40,353 nucleotides of DNA, taken from the NCBI GenBank assembly GCA_913045505.1, contig CAJWQN010000002.1, positions 1-40,353 on the forward strand. Reading direction: 5' to 3'. Origin of the DNA: an uncultured Rhodospirillaceae bacterium (lineage in GTDB: Bacteria; Pseudomonadota; Alphaproteobacteria; UBA7887). Of the stretch, positions 1-40,353 are shown one piece after another. A model generated the notes under the pieces. That model did no database searches. It saw only the letters and a list, made by a program, of their open reading frames with translations, and was not told the DNA's origin. The position numbers were made by a program, and so were the translations under genes. The stretch's first letter is position 1; each line of letters starts with the position of its first letter.

Positions 1-606
1 TATCCGGTGTCGCTGCCGATGCCGTCGCCCCAGCCGATCAACCGCCACGCCAACTCGTTGTGGCGGTCGGGCGCGCGGGCGTTTTTCAAGGATCAGCGGG
101 CCTCGGTCGTCGGCGATATCCTCACCGTCGAGATTCAGATCGACGACGACGCCAACATCACCAACGAGACCACCCGCACTCGGGACAATATCGACACCTC
201 CGCGATTTCCAGTCTGTTTGGTTACGAAGCGAGCTTGGATCGGATTCTGCCGCAGGCGGTCAACGGCGCCACCTTGCTCAACATTGACACCGATCTCAGG
301 AACAAGGGTACGGGCGAAATCAAGCGCGACGACCAGATCAACCTCAAGATCGCGGCCGTGGTCACCCAAGTGTTGCCCAACGGCAATTTGGTGATCCGGG
401 GGGACCAGGAGGTGCGGGTCAACTTCGAGCTGCGCGAGCTCTCGATCGACGGCGTCGTCCGGCCCGCGGACATCACCGCCACCAACACCGTATCCTACGA
501 AAAAATCGCTTCCGCGCGCATAGCCTACGGCGGCCGCGGCCATATCAGCGACGTCCAGCAGCCGCGCTACGGCGCCCAGGTCCTCGACGTCATCAATCCG
601 TTCTGA
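1..606 (+). CDS. flgH: Flagellar L-ring protein FlgH, 5'-truncated at the window edge
   Basis: The frame is open from nt 1 (the track start at 7 is a GTG). The product carries FlgH-family blocks (GDILTVEIQIDD, LPNGNLVIRGDQEVRVNFELRELSIDGVVRPADI, IAYGGRGHISD). Stop TGA 604-606. No lipoprotein signal is visible, so the N-terminus lies upstream. Confidence 0.85.
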   Translation, partial: YPVSLPMPSPQPINRHANSLWRSGARAFFKDQRASVVGDILTVEIQIDDDANITNETTRTRDNIDTSAISSLFGYEASLDRILPQAVNGATLLNIDTDLRNKGTGEIKRDDQINLKIAAVVTQVLPNGNLVIRGDQEVRVNFELRELSIDGVVRPADITATNTVSYEKIASARIAYGGRGHISDVQQPRYGAQVLDVINPF

Positions 607-653
607 GGGGGGGCCCTGCACCTGAGTCGGATGGCGCGAGGATGGCACGCCGA

Positions 654-938
654 TCAAGCGGGCTGATAGCGCTCGACCAGAATTTCGCCTTCTCGCCGCC
701 GTATCTCCGCCAAATCATAGGCCAATTGCACCCGCAACAGGTGGTCGGCCTTAGGTCCAAAGGCTTTTTCTATCCGAATGGCCATTTCCGGCGACAGCGC
801 GGCTCGCGCATTGAGGACATTAGACAATGTCGGCCGCGCCACGCCCAAGGCGGCGGCGGCTGCGGTGACGCTCAAATCAAGCGGCGCAAGAACTTCATCA
901 CGGATAATCGTTCCGGGATGGGCAGGGTCCTTCATCAT
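654..938 (-). CDS. higA: HigA-type XRE-family helix-turn-helix antitoxin
   Basis: ATG at 938 lies 7 nt downstream of AAGGAGG; the track ORF (to 959) starts at an upstream TTG. The product MMKDPAHPGTIIRDEVLAPLDLSVTAAAAALGVARPTLSNVLNARAALSPEMAIRIEKAFG is typical of HigA/VapI antitoxins. It sits directly downstream of a higB-like frame. Confidence 0.8.
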   Translation of the reverse strand: MMKDPAHPGTIIRDEVLAPLDLSVTAAAAALGVARPTLSNVLNARAALSPEMAIRIEKAFGPKADHLLRVQLAYDLAEIRRREGEILVERYQPA

Positions 939-955
939 GGCGCCGACCTCCTTTC

Positions 956-1240
956 TCAATGGTAGTCGATCAGATCAACGTCATGGGCATCGCCGGAGTC
1001 CATCCGAAACACCAACCGCCAATTGCCGGTGACGGTCAGGCTCTAAAAACCCTTCATGTCGCCTCTCAACTGGTGCAAGCGCCAACCGGGATACAGTCCC
1101 ATCTCCCCCGGCTCCCGCGCCTCATCGAGCAAGGTCAACATGTTCGTCAGCTTCTGGACCTGTCTTGGAGCGAGGCCCTTGGTGTCGCCCCGCTCGTAAA
1201 ATCGCCGCAACCCCTTATGCCGAAAAGATCGAACAGCCAT
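956..1240 (-). pseudogene. higB: HigB-type (RelE/ParE superfamily) toxin interrupted by an in-frame TAG
   Basis: Codons 1-65 (MAVRSFRHKGLRRFYERGDTKGL...LHQLRGDMKGF) look like HigB killer-protein toxins. TAG at 1045-1043 sits where the family has Trp (KGFW). The same frame continues SLTVTGNWRLVFRMDSGDAHDVDLIDYH to TGA 958-956, so the conserved C-terminus is still encoded in frame. Confidence 0.75.
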
Positions 1241-1245
1241 GATAA

Positions 1246-1274
1246 TATATAGTGCGTAACGTTACACCTGTCAA
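1246..1274 (-). promoter_or_regulatory. Candidate sigma70-type promoter with palindromic operator for higBA
   Basis: Minus strand: TTGACA (1274-1269), 17-nt spacer, TATATA (1251-1246), ending 5 nt before the higB ATG (1240). This suggests a leaderless or near-leaderless mRNA. The spacer contains the perfect 10-bp palindrome GTAACGTTAC (1256-1265). Confidence 0.5.
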
Positions 1275-1376
1275 TAATTTCGGCTGAAAATCTAAGTGCT
1301 CATGTCTCAAGCGGCTATCAACGAAATCGAGATCATGGAACTGTTCAAAGTCGGCGCCACCAGCGCCGAGAGGGAC

Positions 1377-1823
1377 TCAATCATCGCGGGTGGTTTTTTC
1401 GAGGCGCTCGTGGCGCTCCTGGGCGTCGATGCTCAACGTGGCCACCGGACGCGCCTCGAGCCGGCTCAGATTGATCGGATCGCCGGTTTCCTCGCAATAG
1501 CCGTAACTGCCCTCGTCGATGCGGCGCAGCGCCGCGTCGATCTTGTTGAGCAGTTTGCGTTCCCGGTCGCGAGTTCTGAGTTCGATCAAACGCTCGGTCT
1601 CGATCGAGGCCCGGTCCGCGATATCGGGCTCCTGAGAGCTTTGTTCCTGAAGATGGAGGATGGTTTGGCTGGATTCCGCCAGGATCTCGTGGCGCCAACG
1701 CAGCAATTTGCGGCGAAAATACTCTCGTTGCACCGAATTCATGAACCGCTCGCCCTCGGAAGGACGATAGCCTTGCGGAATTTCGTTCGGCTCCGCTCGA
1801 TGGTCCCGCTTTGGCTTGGCCAT
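1377..1823 (-). CDS. dksA: DksA/TraR-family RNA polymerase-binding regulator
   Basis: ATG at 1823 gives 148 aa: MAKPKRDH...FMNSVQREYFRRKLLRWRHEIL...DEGSYGYCEETGDPINLSRLEARPVATLSIDAQERHE. This is the DksA coiled-coil plus C-terminal motif, with only one of the four canonical Zn-finger Cys retained (C-x2-T...S-x2-A). The track ORF to 2360 is an Arg/Gly/Pro-rich extension overlapping fliX. Confidence 0.85.
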   Translation of the reverse strand: MAKPKRDHRAEPNEIPQGYRPSEGERFMNSVQREYFRRKLLRWRHEILAESSQTILHLQEQSSQEPDIADRASIETERLIELRTRDRERKLLNKIDAALRRIDEGSYGYCEETGDPINLSRLEARPVATLSIDAQERHERLEKTTRDD

Positions 1824-1924
1824 CAGAAGCTCTCGGATATTAGGGCCTTGTCTCCGGCGCGGAGTATATGAATCCGGAGCCGGTGCCGCAATATGATCGT
1901 AGAGAGCTGGCGCCCGGATGCCGC

Positions 1925-2353
1925 TCAGCGGCGCGCGGACAGCTTGGCCAACTCGACCTGGGCGCGGAGATCGATTTCGTCCAACACGGCGGCCAGCTTC
2001 GGATCGGCCGTCGTCGCCCGCTCGATGCCAAGCGTCTGAATCAGCTGATTCAGTTTGGGGCCAGGAATCATCCCGGTCAAAAGGCCGATCCGAATGTCGT
2101 CGAGGCAATCGAGAATCGTGGCGCCGCGGCGGAAATCGCGTTTTCTCCCGGCGGTCCGGTCCGGAACCTCTTGGACCGCCAGCAGGCCCTCGACCGGCGT
2201 GCCCGAGGGGGGATGCGCCACATCCGTGGCGCCCGCGACGCCACCCTCGCCGACCAGCGCGGCGAATGCGCCGCCGTCCGCCGGCACCGGGTTCCCGGCG
2301 CGGACCTTGCGCGGGCCCGCCGACTGAACCGGCGACTCTCTGGTTACTTTCAT
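1925..2353 (-). CDS. fliX: Flagellar assembly regulator FliX
   Basis: ATG 2353 is preceded by GAGGTGG. The C-terminal block DPKLAAVLDEIDLRAQVELAKL and the central LLAVQEV...R motif resemble Caulobacter FliX as I remember it. It is divergent from flgI, as in Caulobacter. Confidence 0.7.
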   Translation of the reverse strand: MKVTRESPVQSAGPRKVRAGNPVPADGGAFAALVGEGGVAGATDVAHPPSGTPVEGLLAVQEVPDRTAGRKRDFRRGATILDCLDDIRIGLLTGMIPGPKLNQLIQTLGIERATTADPKLAAVLDEIDLRAQVELAKLSARR

Positions 2354-2399
2354 GGGCCACCTCGGGCGCTAATCGTCGCCCAGCATGTGCCGGGCGAGG

Positions 2400-2414
2400 T
2401 TAACATCCATTTAA
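2400..2414 (-). promoter_or_regulatory. CtrA-type box (TTAA-N7-TTAAC) upstream of fliX
   Basis: The minus strand reads TTAA-atggatg-TTAAC (2414->2400), a perfect match to the Caulobacter CtrA consensus. It lies 47-61 nt upstream of the fliX ATG and is oriented with fliX. Confidence 0.45.
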
Positions 2415-2543
2415 GGCCGATCGGCACCATGTCCGCAAGGGATCGGCAAAAATTACCGTGCCCGAGGATCGGCGCCCGACCGGCACCCGCGATTCGGCGC
2501 CGAAGGCGGCGGAATTGGACCATTTGCCGCCAGGCCCGCGGGT

Positions 2544-2559
2544 TGGCATCGGATTCGCA
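2544..2559 (+). promoter_or_regulatory. Sigma54 (-24/-12) promoter candidate for flgI operon
   Basis: TGGCAT-cggat-TCGCA has correct GG/GC spacing against the consensus TGGCAC-N5-TTGCW. It lies 57 nt upstream of the flgI ATG. Confidence 0.55.
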
Positions 2560-2615
2560 TGGTGCTTGGCGGCGGCATCGCGCGGTGCGGCCCGAGAGTT
2601 GATCGAAAGGTTACC

Positions 2616-3785
2616 ATGGTGCGGCAACGGAACGACAATCGGCATGTCACCCGGCGCGGACATCTGCGCGCCAAGCTGATCGCCCTGGGCCTTTGGCTGG
2701 CGGTATGGACATTGGCGGCGGCGACCGCCGGGGCCGCGGTTCGGATCAAGGACATCGCCGATTTCGAAGGCATTCGCGACAACATGCTGGTCGGCTACGG
2801 TCTGGTGGTCGGCCTCAACGGCACCGGCGATACCCTGATCAACGCCCCGTTCACCCGGCAAAGTCTCGAAGCCATGCTCGAGCGCTTAGGCGTCAATACC
2901 CGCGGCACCCTTCCCCTGGTCGAGAATGTCGCCGCGGTGATGGTGACCGCCACTTTGCCGCCATTCGCCCGCCAGGGCACGCGGATCGACGTCTCGGTCA
3001 GTTCGTTGGGCGATGCGGAAAGCCTGCTCGGGGGAACACTTCTGGTCACCCCTCTGGTCGGCGCCGACGGCGAGGTCTACGTGGTCTCCCAGGGCCAAGT
3101 CTCGGTCGCCGGATTCACCGCCCAGGGCGCCGCCGGCAGCAGCATCACCAAGGGCGTGCCGACCGCCGGGCGGGTCTCCAACGGCGGCATCATCGAGCGC
3201 GAGATCGGTTACGAACTGGTCGATATGGACCGGGTGAGCGTCTCGCTCCGCAACCCGGATCTGACCACCGCGATTCGGGTCTCCCAGGCGATCAACGCAA
3301 TGCTCAACGAGCCCGCCAGCCGGGCCACGGATCCGGCCACGATCGTGGTCGCGATTCCCGAACAATATCGCGACAACATCGTCGGCCTGTTGACCGACAT
3401 CGAGCAATTGCGGGTGCAACCCGACCAAATCGCGCGGGTGGTCATAGACGAGGTGTCCGGGACCATCGTCATCGGCGAGAACGTGCGGATATCAACCGTG
3501 GCCATCGCTCAGGGCAATCTGACCATCCGGATCACCGAAACCCCGCAAGTGTCCCAACCGGGCGCGTTCGCGCCCGACAGCGCGACCACCGAAACCGTCC
3601 AGCGCAGCGCCATCGAGATCGACGAGCAGACCGATCGCAAGCTGTTCGTGCTGCCGGAAGGCGTGAGCCTGCAAGAACTGGTCGATGGACTCAACGCTCT
3701 CGGCGTCGGGCCGCGCGATATCATCTCGATCTTGCAGACGATCAAGGCCGCGGGCGCGTTGCAGGCCGAACTCGAGGTTCTGTGA
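2616..3785 (+). CDS. flgI: Flagellar P-ring protein FlgI
   Basis: ATG 2616 follows GAAAGG. A signal-peptide-like N-terminus (LIALGLWLAVWTLAAATAGAAV) is followed by canonical FlgI blocks (RIKDIADFEGIRDNMLVGYGLVVGLNGTGD, ...GPRDIISILQTIKAAGALQAELEVL). Confidence 0.92.
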   Translation: MVRQRNDNRHVTRRGHLRAKLIALGLWLAVWTLAAATAGAAVRIKDIADFEGIRDNMLVGYGLVVGLNGTGDTLINAPFTRQSLEAMLERLGVNTRGTLPLVENVAAVMVTATLPPFARQGTRIDVSVSSLGDAESLLGGTLLVTPLVGADGEVYVVSQGQVSVAGFTAQGAAGSSITKGVPTAGRVSNGGIIEREIGYELVDMDRVSVSLRNPDLTTAIRVSQAINAMLNEPASRATDPATIVVAIPEQYRDNIVGLLTDIEQLRVQPDQIARVVIDEVSGTIVIGENVRISTVAIAQGNLTIRITETPQVSQPGAFAPDSATTETVQRSAIEIDEQTDRKLFVLPEGVSLQELVDGLNALGVGPRDIISILQTIKAAGALQAELEVL

Positions 3786-4102
3786 TGTACGCGGCCGACA
3801 TGCTTTCGGCACCACCCCTGCCGTCCCAAGCGGTCCGGCCACCGAGTGTAAACCCGACCGGCACCGCCAAGGAAATCCGGGACGCGGCGGAGGATTTCGA
3901 ATCGTTTTTCCTGTCACAGATGTTCGAGTACATGTTCGCCGGCATCGACACCGACGGCCCGTTCGGCGGTGGCCACGGCGAGAAGATCTTCCGTTCGTTG
4001 TTGCTCCAGGAGTACGGCAAGGCGATGGCCCGGCAAGGCGGAATCGGAGTCGCCGACACCATCGAGCGCCAATTGCTCCAATACCAGGAGGTCGACAAAT
4101 GA
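3785..4102 (+). CDS. flgJ: Rod-binding protein (FlgJ N-terminal-domain-only type)
   Basis: ATG 3785 shares one nt with the flgI stop (TGATG). The product has the rod-binding motif AAEDFESFFLSQMFEYMF and is ~105 aa with no muramidase domain, as is usual in alphaproteobacteria. Confidence 0.75.
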   Translation: MYAADMLSAPPLPSQAVRPPSVNPTGTAKEIRDAAEDFESFFLSQMFEYMFAGIDTDGPFGGGHGEKIFRSLLLQEYGKAMARQGGIGVADTIERQLLQYQEVDK

Positions 4103-4599
4103 CGACCGCGGGTCAGGTGGCGGTCGCGGCCGGCGCCGCGGTCATGGTCAGCCAACCGAGCATGGCCGAACGGGTTGAGAACCTGATCGCCATTATCGGC
4201 ACCTTGGGTGAGGTGCTGCGCCAGGAGATCGTGGTGGTGAACTCTCGCCAGTCGGCGAGCTTCGCGCCGTTGCTCGAGCGCAAGGAGACGTTGGCCCAGT
4301 CCTACGCCGAGCAAATCAAGGCGATGAGCGCCGATCGTGCCCGTGCCGGGGGGCTCGAGCCCGGTTTGGCGGCGCGCCTCCAGGCGGCGGGCGAGACGTT
4401 TCGCGCCGTGGTCCATGAGAACGCCAGGGTTCTCGAAGTGGCCAAGACCGTCAACGAGAGGTTCTTCAAGGCGGTCGGCGACGCGGTGGCGCTGAAAAAG
4501 CGGCCCGTGACCGGTTACTCCAAGACCGGCGCCTACACCGGCGTCTCGGACCCCGGTACGGCCGCGGCATCGCCGGTCGCGCTGGATCGCGCGGTTTGA
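4099..4599 (+). CDS. Flagellar cluster protein, possibly FlgN-like export chaperone
   Basis: ATG 4099 overlaps the upstream stop (ATGA). The 166-aa helical product (ERVENLIAIIGTLGEVLRQEIVVV...LLERKETLAQSYAEQIKAM) is assigned from position and composition only. Confidence 0.4.
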   Translation: MTTAGQVAVAAGAAVMVSQPSMAERVENLIAIIGTLGEVLRQEIVVVNSRQSASFAPLLERKETLAQSYAEQIKAMSADRARAGGLEPGLAARLQAAGETFRAVVHENARVLEVAKTVNERFFKAVGDAVALKKRPVTGYSKTGAYTGVSDPGTAAASPVALDRAV

Positions 4600-4659
4600 C
4601 CCGCCGGCGAGCCTGAACGATCAGCGAATGAACTTGATGTCAGAATTCAGACACACAAA

Positions 4660-4689
4660 GCGGTTACGACCTTACCCGTCGTTAACCGC
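4660..4689. terminator. Hairpin between convergent genes (possible bidirectional terminator)
   Basis: GCGGTTACGAC (4660-4670), loop cttaccc, GTCGTTAACCGC (4678-4689) form an 11-bp stem with a one-nt bulge. It lies between the 3' ends of the flgN-like gene (+) and flaG (-). There is no clear U tract. Confidence 0.4.
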
Positions 4690-4730
4690 AAGCCAATGCT
4701 TCAGGTCGAGCCGGACGCGTTTCGCGCCGC

Positions 4731-5126
4731 CTAGACCGTGATATCAACCACCTTCTGCGCGGCGTTTTCCCGCAGCCGCTCGGTAAACGCGGCCACACGT
4801 CGCAACACCGTTTCTGGCGGGAACTGATCCAACACTTCGCCCGACACCGTATCGACACTCCGCGACACGAACAGCGCCGCGTTCTCGTCGAACAAGATCG
4901 ACAACCGAGTTGTTGGCCGTACCCCGGATTCCCTGGAGAACTCGCGAATCGCCTCCGTGGTCTCGCTGACAGTCTGGGTCTGGGCGCCATCGCTGGCTTC
5001 TGGAACGTCGCTTCCGCCACGCTCCAGTTCACGATTGTCTGGGGTTTCCTCGGCACGTGCAGCTCCACCGCCAACAGAGAGCCTCTGTTGGAAAATCGCA
5101 GCGGTGCTTACAACATCAAGTGCCAT
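4731..5126 (-). CDS. flaG: FlaG-family flagellar protein
   Basis: ATG 5126. The C-terminal block LSILFDENAALFVSRSVDTVSGEVLDQFPPETVLR matches the FlaG pattern (hydrophobic strand, D-x-x-x-G-E-V-I/L-x-Q-x-P-P-E). Confidence 0.65.
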   Translation of the reverse strand: MALDVVSTAAIFQQRLSVGGGAARAEETPDNRELERGGSDVPEASDGAQTQTVSETTEAIREFSRESGVRPTTRLSILFDENAALFVSRSVDTVSGEVLDQFPPETVLRRVAAFTERLRENAAQKVVDITV

Positions 5127-5406
5127 CGCTCGTCAAAACCTTCCGTTTCGGAAATTGAGCGTGCCTTCGGCCACCGTTCTGGGACCATGGCCGCAAGCCT
5201 AACGGATTCGTCGCGCCAGAGTCAAGACGTTGGTGTCACCTGCCTATTGGCTGGCGAACTGGGGAAGAATCTTCCCATGCCCGCGGCGGCGCGGGCGCGC
5301 GCGGGGTCACGACGCCTCGAACGCAAGTGCCATGATTTTGCGTCGGGTGCGCTCGAATCCTGGGATTCCCACGCCCGCGCCCGCGTCGGCGCCGCCCAGC
5401 CGATAA

Positions 5407-5422
5407 TGGCCCCTGTCTTGCA
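5407..5422 (+). promoter_or_regulatory. Sigma54 promoter for flgK-flgL
   Basis: TGGCCC-ctgtc-TTGCA has exact -24/-12 spacing and lies 64 nt upstream of the flgK ATG. Confidence 0.65.
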
Positions 5423-5485
5423 TGACCCGTCCCGCATATTTGGTCTCGGACCACCGACCGGACAGCGATTCGAAAGCCAGCCACC

Positions 5486-7591
5486 ATGTCACTAACCGCC
5501 GCTCTCAACAATTCGATCTCGGCGCTGAGCGTCAATCAGGCGGCCATCGCGGTGGTGTCGCAAAACGTCGCCAACGCCAACAACCCCGACTATTCGCGCA
5601 AACTGGCCAGCCAGGAGGCGGTGGTCGCGGGGAACATTCGGGCCGGCGTCAAGATCGGGGAAATTCGGCGGATCATCAATGAGTTCCTGATCCGCGATTT
5701 GCGCCAAACCTCCACCGATCTGGGACGAGTCGACGTGCAGCTCCCGTTCGTCGACCGGCTGCAGAATTTTTTCGGAACGCCCAGCTCCAACGACACACTG
5801 GCCGGCCGACTCGATCGCGTGTTCGCTTCGTTCGAGAATGCCGCGACGATCCCCCATTCCACCGTCGCCCGGTCCGAGATCATCGAGGCGATGACCGACA
5901 TGATCCGTGAGATCAACGAGCTGGCCACCCAGACTCAATCGATTCGCCATGACGTGGACCAGCAAATCCTCAGCGAAGTGACCACGATCAACGCCGCGCT
6001 GGCCCAGATCGTGCGTTTGAACGCGCAGATCGCGGTCGAGAGCGCGGGCACTGGCGATCCGTCCGAACTGCTCGACCTACGCGACGGCCAACTGAAGATC
6101 ATCGCCGAGCGGATGCCGATCAACGTGTTCGAGAAGAGCGACGGCGAAATCACCATTTTTGCCGGGACCGGAATCGCGTTGCTCGAGGATCGACCCCGGG
6201 TTCTGGCCTACGATCCGGCCTCGGTGGTCACGCCGCAGACCATCTTCAACAGCATCGAGGTGTTCAACACCGACGCCAACGGCAACGCGATCGGGACCGG
6301 TGCGTTTCTCGAGGACGAGATTCCCAGCGGTCAGCTGCGGGGTCTGCTCGACCTCCGTGACACGGCCCTGCCGGACCTGTCGTCGGGCCTCGGCGAATTC
6401 GCGTCGCGATTCGCCGATGAGGTCAATCGGGTTCACAACAACAATACCGGTTTCCCGCCGCCCAACGCGTTGGTTGGATCGCGGAACACCGGGTTCACCA
6501 CCACCGACGCCCATAATTTTACCGGCCAGGCCACGTTCGCGGTGATGGACGCCAACAACGATATCAGCGCCACCGTGACCGTGGATTTCGGCGCCATCGG
6601 AGCGACCATCGGTGACGTCATCACCGCCGTCAACGCCGGGTTGCCCGGAGCCAATGGCGCGACCCTTGCCCTCACCAGCGGCGTCATGAGCTTCACCGCC
6701 ACCGCGGGCACCGATCGGGTCGGCATCGTTCAGAGTACGACCGCGCCGAGCACCCGCGCCGGCCGCGGCTTCGCCCATTTCTTCGGCCTCAACGACCTGG
6801 TCAGCACGACCACGTCGCCGTTTTTCGACTATGGCTTCACGGCCGGCGAGACCCACCTGTTCACGGGCACCTCGACCTTCCGGGTCCTGGACTCCGACAG
6901 GCAGACGGTGAGCACGGTGACATTCGACTCCGGCGCCGCCGGCGCCACCTTTGGCGGCCTCGCGACCTCGCTGACCACCGCTCTGTCACCGTTCGCGACC
7001 GCAAGCCTGAACGCCACCACCGGGCGCTTCGAACTGACCGAGGCGTCCGGTTTCACGGTTCTCGCCAGTGACGACGCGACCGCCAACCGCGCCGGCACCG
7101 GCCTCGGCTTGGCCACCATGCTCGGATTGGGCCGCGACAAGGTGCAGCAGATCGCGACCACGACCCAGGTCAATCCGACCATCGTCGCGACCCCGACCCT
7201 GCTCGGGATCGGCCAGTTGCAGACCACGGTCGGCAATCGCGGCATCACTCCGGGCGACAGCCGCGGTGGCCTGGCCTTGGCCGGCGTGGCCACGACCGGA
7301 ATCAGCATCAACGCCGCCGGCAATCTGCCGGCCCAGACCCTTACCCTCACCACCTACGCGGGCGCGGTCATCGCCGATACCGCCCGCTACGCGGCACAGA
7401 CCCAGCTTCAGGCCGATAGCCTGGAGGCATTGTTCAACGGCCTCGACGTCAAGGCGAAATCGATCTCCGGCGTCAATGTGGATGAAGAACTCGCCAACTT
7501 GATCCTGCTCCAAAACGCGTTTGCCGCCTCGGCCAGGGTGATCAGCACGGTCAATCAGATGTTCGCCGATTTGTTGAGTTCGGTGCGCTGA
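5486..7591 (+). CDS. flgK: Flagellar hook-associated protein 1 FlgK
   Basis: The 701-aa product has the N-terminus MSLTAALNNSISALSVNQAAIAVVSQNVANANNPDYSRK and the C-terminus GVNVDEELANLILLQNAFAASARVISTVNQMFADLL, both typical of FlgK. Confidence 0.92.
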   Translation: MSLTAALNNSISALSVNQAAIAVVSQNVANANNPDYSRKLASQEAVVAGNIRAGVKIGEIRRIINEFLIRDLRQTSTDLGRVDVQLPFVDRLQNFFGTPSSNDTLAGRLDRVFASFENAATIPHSTVARSEIIEAMTDMIREINELATQTQSIRHDVDQQILSEVTTINAALAQIVRLNAQIAVESAGTGDPSELLDLRDGQLKIIAERMPINVFEKSDGEITIFAGTGIALLEDRPRVLAYDPASVVTPQTIFNSIEVFNTDANGNAIGTGAFLEDEIPSGQLRGLLDLRDTALPDLSSGLGEFASRFADEVNRVHNNNTGFPPPNALVGSRNTGFTTTDAHNFTGQATFAVMDANNDISATVTVDFGAIGATIGDVITAVNAGLPGANGATLALTSGVMSFTATAGTDRVGIVQSTTAPSTRAGRGFAHFFGLNDLVSTTTSPFFDYGFTAGETHLFTGTSTFRVLDSDRQTVSTVTFDSGAAGATFGGLATSLTTALSPFATASLNATTGRFELTEASGFTVLASDDATANRAGTGLGLATMLGLGRDKVQQIATTTQVNPTIVATPTLLGIGQLQTTVGNRGITPGDSRGGLALAGVATTGISINAAGNLPAQTLTLTTYAGAVIADTARYAAQTQLQADSLEALFNGLDVKAKSISGVNVDEELANLILLQNAFAASARVISTVNQMFADLLSSVR

Positions 7592-7649
7592 GGGACCCAC
7601 CGCCATGATCCAAGCGGCACGCTAACGAGAGATTACGAAGAGAACGACC

Positions 7650-8600
7650 ATGACCAGAATCTCTACTCTCGGCCAGAACCAGTTCATCTTGCGGCAAACG
7701 TTGCAAACCCAGGAGCGCTTGCTGAGCCTGCAACGGCAAATGTCGACCGGCGAACGATCGGAAGACTTCAAGGGCTTGCGCGGCGACAGCACGGTCTTGA
7801 TCTCGGCGCAAGCGCGCAAGGCCGCCACGGAGCAGTTGCTGGCCAACAATGTCCAGACCAAGACCAAGCTCGACCTGCGCGAAAGGGCGGTGCGCGAAAT
7901 CGTCGAAATCGCCAAGAACATCAAGTCAGAGTTCCTGTCCGCCGAAGGGATCGAGAATTCCTCGCAGCTCGTCATCCAGGCCCAGATCGGGCTGCAACAG
8001 GTGGTGTCGATTCTCAACAGCCGCGACCAGAACGGCAATTTCATATTCGCCGGCTCGCGGACCGACACCGCGCCGGTGACCAGCGTGCCCTCGGGTGCCC
8101 CCCCGCCGGCGTTCACGCTCACGTTCAACAACGACACCATCGTCGAGCAAGCCAATGTCGACGAAAACCTGACCATTTCCGTCGGCGTGCTTGCCGCCAC
8201 CAACCCGACGACGCCGACCGGCTCGTTCCAGCCCCTGATCGATATCCTCAATTTCTTCGCCGCCGGCGTGTTCCCGCCGCCGTTGCCGGCCGAGCCACTG
8301 CCGGCGGCGACCGCGCCGACGGTCACCGCCGCCCAGGCCTTGACATTGATCGATCAGGCTTTCGACACGGTCAACGCGCTCGACGCCTCGCTCGGCATCA
8401 GCCAACAACTGGTTGACGAGGCCAACGAGCGCTTGCAGGCCGACATCGATTTGACCGACGAATTCATCACCTCGCTCAAGGATGTGGACGTGGCCGAGGT
8501 CTTCACCCAGCTCAGCCAGGAGCAGTTCGCCTTGGAAGCCTCCTTCCAGATCACCGGACGACTGAGCGATCTCAGCCTGATCCAGTTCCTCAGGATATGA
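7650..8600 (+). CDS. flgL: Flagellar hook-associated protein 3 FlgL
   Basis: The 316-aa product has a flagellin-like N-terminus (MTRISTLGQNQFILRQTLQTQERLLSLQRQMSTGERS) and C-terminus (DVDVAEVFTQLSQEQFALEASFQITGRLSDLSLIQFL). It follows flgK. Confidence 0.85.
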   Translation: MTRISTLGQNQFILRQTLQTQERLLSLQRQMSTGERSEDFKGLRGDSTVLISAQARKAATEQLLANNVQTKTKLDLRERAVREIVEIAKNIKSEFLSAEGIENSSQLVIQAQIGLQQVVSILNSRDQNGNFIFAGSRTDTAPVTSVPSGAPPPAFTLTFNNDTIVEQANVDENLTISVGVLAATNPTTPTGSFQPLIDILNFFAAGVFPPPLPAEPLPAATAPTVTAAQALTLIDQAFDTVNALDASLGISQQLVDEANERLQADIDLTDEFITSLKDVDVAEVFTQLSQEQFALEASFQITGRLSDLSLIQFLRI

Positions 8601-8703
8601 GTTTTTGGGCCGGTGCGCGCCGCCGCCGCGCCGCCCGCAAATAGGTCTTGCTTATTTCCGACGACTCCCGTATTTTCTCCACCGTAGTGCGGACAGGGCC
8701 ATT

Positions 8704-8775
8704 CTACCAGAATGGGTAGAGACGGTTCCGCGCTGCTGGGCCTGCAGAAGGCAGGCGTTACTACCCAGAAAGGAG
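8704..8775 (+). promoter_or_regulatory. Structured 5' leader of flagellin-1 (candidate translational control element)
   Basis: TGGGTAG (8713-8719) can pair with CTACC (8704-8708) or with CTACCCA (8761-8767), which lies just 5' of the SD AAGGAG (8770-8775). The enclosed hairpin is GCCTGC (8740-8745) / GCAGGC (8751-8756). Confidence 0.3.
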
Positions 8776-8782
8776 TCGTAAC

Positions 8783-9607
8783 ATGGCCATCCAAAACTCC
8801 ATCAATACGAATCCGTCCGCGCTGGTTGCCTTGCGCAACCTGAACGCCACCAATTCGGCGTTGGCGGCGGTTCAGGATCGGGTATCCACCGGCCTCAAGG
8901 TGATCGGTGCCGCGGACAACGCTTCGTCCTTCGCCATCGCCCAGGGTATTCGGGCCGAAATCAAGGCGATCGCGGCGGTTAAGCAGGGCCTGTCCAACGG
9001 CCAGGGCGTCGCCACCGTTGCCATTGGTGGCGCGACCGAGGTCTCCAACCTGCTCGCCGACATCAAAGGCAAGATCATCGAAGGCCTGAATCCGGCCAAC
9101 ACCAGCGAGCAGCAAGTGATCCTGAATGCGGACTTCGTCGGTCTGATCGGTCAGATTCTGACCTTCGTCCAGAACGCGGAGTTCAACGGCCGGAACATTC
9201 TGGAGTCCGGGGGCAGCAACGTGAACATCATCGCCGACACCTCGGGCGGCGCGTTGACCTTGCGGGCGCAGGACTTGGAAGGAACCGCTTTCAGCCCCCT
9301 CAACGCCCAGAACTTGGCCAATGCCAGCGCCGCCTCGGCGGCCCTGACCGTGGTCAACTCGGCGATCGCGACCGTCAACACCGCGCTCGGCCAGCTCGGT
9401 GCCGACAATCGGGCACTGACCTTCCAGGAATCCTTCCTCAGTGCCATCTCGGATGCCACCGAAGAAGGCTTGGCGAGCATCGTGGATGCCGACTTGGCCA
9501 AGGAATCCGCGCAGTTGCAGTCCCTCCAGGTCAAGCAGCAATTGGCGATTCAGACCTTGAGTATCGCCAATGCCACACCGCAGGTGATTCTATCCCTGTT
9601 CCGGTAA
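8783..9607 (+). CDS. Flagellin (short 274-aa alphaproteobacterial type), paralog 1
   Basis: MAIQNSINTNPSALVALRNLN...DRVSTGLKV...DNASSFAIAQGIRAEI... and C-terminal DADLAKESAQLQSLQVKQQLAIQTLSIANATPQVILSLFR are canonical flagellin D0/D1 termini. There is no hypervariable domain. Confidence 0.95.
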   Translation: MAIQNSINTNPSALVALRNLNATNSALAAVQDRVSTGLKVIGAADNASSFAIAQGIRAEIKAIAAVKQGLSNGQGVATVAIGGATEVSNLLADIKGKIIEGLNPANTSEQQVILNADFVGLIGQILTFVQNAEFNGRNILESGGSNVNIIADTSGGALTLRAQDLEGTAFSPLNAQNLANASAASAALTVVNSAIATVNTALGQLGADNRALTFQESFLSAISDATEEGLASIVDADLAKESAQLQSLQVKQQLAIQTLSIANATPQVILSLFR

Positions 9608-9615
9608 ACGACGCC

Positions 9616-9647
9616 ATGGTGGGATCGGTCTCGGCCGATCCCACCAT
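9616..9647 (+). terminator. Strong hairpin after flagellin-1 (terminator/attenuator candidate)
   Basis: Perfect 13-bp inverted repeat ATGGTGGGATCGG (9616-9628) / CCGATCCCACCAT (9635-9647) with a 6-nt loop, starting 9 nt after the flagellin stop. The downstream tract cgttctc is only weakly U-rich. Confidence 0.5.
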
Positions 9648-9669
9648 CGTTCTCGGGGCGTGAGGGGCA

Positions 9670-10077
9670 ATGCCGCTCAAACTCACGCTCAAGCCCGAAG
9701 AGAAAGTCGTCATCAACGGTGCCGTGCTTTCCAACGGCCCGTCCAAGACCACCCTCAGCATCGAGAATTCCGCGATCATCCTGCGTCAGAAAGACATCAT
9801 GCAGGAGGAAGAGGCCAACACGCCGGCGCGGCGGATTTATTTTTGTATTCAGATGGCGTATCTAGACCTTGAGAATACCAACCTGTATTTAGAGAAAACA
9901 AACCAATTGGTTCGAGACTTCATGGCCGCGATCCCGACCGAGGCGGTCAAGAAGATCATCGAGCCGTTGGGCGCGGAATTGGCCGGCGGACGATACTTCC
10001 AGGCCCTGAAGCGGTGCCGGGAACTGATCGCATTCGAGGAACAGAGACTGAATTATGGCTTCGAATCCGTACGCTAG
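9670..10077 (+). CDS. flbT: Flagellin synthesis repressor FlbT
   Basis: MPLKLTLKPEEKVVINGAVLSNGPSKTTLSIENSAIILRQKDIM is the characteristic FlbT N-terminus. The gene sits between two flagellin genes and is followed by flaF. Confidence 0.85.
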   Translation: MPLKLTLKPEEKVVINGAVLSNGPSKTTLSIENSAIILRQKDIMQEEEANTPARRIYFCIQMAYLDLENTNLYLEKTNQLVRDFMAAIPTEAVKKIIEPLGAELAGGRYFQALKRCRELIAFEEQRLNYGFESVR

Positions 10078-10393
10078 CGCGATCCAAACCACCGAGACCC
10101 CGCGCGAGCGCGAGTATCGGCTGCTGGCGCGGGCCAACCGGCTGATGGCCGAGACCAAGGAACAAAGGGACGTCGGCACCCTGTATCGAGCGGTGCTGTT
10201 CAACCGACAGGTCTGGAACACCTTTCTGATCGATCTCACCGACGAGCGCAACGCGCTGCCCCAGGAACTCAAGGGCATGCTCATCTCGATCGGCATTTGG
10301 GTTGAGAAATTCTCCGACCAGGTGTGCGACGGCGAAGAAAGCGTCGATGATCTGATCGAGGTCAACCGCACGATCATGGACGGCCTGACCTAG
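10055..10393 (+). CDS. flaF: Flagellin synthesis regulator FlaF
   Basis: MASNPYASAIQTTETPREREYRLLARANRLM...NRQVWNTFLIDL...LPQELKGMLISIGIWV is FlaF-like. It overlaps the flbT 3' end by 23 nt. Confidence 0.8.
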   Translation: MASNPYASAIQTTETPREREYRLLARANRLMAETKEQRDVGTLYRAVLFNRQVWNTFLIDLTDERNALPQELKGMLISIGIWVEKFSDQVCDGEESVDDLIEVNRTIMDGLT

Positions 10394-10405
10394 GTCCGGG
10401 CCCGA

Positions 10406-10422
10406 CCCGCACCGGGTGCGGG
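10406..10422 (+). terminator. Short GC hairpin after flaF (weak terminator candidate)
   Basis: CCCGCACC g GGTGCGGG is effectively a 6-bp stem with a 5-nt loop, 13 nt after the flaF stop. There is no U tract. Confidence 0.25.
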
Positions 10423-10543
10423 CGACTCGTTCCCACCGACAATCGAGATCGATCCCATCGCCGGGCCCGGCTCGGCAAATATTGCCCGCCCGAACCCGGC
10501 AGGATTGGGGCAGACGCCAAATTTTCGAAATAAAATCATTCAA

Positions 10544-10556
10544 AATCAATTAGTTG
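10544..10556 (+). promoter_or_regulatory. IHF-like site in AT-rich tract upstream of the flagellin-2 sigma54 promoter
   Basis: AATCAAttagTTG matches WATCAANNNNTTR. It lies in the only strongly AT-rich stretch of this region (10518-10560), about 20 nt upstream of the -24 element. Confidence 0.35.
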
Positions 10557-10571
10557 ATATGGAAACCGGGA

Positions 10572-10587
10572 TGGCACGGCACTTGCT
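10572..10587 (+). promoter_or_regulatory. Sigma54 promoter of flagellin-2
   Basis: TGGCAC-ggcac-TTGCT is an essentially perfect -24/-12 consensus. It lies 42 nt upstream of the flagellin-2 ATG. Confidence 0.8.
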
Positions 10588-10628
10588 CATTGAGTTTACG
10601 AACTCGGCCGTGAGCAAGGAGCGTCGTT

Positions 10629-11453
10629 ATGGCCATCCAGAATTCCATCAACACCAACGTCGGCGCCGCGGTCGCGCTTCGCAATCTCAATTCGGTCAAC
10701 AACGCGCTGAGCCGGACCCAGGATCGGGTTTCCTCCGGCCTCAGGGTGATCGGCGCCAAGGACAACGCCTCGGCGTTCGCGATTTCCCAGGGGATTCGCG
10801 CCGAGATCAAGGCGATCAGCGCGGTCCAGCAGGGCATCGCCAACGGCCGTGGCGTCGCCGCGGTGGCGTTGGCCGGTTCCACCGATATCTCGAATCTCCT
10901 GAACGACATCAAGGCGAAGGTGATCGAAGGGCTGAACTCCGGCAACACCACTCAACAGCAGGCGATCATCAACGCCGATTACGCGGAACTGGTCGGCCAG
11001 GTGCTGAATTTCATTCAGAACTCAACCTTCAACGGGCGCAATATCCTTCAGTCGGGCAGCAGCAACGTCAACGTGATCTCCGATTCGTCCGGCGGCTCGC
11101 TGACCTTGCGCGCCCAGGACCTCGAAGGAAACGTGTTCAGCCCGATGAATGCCCAGAACCTCGCCAACGTTTCGGCGGCGTCGGCCGCCCTGACCATGAT
11201 CAACTCGGCGATCAACACCCTCAACACCACCCTCGGCCAGCTCGGCGCCGACGCCCGCGCGCTCGATTTCCAGGATACCTTCCTGGTCTCGTTGCTCGAC
11301 GCCACCGAGGAAGGCCTGGGCAGCATCGTGGACGCGGATCTGGCCAAGGAATCGGCCAAGCTGCAGGCCTTGCAGGTCAAGCAGCAACTCTCGATCCAGT
11401 CGCTCAGCATTGCCAACGCGGCGCCGCAGAATCTGCTCGCCCTGTTCCAGTAG
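10629..11453 (+). CDS. Flagellin (274 aa), paralog 2
   Basis: MAIQNSINTNVGAAVALRNLN...DRVSSGLRV...DNASAFAISQGIRAEI...DADLAKESAKLQALQVKQQLSIQSLSIANAAPQNLLALFQ is colinear with paralog 1, roughly 70% identical by eye. Confidence 0.95.
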   Translation: MAIQNSINTNVGAAVALRNLNSVNNALSRTQDRVSSGLRVIGAKDNASAFAISQGIRAEIKAISAVQQGIANGRGVAAVALAGSTDISNLLNDIKAKVIEGLNSGNTTQQQAIINADYAELVGQVLNFIQNSTFNGRNILQSGSSNVNVISDSSGGSLTLRAQDLEGNVFSPMNAQNLANVSAASAALTMINSAINTLNTTLGQLGADARALDFQDTFLVSLLDATEEGLGSIVDADLAKESAKLQALQVKQQLSIQSLSIANAAPQNLLALFQ

Positions 11454-11454
11454 G

Positions 11455-12171
11455 ATGACCATGACCGAGACCATTCCCGTCTACGTGGGCTGGGATCCGC
11501 GTCAAGACATCGCCTATCAGGTTTGCCGCCACTCGTTGCTGGCCCGCGCTTCCTGGCCGGTCACGGTGAGCCCCCTGACCCAGGACCATCTGCGCGCGAC
11601 CGGATTTTACTGGCGCGACGAGGATCCGCTGGCCTCGACCGCGTTCACCTACACCCGGTTCCTGGTCCCGACCGTGGCCGGTTTCGAGGACTGGGCGCTG
11701 TTTTGCGACAGCGACTTTCTGTGGCTGGGCGACGTGGCCGAGCTATGGGCACTGCGCGACCCGCGCTACGCCGTGATGTGTGTCCAACACGATTATCGCC
11801 CACCCGAGACTCTCAAGATGGACGGCCGCCTCCAGACCCGTTATCCGCGCAAAAACTGGTCCAGCTTGATGCTCGTCAATTGTGGCCACCCCGCCAACGG
11901 ACCATTGACGGCGGTGATGGCGAACCGGGAAAGCGGCCGCTTCCTGCACCGTTTCAAATGGTTGGACGACAGCTTGATCGGCGCATTACCGGAGAAGTGG
12001 AACTGGCTCGAAGGGTGGTGCGCGAAGCCCCAGGTGGGAACTCCGCGGGCGATCCATTACACCCGCGGCGGCCCCTGGTTCGCGGACTGGCAAGACGTCG
12101 ATTACGCCGAAGACTGGTTCGACGAAGAGCGCCGGTACCGGGACACTCTGCCCGCCACTCACATCGCCTGA
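11455..12171 (+). CDS. GT-A fold DxD glycosyltransferase (GT8-like)
   Basis: ATG lies 1 nt after the flagellin-2 stop. Motifs: STAFTYTRFLVP, FCDSDFLWLGD (DxD), HYTRGGPWF. No terminator separates it from flagellin-2. The family assignment is from motif memory. Confidence 0.65.
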   Translation: MTMTETIPVYVGWDPRQDIAYQVCRHSLLARASWPVTVSPLTQDHLRATGFYWRDEDPLASTAFTYTRFLVPTVAGFEDWALFCDSDFLWLGDVAELWALRDPRYAVMCVQHDYRPPETLKMDGRLQTRYPRKNWSSLMLVNCGHPANGPLTAVMANRESGRFLHRFKWLDDSLIGALPEKWNWLEGWCAKPQVGTPRAIHYTRGGPWFADWQDVDYAEDWFDEERRYRDTLPATHIA

Positions 12172-13904
12172 GCGCCCAAACGGCCGGCCTCGATCGCGGG
12201 CGCCAAGGCGGCCCCGACCCGCGCCAGGACCCGATCCCAATCGCCGGCCTCGGTCTGGCGAAACAGGCGCATCCGCGGATACCAAAGACTGTCGTCCCGG
12301 TCCAATTGCCAGCGCCAATCGGGCACTTTCGGAATCAGGGTCCAGACCTCCTTGCCCAGCGCTCCGGCCAGATGAACCGCGGCGTTCGAGGTCGCGACCA
12401 CAATATCGAGGGCCGCGATCTGGGCGGCGAAACCGTCAAGATCCGCCATCTGATCGATCGCCGAATCGTGGTGAACACGGACCCCGTAACGGTGTTCCAC
12501 TGCCTCCAATTCCTCGGCGCAGTCGCCATATTGGAGATTGACGAACACCGCGTCCGCCTGCATCAGCACCGGATACCACTGGTTCAGCGACGATGACTTG
12601 GCGATGCTGAAGCGGATGTTGTCGACCGTGGCCACGCCCGATTTGCTGCGCCAAGCCACTCCGATTTTCGGTCCCCGACCAAGGGCATCATAACGGGCGC
12701 GAATGCGTGCGGCCTGCTCCGGGTCGGCGGTCAGATAGGCGCGCGGCGCGGCAAAGGATCGGGCCGAGCGGCGCAGCCAGCGGCACAGGCTGCCGGTCGC
12801 CGAGTGCCGGTCGATCATGGGCTCGAGCAGCCGCGAATCCGGGACCGCGGCACGGGCGACCACCTCCGCGTCGGGGAACGAGCGCGCGAACAGCGATGCC
12901 AGGCGCTCATCGCACTCGATCACGAGGCGCGCACCGGCGGCGATCACGTCGTCCAGAACCGAAGCGTACATCACTTCGTCCCCGATCCCCTGCTCGCCCC
13001 AGGCCAACAAAGTCGTTCCGGCCAGCGGCTCGCCCGTCCAGCGGGGATGGGAAAACGGCCTCGGCCAGGCATCCCTGGCCCGCCAGCGCCAGTCGTATTC
13101 GGCGAAGCCGTTCTCGAAATCGCCTCCCAGCAGCAGAGCCAGCCCGAGGTTCTTGTGCGCCTCGGCCAAGTCCGGCCGCAGGGCGATCGCCCGGCGGTGG
13201 CTTTCGATAGCCTCGTCCAGTTGGCCCAGATCCTTGAGTGCCACGCCCAAATTGTCGAACGCCTGGGCGAAATCCGGCCGGCGGGCGATCGCGCGCCGGT
13301 ATTCGACCACGGCCTCGTCCAGGCGGCCGACCGTGACCAGAATATTGCCCATATTGTTGCGGGCGTCGGCGTCGTCCGGATCGATGGCCAGGGCGGCGGC
13401 GTAGTGGCCGACCGCTTGGTCCAGGCGCCCGGTCGCCTTGAGCAGGACGCCCAGGTTGGAGTGGGCGCGCCCATGTTCGGGCGCGATCTCCAATGCGCGG
13501 CGAAACGCCGCCTCGGCTTCGTCCAAAATTCCTTCCGCCTCGAGTGCCAAGCCAAGATTGTTGTGGACGCCGGCCAGGTCCGCGTCCAGGCCCAAGGCGC
13601 GCCGGTATTGGCGGATCGCGTCCCCAAATCGGCCGCGTGCCCGGAACGTCTCGCCCATGGCATTGTGGTAGTCGGGCACCTTGGGATCGATGGCGATCGC
13701 CTCGCCGATCAGGACCGCGGCGCGGTCGGAGTCGCCCCGCTGTTGGGCGAGGACGCCCCGCAAATGAAGCGCATCGGCATTTTTCGGGTTGTCCTCGAGA
13801 ATCTCGCGGTACAAGCGCTCGGCCGTGTCGCCGTCGCCGGCACGATGGGCGCGCAAGGCCACGGCGAGGCGCGGGTCGGGTGCCGACACGTCGGGGCCGC
13901 TCAA
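12159..13904 (-). CDS. TPR-repeat + GT9 (heptosyltransferase)-like glycosyltransferase, paralog A
   Basis: N-terminal TPRs (AERLYREILEDNPKNADALHLRGVLAQQRGD...). The C-terminal domain carries the family motifs WGEQGIGDEVMYASVL, NLQYGDC, FAAQIAALDIVVATSNAAVHLAGALGKEVW, PDWRWQ, SLWYPRMRLFRQ. There is no in-frame ATG before the TPRs, so the start is taken as TTG 13904 overlapping the upstream stop (TTGA); GTG 13889 is the alternative. Its 3' end overlaps the convergent GT-A gene by 13 nt. Confidence 0.8.
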   Translation of the reverse strand: MSGPDVSAPDPRLAVALRAHRAGDGDTAERLYREILEDNPKNADALHLRGVLAQQRGDSDRAAVLIGEAIAIDPKVPDYHNAMGETFRARGRFGDAIRQYRRALGLDADLAGVHNNLGLALEAEGILDEAEAAFRRALEIAPEHGRAHSNLGVLLKATGRLDQAVGHYAAALAIDPDDADARNNMGNILVTVGRLDEAVVEYRRAIARRPDFAQAFDNLGVALKDLGQLDEAIESHRRAIALRPDLAEAHKNLGLALLLGGDFENGFAEYDWRWRARDAWPRPFSHPRWTGEPLAGTTLLAWGEQGIGDEVMYASVLDDVIAAGARLVIECDERLASLFARSFPDAEVVARAAVPDSRLLEPMIDRHSATGSLCRWLRRSARSFAAPRAYLTADPEQAARIRARYDALGRGPKIGVAWRSKSGVATVDNIRFSIAKSSSLNQWYPVLMQADAVFVNLQYGDCAEELEAVEHRYGVRVHHDSAIDQMADLDGFAAQIAALDIVVATSNAAVHLAGALGKEVWTLIPKVPDWRWQLDRDDSLWYPRMRLFRQTEAGDWDRVLARVGAALAPAIEAGRLGAQAM

Positions 13905-15715
13905 CCGGCGCCGACGCGGGCCGCGAGCTGGGTGCCCGCTCGCGCCATGACATCGTCCCAGTCGGCGGCGGTGGTTTGGCGCAGCAGGTCCATGTTCGGA
14001 TACCACAGGCTGTCGCCGCGGTCGCGCTGCCAGCGCCAATCGGGCACCTTGGCGAGCAGGGTCCAAACCTCCTGGCCAAGCGCGCCGGCCATATGGACTG
14101 TGGTGTTGGAGGTCGCGATGACTAGATCCAGGGCGGCGATCTGGGCGGCGAAGTCTTCCAGGCTCGCGATCTGGTCGATGGCGTCGTCATCGATGATGCG
14201 GACGCCGAACATTTGCTCGGCCTCGGCCAGATCAGCCGCGCAGTCACCGTACTGCAGATTGACGAACGTGGCGCCCGATTGGGTCAGGACCGGCGCCCAC
14301 TCGCCCAGGGACGACGACTTGGCGGCCTTGAACAAGACGTTTTCGATATTGGCGCGCCGAGGGGTGCTGCGCCACGCGATCCCGACCTTGACGCCGGGCG
14401 CTTGGCCGTCGTAGCGGGCGCGAACCTCCGCCACCCGCGCGGGATCGGCGGTCAGATAGGCTCGCGGCCCGGCGAACTGGGCCGGCTCGCGACGCAGCCA
14501 GCGACACAGGCCGCCGGCGGCGCATTGCAAATCGATGGTCGAATCCCGAAGACGCTCATCCGGCGGGTCGTCGCGGGTAATGAAGGTCGCGTTCGGGAAC
14601 GAGCGGGCGAACAGGGGTACCAGGCGCCCGTCGCATTCGACCACGACCCGACCGGCGGCGTCGATGACCTCGGGCAGGATCGACGCCAGCATGATCTCGT
14701 CGCCGACCCCTTGCTCGCCCCAGACCAGCAAGGTCTTGCCGGTGAGCGGCGCGCCGTCCCAGACCGGGATATCGAACGTCCGTTGCCAGGTATCCGGCTC
14801 GCGCCAACGCCATTCCCATTCGTCGAATCCGGCCGCGAACTCGCCGATCGAGAGCAAGGATACGCTGAGGTTCTTGTGCGCCTTCACATGGACCGGATCG
14901 GCGGCCACCGCGTGGCGATAAGATGCGATGGCCTGCTCGGCATCACCGCCATCGGCCAAATTGACGCCAAGATTGTAATGGGCGTCGGCGCAATTCGGCT
15001 GGGCGCGAATCGCCCGGCGATAATAAGCGGTCGACTCGGGCACCCGGCCGGTCTCCTTGAGCGCAGCGCCGACGTTGACCATCGCCTGGGCGTTGCCGGG
15101 CTCGATGTCGAGCGCCCGGCGATAATGCCAAAAGGCGTCGTCATGATGACCCTGCATCCACAAGGCGTTGCCCAGATTGCTGTGGGCGTCGGCGTATTTG
15201 GGCGCCACCGCCAGGGCCAAGCGGTAATGGGAGACGGCTTCGTCCAGCTTGCCCGCGCCTTTCAGCAGAATTCCCAGATTGTTGTGGCTCTTGGCATGAT
15301 CGGGCCGGCTGGTCAGCGCCCGGCGATAGTGGGTTTCCGCCTCGGCGATCTCTCCCGTGGCGGCCAAGGCCAGGCCCAGATTGTTGTGAGCGTCGGCGTG
15401 ATCGGGATCCAGATCGACCGCCCGGCGGCCATGGTTGATGGCATCGCCGAGCCCTCCTTGGGCGCGGTGCGCCTCGGCGATATTGCTGTGAAAATCCGCG
15501 ATCCGGTCGTTGATCCCGATCGCCCGGCCGATCAGGCGCACGGCCGTCGCGTGATCGCCGCCTTGATGGGCGGCGACTCCGCTCAAGTGCAGGGCGTCCG
15601 AATGATTCGGATCGTCGTCGAGAATTTCCCGGTACAGCCGTTCGGCTTCCCGAAGGTCGCCGGCCTGATGGCTGGCCAAGGCGGCCGAGAGCTTGGTTTC
15701 GGTGGTGGGCATCAT
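13901..15715 (-). CDS. TPR-repeat + GT9-like glycosyltransferase, paralog B
   Basis: ATG-ATG start at 15715. REAERLYREILDDDPNHSDALHLSGVAAHQGGD plus further TPRs, then WGEQGVGDEIMLASIL, NLQYGDC, IATSNTTVHMAGALGQEVW, PDWRWQ, SLWYPNM. Confidence 0.85.
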   Translation of the reverse strand: MMPTTETKLSAALASHQAGDLREAERLYREILDDDPNHSDALHLSGVAAHQGGDHATAVRLIGRAIGINDRIADFHSNIAEAHRAQGGLGDAINHGRRAVDLDPDHADAHNNLGLALAATGEIAEAETHYRRALTSRPDHAKSHNNLGILLKGAGKLDEAVSHYRLALAVAPKYADAHSNLGNALWMQGHHDDAFWHYRRALDIEPGNAQAMVNVGAALKETGRVPESTAYYRRAIRAQPNCADAHYNLGVNLADGGDAEQAIASYRHAVAADPVHVKAHKNLSVSLLSIGEFAAGFDEWEWRWREPDTWQRTFDIPVWDGAPLTGKTLLVWGEQGVGDEIMLASILPEVIDAAGRVVVECDGRLVPLFARSFPNATFITRDDPPDERLRDSTIDLQCAAGGLCRWLRREPAQFAGPRAYLTADPARVAEVRARYDGQAPGVKVGIAWRSTPRRANIENVLFKAAKSSSLGEWAPVLTQSGATFVNLQYGDCAADLAEAEQMFGVRIIDDDAIDQIASLEDFAAQIAALDLVIATSNTTVHMAGALGQEVWTLLAKVPDWRWQRDRGDSLWYPNMDLLRQTTAADWDDVMARAGTQLAARVGAG

Positions 15716-15775
15716 CCAGCCCCGTCTCGAACGGTCGTGGCCATTATGGACCCGGCGGTCAGCACCGCAAAGTCG

Positions 15776-17281
15776 TCATCCGCGATGGTCGGCCAGGGCC
15801 GCCGCGACCCGCGCCAGAAGCCCGGTCCAGTCGCCGGCATCGGCCTGGCGCATCAGGCGCGCGTTGGGATACCACAGGCTGCCCGTGGCCCCGCTCCGCC
15901 AACGCCAATCGGCAAGCTGGGGCAGAAGCACCCAGAGCGCGCCGCCCAGCGCGCCAGCCAGATGGGCGGTGGTGTTGGCGGTGGTGATCACCAGATCGAG
16001 CGCCGCGATCTGGGCCGCGAAATCATCGAGGCTGGTCATCTGATCGACCGCCGGATCGCGATGCACTCTGACGCCGAGCTGCTCCTCGATCGCGTCCAGA
16101 TCCGCGTCGCAGTCGCCATATTGGAGATTGACGAAGTGGATGCCGGCCTCGGTCAGGATCGGTGCCCAGGCATCGAGGCTGGAGGATTTGGCGGCACCAA
16201 AACGGCTGTCGCCGGCGGTGCTCCGCCATGAAATTCCGACCTTGAGGCCGCCGCCGAGACCGTCCAGAAAGCCACGGCACTCCTCGATTCGTGCCTCGTC
16301 GGCGCGGAGATAGCCGGGAATCGACGCAAAAGAATCGGAGTCCGGCCGCAGCCAACGGCCCAGGCCGCCGATCGGGCATTGAAAATCGATATCGGGTGCC
16401 ATCGTCAGGGGGGCCGGCGGGTCCTGCCTGGCGACGACCCGCACCCCCGGGAAGGACCGTTCAAACAGTGGCACCAGGCGCGGCGCGCATTCGATGATGC
16501 AGTGCTCCGCCGCCGCGGCGACTTCCCCAATCAGGGCGGCGAACATGATTTCCTCGCCGACCGCCTGCTCGCCCCAGACCAGAACCCGCCGCCCGGCCAG
16601 CGGCTCGCCCCGCCATTCGGGTTGGGGAAAGCCGCGCGCCGCGGTGGCCAATCCGGGTCTGCGGAATCGCCATTCGTATTCCGCCCAGCCGTCGGCGAAT
16701 TCACCGAGTCGGAGCAGCGTGATCGCCATATGGAAATGGGCCTCGGCATGGTCGGGACTGGCGTCCATGCAGCGCCGGTAGGCCGCGATCGCCGACACCG
16801 GATCGCCCCCGGCGTTCAACGCCCGGGCGAGGCGATAGAGGGTTTCGCCGTCGCCGGGGCGAAGCGCCAGGGCGTCCTGAAAGCACGCGACGGCATCCTC
16901 CGGGCGGCCCGATTCGGTCAAGGCCACGCCCAGATTGACATGGGCGTTGGCAAAGTCCCGGTTCAACGCCAGCGCGCGCCGGTAATGGTCGATCGCCTGC
17001 TCGGCGGCCCCCGTTTGCCAGAACAGGACGCCGAGATCGTGATGGACGGCGGCATTGTCGGCATCCAGGGCCAGTGACCGCTGGTAGCAGTCCATGGCGG
17101 CGGTGACCTCCCCTTGGCCTGCCAAGGCGATGCCCAGCAAATGATGCACATCGGCCCGATCGGGCGCCTTCGCCAACACCTCGCAATACGCCGCCACCGC
17201 CCGATCCAATTGGCCGCGCTTGTGATGGCGCAAGCCCAGCGCCAAGAGTCGGTCCCCGTCAGGCGTCGGCGCGGCACCCAT
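15776..17281 (-). CDS. TPR-repeat + GT9-like glycosyltransferase, paralog C
   Basis: ATG 17281 lies 3 nt after the upstream stop (TGA-GTG-ATG). There are about 6 TPRs, then WGEQAVGEEIMFAALI, NLQYGDC, ITTANTTAHLAGALGGALW, ADWRWR, SLWYPNARLMRQ. Confidence 0.85.
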   Translation of the reverse strand: MGAAPTPDGDRLLALGLRHHKRGQLDRAVAAYCEVLAKAPDRADVHHLLGIALAGQGEVTAAMDCYQRSLALDADNAAVHHDLGVLFWQTGAAEQAIDHYRRALALNRDFANAHVNLGVALTESGRPEDAVACFQDALALRPGDGETLYRLARALNAGGDPVSAIAAYRRCMDASPDHAEAHFHMAITLLRLGEFADGWAEYEWRFRRPGLATAARGFPQPEWRGEPLAGRRVLVWGEQAVGEEIMFAALIGEVAAAAEHCIIECAPRLVPLFERSFPGVRVVARQDPPAPLTMAPDIDFQCPIGGLGRWLRPDSDSFASIPGYLRADEARIEECRGFLDGLGGGLKVGISWRSTAGDSRFGAAKSSSLDAWAPILTEAGIHFVNLQYGDCDADLDAIEEQLGVRVHRDPAVDQMTSLDDFAAQIAALDLVITTANTTAHLAGALGGALWVLLPQLADWRWRSGATGSLWYPNARLMRQADAGDWTGLLARVAAALADHRG

Positions 17282-17284
17282 CAC

Positions 17285-19174
17285 TCAGCTCCGCGACGGG
17301 GCCACGAACCGGCCCAAGTCCTCGGCAACCCGCTTGAGCAGCCCGGCCCAGTCGCCCGGCCGGGACTGGCGCATCAGCCGCGCGTTCGGATACCACAGAC
17401 TGTCGGCGCGGCCCATCTGCCAACGCCAGTCCGGGACATAAGGCAGAAGGACCCAGACCGGGCGCCCGAGCGCGCCGGCGAGATGCGCGGTGGTGTTCGA
17501 GGTCGTGATGACCAGGTCCAGCCCCGCCAGTTGGGCGGCGAAATCGTCCAAGTTCAGGGCTTGATCGACCTTCGGGTCGCGATAGAGCGCAAACCCCAGA
17601 GCCTGCTCGGCCGCCGCGATTTCATCGGCGCAATCGCCGTGCTGCAGATTGGCGAAGGCGACCCCGGGCTGGCGCAGTACCTCGGCCCACGTCTCGAGGC
17701 TCGAGGTCTTGGACGCGCTGAACGGAGCGTTGGCACCGATGCTGCGCCAGGCGATGCCGACCTTGACCCCGTCCCGCCACCGATCCATCCGCTCTCGGCA
17801 GGCGGCGGCCCGTTCCGGATCGGCGGCCAAATAAGGCCGGGGGGGCGCGAAGGATTCCGAATCGCGCCGAAGCCAGCGGCACAAATCGCCGACGGCGCAG
17901 TGGAAGTCGATTTCGGGCGCGGCGGTTCGGGCGAGGGCCTCGATTCCGGGATGGGCGCGTTCTAGCAACGGCACCAGGCGCGGGTCGCATTGCACGAGGC
18001 AGCGCTCCGCCGCGCCGGCGACCTCCGGGATCAGGGACGCGAACATCACCTCTTCGCCAACGCCCTGCTCGCCCCAGATCAGGATCGTCCGGCCGGCCAA
18101 CGGCTCACCGCTCCAGGCCGGCGCCGGGAAATCTCGGGCCTGGTAGCGACCCTCTCCGGTGCGCCAACGCCAGGCGTAGCGGTCGAAGCCGTCGCCGAAG
18201 CGGCCGGCGAGGAGCATGAGCATGGCCAGGTTGAGCTGCAGGTCGGGCGAATCGGGTGCCAGGTCCGCCGCCACCTGGCCGCGCGTCAGGGCCTCGTCCA
18301 GGCGCCCCTGCTCGGCCAGGGCGATGGCCAGATTGCCGTGGGCGCGGGCGAGATCGGGCTTTAGCGTGATCGCCGATTTGAGGTGAGAGACGGCATCGTC
18401 GACGCGACCCAAATGGCGGGCCGCGGCACCGTAAGCATTGTGAGCCGGCGCCGATTTCGGGGCGAGTGTCATGGCCTGAACGGCATGTGCGGCGGCCTTT
18501 CGAAAACTCGCCACACGCACCAGCGCTTCCGACAAGTTCACATGGGCATCGACAAGATCCGGGTTGATGGCCAGGGCACGGCGGAACGCCGGGACCGCGT
18601 TACCGAGTTCGCCTTTCATGACCAGCGCCGCGCCCAGATTGTTGTGGGCTTCGGCATAGTCCTCGACCGCCGCCAGCGCCTGGCGGTAGTGATCGATCGC
18701 GGCATCGACGTCGCCCCGGGCGGCGAGCACGGCGCCCAGATTGTTGTGAGCCTCGGCGAAATCTGGCCGTGCCGCGACCGCGCGCCGGTAATGGTCGATC
18801 GCCGCATCCGCACGGTTCTGTCCGGCCAACAGAACGCCGTAATTGTTGTGGCTTTCGCCATGATCGGGCGCCAATTCGAGCGCCCGAAGGTAATGGGTTT
18901 CCGCCGCATCGGCGCGCCCGATCGCGGCCAGGGCGACCGCCAGGCGATTGTGGTAATCGGGTACCGCGTCGTCGGCGTCCAGCGCCCGCGACAGATAGGC
19001 GACCGCCTCCCCCGGTCGGCCCCGCTGAAGCAGAACCACGCCCTGGAGATGGGCGGCCTGGGCATTGTTCGGCTCTTGAGCCAGTACCTCGCCGTAGAAA
19101 CGCTCGGCCTCGTCCAGTTCGCCGCGCTGGTGGCAGCGCAGGCCCAATTCGATCTTGAGTTGCGCCGCTCTCAA
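17285..19174 (-). CDS. TPR-repeat + GT9-like glycosyltransferase, paralog D
   Basis: No in-frame ATG precedes the TPR head (LKIELGLRCHQRGELDEAERFY). The start is taken as TTG 19174, overlapping the stop of paralog E (TTGA) and preceded by GGAGAA. C-terminal motifs: WGEQGVGEEVMFASLI, NLQHGDC, ITTSNTTAHLAGALGRPVW, PDWRWQ. Confidence 0.8.
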   Translation of the reverse strand: MRAAQLKIELGLRCHQRGELDEAERFYGEVLAQEPNNAQAAHLQGVVLLQRGRPGEAVAYLSRALDADDAVPDYHNRLAVALAAIGRADAAETHYLRALELAPDHGESHNNYGVLLAGQNRADAAIDHYRRAVAARPDFAEAHNNLGAVLAARGDVDAAIDHYRQALAAVEDYAEAHNNLGAALVMKGELGNAVPAFRRALAINPDLVDAHVNLSEALVRVASFRKAAAHAVQAMTLAPKSAPAHNAYGAAARHLGRVDDAVSHLKSAITLKPDLARAHGNLAIALAEQGRLDEALTRGQVAADLAPDSPDLQLNLAMLMLLAGRFGDGFDRYAWRWRTGEGRYQARDFPAPAWSGEPLAGRTILIWGEQGVGEEVMFASLIPEVAGAAERCLVQCDPRLVPLLERAHPGIEALARTAAPEIDFHCAVGDLCRWLRRDSESFAPPRPYLAADPERAAACRERMDRWRDGVKVGIAWRSIGANAPFSASKTSSLETWAEVLRQPGVAFANLQHGDCADEIAAAEQALGFALYRDPKVDQALNLDDFAAQLAGLDLVITTSNTTAHLAGALGRPVWVLLPYVPDWRWQMGRADSLWYPNARLMRQSRPGDWAGLLKRVAEDLGRFVAPSRS

Positions 19175-20673
19175 GGTCTCCGATTCTCCGCGGCCAGGGT
19201 GGCGCCGACCTCGGCCAGCACCGAGGTCCAATCGCCCGGGGTGGGCTGGCGAAACAGGCGCGCGTCACGATACCACAGGCTCGCCGCGCCGGTTGCTTGC
19301 CAGCGCCAATCCGGAATCTTGGGCACCATCACCCAGATCGGCTTGCCGAGCGCGCCGGCGATATGGACCGCCGTGTTCGAGGTTGCGATCACCCGGTCGA
19401 GGGCCGCGATCTGGGCGGTGAGATCGTCGAGGCTGGCCAATTGATCGATTTCCGGATCGTGATGGACACGAACCCCGAGGCGGGCCTCGACCGCGGCCAG
19501 ATCGGCGGTGCAGTCGCCGTATTGGAGGTTCACGAAGCGCATGCCGGGGACACCGAAAATCGGCTCCCATTGATCGAGGCTGGTCGATTTGCCATCCGCG
19601 AACCGCTGCATCTGGGGGCTCCGGTCGTGAAGGCGGCTGCGCCAGGCGATGCCGACGAGGGGTCCCGGTCCCAGGGCGTCATAGCGACCGCGAATCGCCG
19701 CCGCGTGGTCGGCGTCGGCGGCCAGATAAGCCCGGCGGGGCTCGAACGAGTCCCGATCGCGCCGAAGCCACCGGCACAAGGCCCCGATCGCGCATTGGCA
19801 ATCGATATCCGGCGTCAGGGTCGCCTCATCCGGCGGGTCGGATCGGGCGACCACTTGGGCGCTGGGAAACGATCGCGCCAGCACCGGCACCAGCCGGGGA
19901 TCGCATTCGACCACGCAGGCCGCCGCCGCCGCCACCACCGCATCAAGCACGGACGCAAACATGACCTGATCGCCGGTGCCCTGCTCGCCCCAGACCAGAA
20001 TTTTGGTCCCCGCAAGCGATGTGCCGTCCCACACCGGCTGCGGGAACTGCCGGGTCCATGCGCCCGGCTCGCGGAAACGCCAATCGAAAGCCGCGAATCC
20101 GGCCTCGAATCGGCCTTGGAGAAGCAAGGCCATGCCAAGGTTCTTTTGCGCCTCCGCGTAGTCAGGTCGAACCGCGACCGCGCGGCCATGGGCTTCGATC
20201 GCGCCGTCGATGTCGCCCATCTCCTTCAGGGAGACGCCCAGATTGTTGTGGGCTTCGGCGAAGTCGGGGTCGGCGTCGAGTGCCCGCCGGTAGCCGGCCA
20301 CCGCGTCGTCGAGTTGCCCCCGGTTGGCCGCCACGATGGCAAGATTGTTGTGAGCCTCGGCGTATCGCGGGTTCAGTTCCAGGGCGTGGCGATAATGGCC
20401 GATCGCGCGGTCGTCCTGTCCCGCCGCCACCAGTGCGATTCCCATCCGGCAATGATAGACCGGATTGTCGGCATCCTTCTCCAGCGCTCCGCTCAGGCAG
20501 GCGAGCGCCTCCTGATTGCGCCCGGTCTGGTAGGCGACCACGCCGAGCAGATGCAGGGCTTCGCCGTGGCCCGAATCCTCGGCCAGGATTTCGCGGTACA
20601 GGCGCTCGGCCTCGTCCAGCGCGCCGGACTGGTGGTGGCGGAGCGCGATCCCCAACTTGAGCGCGGCGGTCAT
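19171..20673 (-). CDS. TPR-repeat + GT9-like glycosyltransferase, paralog E
   Basis: ATG 20673 overlaps the stop of paralog F (ATGA). MTAALKLGIALRHHQSGALDEAERLYREILAED..., then WGEQGTGDQVMFASVL, NLQYGDC, IATSNTAVHIAGALGKPIW, PDWRWQ. The track ORF to 21015 is an extension into paralog F. Confidence 0.85.
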   Translation of the reverse strand: MTAALKLGIALRHHQSGALDEAERLYREILAEDSGHGEALHLLGVVAYQTGRNQEALACLSGALEKDADNPVYHCRMGIALVAAGQDDRAIGHYRHALELNPRYAEAHNNLAIVAANRGQLDDAVAGYRRALDADPDFAEAHNNLGVSLKEMGDIDGAIEAHGRAVAVRPDYAEAQKNLGMALLLQGRFEAGFAAFDWRFREPGAWTRQFPQPVWDGTSLAGTKILVWGEQGTGDQVMFASVLDAVVAAAAACVVECDPRLVPVLARSFPSAQVVARSDPPDEATLTPDIDCQCAIGALCRWLRRDRDSFEPRRAYLAADADHAAAIRGRYDALGPGPLVGIAWRSRLHDRSPQMQRFADGKSTSLDQWEPIFGVPGMRFVNLQYGDCTADLAAVEARLGVRVHHDPEIDQLASLDDLTAQIAALDRVIATSNTAVHIAGALGKPIWVMVPKIPDWRWQATGAASLWYRDARLFRQPTPGDWTSVLAEVGATLAAENRRP

Positions 20674-23084
20674 GATCGGCCCGCCCGCCAGACCGCCAGA
20701 TCCGCGGCAACCTGCGTGAACACCGACTCCCAATCGCCGAACCGGGGTTGGCGGATCAGGCGCATGTTCGGGTACCACAGCGTATCGGAGCGGCCGAGCT
20801 GCCAGCGCCAATCCGGCGCAAAGGGCAGCATGGTCCAGACCGGTTTGCCGAGCGCGCCGGCGACGTGGACGGTCGAATTCGATATCGAGACAACCAAATC
20901 CAAGGCATCGATCTGGGCGGCGAAATCGTCGAGATTCGCCATTTGGTCGATCGTGGTATCGTCGATCACGGTGACGCCCAGCCGGCGCTCGATCTGGGCC
21001 AGATCCGCCGCGCAATCGCCGTATTGCAGGTTGACGAATTCCACGCCGTCCTGGCTAAGAACAGGGTCCCAATGGACCAGCGGCGAGGTCTTGATGGTAC
21101 CCCAGCGGGGAGTCTTGCTGCGCCACGCGATGCCGATCTTGAGCCCCGGACCATAGCGGGCGCGGACCGCCGCCGATTTGGCGGGATCGGCGGCCAGATA
21201 GGGTTCGGGCGCGGCGAAACTGTCACCGGTGCGACGCAGCCAGCGCGGCAGGCTCCCGAGCGCGCATTGAAAATCGATGTCGGCGGCGGCGGTCGCCGGG
21301 TCCGGGGGCGTGGCCGCCTTGACCACATGGGCGCCGGGAAAAGAGCGCTCGAACAGCGGCACCAGCCGGTGTTCGCACTCGATCGTGCAATGGCCGGCGG
21401 CCTCGACGACTTCGGGCAGGACCGATGCCAGCATGATCTGGTCGCCGACCCCCTGTTCGCCCCAGATCAGGATCGACCGGCCGGCCAAGTCCTCTCCCTG
21501 CCAGCGCGGCTGGGTGAATGGCCGCGGCCGGGCCGCCGGATCCCGCCAGCGCCACTCATACTCGTTATGGCCGGCGGCGAAATCGCCGTGGAGGAGCAAC
21601 GCCATGCCCAGGTTCTGATGGGCGCCCGCCGAAGTCGGGTCAAGGCGGACGGCCTCGCGATAGTGGGCGATGGAGTCGCTGAACGCGCCGGTCCCGCCCA
21701 GGGTATTGCCCAGATTGTTGTGGGCTTCGGCGTAGCCCGGTTTGATGGCGATCGCCCGCTCCAACGCCGCGATCGAATCCTGATAGCGGCCCGTTTGCCG
21801 GAGCGCCGTGCCCAGATTGTTGAGAACCTCGGCCCGGTCCGGATCGATCGCGAGGGCTTGGCGGAGAATGACCTCCGCCTGCTCGAACGCGTCCTGCTCC
21901 ATGCGCACGTTGGCGATGTTGACCAAGGTCTCGATGCTGTCCGGTTTCAAGGTCTGGGCGCGCTCGAACCGTTCAAGGGCCTCCGCCTGTTTTCCCTGGC
22001 GACGCAAAACCAGCCCGGCGCCGTTGAGAGCCGGAACGAAATCGGGATCGATCTCGAGCGCCCGGACGAATCGCGCCATCGCCGCTTCGAGGGTACCTTG
22101 GCCCAGCAACGCCCGGCCCAGCTGGGTGATGGCTTCGAGATTGTCCGGATCGGCGGCGTTGGCGCGCCGTGCATGATCGAGGCCCGCCTCGATGTCGCCG
22201 CGCTCGATCAGCAGGCCCGACAAATTGCCGTGCGCGGCAGCGAAATCGGCCTCCAGCGCGATCGCCTGTTCGAAATGGTCGATGGCCGTTTCCCTCTCGC
22301 CCAGTCCGGCCAAGCAGATGCCCAGGTTGTTGTGGGCCTCGGCCATTCCGGGATCGAGCTCGAGGGCCGTCCGGTAGTGCTCCGCCGCCGCCGCGGTCTC
22401 GCCGTTTTGGCGCAGGGCGTCGGCCAGGTTGGAATGGGCCTCGGCATAATCGGGTTTGATCCGGACGGCTTCGCGCAATGATGCTATCGCTCGGGAGAAA
22501 TCGCCGCGCCGGCATGCGGCGGCGCCCAAATTGTTGTGGGCCTCGGCGTAGTTGGGGTCGCGGGCCAGTGCCTGCCGGTAATGGGACTCCGCCTCGTCGG
22601 CCCGGCCGATAGCGGCCAGAGCCACCCCCAGATTGTTGTGCGCCTGAGCGAAATCGGCGCGGGCGCGGAGGGCCGAGCGGTAATGGACGACCGCTTCGTC
22701 GAGATTGCCGCCACCGGCCAGCAGGACGCCGAGATTATTGTGGGCCTCGCCATGGCCGGGATCGAGGTCGATCGCCCTGCGGTACTGCGCCGCCGCCCGT
22801 TTCGTCTGCCCGCTCGCCGCCCAGGCCAGGCCGAGCCGATTGAAATAGTCGGGTTTGGTCCCGTCCGCTTCGACCGCCCGGCCCAGAAGGGCGACCGCTT
22901 CCTGATTGCGGCCGGTTTGAAGCGCGACCACGCCAAGCAGGTGCAAGGCGTCCGCGTGCCCCGGCGCCACCGCCAACGCTTCGCGGTAAAGCCGCTCGGC
23001 CTCGCTCAGACGCCCGGTCTGATGAAAACGCAGGGCGAGGCCCAGCTTGAGATCGACGGGATCGGTGGATGGGGCGGCGGACAT
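20670..23084 (-). CDS. TPR-repeat + GT9-like glycosyltransferase, paralog F (longest, 804 aa)
   Basis: ATG 23084. The TPR region is about 530 aa (roughly 14 repeats by eye), then WGEQGVGDQIMLASVL, NLQYGDC, VSISNSTVHVAGALGKPVW, PDWRWQ, TLWYPNMRLIRQ. Confidence 0.88.
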   Translation of the reverse strand: MSAAPSTDPVDLKLGLALRFHQTGRLSEAERLYREALAVAPGHADALHLLGVVALQTGRNQEAVALLGRAVEADGTKPDYFNRLGLAWAASGQTKRAAAQYRRAIDLDPGHGEAHNNLGVLLAGGGNLDEAVVHYRSALRARADFAQAHNNLGVALAAIGRADEAESHYRQALARDPNYAEAHNNLGAAACRRGDFSRAIASLREAVRIKPDYAEAHSNLADALRQNGETAAAAEHYRTALELDPGMAEAHNNLGICLAGLGERETAIDHFEQAIALEADFAAAHGNLSGLLIERGDIEAGLDHARRANAADPDNLEAITQLGRALLGQGTLEAAMARFVRALEIDPDFVPALNGAGLVLRRQGKQAEALERFERAQTLKPDSIETLVNIANVRMEQDAFEQAEVILRQALAIDPDRAEVLNNLGTALRQTGRYQDSIAALERAIAIKPGYAEAHNNLGNTLGGTGAFSDSIAHYREAVRLDPTSAGAHQNLGMALLLHGDFAAGHNEYEWRWRDPAARPRPFTQPRWQGEDLAGRSILIWGEQGVGDQIMLASVLPEVVEAAGHCTIECEHRLVPLFERSFPGAHVVKAATPPDPATAAADIDFQCALGSLPRWLRRTGDSFAAPEPYLAADPAKSAAVRARYGPGLKIGIAWRSKTPRWGTIKTSPLVHWDPVLSQDGVEFVNLQYGDCAADLAQIERRLGVTVIDDTTIDQMANLDDFAAQIDALDLVVSISNSTVHVAGALGKPVWTMLPFAPDWRWQLGRSDTLWYPNMRLIRQPRFGDWESVFTQVAADLAVWRAGRS

Positions 23085-23117
23085 CGCGGTCGCTCGTGGC
23101 CTAGGGGGCCGTGGCGG

Positions 23118-23774
23118 CTAGCCCGCGATCACCTCCGTGTTCGCCTGAGCGGTGCCGTCGGTGCCGATGACGTTGGACTCCACCATGAAGATATACCGGA
23201 TCGAGGCATGGTCGCGGGCGATGTCCTGGATCAACGTGCTCCACCATGGTTTCGGTTGGATCGTGCAATGGGCGTTCTCGCCATTGGGCAGATGCTTGCG
23301 CGCCGGATAGCTGGCGATGTTGCCGAACACGAAAATTCGAGCATAGCCGAAAATTTCGTCCAGGATCCACGGCAGGTCCTCCTCCGGGCAATGTTCCAGC
23401 ACATCGATGCTGATCACCGCGTCGTAGCGGTCTTCGGGCAAGGTGCTGAACGGCTCGTAGCCGGGATCGTAACAGGTGATCGAGTCGACCCCCCAATAGG
23501 CGGCCAAATCCGCGAATTGAGTCCCATCGGGGTCGGTGATCGGGAATGTGTATTGGAGTCCCTTGCCGGCGCCGTAGTCGAGCACCGTCAGGGGGTGAAA
23601 ATTATCCATAACCTTTTTGATCAGGACCGCCTGCCGGGTCAGGCTCTGACCGGGAAAGGTCTGATCGGGCGCCAGCCCCAGGGCGCGTTCGCCGTTGACA
23701 TGCATGTCCTTGTAAAGGGCCAGCAGCTCGACATAGCGCGGGCTGGGTTCGGTGCGGCTATACTGCTTGTCCAT
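23118..23774 (-). CDS. Class I SAM-dependent methyltransferase (type 1)
   Basis: The 218-aa product has motif I VLDYGAGKG and the post-motif block DAVISIDVLEHCPEEDL. It is the first gene of the minus-strand operon, 33 nt upstream of paralog F. Confidence 0.7.
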   Translation of the reverse strand: MDKQYSRTEPSPRYVELLALYKDMHVNGERALGLAPDQTFPGQSLTRQAVLIKKVMDNFHPLTVLDYGAGKGLQYTFPITDPDGTQFADLAAYWGVDSITCYDPGYEPFSTLPEDRYDAVISIDVLEHCPEEDLPWILDEIFGYARIFVFGNIASYPARKHLPNGENAHCTIQPKPWWSTLIQDIARDHASIRYIFMVESNVIGTDGTAQANTEVIAG

Positions 23775-23896
23775 CGCTTGTGAACCCTCGTTTCGATCGC
23801 GGCGCCGAAGTGCGATATCACACTAGTCCCACGACCCTTAAGATAGTCTTTACCAGCGCCGGCGCAAAACGGTGGCTGATTCTCGGGTCGCGGTGA

Positions 23897-26236
23897 ATGA
23901 CGGATCACACCAAAAGGCTCCAGGCCGGTCTCGCCCTTCAACAGGCTGCGCGCTTCACCGCGGCCGAGCAGATCTATCGGAGCGTGCTCGACGTCGATTC
24001 CGGCAATCCGGACGCGCTCCATCTGCTGGGCCTGATCCTGCTCCAACGCGGCGAATTGGCGGCGGCGACCGATCTGGTCGCCCGGGCGGCGGACGCGGCG
24101 CCCGCGACCGCGATCTATCACAACAGCCTGGGCGAATGTTATCGGATGGGAGGCGAGGCCGAGGCGGCGATCACGGCCTATCGCCGGGCCATCGCGGCCG
24201 ATCCGGGCTACGCCGAGCCGCTCAGCAACCTGTCGCTCCTGTTGCGCGATCAGGGCCTCATCGACGAGGCGGTGGCGGCGCTCCGCCAAGCGATCGCGAT
24301 CAAGCCCGATTACGCCGAAGCCCACAACAATCTGGGCGTCAATCTCTACGACATCGAGGCCTTCGAAGAGGCGGTAGCGGCCTATCGGCTCGCGCTCCGC
24401 CTCAACCCGGCATTGATCAGCGCCTACTCCAACATGGGCAATGCGCTCCGAAAGCTGGGCCGACTCGACGAGGAGATCGCCGCCTACCGCGAGGCGATCG
24501 CGCGCGACCCGGACCATGCCGATGCCCACAGCAATCTGGGCACCGTGCTCCAGCAGCAGCGCCGGCTCGACGAGGCGATTGCCAGCTATCGTCGGGCCCT
24601 GGCCATCGATCCGGACCTGGCCGATGCCCATAACAATCTGGGCGCGGCGCTGTTTGAGGCCGGGGCGCCGGGCGAGGCCAGGGAGGCCATCCGCCGGGCC
24701 ATCGCGCACAAGCCCGATTATGCCGAGGCCCACAACAATCTCGGCAACGTGCTCTTTCAGTTCGGCCGGGCCGGCGAGGCCCTGGACCATATCGAGCGCA
24801 GTCTGGACATCGACCCCGATTACGATACGGCCTATTTCAATCTGGTTTCGCATCTGCCGGTGATCGGCGATTGGGAACGCCAGGCGCGCTATCTGAAGGA
24901 ATTGCGCCCACGCCTGGACGCCGCCCTCGCGCGCGGCAACGAAACCGCTTTGGCGAGCTTGGTGCCGCTCTCGTTCACCTTGCCCTATTTCTCCTCCGAC
25001 ACCGCCATGCATCTGGACGCGGTCCGGGCGGTGGCCGAATACACCTCGATCTTGAGCGAGCGGCTGGCACCGGGGATGCGCTTCGCGGCCCCCGACCACA
25101 CCTCACGGCTCAAGATCGGCTATGTCTCGCCGGACTTCGGCGACCACCCGATCAGCCATGTGACGCTGCCGGTCTACGGACTTCACGATCGCGCCCGGTT
25201 CGAGGTCACTTGCTATTCCCTGCTCGACCGCGCCGGCGAGACCAGTGGCTATCTGAACGAAATTCAACATGCCGCCGACCATTTCGTTGATCTCGCCGCG
25301 ACCTCGTTCGTCGATACCGCCCGGCGGATCGCGGACGACGGCATCCATATCCTGGTCGATCTCACCGGCTACATGCGCCACTCCCGCCCGCAGACGTTCG
25401 CCATGCGCCCGGCGCCCGTCCAGGTCTACTGGCTGGGCCACGGCGGCAGCCTGGGCGCGCCCTATATGGATTACGTGATCGGCGATCCCTGGGTCACGCC
25501 GCTAGCCGAGGACGGGACCTATACCGAAAAGATCGCGCGCCTGCCCGATACCTTCTCCAGCGCCGATCGGGCGCCGATCTCGGACGCCCCCCAACGGCGC
25601 GCTGAATACGGACTGCCCGAGCACGCCGTGGTGTTCGTGGCGTTCAACAACGCCCTCAAGATCGAACGCTCATGCTTTGCCGTCTGGATGAAGATTCTGG
25701 CCGCGGTGCCGGACAGCGTGCTGTGGCTGAGCGGCGGCGGCAATGCTGATTTGCGGGCCAATCTCAGCCGTGTCGCCGCCGCGGGCGGGATCGATCCAGC
25801 GCGGTTGGTGTTCGCCGGGCGGGTTGCCGACAAGGCGACCCATCTCGCCCGCCACCGCCTGGCCGATCTGTTTCTGGATACGTTCAAATTCAACGCCTCG
25901 ACCACCGCGCTCGATGCGCTCTGGGCCGGGTTGCCGATCGTGACCCTGGCCGGCGACAACTTCACTTCGCGAATCGGCGCCAGCTATCTGAACGCGCTTG
26001 GCCTCCCCCAACTGGTCGCGGCCGACGCCGCCGCCTATCGGGATATGGCCGTTGCCCTGGCTCTGGATGGGTCGCGCCGCCAGGACCTCAAGCACCGTCT
26101 CGATGGCCTGCGCCTGACCAGCCCGCTGTTCGATCCAGCCCGGTTTACCCGCCACCTCGAATCGGCCTACGAGCGGATGTGGCATCGTTTCGAAACCGGC
26201 GCCGGGCCCGAGAGTTTCGACGTCCCCGCGATTTAA
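23897..26236 (+). CDS. TPR-repeat + GT41 (OGT/SPINDLY-type) glycosyltransferase, paralog H
   Basis: N-terminal TPRs. The GT41 core has IGYVSPDFGDHPISHV (compare human OGT YVSSDFGNHPTSH as I recall it), ILVDLTGYM, QVYWLGHGGSLGAPYMDYVIGD, VVFVAFNNALKI, WMKIL, RLADLFLDTFKFNASTTALDALWAGLPIVT and SPLFD..RFTRHLESAYERMW. Confidence 0.85.
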   Translation: MTDHTKRLQAGLALQQAARFTAAEQIYRSVLDVDSGNPDALHLLGLILLQRGELAAATDLVARAADAAPATAIYHNSLGECYRMGGEAEAAITAYRRAIAADPGYAEPLSNLSLLLRDQGLIDEAVAALRQAIAIKPDYAEAHNNLGVNLYDIEAFEEAVAAYRLALRLNPALISAYSNMGNALRKLGRLDEEIAAYREAIARDPDHADAHSNLGTVLQQQRRLDEAIASYRRALAIDPDLADAHNNLGAALFEAGAPGEAREAIRRAIAHKPDYAEAHNNLGNVLFQFGRAGEALDHIERSLDIDPDYDTAYFNLVSHLPVIGDWERQARYLKELRPRLDAALARGNETALASLVPLSFTLPYFSSDTAMHLDAVRAVAEYTSILSERLAPGMRFAAPDHTSRLKIGYVSPDFGDHPISHVTLPVYGLHDRARFEVTCYSLLDRAGETSGYLNEIQHAADHFVDLAATSFVDTARRIADDGIHILVDLTGYMRHSRPQTFAMRPAPVQVYWLGHGGSLGAPYMDYVIGDPWVTPLAEDGTYTEKIARLPDTFSSADRAPISDAPQRRAEYGLPEHAVVFVAFNNALKIERSCFAVWMKILAAVPDSVLWLSGGGNADLRANLSRVAAAGGIDPARLVFAGRVADKATHLARHRLADLFLDTFKFNASTTALDALWAGLPIVTLAGDNFTSRIGASYLNALGLPQLVAADAAAYRDMAVALALDGSRRQDLKHRLDGLRLTSPLFDPARFTRHLESAYERMWHRFETGAGPESFDVPAI

Positions 26237-26272
26237 GGAATCATTTAGGGTTTCGATGGCAATCTTGCGGGC

Positions 26273-26881
26273 ATGCGGATGACCGAACCGGAGCGCGCCC
26301 AGCGGATGGTGGCGCTGACGCAAGCGCTGAACGCGGACGCGCCGGCGCCCCGGCGCTTGCATCTGGGCTGCGGCACGCGCCATATTCCCGGATTCTTTCA
26401 CATCGATCTGGTCCCTCATTCCCATGTCGACTGGCTGGGCTCGGTCGAGCGTCTTGACCCGATTGCCGACGACAGCGTCGATCTCATCTACGCCAGCCAC
26501 GTGCTCGAGCATTTCGGCCGCTACCAGGTGTTCGACGTGGTCAGCGAATGGTACCGTGTTCTCAGGCCCGGCGGCGTGCTCCGGGTCGCGGTGCCCGATT
26601 TCGAGGCGGCCGCGGGTTTTTATCTGGCCGACGGCGATATTCGTCATGTCCTGGGGCTGATCATGGGTGGCCAAACAGCCCCTCACGACTATCACTACGC
26701 GATTTTCGACGAGACCAATTTGGGTGAGCTGCTGGCCGATGTCGGCTTCGAGAGGATTCGGCGTTACGATTGGCGCCAAACCGAACATGCCTGGCTCGAC
26801 GATTTCAGCCAGGCCTATCTGCCCCATATGGACAAGGACAACGGCACCCTGGTCAGCCTCAACGTCGAAGCGGTGAAATGA
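26273..26881 (+). CDS. Small SAM-dependent methyltransferase (type 2, paralog 1)
   Basis: The 202-aa product has LHLGCG (motif I) and SVDLIYASHVLEHFGRYQVFDVVSEWYRVLRPGGVLRVAVPD (Methyltransf_11-like). It is about two-thirds identical to the gene at 31144..31740. Confidence 0.75.
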   Translation: MRMTEPERAQRMVALTQALNADAPAPRRLHLGCGTRHIPGFFHIDLVPHSHVDWLGSVERLDPIADDSVDLIYASHVLEHFGRYQVFDVVSEWYRVLRPGGVLRVAVPDFEAAAGFYLADGDIRHVLGLIMGGQTAPHDYHYAIFDETNLGELLADVGFERIRRYDWRQTEHAWLDDFSQAYLPHMDKDNGTLVSLNVEAVK

Positions 26882-26906
26882 CCGGCGGGCGGCAAGGAGC
26901 CTGAGA

Positions 26907-29216
26907 GTGGTCGGAGCCGCGCCGCGGCTGGCCGAGGCCATCGCCCATCACCGGGCCGGTCGCGCGGCCGAGGCCGATCGATTGTATCGGGACGTGCTCG
27001 CCGCCGAGCCCGAGCAGGTCGATGCCCTCAACCTGCTCGGCGTGCTCGCCCATCAGCGTGGCGATCACGCCGGCGCGGCGGCGTTGATCGAGCGGGCGAT
27101 CGAGCTCCGCCCCGGGGTCGCCGATTTTCACAACAATCTGGGCGAAGCGCTGCGCGGCCTGGGCCGGATCGACGATGCCGCTCGCCAGTACCGCCGGGCG
27201 CTGGACTGTGATCCCGACCATGCCCACGCCCATGGCAATTTGGGCCTGATCGCGCTCGAGCAGAATCGTCACGAGGAGGCTACGGCCGCCCTCGCGCGGG
27301 CGGTGGCGCTCAAGCCGGACTCGGCGCCGTTTCAAATCAATCTGGGCCGGGCGCTGGCCAAGACCGGGCGCATCGATGACGCACTGGCCAGCTTTTCGAA
27401 GGCCGATGCCCCCTATTGGACCGCCCTGACCCTGCATCGCCAGGGCATGCTCGACGGCGCGATCGATCATTACCGCATCGCGCTCGACCGCGATCCGGAC
27501 CGCGCCGAGGCACGGTCCAATCTGGCGGCGGCCCTGGTCGAGAGGGGCGAGCCCGAGGCGGCGCTGCCCCTGTATCAGGCGGCGTTGGCCCAAGGTGAGG
27601 GCACGGCGGCGATTTACAACAATCTCGCCTTGGCCCTTCACAGACTCGGCCGTCTCGGCGATGCCGACGATCATTACCAGGCCGCCCTGGCGCGCGCGCC
27701 CTCACATCCGGACACCCTCAACAATCTGGGTGATCTTCGGGTCGAACAGGGCCGCGTGACCGAGGCCTTGGCGCTTTACGAGCGCGCGCTCGCGATCGAC
27801 CCCGATCACGACCACGCTTATGTCAATCTGGTCGCGCGCGCCAACTTGATTTGCGATTGGACGCGGCTGGCGAAGTACTTGCCCGGACTGGCCGCCCGAC
27901 TGGAACGAATCGCCGCCACCGGCGCCAATGCCGACAGCCTGATCCCGCTCACCTTCACCTTGCCGTACGTCTCCAGCGAGAACACGCACATCCGCGCGGT
28001 CGCGACCTTGGTCGGCGAGAGCTTGGCGCGAAGCGTGCCGCGACTGGCGGCGCGGGGCGCCATCGGCCGGACCCGCCGGCTCAAGATCGGCTACCTGTCG
28101 CCTGATTTCGGCGACCATCCGATCAGCCATGTCACCCGACCAATTTACGGGCTCCACGATCGGGACCGGTTCGAGGTGCTGTGTTATTCGCTGCTCGATC
28201 GGGCCGGCGCGGGCGGGCCGCATCTCGACTCCATTCGCTCCGATTGCGACCGGTTCGTCGACCTCGCCAAGTTGTCCGACCGTGACGCGGCCGAGCGCAT
28301 AGCCGCCGACCGGATCGATATCCTGATCGACCTGTCCGGATACATGCGCCACAACCGGGCCCGCATCCTGGCCATGAAGCCGGCGCCGCTCCAGGCCTAT
28401 TGGCAGGGCCACACCGGCACTCTGGGCGCCCCCTACATCGACTATGTGATCGGCGACGAGATCATGATGCCGCCCGAGGACGCTGAGTTCTTTACCGAAA
28501 AAGTGGTTCGCCTGCCGGATACCTTCTCCAGCGCCGACCGGCCGCCGATCGCGGAGGTCACGCAACGACGCTTGGATTTCGGCCTGCCCGAAACCGGCAT
28601 CGTCCTCTGCGCGTTCAACAATCCGCTCAAGATCGAGCCCGAAACCTTCGACGCCTGGATGCGGATTCTCGCCGCCGCTCCGCAAGCGGTCTTGTGGCTC
28701 AGCGAATCCAAGGATCCGGCGGTCCGGGACAATCTGGGCGCGGCGGCACGGGCCCGCGGCATCGACCCGGCGCGATTGGTGTTCGCATCGCGGATCCCAG
28801 ACAAGGCGGAGCACCTTGCCCGCCATCGCCTCGCCGACCTGTTTCTGGATACATTCAAGTTCAACGCCTCGACCACGGCGCTGGATGCGTTATGGACCGG
28901 GCTGCCGATCGTCGCCCGGCGTGGCAACAACGCCTATTCCCGGATCACCGCCTCCTATCTGAGCGCCGTTGGCATGGCCGAACTGGTGTGCCCGACCACC
29001 GACGCCTATGAGCGACTGGCTCTGGATTTGATTGCCGACTCGGGTGCGCGCGCCGCGGTCAAGGCCAAGCTACAGGCAAATCTGCCGACCAAGCCGTTGT
29101 TCGATTCAGAACGATTCGTTCGACATCTGGAAGCGGCCTATCAGATGATGTGGGACCGTCATGCAACCGGCGCGCGACCCGGCGCGATCGACGTCACCCC
29201 TTTGGATGCCGGGTGA
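26907..29216 (+). CDS. TPR-repeat + GT41 (OGT/SPINDLY-type) glycosyltransferase, paralog J
   Basis: GTG 26907 lies 7 nt after AAGGAG. TPRs are followed by IGYLSPDFGDHPISHV, ILIDLSGYM, QAYWQGHTGTLGAPYIDYVIGD, RLADLFLDTFKFNASTTALDALWTGLPIV and PLFDSERFVRHLEAAYQMMW. Confidence 0.85.
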   Translation: MVGAAPRLAEAIAHHRAGRAAEADRLYRDVLAAEPEQVDALNLLGVLAHQRGDHAGAAALIERAIELRPGVADFHNNLGEALRGLGRIDDAARQYRRALDCDPDHAHAHGNLGLIALEQNRHEEATAALARAVALKPDSAPFQINLGRALAKTGRIDDALASFSKADAPYWTALTLHRQGMLDGAIDHYRIALDRDPDRAEARSNLAAALVERGEPEAALPLYQAALAQGEGTAAIYNNLALALHRLGRLGDADDHYQAALARAPSHPDTLNNLGDLRVEQGRVTEALALYERALAIDPDHDHAYVNLVARANLICDWTRLAKYLPGLAARLERIAATGANADSLIPLTFTLPYVSSENTHIRAVATLVGESLARSVPRLAARGAIGRTRRLKIGYLSPDFGDHPISHVTRPIYGLHDRDRFEVLCYSLLDRAGAGGPHLDSIRSDCDRFVDLAKLSDRDAAERIAADRIDILIDLSGYMRHNRARILAMKPAPLQAYWQGHTGTLGAPYIDYVIGDEIMMPPEDAEFFTEKVVRLPDTFSSADRPPIAEVTQRRLDFGLPETGIVLCAFNNPLKIEPETFDAWMRILAAAPQAVLWLSESKDPAVRDNLGAAARARGIDPARLVFASRIPDKAEHLARHRLADLFLDTFKFNASTTALDALWTGLPIVARRGNNAYSRITASYLSAVGMAELVCPTTDAYERLALDLIADSGARAAVKAKLQANLPTKPLFDSERFVRHLEAAYQMMWDRHATGARPGAIDVTPLDAG

Positions 29217-29228
29217 GGAGCCGGCGCC

Positions 29229-31163
29229 ATGTCCTCCGATCCACGACTCGCCGCCGGACTGAAGGCCCACAAGGCCGGCCGTTTCGGAGAAGCCCAAGGT
29301 CACTATCAGGCGCTGCTCGATGAACGCCCCGACCATGCCGATGCCCTGCACCTGCTCGGGCTGACCTGCCACCAGAGCGGCGATCGGGCTCGGGCCGTCG
29401 AGCTGATTTCACGCGCCATCGTGATCAACGACGGGGCGGCCGATTACCACAACAGCCTCGGCGCGGTGCATGAGGCCCTGGGCTCGCTGGCGGACGCGGC
29501 CGAATGCTATCGGCGGGCGATCGTCCGCGATGCCGGATTCGCCAAGGCCCATCACAACCTGGGGGCCGTGTTGCAGAAGTCCGGCGATGCCGAGGCCGCC
29601 ATGTCCTGTTTTCAAACCGCCCTCTCGCTGCGGCCCGATATGGCCGGATCGATGGATGCCCTGGGCACCACACTTCTGGTGCTCGGCCGGCTCGAGGAAG
29701 CGGTGGCTTGTTTCCGTTCGGCGCTGGACATGCAGCCCGACTGTCACCGGGCCTATTTCAACCTTCTGGCACGGGCAAGCCAGCTTTGCGATTGGTCGAC
29801 CCAGGCCGCGCTGTTGCCGGAGTTCGAACGCCGTCTGAGCAGCTATTTGCGGGCCGGCGACGACCCCCGGCAATTGATGCCGCTGGCCTTCGCGCTGCCC
29901 TATTTCCGCGACGACGCGGTGCTGCACAAGACCTTGCTGGCCGGTCTCGGCAGCCATTTCGAGGCCGAGGCGGCGGGCCGGGCCCATGGTCATCCGCCCG
30001 CGCCGCATTCGGGGCGGATTCGCCTGGGCTATGTCTCGGCCAATTTCGGCGATCACCCGATTGCCCAGGTCACCCGGCCGGTGCTGGCGCTTCACGACCG
30101 CTCGGAATTCGAGGTCGCCGCCTACGCTCTGGCCGCCACCGATGCCCGGTCACCGATCCGCCGGGCCGTCGATCGCTTCGTCGATCTGTCGGCGGCTTCG
30201 ACCGAGGACGCGGCCCGCCAAATCCGCGCCGATGGCATCGAGATTCTGGTCGATCTCGGCGGTTACATGCGCCATGCCCGTCCGGCGCTGTTCGCCTTGC
30301 GCCCGGCCCCGGTGCAGGTCTACTGGCTCGGCCACGGCGGCGGGCTCGGCGCGCCCTATATCGACTACGTGATCGGCGATCCGATCCTGACCCCGCCCTC
30401 GGAGGATGATCGTTTCGTCGAATGCATCGCCCGTCTCCCCGACAGCTTCTCGACCGCCGAACGCGCCCTGATCGCCGAGGAGTCGCCGAGCCGGGCCGAT
30501 CAGGCCCTGCCCGAGGCCGCGATCGTGTTCGCGGCGTTCAACAATCCGCTCAAGATCGAGCCAGCGGTCTTCGACGCCTGGATGCGCATCCTGGATTCGG
30601 TGCCCGACAGCGTGCTGTGGCTGAGCGAACCCAAATTCCCCCCGGTCTGGACAAAACTTCGGGCCGCCGCCGCCGCCCGGGGCATCGATCCCGACCGCCT
30701 GATCGGCGCCAAACGAGTCCCCGACAAAGCCGTCCATCTGGCGCGCCATCGCCTGGCCGACCTGTTTCTGGATACGTTCAAGTTCAACGCCTCGACCACC
30801 GCGCTCGATTCGCTGTGGGCGGGGCTGCCGGTGGTGACCTGCCGGGGCCGGGGATTCACCGGGCGGATCGGTGCCAGCTATCTGCGCGCATTGGGCATGG
30901 CAGATCTGATCGCCGAGAGCGAGGACGCCTATGTGCGGCTGGCGATCGACCTCGCCGGCCGGCCCGCCGCCCGGGCGGCGCTCCGCGCCCGCCTTGCCGT
31001 CGCCCGCGACACCGCGCCGTTGTTCGATACCACGCGATTCACCCGGCATCTGGAATGGGCCTATCGGCACATGGTGGAATGTTGGGGGGCGGGGGCGCGG
31101 CATGCCTCGTTCGACGTTCCCGCGGCCTTCGAGGAGGAATCCCATGCTATTGTCGGCTCATGA
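29229..31163 (+). CDS. TPR-repeat + GT41 (OGT/SPINDLY-type) glycosyltransferase, paralog K
   Basis: ATG 29229 lies 8 nt after GAGGAG. It has fewer TPRs (644 aa). LGYVSANFGDHPIAQV, ILVDLGGYM, QVYWLGHGGGLGAPYIDYVIGD, RLADLFLDTFKFNASTTALDSLWAGLPVVT, PLFDTTRFTRHLEWAYRHM. Confidence 0.85.
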   Translation: MSSDPRLAAGLKAHKAGRFGEAQGHYQALLDERPDHADALHLLGLTCHQSGDRARAVELISRAIVINDGAADYHNSLGAVHEALGSLADAAECYRRAIVRDAGFAKAHHNLGAVLQKSGDAEAAMSCFQTALSLRPDMAGSMDALGTTLLVLGRLEEAVACFRSALDMQPDCHRAYFNLLARASQLCDWSTQAALLPEFERRLSSYLRAGDDPRQLMPLAFALPYFRDDAVLHKTLLAGLGSHFEAEAAGRAHGHPPAPHSGRIRLGYVSANFGDHPIAQVTRPVLALHDRSEFEVAAYALAATDARSPIRRAVDRFVDLSAASTEDAARQIRADGIEILVDLGGYMRHARPALFALRPAPVQVYWLGHGGGLGAPYIDYVIGDPILTPPSEDDRFVECIARLPDSFSTAERALIAEESPSRADQALPEAAIVFAAFNNPLKIEPAVFDAWMRILDSVPDSVLWLSEPKFPPVWTKLRAAAAARGIDPDRLIGAKRVPDKAVHLARHRLADLFLDTFKFNASTTALDSLWAGLPVVTCRGRGFTGRIGASYLRALGMADLIAESEDAYVRLAIDLAGRPAARAALRARLAVARDTAPLFDTTRFTRHLEWAYRHMVECWGAGARHASFDVPAAFEEESHAIVGS

Positions 31164-31740
31164 TACCCACTGGATGGGAAAGGCCTTGCACGTGGCGACC
31201 GCGGCGCCGGTGAAACTCTATCTCGGTTGTGGCCGGCGCCGGATTCCCGGATTCATCCATGTCGATCCGGACCCGCTGTCTCATGTCGAACATATCCAGC
31301 CGATCGATCGGCTGGATATGTTCGACGACGACAGCGTCGATCTGATCTATGCCAGCCATGTGCTCGAACAGTTCGGCCGCTACCGAATCTTCGACGTGGT
31401 CAGCGAGTGGTTCCGAGTGCTGCGCCCGGGTGGCGTGCTGCGCCTGGCCGGGCCGGACTTTTCCAAGGCAGCGCGCTACTACCTCGACCACGGCGACATT
31501 CGCGACGTGATGGGCCTGGTGGTCGGCGGCCAGAAATATCCGGGCGATCTGCACCTGGCCTTGTTCGACGAGACCAATCTCGGCGAGCTGCTGCTCGATG
31601 TCGGTTTCTGTTCGGTCGATCGCTATGACTGGCGACGGACCGAGCATGCCGAGATCGACGATCTGAGCCAGGCTTATTTGCCGCACATGGATAAGAAGCA
31701 CGGCACGCTGGTCAGCCTCAACGTCGAGGCGATCAAGTGA
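31144..31740 (+). CDS. Small SAM-dependent methyltransferase (type 2, paralog 2)
   Basis: ATG 31144 overlaps the end of paralog K by 20 nt; ATG 31174 is the alternative. LYLGCG, SVDLIYASHVLEQFGRYRIFDVVSEWFRVLRPGGVLRLAGPD and the C-terminus AYLPHMDKKHGTLVSLNVEAIK parallel the 26273 gene. Confidence 0.75.
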   Translation: MLLSAHDTHWMGKALHVATAAPVKLYLGCGRRRIPGFIHVDPDPLSHVEHIQPIDRLDMFDDDSVDLIYASHVLEQFGRYRIFDVVSEWFRVLRPGGVLRLAGPDFSKAARYYLDHGDIRDVMGLVVGGQKYPGDLHLALFDETNLGELLLDVGFCSVDRYDWRRTEHAEIDDLSQAYLPHMDKKHGTLVSLNVEAIK

Positions 31741-33440
31741 CCGAGGGCGCGCCCGATCCGCCCCCCGACCTCGAGCAGGCGCTCGAACATCACCGCGCCG
31801 GCCGCCTCGATGAGGCCGATGCGCTTTACCGCGCGTTCCGCGACATTCATCCCGATCATGCCGATGCGCTGCACCTTCATGGCCTGCTCGCTCACCAGCG
31901 CGGCGCGCATGATGAGGCGGCGGCCCGGATACGGCGCGCCATCGCCGGATGCCCGAACATCCCAATCTACCATGTCAGCCTCGGTGATGCCTGTCGCGCC
32001 GCGGGCGAAGTGGCGGCGGCGACCGACGCCTACGAGCGTGCGCTGGAATTGGCACCCGGCCTGGTCGAGGCGGTCAATGGCCTCGGTCTCATCGCGGTCG
32101 CCACCGGCGCGCTCGAGTCCGCCGCCGATCGGTTTCGCGAGGCCGCCAGGCTCGCGCCGGAGCGTGGCAAGCTTCATTTCAATCTCGCCAACGCCCTGCT
32201 TCATATCGGTGCCTATGAAGGCGCCGACGACGCTTTCGTCGCCGCTCTCGATCGGCAACCGGATGACGCCGACGCGCTGGCCGGGCGGGGCACGATCCGC
32301 CGTGATCTCGGCGACACGCCGGGCGCCATCTCTTTCTATCGACGCGCGCTCGACGCCCGGCCGGGAGATGGCCGTCTGCACAGCAATCTCGCGGTGGCGA
32401 TTCAGCAGACCGGCGACCTCGACGGCGCGCTCGAACATTTCGATACCGCCATCGCCTTGGCCCCCGATCTTGCCGAGGCGTACAAGAATCGGGCCATGCT
32501 GCTGTTGTTGCGGGGCGATTTCGAAGCCGGGTTCGATGGCTATGAGTGGCGCTGGCGCCACACCGACCCGATCAACACCAAGCGGCCGTTCCCGCAACCG
32601 GCCTGGGACGGCGGCCCGCTCGACGGCAAGACCCTGTTGGCCTGGGGCGAGCAGGGAATTGGCGACGAAATCATGTTTTCCTCCCTGGTGCCTGAGCTGG
32701 AGGCCGCCGCGGCAGGCTGCGTTCTGGAATGCGATCGGCGGCTCGAGCCCCTGTTCCGCCGCTCCTTTCCGCGCGTGACAGTGGTGGCGCGGTACGATCC
32801 CCCGAGCGCGGCAGCTCTGGCGTCCGACATCGACCTCCAATGCGCGACCGGCGACCTCTGCCGCTGGCGGCGCCGGCATCGCCGCGATTTCGCCTCCCCC
32901 GCCGCCTATCTGGTCGCCGACACCGAACGCGTCGCAGCCTTGCGCGCCCGTTACGATCGGCTCGGCGCCGGCCTCAAGGTGGGTATCGCGTGGCGCAGCA
33001 AGACCCCGGTCTGGGGCGCCATCAAGACCGCGAAGCTGGATCAGTGGGAGACGGTCCTGTCGCAGCCGGGGGCCGTGTTCGTCAATCTCCAGTACGGCGA
33101 CTGCGCGGCCGAACTGGCGCGCGCCGAGGCGTGCCATGGGGTCGTGGTACACCACGACGACACCGTCAACCAGATGGCCGATCTCGACGCCTTCGCGGCC
33201 CAGGTCGCGGCCATGGATCTGGTCGTGACCACGTCGAACACCACCGCCCATATGGCCGGTGCGTTGGGGGTGCCGTCACTGGTGTTGCTGGCCCATGTCC
33301 CGGATTGGCGCTGGCAGGCGACGGGCGATGCCGCGCTCTGGTATCCGCGTGTCCGCCTGATTCGTCAACCGCGTCCCGGATGCTGGGCGGAGGCCCTGGA
33401 GGTGGCCGGAGACGCCGTGGCGGCCCGGATCGCGGGATGA
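31737..33440 (+). CDS. TPR-repeat + GT9-like glycosyltransferase, paralog M (plus strand)
   Basis: GTG 31737 overlaps the methyltransferase stop (GTGA). LDEADALYRAFRDIHPDHADALHLHGLLAHQRG plus TPRs, then WGEQGIGDEIMFSSLV, NLQYGDC, VTTSNTTAHMAGALGVPSL, PDWRWQ, ALWYPRVRLIRQ. Confidence 0.85.
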   Translation: MTEGAPDPPPDLEQALEHHRAGRLDEADALYRAFRDIHPDHADALHLHGLLAHQRGAHDEAAARIRRAIAGCPNIPIYHVSLGDACRAAGEVAAATDAYERALELAPGLVEAVNGLGLIAVATGALESAADRFREAARLAPERGKLHFNLANALLHIGAYEGADDAFVAALDRQPDDADALAGRGTIRRDLGDTPGAISFYRRALDARPGDGRLHSNLAVAIQQTGDLDGALEHFDTAIALAPDLAEAYKNRAMLLLLRGDFEAGFDGYEWRWRHTDPINTKRPFPQPAWDGGPLDGKTLLAWGEQGIGDEIMFSSLVPELEAAAAGCVLECDRRLEPLFRRSFPRVTVVARYDPPSAAALASDIDLQCATGDLCRWRRRHRRDFASPAAYLVADTERVAALRARYDRLGAGLKVGIAWRSKTPVWGAIKTAKLDQWETVLSQPGAVFVNLQYGDCAAELARAEACHGVVVHHDDTVNQMADLDAFAAQVAAMDLVVTTSNTTAHMAGALGVPSLVLLAHVPDWRWQATGDAALWYPRVRLIRQPRPGCWAEALEVAGDAVAARIAG

Positions 33441-33997
33441 ACACGGTCTCCGGATTCGATGGGTTTGCGGCCGAACCCGGGGCTTATGGGCTTATCCTCG
33501 AAACCGAAGTCGCGGTCATGGCGCCGGGCGGGGTCCGGTTGCGCCCCGGACTGTACCTCTATGGCGGCAGCGCGCACGGCCCAGGCGGCCTTCGTGCCCG
33601 CATCCGCCGCCACGCGAAAGCCGACAAGCCGTGCCATTGGCACATCGACCGCCTGACCGGCGCGGGCCGGCTCGTCGCCGCGTTCGCGATTCGGGATGGA
33701 CAGGAATGCGCCGTGGTCGCCGCGGCGGCGGCCGTGGCCGGTGCCACCTTCCCGGCCCCCGGGTTCGGCAGCAGCGATTGTCGGAATTGCGTCGGGCACC
33801 TTGTGCGCCTGCCCGCGGGCTCGAAAGGCTACCAGAGCTTCGTCACGCAGCTCATCGGGAACTTGTGCTCGGCCGAGGATGAATCTCCGAACCGCTTGGA
33901 AAGGTTCTCCTCTTCCTCTTCCGCCGGGTCGAGCAAGGTCTTGGACAATCCGTGCCGTATCAGCCGGACCGGGGCCTCCTCCAGCGCGGCCGAATAA
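33437..33997 (+). CDS. DUF123 / GIY-YIG (Uri)-superfamily nuclease-like protein
   Basis: ATG 33437 overlaps the upstream stop (ATGA). Motifs: GAYGLIL, GLYLYGGSAHGPGGLRARIRRH, KPCHWHIDRL, ECAV, PGFGSSDCRNCVGHL, which is the DUF123 pattern as I remember it. The Ser-rich C-terminal tail (to 33997) is low-complexity, so the effective end is uncertain. Confidence 0.6.
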   Translation: MNTVSGFDGFAAEPGAYGLILETEVAVMAPGGVRLRPGLYLYGGSAHGPGGLRARIRRHAKADKPCHWHIDRLTGAGRLVAAFAIRDGQECAVVAAAAAVAGATFPAPGFGSSDCRNCVGHLVRLPAGSKGYQSFVTQLIGNLCSAEDESPNRLERFSSSSSAGSSKVLDNPCRISRTGASSSAAE

Positions 33998-34044
33998 TCC
34001 ATCGCCGTCGGCCCGGGGAAACTCGACCACGACCTCCGGGTTGT

Positions 34045-35226
34045 TCACGGCTTCGCCCGATCCCGATCGGCGCCGCGGCGGGCCACTTCTTCCACCAGCC
34101 CTTCAATCCTTTCGGCGTTGCCGTCCCAGGTCAAATTCCGGTCGTCGATGGTCCGGGCGGCGGCGCGTCCAAGCCGCCGGCGCAACGCCTCGTCCCGGCA
34201 CAGCGCGAGCACCGCCGCGCGGAACGACTCGTCGTCATCCGGGGCGAACAGCAAACTGTTCTCGCGGTCGGTCAGCACCTCGCGGATGTTGCTTTGATCC
34301 GGGCCGACGATGGCGCAACCGAGGGCCATGTATTCGAACAATTTCAGCGGCGAGGCGTAGTCGGTGACGCGCGGTTGCAGGGCGATATCGAAGGCCGCCA
34401 CATAGCCGCCGACCCGATCGCGCGGGACGACTCCCAAAAAGGTTACCTGCTCCAGCACGCCACGCGCGTCGGCATGGGCCTCGATGTCCTCACGGTCCGG
34501 CCCGTCGCCCAGGACGAGAAAATGAAGGTTGGTACGCTCGGGCATGTCGGCCAGCAGATCAACCACCCGGCTCAAACCGTGCCAGGCGCGGATGTAACCG
34601 GTGAAACCGAGAACGACCTTGCCATCGAGCCCCAGTTCACGGCGTGCCTCGGCACCGCTAGCGCCGTCCGCGAAGCGCGCCCGATTGATGCCATTCGGAA
34701 TGACCCGAATGCGTGTGTCCGGAACCTCCGCCCGGCGCACGAATTCGGCCAATTGGTCGGTCACCGGCAGCACATAATCGGCGGCCCGCCATGTCGCGCG
34801 TTCGGACCAAGCCGCGAGTCCCTCGAGCGCGAGACCGTCGAACTTGGCCCGCTCGTGCACCAACGGCGCGTTGACCTCGAGCAGGAACGGTACCGAATAG
34901 CGGGCGTTGAGCATGCGCCCGGCAAGCATGAACAGATTGTAGCGCTCATAAAGCAGGGCCGGCTTGTGGCGCAAATAGGCCCGGCGCAGGCGCCGATAGG
35001 CGACCAGGGTGTAGCCCAACTCCAGCAGTTCGTAGACGGCCCGCGGCATCAGTCTCTTGAGCCATCCGATGCCGCTACCCTCGGTCTTGCCAGGGTCGCC
35101 GGCGGGAGCGCCGGGGGCGACCACGACGACCTCGTGGCCGCGCCGGCGAAACGCGCCGATCATCTCCTCGATGTGTACGTCCTGGCCATCCTTGGACAGG
35201 GTTCGGTGATGGTAGAGAATCTTCAT
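34045..35226 (-). CDS. Glycosyltransferase family 4 (GT-B, group 1)
   Basis: The 393-aa product starts MKILYHHRTLSKDGQDVHIEEMIGAFRRRGHEVVVVAP, a typical GT4 N-terminus. The C-terminal half carries FLVLGDGPDRE..., ALQPRVTDYASPLKLFEYMALGCAIVGPD (E-x7-E-like region). Confidence 0.8.
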   Translation of the reverse strand: MKILYHHRTLSKDGQDVHIEEMIGAFRRRGHEVVVVAPGAPAGDPGKTEGSGIGWLKRLMPRAVYELLELGYTLVAYRRLRRAYLRHKPALLYERYNLFMLAGRMLNARYSVPFLLEVNAPLVHERAKFDGLALEGLAAWSERATWRAADYVLPVTDQLAEFVRRAEVPDTRIRVIPNGINRARFADGASGAEARRELGLDGKVVLGFTGYIRAWHGLSRVVDLLADMPERTNLHFLVLGDGPDREDIEAHADARGVLEQVTFLGVVPRDRVGGYVAAFDIALQPRVTDYASPLKLFEYMALGCAIVGPDQSNIREVLTDRENSLLFAPDDDESFRAAVLALCRDEALRRRLGRAAARTIDDRNLTWDGNAERIEGLVEEVARRGADRDRAKP

Positions 35227-35299
35227 GCCGCGCCACGGTGGCGGAGCCGGGCGGTCACCACCGTCCCGACACGGTTCAGAAAATCCGGCAACGGTCTCT

Positions 35300-36208
35300 C
35301 TAGCTCCGGCGCAGCTTGGCCAGCAGGAACAATGCGAGGATGGCGAATATTAGAACATAGAATAGGGGCTGCTGGGCCATGCTAGCCAACAGCGACAGCG
35401 CCATGCGCGGAGTCGTCACGGGGGTATCGCCGACCAATACCGATTGACCGCCCAACCGCCGGCCCAGATTCGCCGCCGCTCGCCGGGCTTCGGCCCGGGG
35501 GTTCTCGCCCCGCGGGCCACCGAAATCGGCGTCCGAAAATTGGTTGCCGCCGCCGAGGAAAATCGTGGGCACCGCTTCGCTGACCATGCGTTCCAAGTCG
35601 ATCGCTGACTTGGCGACATCGAATATAGTGTCGGAGAACGGGCTGTCGGCGGTAAAGTTGAGCAGAGCTTCGCGGGCGCCGCCGCCGCCTTGCCCGGCTT
35701 GGGGCTGAGAGGTGGGCCCGCTGGCGCCCAGATCAAATTGCATCCGCTGGCCGCCGCCCGAGTCCACATAAGGCCGGAGCATGTCCCGCACCGACAACTT
35801 TTGCACGATTCGCCGGGTTTGGGGAAGCTGTGCGTCTTCGGGTCTGCTGGCCGGCGCCGGGCGGCGGCGGGCGCCTCGTTCGGTCACGATAGCGCCCGCC
35901 TCCGGTGCCGATCGCCGAACCTGCTCGCGGCGGGTGAGATCGAGCGGCGCTGTCAACGGCGAAAAGTCGCGACCGCCCAAGCGAGCCTTCTCGGTCCCCG
36001 ACAATCTGCCATCGGCGGAACGCCGCCCAGATGGATCCGTCTGGACACCATCCGAGTCGAGATAGAAGTCGCTGCCGGCGCCCAGGGGCTGCACCACGAA
36101 GCGGCTCGCATCGTCGATCATCAGCGACGGCATGGCGGCGCATTCCTCCGTGCTGAACGCCGGGATGCCCGCAACAAACGCGATCGCGAGGTATAGCTTC
36201 GGTTTCAT
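35300..36208 (-). CDS. Hypothetical secreted protein with C-terminal hydrophobic anchor
   Basis: ATG 36208 gives the signal-peptide-like MKPKLYLAIAFVAGIPAFS. The body is Gly/Arg/Ser-rich and the product ends in QQPLFYVLIFAILALFLLAKLRRS (a TM helix plus basic tail). No family was recognised. The track ORF to 36376 is an N-terminal extension. Confidence 0.5.
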   Translation of the reverse strand: MKPKLYLAIAFVAGIPAFSTEECAAMPSLMIDDASRFVVQPLGAGSDFYLDSDGVQTDPSGRRSADGRLSGTEKARLGGRDFSPLTAPLDLTRREQVRRSAPEAGAIVTERGARRRPAPASRPEDAQLPQTRRIVQKLSVRDMLRPYVDSGGGQRMQFDLGASGPTSQPQAGQGGGGAREALLNFTADSPFSDTIFDVAKSAIDLERMVSEAVPTIFLGGGNQFSDADFGGPRGENPRAEARRAAANLGRRLGGQSVLVGDTPVTTPRMALSLLASMAQQPLFYVLIFAILALFLLAKLRRS

Positions 36209-36732
36209 TCTCGCCAAACCATGGGCCACGATGGTCACGGATCGGCCGACGCCTCCAAGGCGATTTCCGAGCCGCTTACCGCCGGCGGGTGCCCATTGAC
36301 CTATCGGATGACCCGGTCGCCACACTGACCTTTTCGGCCCGGCCATGACCCGCCATTCCGGCAGCCCCCATCGCACACCGACAGGGTCCGGTCACCGTCG
36401 CCCTTTTACGAACGACAAATCATATGTTGTCATATATTGCCGCGATTGGCCGTAATTTTCAACTCAACCCGTGCTGAGGCTTGGTGCGAACATCGCCCTG
36501 CTCGTACCACGACGGGACCCAACGGATCGCGCTCGATAAACTGACATCGAAACGCAGCGCCTCCTGGCGCCGAGACGACCCCGCCAGCACCGCTTCCGCA
36601 ACACCGATACGAAGGTCGCCCGAAAGGCACTTTCTCATTCATGCCGGCATCCGTCACGCCAGCCAGCATCTTGAACCACAACAACGACCGAATGGGGATC
36701 CCCGCAACGAATCCGTCAGTTCGGAAGGTGCT

Positions 36733-37671
36733 CTAGCACTGCATCAGGTTTTCCTTATCCGAGCCAGCGCAGGGGATCTGTCCGCCGATCGCGCCCGAGA
36801 GGTCCTTGCCGCCGAAGGCCTCCATCATCTTGCGGGCGTTGGCCTCGCTGGGCGATGCGATCAACTCCGCCGCCTCGGGCAGAGCCTGCAGAACGGCCTG
36901 GGCATCGGCCGCGCGCTTCGTCTGCGCCGCCTTGTATTTGGCGTCCTCGGTCTTTGCCGCCGCCTCGGTGGCCGAAACCAGCTTCGCGGCCTGGCCGGCG
37001 ACGAACAGATCGGCCAATTGCGCGGGCGAAAGTTTGTCCAACGAATGGTGCATCTTTCCCTGAGAGAACATGACGATCTCGAAGGACTGGTTTATCGGAT
37101 GTCCCGCCTCCAGCATCTTGGCGAAGGCCTCGCCGTCGATTTCCGAGCGGGCCAGGCCATGGCACTTCAGGCAATTGTGAGCGATATCATAGGACATCGA
37201 GGCCCAGACCAACCCCGCCGCGGTGGAATCGGCGATCCGCTTGGCCTTGTGATCCGGGGTCTCGTCTTCCCGCTTGACGTCCTTGCCGCCATATTCGAAA
37301 TGGATGGGTTCCCAATCGGACGAGGCACCGTGACAGCTTTCGCAGGCGGGGCCAGCCTTTACTTTGGCCTTGGCTCCTGCCTCTTTCTGAACGGTCGAAT
37401 AGTGGCAGACGACGCAATTCACGTTCCGCTTCATGCTCTTCTTGCCGCCCACGGCTTTGGCGATCTTCTCCGCGTCGTCCGCCTTGTGGGCCGTGCGGTA
37501 GGATTTGAAGTGCTTCGATTCCTCCCAGATCTTGTATTCGTCCTTATGGCAATCCTGACAGGCTTTCGGGCCCAGAGGAAACGGCTCGGCGACCGCCCAT
37601 GGCGTCCAGGCGAGCGCCGCGATCCCTATCGCCAACAGCAATGTAAAACGTCCGATGGATGGAACCGACAT
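36733..37671 (-). CDS. Tetraheme c-type cytochrome (periplasmic)
   Basis: ATG 37671 lies 5 nt after GAGGAG. The signal peptide MSVPSIGRFTLLLAIGIAALAWTPWAVA is followed by four CxxCH motifs (CQDCH, CVVCH, CESCH, CLKCH). The first motif context, CQDCHKDEYKIWEESKH, resembles cytochrome c554-type folds. Confidence 0.8.
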   Translation of the reverse strand: MSVPSIGRFTLLLAIGIAALAWTPWAVAEPFPLGPKACQDCHKDEYKIWEESKHFKSYRTAHKADDAEKIAKAVGGKKSMKRNVNCVVCHYSTVQKEAGAKAKVKAGPACESCHGASSDWEPIHFEYGGKDVKREDETPDHKAKRIADSTAAGLVWASMSYDIAHNCLKCHGLARSEIDGEAFAKMLEAGHPINQSFEIVMFSQGKMHHSLDKLSPAQLADLFVAGQAAKLVSATEAAAKTEDAKYKAAQTKRAADAQAVLQALPEAAELIASPSEANARKMMEAFGGKDLSGAIGGQIPCAGSDKENLMQC

Positions 37672-37796
37672 GCACTCCTCACTCGACCAATTTATTGCCT
37701 TACCGGCTTTCAAACAGTTTGCTCTATCCGATGCCAGATCCCTCTGTCCCGGCCAGCGAAATGCCGGTCGGGTGGGACGGCCAAGCGAGCAAGTCC

Positions 37797-39221
37797 CTAG
37801 AATATGACATTTAGCTTGGTCCGCAAGCCGAAGCCGTTGTCGATCGACGCCTGATGCACGGCAAAGCCGCCGATCTCGAAGAAGACGTGCCGGCCGAGCG
37901 CTTGCGAATAGCGCACCGCCGCGCCGACGCGATCGATCCCGCCGGGCGAATTATCGACCTTGCCGCCCATTTCGAAAATCAGATTGCGCCGCAAGGCCGG
38001 CGAGAAAAACATCTGATAGCCGAGCGCGCCGCCATAGGCGTGGTTGGCCCGGTTGCCGATCGCCGGTCCGGCCAGGCCGTTGGCGGCAAACAGCAGCCCG
38101 GTAATGCCCAGCGGCCCGCCGATGTTGCGGGCGGCCGGGGCATAGTTGTCGAACGCCCCGAAGGCATTCAGATAGATGATGTTGTCATAGGCGACGTCGC
38201 CGGGCTGCTTCGGCGCCCAGGAAAAGCTGGTGTAGATCAAGGTGCCGTCGCTCGCATGCGCGGTTTCTCCGCTCACCGCGAATGACGTGGCGATGTGGAC
38301 CGTGGTGTCGACGGCATGTTCGAGGATGATGAAGGGCTGTATCAAACTGCCGCCGAGATTGAACTGATCGCCGATGGCTTCGGTGCTGTCGACGTAGGCC
38401 ATATCCAGACTGAGCGTCGCGTGATGGTACTCGGCGGAAGAAAAGAAGCCGTATAATTCGCCTTCGGCATCGTCCTTGTTGTTGGTGCGGTGGACGTTGT
38501 TCACAGCCACCAGCCCGCCGATTCGGGCGAAATTCATGCCCGGAAGGGGAATGGTGCTTCTGGTCAGGGCCACCGAATCCATGGTGTCGTTAATCATTAT
38601 GCCGTCTTGGATGATGACGGCTTGGCGGCCAAAGGCGATTTCGTAGTCCCGCGGCATCCGACCCATCATATCGAGCTTCGGAAACATTTCCGATATCTCG
38701 CCCTCGAAGAAAGCGGTGGACAATCGAAGGTTGTTTTCGTTTTCGAAGCCGGATGTCGGCTCGAACTTGTACCGTGTCTTCGTCCCGTTCTCGGCTTGCA
38801 GCGGGGCGATGCCAACCAATATCCGTTCCGTGCCGCTGAGGGTCAGGTTCAGGAACAAGTCCATTTGCGTGACCCATTCCACACTGGTATCGGCAACACC
38901 GTTGTCGGTGATCTCCGGTCCGGTATTGATATTGCCGAACAGGAACAGGGCCGGTGAAACGACCATGCCGGTGGGCAGTTCGAACTCGTAGTCGTACGGA
39001 CCCTCCAGAAGATAGGGCTGGCCAAATTCAAACAGCGGTCTCGGGCTTACGGGCAGGTCCTCCTGTTCCTTGAGTCCAAGGATCTTATCGGAGTAGCGCG
39101 AACTGCTTTCGCTGGCCGAAACGGAATCGGGGTCGTCATCGGCGGCCGCGGCGCCGTTCGATAAGATCACACCGCAGCCGGCGAGGGCGATAGCCCCGGA
39201 GAAGATCAGATTTCTCAGCAT
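37797..39221 (-). CDS. Outer-membrane beta-barrel protein (porin-like)
   Basis: ATG 39221 lies 10 nt after the upstream stop. The N-terminal signal MLRNLIFSGAIALAGCGV contains a lipobox-like LAGC. The product has alternating amphipathic strand patterns, many Gly/aromatic residues and a terminal ...GLRTKLNVIF (C-terminal Phe typical of OMPs). Confidence 0.65.
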   Translation of the reverse strand: MLRNLIFSGAIALAGCGVILSNGAAAADDDPDSVSASESSSRYSDKILGLKEQEDLPVSPRPLFEFGQPYLLEGPYDYEFELPTGMVVSPALFLFGNINTGPEITDNGVADTSVEWVTQMDLFLNLTLSGTERILVGIAPLQAENGTKTRYKFEPTSGFENENNLRLSTAFFEGEISEMFPKLDMMGRMPRDYEIAFGRQAVIIQDGIMINDTMDSVALTRSTIPLPGMNFARIGGLVAVNNVHRTNNKDDAEGELYGFFSSAEYHHATLSLDMAYVDSTEAIGDQFNLGGSLIQPFIILEHAVDTTVHIATSFAVSGETAHASDGTLIYTSFSWAPKQPGDVAYDNIIYLNAFGAFDNYAPAARNIGGPLGITGLLFAANGLAGPAIGNRANHAYGGALGYQMFFSPALRRNLIFEMGGKVDNSPGGIDRVGAAVRYSQALGRHVFFEIGGFAVHQASIDNGFGLRTKLNVIF

Positions 39222-39231
39222 GTCGGGCCCC

Positions 39232-40353
39232 CTACCTTCCAATTGTCACCGTTTCAGTCTTTTCCCACAGGTTCATGCTCAGATCGACGATGCGTCGCGC
39301 CAACTCACGCAAGGAGAAGTTAAAGTCGAGTCCAACACCGGATTGGACGTGGATAAAGAAAGCCGGCATCGCTTGGGCGATCAGCTTCATATTCACCGTG
39401 TAGGTCTCACCGGGCTTCAGCAAGTCCGGATCGACATGATAATGGGCCCAACGGAACCCACCGGGCTCGATGCTGTTCTTGAACGAGCGTGTCTCTTGGG
39501 GACGCATGAGAATCGCCGTCGGGTTCCTCGGCGGCCGGACAAACGGCCTTACCGCCAATGAGAACGGCACGAACCGAAGCTGGAGGCGCTCGCCACCCCA
39601 AAACGTTCGAGCCATGAAATGGCTCTCTAAATTGAACAGCTGCTTGTCGTATTCCATTTCGCCACTGCGCACGTAACGGGAGAAGCGTTCGCGCAGGTCG
39701 CCGTTCGGATCGCGGTCGCCGGATTTGAAGACGGCGTTGCCCTGACTGTCCGTGACCGTGACTTGGAAAAACACCATCCGTTCGTGGATGAAGCCCGATG
39801 GCGCGTTGTGACCCAGCACGGCGTTTCTGAGCTTGATCCGGAACTCCAGGCCATGGCTCACATTTGCCGAGTCGATGACCACGTCTTCGACCTTGTAACC
39901 GGCCTTCATCACGATATCGCGTTGGCCCTTGGCCCATTCCAGCAGGTCGAGCTGTTCGTCCAGGATTTCCCGGGCCTCGTAGCGCAGATCCTGATCCTGC
40001 CAGAATTCCGGGAACTCGTGGTCGTCGGCGACCTCGTCCTCGAAATCGTCAGTGCCCCAGTCCTTTTCATGATCGAACTGCATCCATTGCTCGTAGGTGG
40101 CCAATTGCACCGCGTCCGGATTGTGCGGGAAGATGCCCGGGTGCAGCACCGGGAAATCGGGGCCAGCGAAATAATGGTTCGATATGCGCCGATGTCTGGT
40201 CTCGGTCTTGCCGATTATCGCGGCCGGCCCATTGTCGAAGCCTTTGTTCTCTCCCTGTACCTTGCCCATATGGCAATCCTGGCAAGTCACGCCATCGGCG
40301 GCGGACTGGGAGGTCCGATATTCATCGAAGGTTTCCTCGTTGTGCAGGCCGTT
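39232..40353 (-). CDS. c-type cytochrome domain protein, 5'-truncated at the window edge
   Basis: The frame stays open to nt 40353 (NGLHNEETFDEYRTSQSAADGVTCQDCHMGK...); the track start at 40290 is an internal GTG. One CxxCH is visible, followed by about 345 aa with no further Cys. Stop TAG 39234-39232. Confidence 0.6.
   Translation of the reverse strand, partial: NGLHNEETFDEYRTSQSAADGVTCQDCHMGKVQGENKGFDNGPAAIIGKTETRHRRISNHYFAGPDFPVLHPGIFPHNPDAVQLATYEQWMQFDHEKDWGTDDFEDEVADDHEFPEFWQDQDLRYEAREILDEQLDLLEWAKGQRDIVMKAGYKVEDVVIDSANVSHGLEFRIKLRNAVLGHNAPSGFIHERMVFFQVTVTDSQGNAVFKSGDRDPNGDLRERFSRYVRSGEMEYDKQLFNLESHFMARTFWGGERLQLRFVPFSLAVRPFVRPPRNPTAILMRPQETRSFKNSIEPGGFRWAHYHVDPDLLKPGETYTVNMKLIAQAMPAFFIHVQSGVGLDFNFSLRELARRIVDLSMNLWEKTETVTIGR

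Follow-up and report, generated by a model that had tools for sequence, protein, structure and literature searches.

A 14-gene island of TPR-glycosyltransferase fusions and methyltransferases next to a flagellin gene

What might a run of 14 genes, ten of them encoding glycosyltransferases fused to tetratricopeptide repeats (TPR), be doing immediately behind a flagellin gene? The locus lies in a TARA Oceans metagenome scaffold from an uncultured organism, of which we analyzed a stretch of 40,353 nucleotides (hereafter, the window).

Layout of the island

The island starts directly 3′ of flagellin-2 in a flgH-flgI-flgK-flgL-flagellin-flbT-flaF-flagellin cluster, and Pfam searches confirmed FlgH, FlgI, FlgK, FlgL, flagellin, FlbT, and FlaF. 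Two candidate acceptors are encoded here on the plus strand, both of 274 aa and 72% identical to each other: flagellin-1 (8783..9607; Flagellin_N 6.8e-22, Flagellin_C 2.6e-13), with 41 Ser/Thr residues, and flagellin-2 (10629..11453), called from its open reading frame and translation. Between them, on the same strand, lie flbT (9670-10077; 6.6e-41) and flaF (10055-10393; 1.8e-29), regulators of flagellin translation and secretion. The original prediction described 14 uninterrupted genes behind flagellin-2, and we found all of them between 11455 and 33440 with no unrelated gene intervening; the models of G3 to G14 were also recovered when genes were called independently on the source scaffold. 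G1 (238 aa; 11455..12171, plus strand) begins one nucleotide after the flagellin-2 stop codon (11451-11453), as had been noted, or seven nucleotides after it if the public call of 236 aa from 11461 is used. No terminator-like site was found between the two genes, again as predicted, and flagellin-2 and G1 share a transcription unit.

Converging on G1, with a 13-nt overlap between the 3′ ends of G1 and G2 on opposite strands, is a minus-strand operon that runs from 23774 down to 12159 in the order G8, G7, G6, G5, G4, G3, G2. Its first gene, G8 (218 aa; 23118..23774), codes for a class I SAM methyltransferase. The following six proteins each join TPRs to a common C-terminal domain of about 300 aa: G7 (804 aa, with a long TPR array of about 500 aa; 20670..23084), G6 (500 aa; 19171..20673), G5 (629 aa; 17285..19174), G4 (501-502 aa; 15776..17284), G3 (604 aa; 13901..15715), and G2 (576 aa from an inferred GTG start; 12159..13889), the last assigned from its Pfam TPR hits, the C-terminal alignment and the signature FSHPRWTGEPLAGT. 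A divergent promoter region of 122 bp (23775..23896) separates this operon from a plus-strand one (23897-33440) with the order G9, G10, G11, G12, G13, G14, of which G14 (567 aa; 31737..33440) has the same two-part architecture as G2 to G7. Neither membrane segments nor signal peptides were detected in any of the 14 proteins, and, as had been noted, no nucleotide-sugar biosynthesis genes were present among the window ORFs scanned. Two further genes have an uncertain relation to the system. A DUF123 gene (33437..33997, plus strand, from the gene call; Pfam 1.2e-19) overlaps the G14 stop codon and is not conserved in the related locus L082, while a GT4 glycosyltransferase gene (393 aa; 34045..35226, minus strand; Glycos_transf_1 1.5e-22, Glyco_transf_4 3.4e-20) is a possible extra member.

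Enzyme families and the likeness to FlmG

The seven TPR proteins G2 to G7 and G14 had been expected to carry GT9 domains. Pfam supported this only below threshold (PF01075, E 0.04-0.05), but structure comparison recovered the fold: the model of the G7 C-terminal domain (pLDDT 93.1) matched the GT9 structures 1psw (1.7e-8) and 3tov, WaaC, and TibC in Foldseek. TibC is a protein heptosyltransferase. An alignment of the seven paralogues with 28 distant homologues showed 19 invariant columns in the glycosyltransferase domain and many more that are nearly so, and the conserved positions include the motifs SNxxVH-AGALG and NLQYGDC. As we read the alignment, the sugar-binding Asp of GT9 enzymes is not conserved at the aligned position, and G4 and G5 have GxGE in place of GxGD.

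This last substitution could mean that many paralogues have lost catalytic activity and serve as flagellin-binding chaperones or regulators, comparable to GmaR, a bifunctional protein that doubles as an anti-repressor. The adjoining translational regulators flbT and flaF would fit such a role, as would the binding of flagellin by the TPR domains of FlmG alone (PMC7591256). We nevertheless regard it as highly improbable, since the replacement of Asp by Glu is conservative, the 19 columns are invariant across all seven paralogues and the distant homologues, and orthologues of individual paralogues are maintained across genomes. The paralogues are old, with 51-60% identity between their glycosyltransferase domains and one-to-one orthologues kept in other genomes, so each probably has its own job, be it a site, a chain step or a donor.

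With 45,077 cluster representatives, and with members also in Poribacteria and a Methanoperedens bin, this is a very large family, and it is barely studied. FlmG is the only studied enzyme that combines the TPR-glycosyltransferase architecture with the family signature, and it is a flagellin glycosyltransferase; of its 596 aa, the TPR part (1-313) binds flagellin and residues 309-596 form the GT-B domain (PMC7591256). Primers listed in the supplement give the start of this domain as FQIPGVRWSGQDLRG(K/N), where FlmG carries the signature motif just as the island's seven proteins do. All 46 matches to the FlmG-matching signature in 4.1 million six-frame residues were family members, none occurred in 20.6 million shuffled residues, and, counted from the Trp, 289 aa remain to the C-terminus in FlmG vs 276-293 aa here. 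Because the primer-derived peptides carry this motif, the seven proteins are probably FlmG-class enzymes; the evidence for this link is limited to 16 primer-derived residues and a pattern composed after they had been seen. The island had been thought to lack any characterized counterpart in composition. It now looks less unprecedented, as seven of its enzymes probably belong to the FlmG class and comparable arrays and fusions occur frequently; what is new is the multi-paralogue form of a kind of system already known.

The three predicted TPR-GT41 fusions, all on the plus strand, were unambiguous: G9 (779 aa; 23897..26236), G11 (769 aa; 26907..29216), and G12 (644 aa; 29229..31163) matched PF13844 with 1.5e-93, 3.1e-83, and 4.9e-82. 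Thus the absence of any detectable GT9 or GT41 domain, which would have refuted the original prediction, did not come about: GT41 was detected directly and GT9 at the level of the fold. G9 also matched human OGT (2.8e-164) and XcOGT (3.5e-73), and it conserves the equivalents of OGT His498 and Lys842, with Ser at the equivalent of His920. GT41 enzymes are protein glycosyltransferases.

Two of the three expected methyltransferases, the paralogues G10 (202 aa; 26273..26881, plus strand; Methyltransf_11 2.6e-10) and G13 (198 aa; 31144..31740, plus strand, from the gene call; 5.5e-7), are 65% identical small SAM methyltransferases, whereas G8 fell just short of the Methyltransf_23 cut-off (1e-5, 25.8 bits vs 27). 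Genes similar to G8 lie beside TPR-glycosyltransferase genes in 7 of 79 loci, and orthologues are present in the related loci L088 and L082. G1, predicted to be GT8-like, likewise reached PF01501 only below threshold (E 0.007), but its AlphaFold2 model (pLDDT 88.9) has the GT8 fold, with WbbM (GT8 domain, 3.6e-11), GlyE, LgtC, UGGT, LARGE1, and glycogenin as top Foldseek matches, and the anticipated DxD motif, D85-S-D87, is invariant in 32 homologues. G1 is thus a soluble GT8-fold GT-A enzyme and shares its fold with GlyE, which extends protein O-glycans.

Genomic neighbourhoods and the likely acceptor

The arrangement of flagellin, GT8 gene, and converging TPR-glycosyltransferase array is kept in two syntenic relatives. 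L004 reads FlgK-FlgL-flagellin-FlbT-FlaF-G1, converging on at least three TPR-glycosyltransferase genes; L088 has three flagellins, FlbT, FlaF, and G1, converging on four such genes and a Methyltransf_23-type gene. G3 groups with the G1-adjacent array genes of both, orthologues of G7 (791 and 804 aa) occupy the equivalent position in L088 and L082, and that of G14 does so in L082. G1 also adjoins flagellin in L090 and L157. Orthologous islands are flagellar; had they been linked mostly to LPS or capsule loci, this would have told against the original prediction.

This bears on the possibility that the island makes a non-protein glycan (LPS core, O-antigen, capsule, or exopolysaccharide) with the TPRs only as multi-enzyme scaffolds. 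GT9 and GT8 folds are typical of LPS-core enzymes (WaaC, WaaF, LgtC, WbbM), some sources name homologues of G1, of which there are 3,731 at 62-83% identity, "lipopolysaccharide biosynthesis glycosyltransferase", and the GT4 gene follows the island. We consider this reading improbable, as all 14 proteins are soluble, GT41 enzymes act on proteins, the neighbours are flagellar rather than envelope-biogenesis genes, and neither the island nor the syntenic relatives showed a flippase, a polymerase, an ABC exporter, a polyprenyl-phosphate transferase, or a chain-length gene.

In the wider family, 7 of 79 species-representative loci, spread over four phyla (Alphaproteobacteria, Planctomycetota, Acidobacteriota, and Thermodesulfovibrionales), place a TPR-glycosyltransferase gene immediately or nearly immediately beside flagellin, FlbT, or FlaF, where we estimate about 0.2 by chance. 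The fetched flanks of the remaining 72 contained no flagellar gene, and the family as a whole is thus not specific to flagellin. G1 is embedded within TPR-glycosyltransferase arrays in 13 of the 79 loci, but of 80 metagenome loci anchored on G1, only 2 have flagellin beside it. A conserved housekeeping site holds arrays, variable in copy number, of one to four TPR-glycosyltransferase genes plus G1. In L049, L057, L060, and L070, ordered arrays of at least seven modules plus G1 lie directly 3′ of a gene for a T2SSE (type II/IV secretion) ATPase and a TPR-methyltransferase fusion (a T2SSE gene is also near a single family copy in L073). Family members thus occur in other settings and may have other targets as well. 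Its size and spread, the modification of autotransporters by TibC-type GT9-fold enzymes, and the requirement of a cyanobacterial TPR-GT41 Ogt for pilin glycosylation (PMC9306852) are all compatible with a general cytoplasmic protein glycosylation system that acts on adhesins, pilus or secretion substrates, hook-associated or cytoplasmic proteins, its flagellin neighbourhood in the present lineage being a matter of co-regulation or chance insertion. We see this as possible but rather unlikely, given the transcription unit that G1 shares with flagellin-2, the gene order retained in L004 and L088, and the adjacency that recurs in four phyla. Moreover, the gene for FlmG, itself a flagellin glycosyltransferase, is not described as flagellin-adjacent, so that a lack of adjacency in other loci says little against flagellin.

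Cultured Azospirillum also speaks against general glycosylation. In A. brasilense Sp7, genes for a NeuB-family synthase (annotated pseI in A. ramasamyi), a cytidylyltransferase, a 624-aa flagellin, and FlbT are followed by a 1,994-aa ORF that overlaps the FlbT stop codon and holds three in-frame TPR-glycosyltransferase modules; A. ramasamyi has an annotated 1,409-aa CDS with two. The modules are translationally coupled to flbT, beside pseI. Flagellin modification is further supported by a TPR-methyltransferase fusion present in Azospirillum and in related arrays, and by the Sp7 polar flagellin, a known glycoprotein of about 100 kDa (PMC3958885). The sugar ratio of the Azospirillum flagellin glycan equals that of the O-antigen (PMC3958885), which lends the non-protein glycan reading some support.

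Proposed function and promoters

The gene content, folds, conserved catalytic-type motifs, lack of membrane segments, and recurrent flagellin linkage are observed; flagellin as the most likely acceptor is inferred. Synteny, adjacency in four phyla, Azospirillum coupling, and the FlmG signature favour the predicted soluble glycosyl- and methyltransferases with FlmG-like fusions, and we hold with moderate confidence, in the absence of biochemical or glycosylation data, that the island encodes a machine acting in the cytoplasm to modify flagellin between its translation and its export. Ten enzymes, seven of a FlmG-like GT9-fold clade and three OGT-like GT41, would each use an N-terminal TPR array, by analogy with FlmG and Maf-1, to hold the acceptor in front of a GT-B domain; in the cytoplasm, freshly synthesized flagellin-1 and flagellin-2 would be bound by them and, ahead of flagellar type III export, glycosylated on Ser/Thr with sugars donated by soluble nucleotide sugars. 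The TPR-less G1 and the three SAM methyltransferases would act on the glycans already in place, lengthening or methylating them. How the paralogues share the work, which donors they use, and what the methyltransferases modify are likewise matters of inference. It counts against this model that at least ten initiating-type enzymes would have only two flagellins of 274 aa, a small target, to act on.

G1 would be co-produced with flagellin-2 from a sigma54-type promoter. The perfect consensus predicted ahead of flagellin-2, TGGCACGGCACTTGC (10572..10586, plus strand), is the only place in the window that matches TGGCAC-N5-TTGC exactly, and its assignment is by consensus match only. The divergent promoter region contains a CtrA-box-like sequence, TTAAGATAGTCTTTAC (23838-23853), which lends the flagellar reading some support but from which CtrA control of the island can only be inferred. 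With up to one mismatch allowed, TTAA-N7-TTAAC occurs at two places in the window vs 0.31 matches expected, and the second is located upstream of flgI.

Layout of the gene block and its flagellar setting

The original prediction placed an uninterrupted block of fourteen genes behind the second of the two window flagellins. The listing of open reading frames, together with codon-position GC and translation, bore this out, with fourteen consecutive genes (G1 to G14) between 11455 and 33440. The window derives from the marine metagenome scaffold TARA Oceans scaffold_185 (82 kb), whose public gene calls agree with our models for G3-G14. By Pfam, the upstream flagellar genes encode FlgH, a DksA-like protein, FlgI, FlgK, FlgL, flagellin-1, FlbT and FlaF, and flagellin-2 (10629-11453) lies downstream of FlaF. 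G1, on the plus strand, starts at 11455 in our model and at 11461 in the public call (236 aa), which places it 1 to 7 nt past the flagellin-2 stop codon, and we saw no terminator-like site in this interval. The sole exact match in the window to TGGCAC-N5-TTGC is located 43 nt ahead of the start codon of flagellin-2. The earlier description of G1 as lying tight behind flagellin-2, without a terminator and downstream of a sigma54-type promoter consensus, was therefore correct, and so was the remaining layout: a minus-strand operon converging on G1 (the methyltransferase gene G8, then G7, G6, G5, G4, G3 and G2) and a plus-strand operon divergent from it (G9, G10, G11, G12, G13 and G14). The 3′ ends of G1 (plus) and G2 (minus) overlap by 13 nt (12159-12171). 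The flagellin-2/G1 transcript and the converging minus-strand operon, which no terminator-like site separates, would thus run into each other.

CtrA-box-like sequences (TTAA-N7-TTAAC) occur in only two places in the window, a perfect one upstream of flgI (2399-2414) and one with a single mismatch (23838-23853) in the middle of the 122-bp divergent promoter region of the island. Allowing up to one mismatch, three matches were observed against 0.31 expected, and none of 100 shuffles reached three; on sequence matching alone, we take these sites as a possible regulatory hint for the island. A DksA-family gene (DksA_N, 2.2e-29, plus a zinc finger) lies on the minus strand at 1380-1799, between flgH and flgI. 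At the other end, a gene for a 186-aa DUF123 protein (33437-33997) overlaps the G14 stop codon and looks translationally coupled to the island; no DUF123 gene follows the G14 orthologue in the related locus L082, where a Methyltransf_21 gene is found instead. In the right flank (36400-40353), which encodes a 481-aa protein without a Pfam match and a 352-aa ORF left out of the Pfam scan, GC falls to ~0.58-0.59 from roughly 37 kb, and from this GC and gene content we infer that the glycosylation block ends by ~36.4 kb. A compositional island acquired by horizontal transfer is not supported: the block has a GC of 0.66-0.69 and its flanks one of 0.58-0.65, third-position GC is similar, and the higher GC of the block is explained by its Ala-rich TPR proteins.

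In agreement with the earlier statement that the window lacks them, no pse, leg or neu genes were present among the window ORFs scanned; the window covers 40 of the scaffold's 82 kb, and the pathway may lie elsewhere. Pfam matched the MAF_flag10 (DUF115) GT-A domain in none of the fourteen proteins. Neither membrane segments nor N-terminal signal-like stretches were found in any of the fourteen, so all of them should work in the cytoplasm. The genes could in principle serve the synthesis of LPS, capsule or exopolysaccharide. We consider such a role improbable, as all fourteen proteins are soluble and no export or polymerisation genes were seen in the island or its syntenic relatives.

Enzyme families encoded in the block

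G2-G7 and G14 encode TPR regions of 185-498 aa joined to a common glycosyltransferase domain of 294-322 aa, which had been called GT9-like. Profile and single-sequence searches gave only sub-threshold results or none, and structure prediction was needed. PF01075 (Glyco_transf_9) scored 13.3-13.6 bits on this domain against a cut-off of 22, or did not match, the NCBIfam heptosyltransferase I model TIGR02193 remained below its cut-off (E 0.06), and a single-sequence PDB search matched no chain at E up to 10. An AlphaFold2 model of the domain, built from 35 sequences, reached a pLDDT of 93.1 and a pTM of 0.92, and its top Foldseek matches were all GT9 enzymes (WaaF 1psw, 3tov from Veillonella, 2h1h and 4rap, with WaaC and TibC included), at E from 1.7e-8 (1psw) to 1e-5 and TM 0.5-0.58. 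Judged by this predicted structure, the label GT9-like GT-B is right at the level of the fold, but formal membership of the family fails the curated Pfam and NCBIfam thresholds. A profile search aligned the N-terminal GxGD and the C-terminal H-x-AGALG motifs with WaaF at E = 1 only. In that alignment the Asp of GxGD, which is Glu in G4 and G5, falls on the VGD of WaaF, and the position of the C-terminal ADP-heptose-binding Asp of GT9 is Ser/Asn; since this sugar-binding residue is not kept, ADP-heptose is not implied as the donor. TibC, one of the fold matches, glycosylates a protein in the cytoplasm. The island enzymes differ from WaaC, WaaF, TibC and AAH in that they are fused to TPRs and score below the GT9 thresholds.

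The seven paralogues share 51-60% identity in their glycosyltransferase domains and 34-58% in their TPR regions. Recent duplication or gene conversion among them was ruled out by a DNA identity of 60-82% without long near-identical tracts. In a neighbour-joining tree they show one-to-one relationships across genomes: G7 groups with a 791-aa gene of L088, a second related locus, and with an 804-aa gene of L082, all three adjoining a Methyltransf_23-type gene; G3 groups with array genes that adjoin G1 in L088 and in a third relative, L004; and G14 groups with the L082 gene that follows the second small methyltransferase. Paralogues this old, with one-to-one orthologues, argue for distinct roles rather than redundancy. 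The donor-side motifs NLQYGDC and SNxxVH-AGALG are nearly identical in all seven and the TPR parts vary most, which we tentatively read as similar chemistry in different acceptor contexts. The same motif conservation tells against the paralogues being non-catalytic regulators, a reading to which we give hardly any credence.

The prediction of GT41 enzymes could be accepted without reservation. G9, G11 and G12 are, by their profile matches, unambiguous TPR+GT41 proteins: PF13844 (Glyco_transf_41) scored 314 bits (1.5e-93), 280 bits (3.1e-83) and 276 bits (4.9e-82), respectively, far past the cut-off of 25 bits, and multiple TPR Pfam families matched within residues ~1-330. The island GT41 enzymes matched human OGT (2.8e-164), XcOGT of Xanthomonas (3.5e-73) and plant SPINDLY; in these, and in Synechococcus Ogt, a TPR array likewise precedes the GT41 catalytic domain. 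Like XcOGT, the island enzymes have no intervening domain. In the alignment to human OGT, the equivalents of His498 (DFGDH vs DFGNH) and Lys842 (NNALKIE vs NQLYKID) are kept and that of His920 is Ser; in the human numbering, His498 and Lys842 are catalytic and UDP-binding positions. Given the Ser, the donor of these enzymes may differ; SPINDLY uses GDP-fucose. Synechococcus Ogt is required for glycosylation of pilin, another filament subunit (PMC9306852). Unlike known GT41 systems, the island has three GT41 paralogues interleaved with small methyltransferases in a flagellar locus, and our literature searches turned up no GT41 flagellin transferase.

As for the three predicted methyltransferases, G10 and G13 are small Methyltransf_11 enzymes (65% identical), but G8, of the Methyltransf_23 type, falls just below the Pfam cut-off. 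G1 had been predicted to be a GT8-like GT-A enzyme with a DxD motif, an assignment that holds for the fold and the motif but not for the profile. Pfam GT8 (Glyco_transf_8) scored 16.4 bits against a cut-off of 24.3. In Foldseek the G1 model (pLDDT 88.9) was closest to WbbM (6u4b, 3.6e-11), then to 5gvv, 1ss9 and 5h18; its structural matches in GT8 comprise WbbM, GlyE, LgtC, UGGT, LARGE1 and glycogenin, and an invariant D85-x-D87 aligns with the DxD of WbbM. The match to streptococcal GlyE recalls the serine-rich-repeat adhesin system (GtfA/B, then GlyD, GlyE and others), in which an O-glycan is assembled stepwise in the cytoplasm on an export-bound protein. The initiating enzymes, the acceptor and the export route are different there, and the likeness is one of analogy, not of system homology.

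Relation to FlmG and occurrence in other genomes

FlmG, a protein of 596 aa, binds flagellins through its TPR region (1-313) and carries a GT-B domain at 309-596 (PMC7591256); the class, reported as new, is said to be restricted to Caulobacterales (10.1101/2023.12.03.569772). In C. crescentus and Brevundimonas subvibrioides it is a single enzyme whose donor is CMP-pseudaminic or CMP-legionaminic acid (PMC7591256; 10.1101/2022.03.25.485807). The seven GT9-fold proteins meet the architecture of FlmG (TPR 185-498 aa, GT-B 294-322 aa, no membrane segments): like it, they join a TPR region to a C-terminal GT-B domain of ~290 aa, are predicted to be soluble and cytoplasmic, and belong to an alphaproteobacterial host with short flagellins and flbT/flaF. 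In contrast to a single FlmG, the window has seven diverged paralogues beside flagellin, accompanied by GT41, GT8-fold and methyltransferase genes. The window also has no pse/leg genes; in Azospirillum, NeuB/pseI and a cytidylyltransferase gene adjoin the modules.

The comparison with FlmG itself was made on 16 residues, rebuilt from the overlapping primers FlmG_547_N, NK-76, NK-77 and FlmG_int_N (PMC7591256 supplement), and the full-length sequence was not compared; a query chimera of primer-derived FlmG peptides found no candidate FlmG. At the start of the glycosyltransferase domain the primer-derived residues read FQIPGVRWSGQDLRG(K/N), and the corresponding stretch of the window paralogues is FDIPVWDGAPLTGK, FPAPAWSGEPLAGR, FTQPRWQGEDLAGR or a similar sequence, so that a signature F..P..W.G..L.G(K/R) opens the domain in FlmG and in the family. 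The pattern F..P.{1,3}W.G..L.G[KRNT] gave 46 matches in 4.1 M six-frame residues from all the DNA fetched, every one of them in a family member and followed by xEQGxGD, whereas 20.6 M shuffled residues gave none; in shuffled sequence the frequency of the shorter W.G..L.G[KRNT] is 1.3e-6 per residue. From the Trp to the C-terminus there are 289 aa in FlmG and 276-293 aa in the window paralogues. Because the pattern was written after both sequences had been seen, the match is suggestive, not conclusive. On these 16 residues only, FlmG would very probably be a single-module member of the GT9-fold TPR family, which suggests that the FlmG-type solution, a TPR acceptor module joined to a GT-B donor module, also exists outside Caulobacterales.

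FlmG-type enzymes thus appear to be part of a family of some 45,000 cluster representatives (for the C-terminal domain, 45,077 with an E-value limit of 1e-3 and 26,065 with one of 1e-30), which usually occur as multi-gene arrays or multi-module fusions. A word-indexed search with the domain gave more than 2,271 matches, and GTDB species representatives held 483 confirmed stretches. In the top-scoring representatives (P0241-P0390), giant polypeptides of ~960-3,140 aa, the GT9-fold domain is present two to six times; fusion of several modules is common, and not an oddity of Azospirillum.

For the survey of GTDB species representatives we examined the best 79 loci; the best 80 loci of the genome scan were all metagenome bins, and none was from Caulobacterales. 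Two or more domain copies were present in 32 of the 79 loci, a G1 homologue, often embedded in the array, in 13, GT41 genes in 7, and G8-like methyltransferases in 7. Flagellin, FlbT or FlaF was found in 7/79 (L004, L019, L021, L063, L067, L072 and L076), from Alphaproteobacteria, Planctomycetota, Acidobacteriota and Thermodesulfovibrionales, and in all seven the flagellar gene has a TPR-glycosyltransferase gene directly or almost directly beside it. Chance would give about 0.2 such loci, an estimate taken from a few flagellins per ~4,000 genes, without a computed control.

The closest relatives keep the arrangement of the island. L004 has the order FlgK-FlgL-flagellin-FlbT-FlaF-G1, converging on at least three TPR-glycosyltransferase genes. 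L088 runs from FlgI through FlgK, FlgL, two flagellins, FlbT, FlaF and a third flagellin to G1, which converges on four TPR-glycosyltransferase genes and a 217-aa methyltransferase; no GT41 block was found in this locus. L082, on a 4.85-Mb contig, has the divergent core: one arm consists of genes of 804 aa and 218 aa, the other of GT41, methyltransferase, GT41, methyltransferase and TPR-glycosyltransferase genes. The genomic criterion of a flagellin glycosylation island, glycosyltransferase genes that adjoin flagellin genes and are kept in relatives, is met by the window, L004, L088 and Azospirillum.

The predicted flagellin link recurs in these neighbourhoods (7/79, L004 and L088), but the family as a whole is not flagellin-specific. 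At one housekeeping site (cytidine deaminase, array, then GATase, RluB, RsmD, MutL and PGI; L085-L087, L171 and the P0154 locus), one, three or four TPR-glycosyltransferase genes are followed by a G1 homologue, a variation in module copy number between close relatives, and L083 has a singleton among biotin genes. In L049, L057, L060 and L070, a T2SSE (GspE/PilB-type) ATPase gene is directly followed by an array of at least seven modules in which a G1 homologue is embedded. Ahead of the array, L057 (1-9443) and L070 also encode a TPR-Methyltransf_11 fusion, a plain TPR protein and an FkbM methyltransferase, and in L073 a single copy of the family has a T2SSE gene in its vicinity. No flagellin was found in the flanks of the T2SSE-linked arrays, which suggests a second, non-flagellar class of targets. 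These arrays and the many non-flagellar contexts of the family favor a general protein-glycosylation system with other main targets, which we find unlikely but cannot dismiss. In the tree, six array modules of L049 pair one-to-one with six of L057, and the T2SSE ATPases of these two loci are 73% identical, although L049 is a Marinimicrobia bin and L057 and L070 are Rhodospirillaceae/Proteobacteria bins. This is either whole-array horizontal transfer or a binning error, and for this orthology a reading free of horizontal transfer cannot be separated from a binning artefact.

Azospirillum fusions and a putative flagellin-modification system

Using tblastn against PLSDB, we found the C-terminal domain in 146 replicons, among them 47 of Azospirillum, with up to 12 domain places per replicon, 30 of Ralstonia and 13 of Burkholderia. 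On p1 of A. brasilense Sp7 (L172) a GT4-like gene is followed by NeuB, a cytidylyltransferase, acyl-modification genes, a 624-aa flagellin and FlbT. An uninterrupted ORF of 1,994 aa with three in-frame TPR-glycosyltransferase modules (L172 18492-24476; NZ_CP012915.1, reverse strand) overlaps the flbT stop codon by 4 nt, and more modules lie on the opposite strand. In A. ramasamyi (L173), PGAP annotates pseI, flagellin, FlbT and then a 1,409-aa protein of two modules (L173 16513-20742) that likewise overlaps the flbT stop by 4 nt; a 1,086-aa two-module protein and a TPR-methyltransferase fusion are also present. The flagellins beside the fused modules measure 619-624 aa and have pseI/NeuB adjacent, and PGAP names the fused modules only 'tetratricopeptide repeat protein'. 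The coupling to flbT ties the modules to flagellin, and the fusions are Rosetta-stone evidence for joint action of several modules. In Sp7 the polar flagellin is known as a heavily glycosylated protein of ~100 kDa, against a predicted ~65 kDa, with an O-linked repeating Rha/Fuc/Gal/GlcNAc glycan (review PMC3958885), and we found no paper in the literature that names its transferase. The multi-module gene coupled to flbT is an obvious candidate, and Sp7 offers a tractable model. Ralstonia solanacearum has a single copy 3.6 kb from fliFGHIJK. A plasmid copy in Burkholderia thailandensis sits among IS elements and was uninformative.

Flagellin-directed protein glycosylation and methylation, as originally proposed, remains the best reading of the island, and we are inclined, with some reserve, to regard the fourteen proteins as a cytoplasmic flagellin-modification system, the binding of flagellin by the TPRs and its glycosylation both being inferred. 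The TPR arrays would hold flagellin, as in FlmG and Maf-1, and the FlmG-like and GT41 domains would attach sugars from soluble nucleotide sugars. G1, presumably co-transcribed with flagellin-2, and the methyltransferases would extend or methylate the glycans, and the flagellin, once modified, would exit via the flagellar export apparatus. The Azospirillum fusions and the repeating Azospirillum glycan suggest that the ten TPR enzymes carry out successive steps of one chain rather than acting at parallel sites, a choice that remains undecided. In the clustering of transferase genes beside flagellin genes the island resembles the Maf-type and other glycosylation islands of Pseudomonas, Campylobacter, Aeromonas and Shewanella, and the TPR domain of Shewanella Maf-1 binds flagellin. 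It differs from Maf-type islands in having neither a MAF_flag10 domain nor sugar-biosynthesis genes, and in its ten TPR-fused GT-B enzymes where those have one or two transferases. Methylated flagellin glycans are known (PMC9290775).

Islands for flagellin glycosylation, flagellin transferases guided by TPRs and bacterial homologues of OGT are already known, but how cytoplasmic O-glycosyltransferases choose flagellin and how complex flagellin glycans are built is understood for just a few single-enzyme systems (FlmG, Maf). In the literature we found no description of TPR-glycosyltransferase arrays, or of GT41 or heptosyltransferase-like enzymes, at flagellin loci. Neither the union of seven FlmG-like, three GT41, one GT8-fold and three methyltransferase genes in one flagellin-linked block, nor ordered arrays and multi-module fusions of this module type across many phyla, did we find described; the combination with OGT-like GT41 enzymes is new, the literature searched not tying GT41 to flagellin. 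A wider generalization, which we put forward as possible but doubtful, is that arrays or fusions of TPR-GT-B modules, with a conserved GT8-fold partner and methyltransferases, constitute a widespread and unrecognized modular system of cytoplasmic protein glycosylation. FlmG would then represent the minimal version of this system, with a single module, and ordered, diverged modules (as many as seven consecutive genes, or six modules per polypeptide) would form an assembly line writing complex or repetitive, partly methylated O-glycans on flagellin and, elsewhere, on type II/IV secretion-type substrates. Should each module determine a site or a sugar, the arrays would be a natural toolbox for programmable protein glycosylation, and one may speculate that they could vary the flagellar surface against phages and grazers.

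In metagenome loci anchored on G1, a GT9-fold domain adjoins the G1 homologue in 36 of 80 and flagellin in only 2 of 80; other frequent neighbours in these 80 loci are cupin, cytidylyltransferase and TylF-type sugar methyltransferase genes. In one further locus (L170 1-10699), a G1 homologue adjoins two TPR+GT41 genes, with which a DAHP_synth_1 (KDO8P-synthase-like) gene is interleaved, together with CTP_transf_3 (cytidylyltransferase), NTP_transf_3 and GT2 genes, an arrangement that links GT41-type TPR enzymes to an ulosonic-acid-like pathway.

Follow-up and report, generated by a model that had tools for sequence, protein, structure and literature searches.

How do ten proteins with two kinds of catalytic domain come to open with a similar pair of TPR repeats, and what does this common head tell us about the protein that they bind? 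The question is raised by a window of 40,353 nucleotides (by which we mean the whole stretch of DNA that was analysed) from an alphaproteobacterial MAG, where ten ORFs between positions 12159 and 33440, referred to as g1 to g10, each encode TPR repeats. The initial annotation had described a near-identical first TPR unit on GT9-like and GT41 enzymes and had read it as a sign of either domain shuffling or a shared docking function, in keeping with different chemistries that act on one substrate. As a whole, our results make it likely that this region is a flagellin-modification island and that the head is the generic TPR1-2 of a superfamily.

Genes of the island

The ten fusion ORFs proved to be real, with TPRs in every one of them, and the five peptides quoted in the initial annotation are present in the translations of g5 (its paralog E), g6 (F), g8 (J), g9 (K), and g10 (M). 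The flanks of the island encode FlgH, FlgI, FlgK, FlgL, two flagellins, FlbT, and FlaF. On the plus strand, flagellin 1 (8783..9607; 274 aa with Pfam Flagellin_N and Flagellin_C), a presumed acceptor that is 68% to 80% identical to the flagellins adjoining similar islands in relatives, is followed by the flagellin regulator genes flbT (9664-10077; Pfam FlbT, E 7e-41) and flaF (10052-10393; Pfam FlaF, E 1.8e-29) and by flagellin 2 (10629..11453; 274 aa, Flagellin_N and Flagellin_C). FlaF was matched in Caulobacter vibrioides only among 14 control genomes.

On the minus strand, six fusion genes encode the head, a variable number of TPRs, and a GT9-like GT-B domain: g1 (12159..13904; head at 13635-13874) and g2 (13901..15715; head at 15458-15697) with 8 TPRs, g3 (15776..17284; head at 17012-17251) and g5 (19171..20673; head at 20422-20661) with 5, g4 (17285..19174; head at 18920-19159) with 9, and g6 (20670..23084; head at 22812-23051) with 14. 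The shortest paralogue is g3, which also has the most divergent head. Several of these genes overlap: the ATG of g5 at 20673 overlaps the stop of g6 (ATGA), the TTG start of g4 at 19174 overlaps the stop of g5, and g1 starts either at a TTG at 13904, overlapping the stop of g2, or at a GTG at 13889. Directly upstream of g6 lies a small methyltransferase-like gene (23118..23774, minus strand), whose product reaches 25.8 bits with Pfam Methyltransf_23, under the cut-off of 27, and shares 24% identity with the two other small methyltransferases of the island.

The plus-strand genes g7 (23897..26236; head at 23912-24151; 9 TPRs), g8 (26907..29216; head at 26922-27161; about 9), and g9 (29229..31163; head at 29241-29480; 5) carry a GT41 (OGT-like) domain, while g10 (31737..33440; head at 31764-32003; 7) again has a GT9-like GT-B domain. 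Small SAM methyltransferases are encoded on the same strand upstream of g8 (26273..26881; Pfam Methyltransf_11, 41.2 bits) and g10 (31147..31740; 30.6 bits), and these two are 66% identical to each other. At the island edge, a minus-strand gene encodes a GT4/GT1-type glycosyltransferase (34045..35226; Pfam Glycos_transf_1 80.4 bits, Glyco_transf_4 73.2 bits).

Two catalytic classes behind a common head

The GT41 members were correctly recognised: g7, g8, and g9 score 314.4, 280.3, and 276.4 bits with PF13844 (Pfam cut-off 25), and g7 matches human OGT (E 4.7e-80) in two parts, with about 100 OGT residues (394 to 496) left out between them, and Xanthomonas XcOGT (2jlb/2vsn; E 6e-70) in one continuous stretch. 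Like these enzymes and Arabidopsis SPINDLY (7y4i, 8dtf), to which they can be compared, all three belong to GT41, and they share with OGT the N-terminal TPRs, an asparagine-ladder-type "AHNNLG" repeat, and the GT41 domain; unlike in OGT systems, three paralogues stand together inside a flagellar island.

The C-terminal domains of the other seven proteins (g1 to g6 and g10; about 310 residues) form one family with 54% to 60% identity to that of g2, and g1 reaches 514.6 bits with the profile of this domain. To call them GT9-like is right for the fold and goes too far for the sequence, since PF01075 gave 13.4 to 15.1 bits for three of the seven (15.1 for g4), all under the cut-off of 22, and nothing for the other four; NCBIfam GT9 models were likewise not reached, and a search for sequence matches to PDB chains found none. 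The g2 domain has a confident AlphaFold model of GT-B type (pLDDT 95.1), and the solved structures that match it best are GT9 enzymes, namely 3tov (E 4.9e-9), WaaF (1psw, TM 0.59), WaaC, and TibC (4rap), with Foldseek values of E 4.9e-9 to 7e-6 and TM 0.48 to 0.59 across GT9 structures. The predicted resemblance to WaaC/WaaF and TibC extends to all seven C-terminal domains. TibC is a protein heptosyltransferase, so a GT9-like fold is able to glycosylate proteins; unlike in WaaC, WaaF, and TibC, the domain is here fused to TPRs. The full-length model of g3 (pLDDT 92.6, pTM 0.87) has 12 TPR helices and then a GT-B domain, and its modelled TPR array superposes on the OGT TPR domain 1w3b with an rmsd of 2.2 over 199 columns at 29% identity. 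The two catalytic families are thus unrelated, as had been stated, at the level of sequence (hhalign probability 0.5%), but both have a GT-B fold.

A recognisable two-repeat head does open all ten proteins, beginning 5 to 12 residues past the best start codon and continuing in an exact 34-residue register (with one indel in g8 as the exception). It is far from near-identical, however: any two heads agree in 30% to 74% of the 47 quoted columns, of which only 5 are fully invariant and another 8 conserved to at least 90%. Mean identity is 51.0% among GT9-like heads (21 pairs), 44.9% among GT41 heads (3 pairs), and 44.3% for the 21 pairs that combine the two classes. The ten heads reach 67.6 to 79.6 bits with head profiles, but they were also the set on which these profiles were trained, so the cross-class scores of 40.1 to 51.8 and 20.4 to 55.2 bits are the fairer test; the best internal repeat has at most 30 bits. 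The head is therefore more than a chance or generic TPR match. With the profile of the GT41 heads, five of the seven GT9-like heads score 48.4 to 55.2 bits (g4 34.2, g3 20.4) and heads outside the island in the same genome at most 36.3, so that the island heads resemble one another across classes somewhat more than they resemble heads elsewhere in the genome.

Asparagine stands at the classical TPR position 6 in none of the ten first units, none of the ten second units, and two of the ten third units, compared with 37/44 in units 4 to 14 (only the first four units of g8 entered this count), and the head thus lacks the OGT-type asparagine ladder, with which the TPR lumen of OGT binds its substrates (PMC11145291). 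Outside the canonical TPR consensus, 226 heads show strong conservation of three polar residues, His9 in 86% and His36 and Gln44 in 83% each, which exceeds what a cap with a purely structural function would require and counts against the explanation that we prefer.

Distribution and history of the head

Among the 27 TPR ORFs of the genome, 15 have the head at 30 bits or more and 11 are without it, so it is no generic consensus of TPR proteins; nor is it special to the locus, as 6 further ORFs besides the ten reach at least 30 bits. The sixteenth head ORF (C306) has an in-frame stop that separates the head from its TPR/radical-SAM part. Its partners in this genome are sulfotransferase, methyltransferase, GT9, GT41, pyruvyl-transferase-plus-GT9, and, across that stop, radical-SAM/SPASM domains. 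In public data the head occurs in proteins by the tens of thousands, joined to at least seven catalytic types, including GT9-like, GT41, GT2_5, sulfotransferase, SAM- and O-methyltransferase, and 2OG-Fe(II) oxygenase domains. A query with the g2 head alone gave 55 public proteins (23 GT9-like, 17 GT41, 11 methyltransferase, 1 sulfotransferase, 1 GT2_5, and 2 with none), in 54 of which the head starts inside the first 65 residues, and heads of unrelated organisms are up to 62% identical to that of g2. Polyproteins of 2 to 5 modules are common among the best 150 cluster representatives, where 88 have at least two modules and 6 mix GT9-like with GT41; an own head of at least 30 bits precedes 192 of their 278 catalytic modules, including 93 of the 152 that do not come first. 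The head restarts each module within such polyproteins.

There is almost no signal of catalytic class in the head. In a set of 226 module heads, identity averages 0.350 for GT9-like pairs, 0.363 for GT41 pairs, and 0.353 for mixed pairs, the nearest neighbour is of the same class for 140/226 heads (chance expectation 52%), and a tree of 71 heads requires 26 changes of class (minimum 5; 33.2 on average after shuffling). The idea of domain shuffling is supported as an ancient and general process that put one module in front of many catalytic domains, and nothing points to recent exchange of heads inside the locus.

That recent domain swapping or gene conversion homogenised the heads of both classes in the island is, in our view, very improbable. 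It is true that g1/g2 (GT9-like) and g8/g9 (GT41) have heads that are each other's near neighbours, albeit in poorly resolved trees, and that no clade of GT41 heads is recovered (5 changes for 6 rows), as such swapping would suggest. However, a single clade that unites the five GT41 heads of flagellar loci is not rejected by an AU test (p = 0.278), no stretch of at least 100 nt of paralogue DNA exceeds about 78% identity, and the similarity of the heads is matched by those of unrelated organisms. The incongruence between head and catalytic-domain trees that shuffling within the locus would predict did not appear where they are resolved; instead, both give the same orthologue pairs with relatives, in that the head tree joins g7 with G006e (97/92) and g3 with G010b and G004b (99/97), in agreement with the catalytic-domain trees. 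By their catalytic domains, g8 pairs with G006f, a second GT41 gene in the relative G006 (99/97), and g10 with G006g, the plus-strand GT9-like gene of that genome (100/97).

Flagellin as the likely acceptor and the role of the head

The closest precedent, by architecture, is FlmG of Caulobacter crescentus and Brevundimonas subvibrioides. Like the proteins described here, it is cytoplasmic, joins N-terminal TPRs to a C-terminal GT-B domain with some 300 residues (596 aa in all, compared with about 500 to 800 aa for g1 to g6 and g10), and is encoded near flaF and flbT-type genes at a flagellar locus in Alphaproteobacteria. Flagellins bind to its TPR domain (residues 1-313) and not to its GT-B domain (PMC7591256), and chimeras take their acceptor from the TPR and their donor from the GT-B domain (bioRxiv 10.1101/2022.03.25.485807). 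While FlmG is present in one copy, the island has seven paralogues plus three GT41 enzymes and three small methyltransferases, and the nearest named records of this MAG are not Caulobacterales. A 2023 preprint called the distribution of FlmG narrow and restricted to Caulobacterales, whereas the present GT9-like domain family occurs in 79 of the 201 genomes of Alphaproteobacteria that were searched, where a single genome has as many as 12 matches, so that many of its members must have other targets. A flagellin-binding TPR joined to an unrelated glycosyltransferase fold has also been published already in Maf-1 of Shewanella oneidensis, a GT-A MAF_flag10 domain with a C-terminal TPR (bioRxiv 10.1101/2023.12.03.569772); the ten proteins differ in their N-terminal TPR and GT-B domain, and MAF_flag10 is absent from their Pfam tables.

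Gene context and the FlmG precedent, not the head, support flagellin as the common target, and the two adjacent flagellins are most likely the acceptor. We consider it unlikely that the enzymes act on another protein or glycan and that their flagellar neighbourhood is incidental, even though the family is widespread and multi-copy and no flagellin gene was found within about 6 kb at 55 of 64 GT9-like loci in named genomes. Flagellin does lie within that distance at the other 9, among them loci of Planctomycetaceae; syntenic flagellin-plus-TPR-glycosyltransferase islands exist in three relatives (G006, G010, and G004) and others in two further alphaproteobacterial families (G028 and G022), so that the place directly after flagellin-flbT-flaF-flagellin is kept in at least three families, and FlmG again speaks for flagellin.

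The proposal that the head itself docks all ten enzymes to one partner, be it the conserved terminal helices of flagellin, a FlaF/FlbT-type factor, or a general chaperone, is largely contradicted by how common the head is on other TPR-enzyme fusions in this genome, and we regard it as rather unlikely. It could account for the conserved histidines and glutamine and for the cross-class scores within the island, and in the loci from named genomes heads of at least 35 bits are commoner in modules next to flagellin (15/19) than in the others (53/109), a comparison biased by a profile trained on the window and by three loci from its kin. Moreover, OGT has five highly conserved N-terminal TPRs, and its N-terminal TPRs mediate many protein-protein interactions (PMC11145291). 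Yet fusions with sulfotransferase, methyltransferase, oxygenase, and radical-SAM domains have the same head, which also occurs in phyla and at loci with no flagellin nearby and at internal polyprotein modules; it has no ladder in its two units, and flagellin-adjacent members in G022 and one of two in G028 have weak heads (19 to 20 bits). Association of the heads with themselves or between paralogues, which would turn the ten enzymes into an assembly line as the unfused counterpart of the polyproteins, seems improbable to us. The frequency of such polyproteins, including the mixed ones, and the tight coupling from g6 to g1 by ATGA/TTGA overlaps are compatible with it, but the head is also found on single-copy family members, and the OGT dimer contact lies on TPR6-7 and not at the N-terminus (PMC11145291).

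We therefore return to the generic TPR1-2 reading, by which the ten would be modular, soluble protein glycosyltransferases that combine a two-repeat head and OGT-like TPR array with a GT-B catalytic domain, GT9-like in a FlmG-type architecture for seven and canonical GT41/OGT for three. By analogy with FlmG and OGT, the array would hold the acceptor protein, probably the two adjacent flagellins, and the catalytic domain would choose the donor sugar. The head is probably the conserved TPR1-2 that opens every array of this very large superfamily, inherited with the TPR module whatever catalytic domain comes next, and most likely it caps the superhelix at its N-terminus, or forms the entrance to its lumen, instead of deciding on the protein that is bound. 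Both classes would have acquired the same kind of module through ancient domain recombination, with head and catalytic domain co-inherited since. Since a huge family of enzymes that modify proteins under the guidance of repeats opens, as a rule, with this head, its presence does not alone show one common target. That several chemistries act on one substrate, flagellin, is nonetheless plausible, not from the head but from the gene context, the polyproteins mixing GT9-like and GT41 modules elsewhere, and the work on FlmG.

Layout and catalytic classes of the flagellin-adjacent genes

The window constitutes contig C2 of a draft genome that is 86.6% complete and comprises 3.05 Mb in 378 contigs, and on its left side it carries a flagellar locus encoding FlgH, FlgI, FlgK, the product of an FlgL-like gene, a flagellin, FlbT, FlaF, and a second flagellin (the two flagellins at 8783-9607 and 10629-11453, both identified by Pfam). 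Beside them lie six large TPR genes on the minus strand (g1 to g6; 12159-23084) and four on the plus strand (g7 to g10; 23897-33440). Small methyltransferase-like genes are located directly upstream of g6 (23118-23774, minus strand, below the Pfam cut-off), g8 (26273-26881, plus strand), and g10 (31147-31740, plus strand), the latter two being recognized by Pfam and 66% identical to each other, while the first shares just 24% identity with them. The products of these three genes may methylate sugars or flagellin. The minus-strand run from g6 to g1 is packed with start-stop overlaps of the ATGA/TTGA type, i.e., ATGA between g6 and g5 (20670-20673), TTGA between g5 and g4 (19171-19174), and possibly TTGA between g2 and g1 (13901-13904), and at the g4/g3 junction (17282-17287) the g4 stop codon is followed at once by GTG; the six genes are predicted to be translationally coupled. 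Farther to the right, the window contains a multi-haem cytochrome-like ORF (36733-37713) and three large minus-strand ORFs with coding-like GC3 that have no Pfam or NCBIfam match (35300-36376, 37797-39242, and 39232-40290).

The ten TPR proteins fall into two catalytic classes. The C-terminal domains of g7, g8, and g9 are clear GT41 enzymes (PF13844) with Pfam scores of 314.4, 280.3, and 276.4 bits over a cut-off of 25, and no such match was found by Pfam in g1 to g6 or g10. The catalytic part of g7, the only one compared in this way, aligned with human OGT (E = 4.7e-80) and Xanthomonas XcOGT (E = 6e-70), and its alignment with human OGT takes in the stretches GYVS.DFG.HP.SH and LAD..LDT....N..TT.(L/M)D.LW.G.P. 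In the seven other proteins, a common C-terminal domain spans around 310 residues, with 54-60% identity to that of g2. Pfam GT9 (PF01075) scored below its gathering score of 22 bits for g4 (15.1), g6 (13.6), and g10 (13.4) and gave no match in g1, g2, g3, or g5, and NCBIfam likewise returned sub-threshold matches to heptosyltransferase I at 12-14 bits. Two relatives encoded outside the island, on contigs C139 (27.2 bits) and C111 (30.1 bits), exceed the Pfam GT9 cut-off. A sequence search of the PDB with a profile of the GT9-like domain gave no match at E <= 1. Modeled with AlphaFold, the g2 domain (pLDDT 95.1) had the GT9 structures 3tov, 1psw, 2h1h, 2gt1, and 4rap as its top solved matches, and comparison with GT9 enzymes (3tov, WaaF, WaaC, and the protein heptosyltransferase TibC) gave E-values of 4.9e-9 to 7e-6 at TM scores of 0.48-0.59. 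As modeled, the GT9-like domain has a GT-B fold closest to GT9 structures. The initial annotation had called the two catalytic families unrelated, which holds at the level of sequence, where profile-profile comparison detected no relation (probability 0.5%), but not at the level of structure, where the GT-B fold is common to both. MAF_flag10 was absent from the Pfam tables of all ten proteins (for g6, from the best 25 of 27 families). In the ESM Atlas, a few clusters structurally near the GT9-like domain are labeled mostly Uroviricota, with labels derived from only 2-7 members of known phylum.

A distinct head at the start of each TPR array

All ten proteins contain TPR repeats above the Pfam cut-offs (TPR_1, TPR_2, TPR_11, and others), and the array keeps a register of exactly 34 residues from its first units into the catalytic domain, with a single indel in g8 as the sole exception. 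In the full-length model of g3 (pLDDT 92.6, pTM 0.87), twelve TPR helices span residues 7-207 and lead into the GT-B domain, and the top whole-chain matches are SPINDLY and OGT. Its TPR part superposes on the TPR domain of OGT with an rmsd of 2.2 over 199 columns at 29% identity, and an OGT-like array is therefore used by GT9-like and GT41 enzymes alike.

The first two units of each array form what we call the head. All five peptides from which the initial annotation had derived a near-identical first TPR unit were found in the translated proteins, and a homologous head is present in 10/10, beginning 5-12 residues past the best start codon. "Near-identical" is too strong a term, as the heads are only 30-74% identical over 47 columns, of which 5 are invariant, with mean identities of 51.0% within the GT9-like class, 44.9% within GT41, and 44.3% between the two. 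The consensus of the head (prLa.aLrhHqaGrldEAerlYRevLa..P.haD for unit 1 and ALHLlGv.ahQrGd.aeAvali.RAi..dp for unit 2) can be set against that of the internal repeats (AHnNLG.aL...G..deA.a.yrrAla..Pd). Asparagine at classical TPR position 6, where the asparagine ladder of OGT is located, is absent from all ten copies of unit 1 and of unit 2 (where the residue is always leucine), occurs in 2/10 copies of unit 3, and is found in 37/44 of the units after unit 3 (for g8, counting the first four units only). A substrate-binding role of the asparagine ladder of OGT is described in passages of PMC11145291.

Several observations bear on whether this head is more than an ordinary TPR. A profile of the ten heads scored 67.6-79.6 bits on these same heads by construction, since they are its training set. 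Across classes, a profile of GT9-like heads gave 40.1-51.8 bits on GT41 heads and the reciprocal profile gave 20.4-55.2 bits on GT9-like heads; the top internal repeat anywhere reached at most 30 bits with the head profiles. The head is thus different from a generic TPR in sequence. Three points speak against taking it as no more than the usual first part of TPR enzymes at large. With the GT41-head profile, 5 of the 7 GT9-like heads of the island scored 48-55 bits versus at most 36.3 for heads elsewhere in the genome. Heads are also commoner in flagellin-adjacent modules (15/19) than in others (53/109), a comparison biased by a profile trained on the window and by the inclusion of its kin. Finally, His9, His36, and Gln44 are conserved in 83-86% of heads, a hint that the head may do more than cap the array. 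Judging by TPR geometry, these three residues should presumably face the lumen. We found no description of the head motif within the literature covered.

Occurrence of the head across catalytic types

Within the same genome, the head is not specific to the island, nor does it belong to TPR proteins in general. Among 27 TPR ORFs detected with a profile of internal repeats, 15 carry a head that scores 30 bits or more, a weak head is seen in one (on contig C248; 23.7 bits), and the other 11 lack it. Five head-bearing ORFs lie outside the window and join the head to a sulfotransferase (C334; Sulfotransfer_3, 173 bits), a SAM methyltransferase (C259), a GT9-like domain above the Pfam cut-off (C139), a GT41 domain (C124), or, in the ORF on C111 (L006:272-2854), a polysaccharide pyruvyl transferase domain on one side (the head being at residue 404) and TPRs with a GT9 domain above the Pfam cut-off on the other. 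A sixteenth head is found on contig C306 as a head-only ORF (L087:290-550, 31 bits), separated by one in-frame stop from an ORF with TPRs and a radical-SAM/SPASM domain (L087:554-1585); this split could be due to a pseudogene, a sequencing error, or read-through.

Public databases gave a similarly broad picture. When residues 1-90 of g2 served as the sole query, 55 other proteins were retrieved at 38-62% identity, 54 of which start their head within the first 65 residues; after re-scoring with our own catalytic-domain profile, they split into 23 GT9-like, 17 GT41, 11 methyltransferase, 1 sulfotransferase, and 1 GT2_5 proteins as well as 2 that are none of these. Among 1.84 billion cluster representatives, the head profile (47 columns) had 56,896 matches with E <= 1e-3 and 14,838 with E <= 1e-10, counts that overestimate true heads because whole-protein scores sum internal repeats, and the top 150 were thus re-scored per domain. 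At least one GT9-like or GT41 module is present in 126 of these best 150 representatives; 88 contain between two and five modules, and both classes are combined in one chain in 6 (P0197, P0212, P0260, P0309, P0310, and P0323). Proteins P0176-P0325 include giant polyproteins of up to 3,798 amino acids that are built from 2-5 repeated head-TPR-catalytic modules. In the best 150, an own head is present on 192/278 catalytic modules, including 93/152 that are not the first of their protein, and the head is therefore a marker of where a TPR array begins, not of where the protein begins. Pfam identified sulfotransferases, methyltransferases, and one 2OG-Fe(II) oxygenase among 15 profile-unassigned proteins, 13 of which came from the 24 unassigned among the best 150. 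Altogether, at least seven catalytic types are found with the head module, which is the standard starter of a huge superfamily of TPR enzymes.

The initial annotation had proposed domain shuffling as one of two explanations, and the head hardly tracks catalytic class. Across 226 module heads, mean identity was 0.350 within GT9-like modules, 0.363 within GT41, and 0.353 between them, and the nearest head from another protein belonged to the same class for 140/226 versus 52% expected by chance. On a tree of 71 heads that is mostly unresolved (42/68 inner branches open), class required 26 changes with a minimum of 5 and a shuffled mean of 33.2 (SD 2.0; 1 of 1000 shuffles as low). In a smaller tree with relatives (25 rows, 102 columns, 12/22 inner branches open), GT41 heads do not form a clade; by the AU test, a single GT41 clade is not rejected (p = 0.278). 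Supported branches of head and catalytic trees agree, with g7 + G006e, g3 + G010b + G004b, and G010a + G004c recovered in both (G006, G010, and G004 being relatives of the same family), and deep incongruence is neither shown nor excluded at 80-102 columns. Gene conversion among the paralogues was considered and dismissed, as they have no near-identical DNA and reach at most around 78% identity over 100 nt or more. From these trees and identities, we conclude that the modules probably recombined in the distant past and have been inherited vertically since, with no sign of recent exchange; shuffling thus finds support as an ancient event only.

Relation to known TPR-guided flagellin modification

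To our knowledge, OGT, FlmG, and Maf-1 are the few known cases in which TPRs guide the glycosylation of proteins in the cytoplasm. Passages of PMC7591256 report that the TPR domain of FlmG binds flagellins and that its GT-B domain does not, and swapping the latter changes the donor according to parts of bioRxiv 10.1101/2022.03.25.485807. For Maf-1, a GT-A enzyme, parts of bioRxiv 10.1101/2023.12.03.569772 assign the same flagellin-binding job to a C-terminal TPR domain. The idea that a TPR domain which binds flagellin can be coupled to different transferase folds has therefore been published before. The likeness of the island proteins to FlmG rests on architecture and gene context as published: a single soluble protein of around 600 amino acids that combines an N-terminal TPR domain with a GT-B domain at the C-terminus (the FlmG architecture as given in passages of PMC7591256), encoded together with flagellin, flaF, and flbT in a layout kept in relatives and two further families. 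The name FlmG is not borne by any of the 120 listed relatives of the GT9-like domain.

Syntenic islands are present in relatives from the same family, with two flagellins followed by five GT9-like and two GT41 genes in G006 and similar islands in G010 and G004. Beside flagellins, FlbT, and FlaF, two other families of Alphaproteobacteria have one or two TPR + GT9-like genes that encode 610-698 amino acids (L088 in G028 and L090 in G022); the size and position of these genes match those published for FlmG, and two of these three genes have weak heads (19-20 bits). Among 64 named-genome loci, a flagellin lies no more than about 6 kb away in nine, of which five belong to Planctomycetaceae, and a GT41 gene is close by in seven. 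The GT9-like domain is present in 13/31 near relatives and in 79/201 genomes sampled across the class, and it is therefore neither narrow in spread nor always flagellar. The genome of the window also encodes two proteins of the NeuB family of nonulosonic acid synthases (C339:71-787 and C28:14303-15022), compatible with two sialic-acid-like donors; of a possible pseudaminic or legionaminic acid donor pathway, the analysis covered these synthases.

Taken as a whole, what the initial annotation had seen in these proteins is real and was overstated. The most fitting interpretation of the island is a system of several enzymes for flagellin modification that follows an FlmG/OGT-like logic. A far wider reading, which we regard as improbable, would make head and TPR array a universal acceptor-handling cassette of a vast and hardly studied cytoplasmic protein-modifying superfamily (glycosyl-, sulfo-, and methyltransferases, oxygenases, and radical-SAM enzymes), with a conserved His-His-Gln site at the lumen entrance that recognizes a feature shared by secretion substrates in the unfolded state, flagellin among them; tandem genes or polyproteins would then be assembly lines for mixed modification of one protein, with GT9-like and GT41 enzymes acting in sequence.

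Read as a flagellin-modification system, the locus is an unusually large set beside the flagellins of an uncultured alphaproteobacterium, with seven enzymes of FlmG architecture, three of OGT type, and three small methyltransferase-like genes. We found no description of a flagellar island of TPR + GT9-like genes within the literature covered, and parts of bioRxiv 10.1101/2023.12.03.569772 call FlmG confined to Caulobacterales. Our results suggest that FlmG-like architecture is far more widespread than this 2023 preprint states, provided that homology to FlmG holds. Because the head is a superfamily-wide module, its motif gives no ground for inferring a shared target, and acceptor specificity is to be sought in the variable inner repeats.
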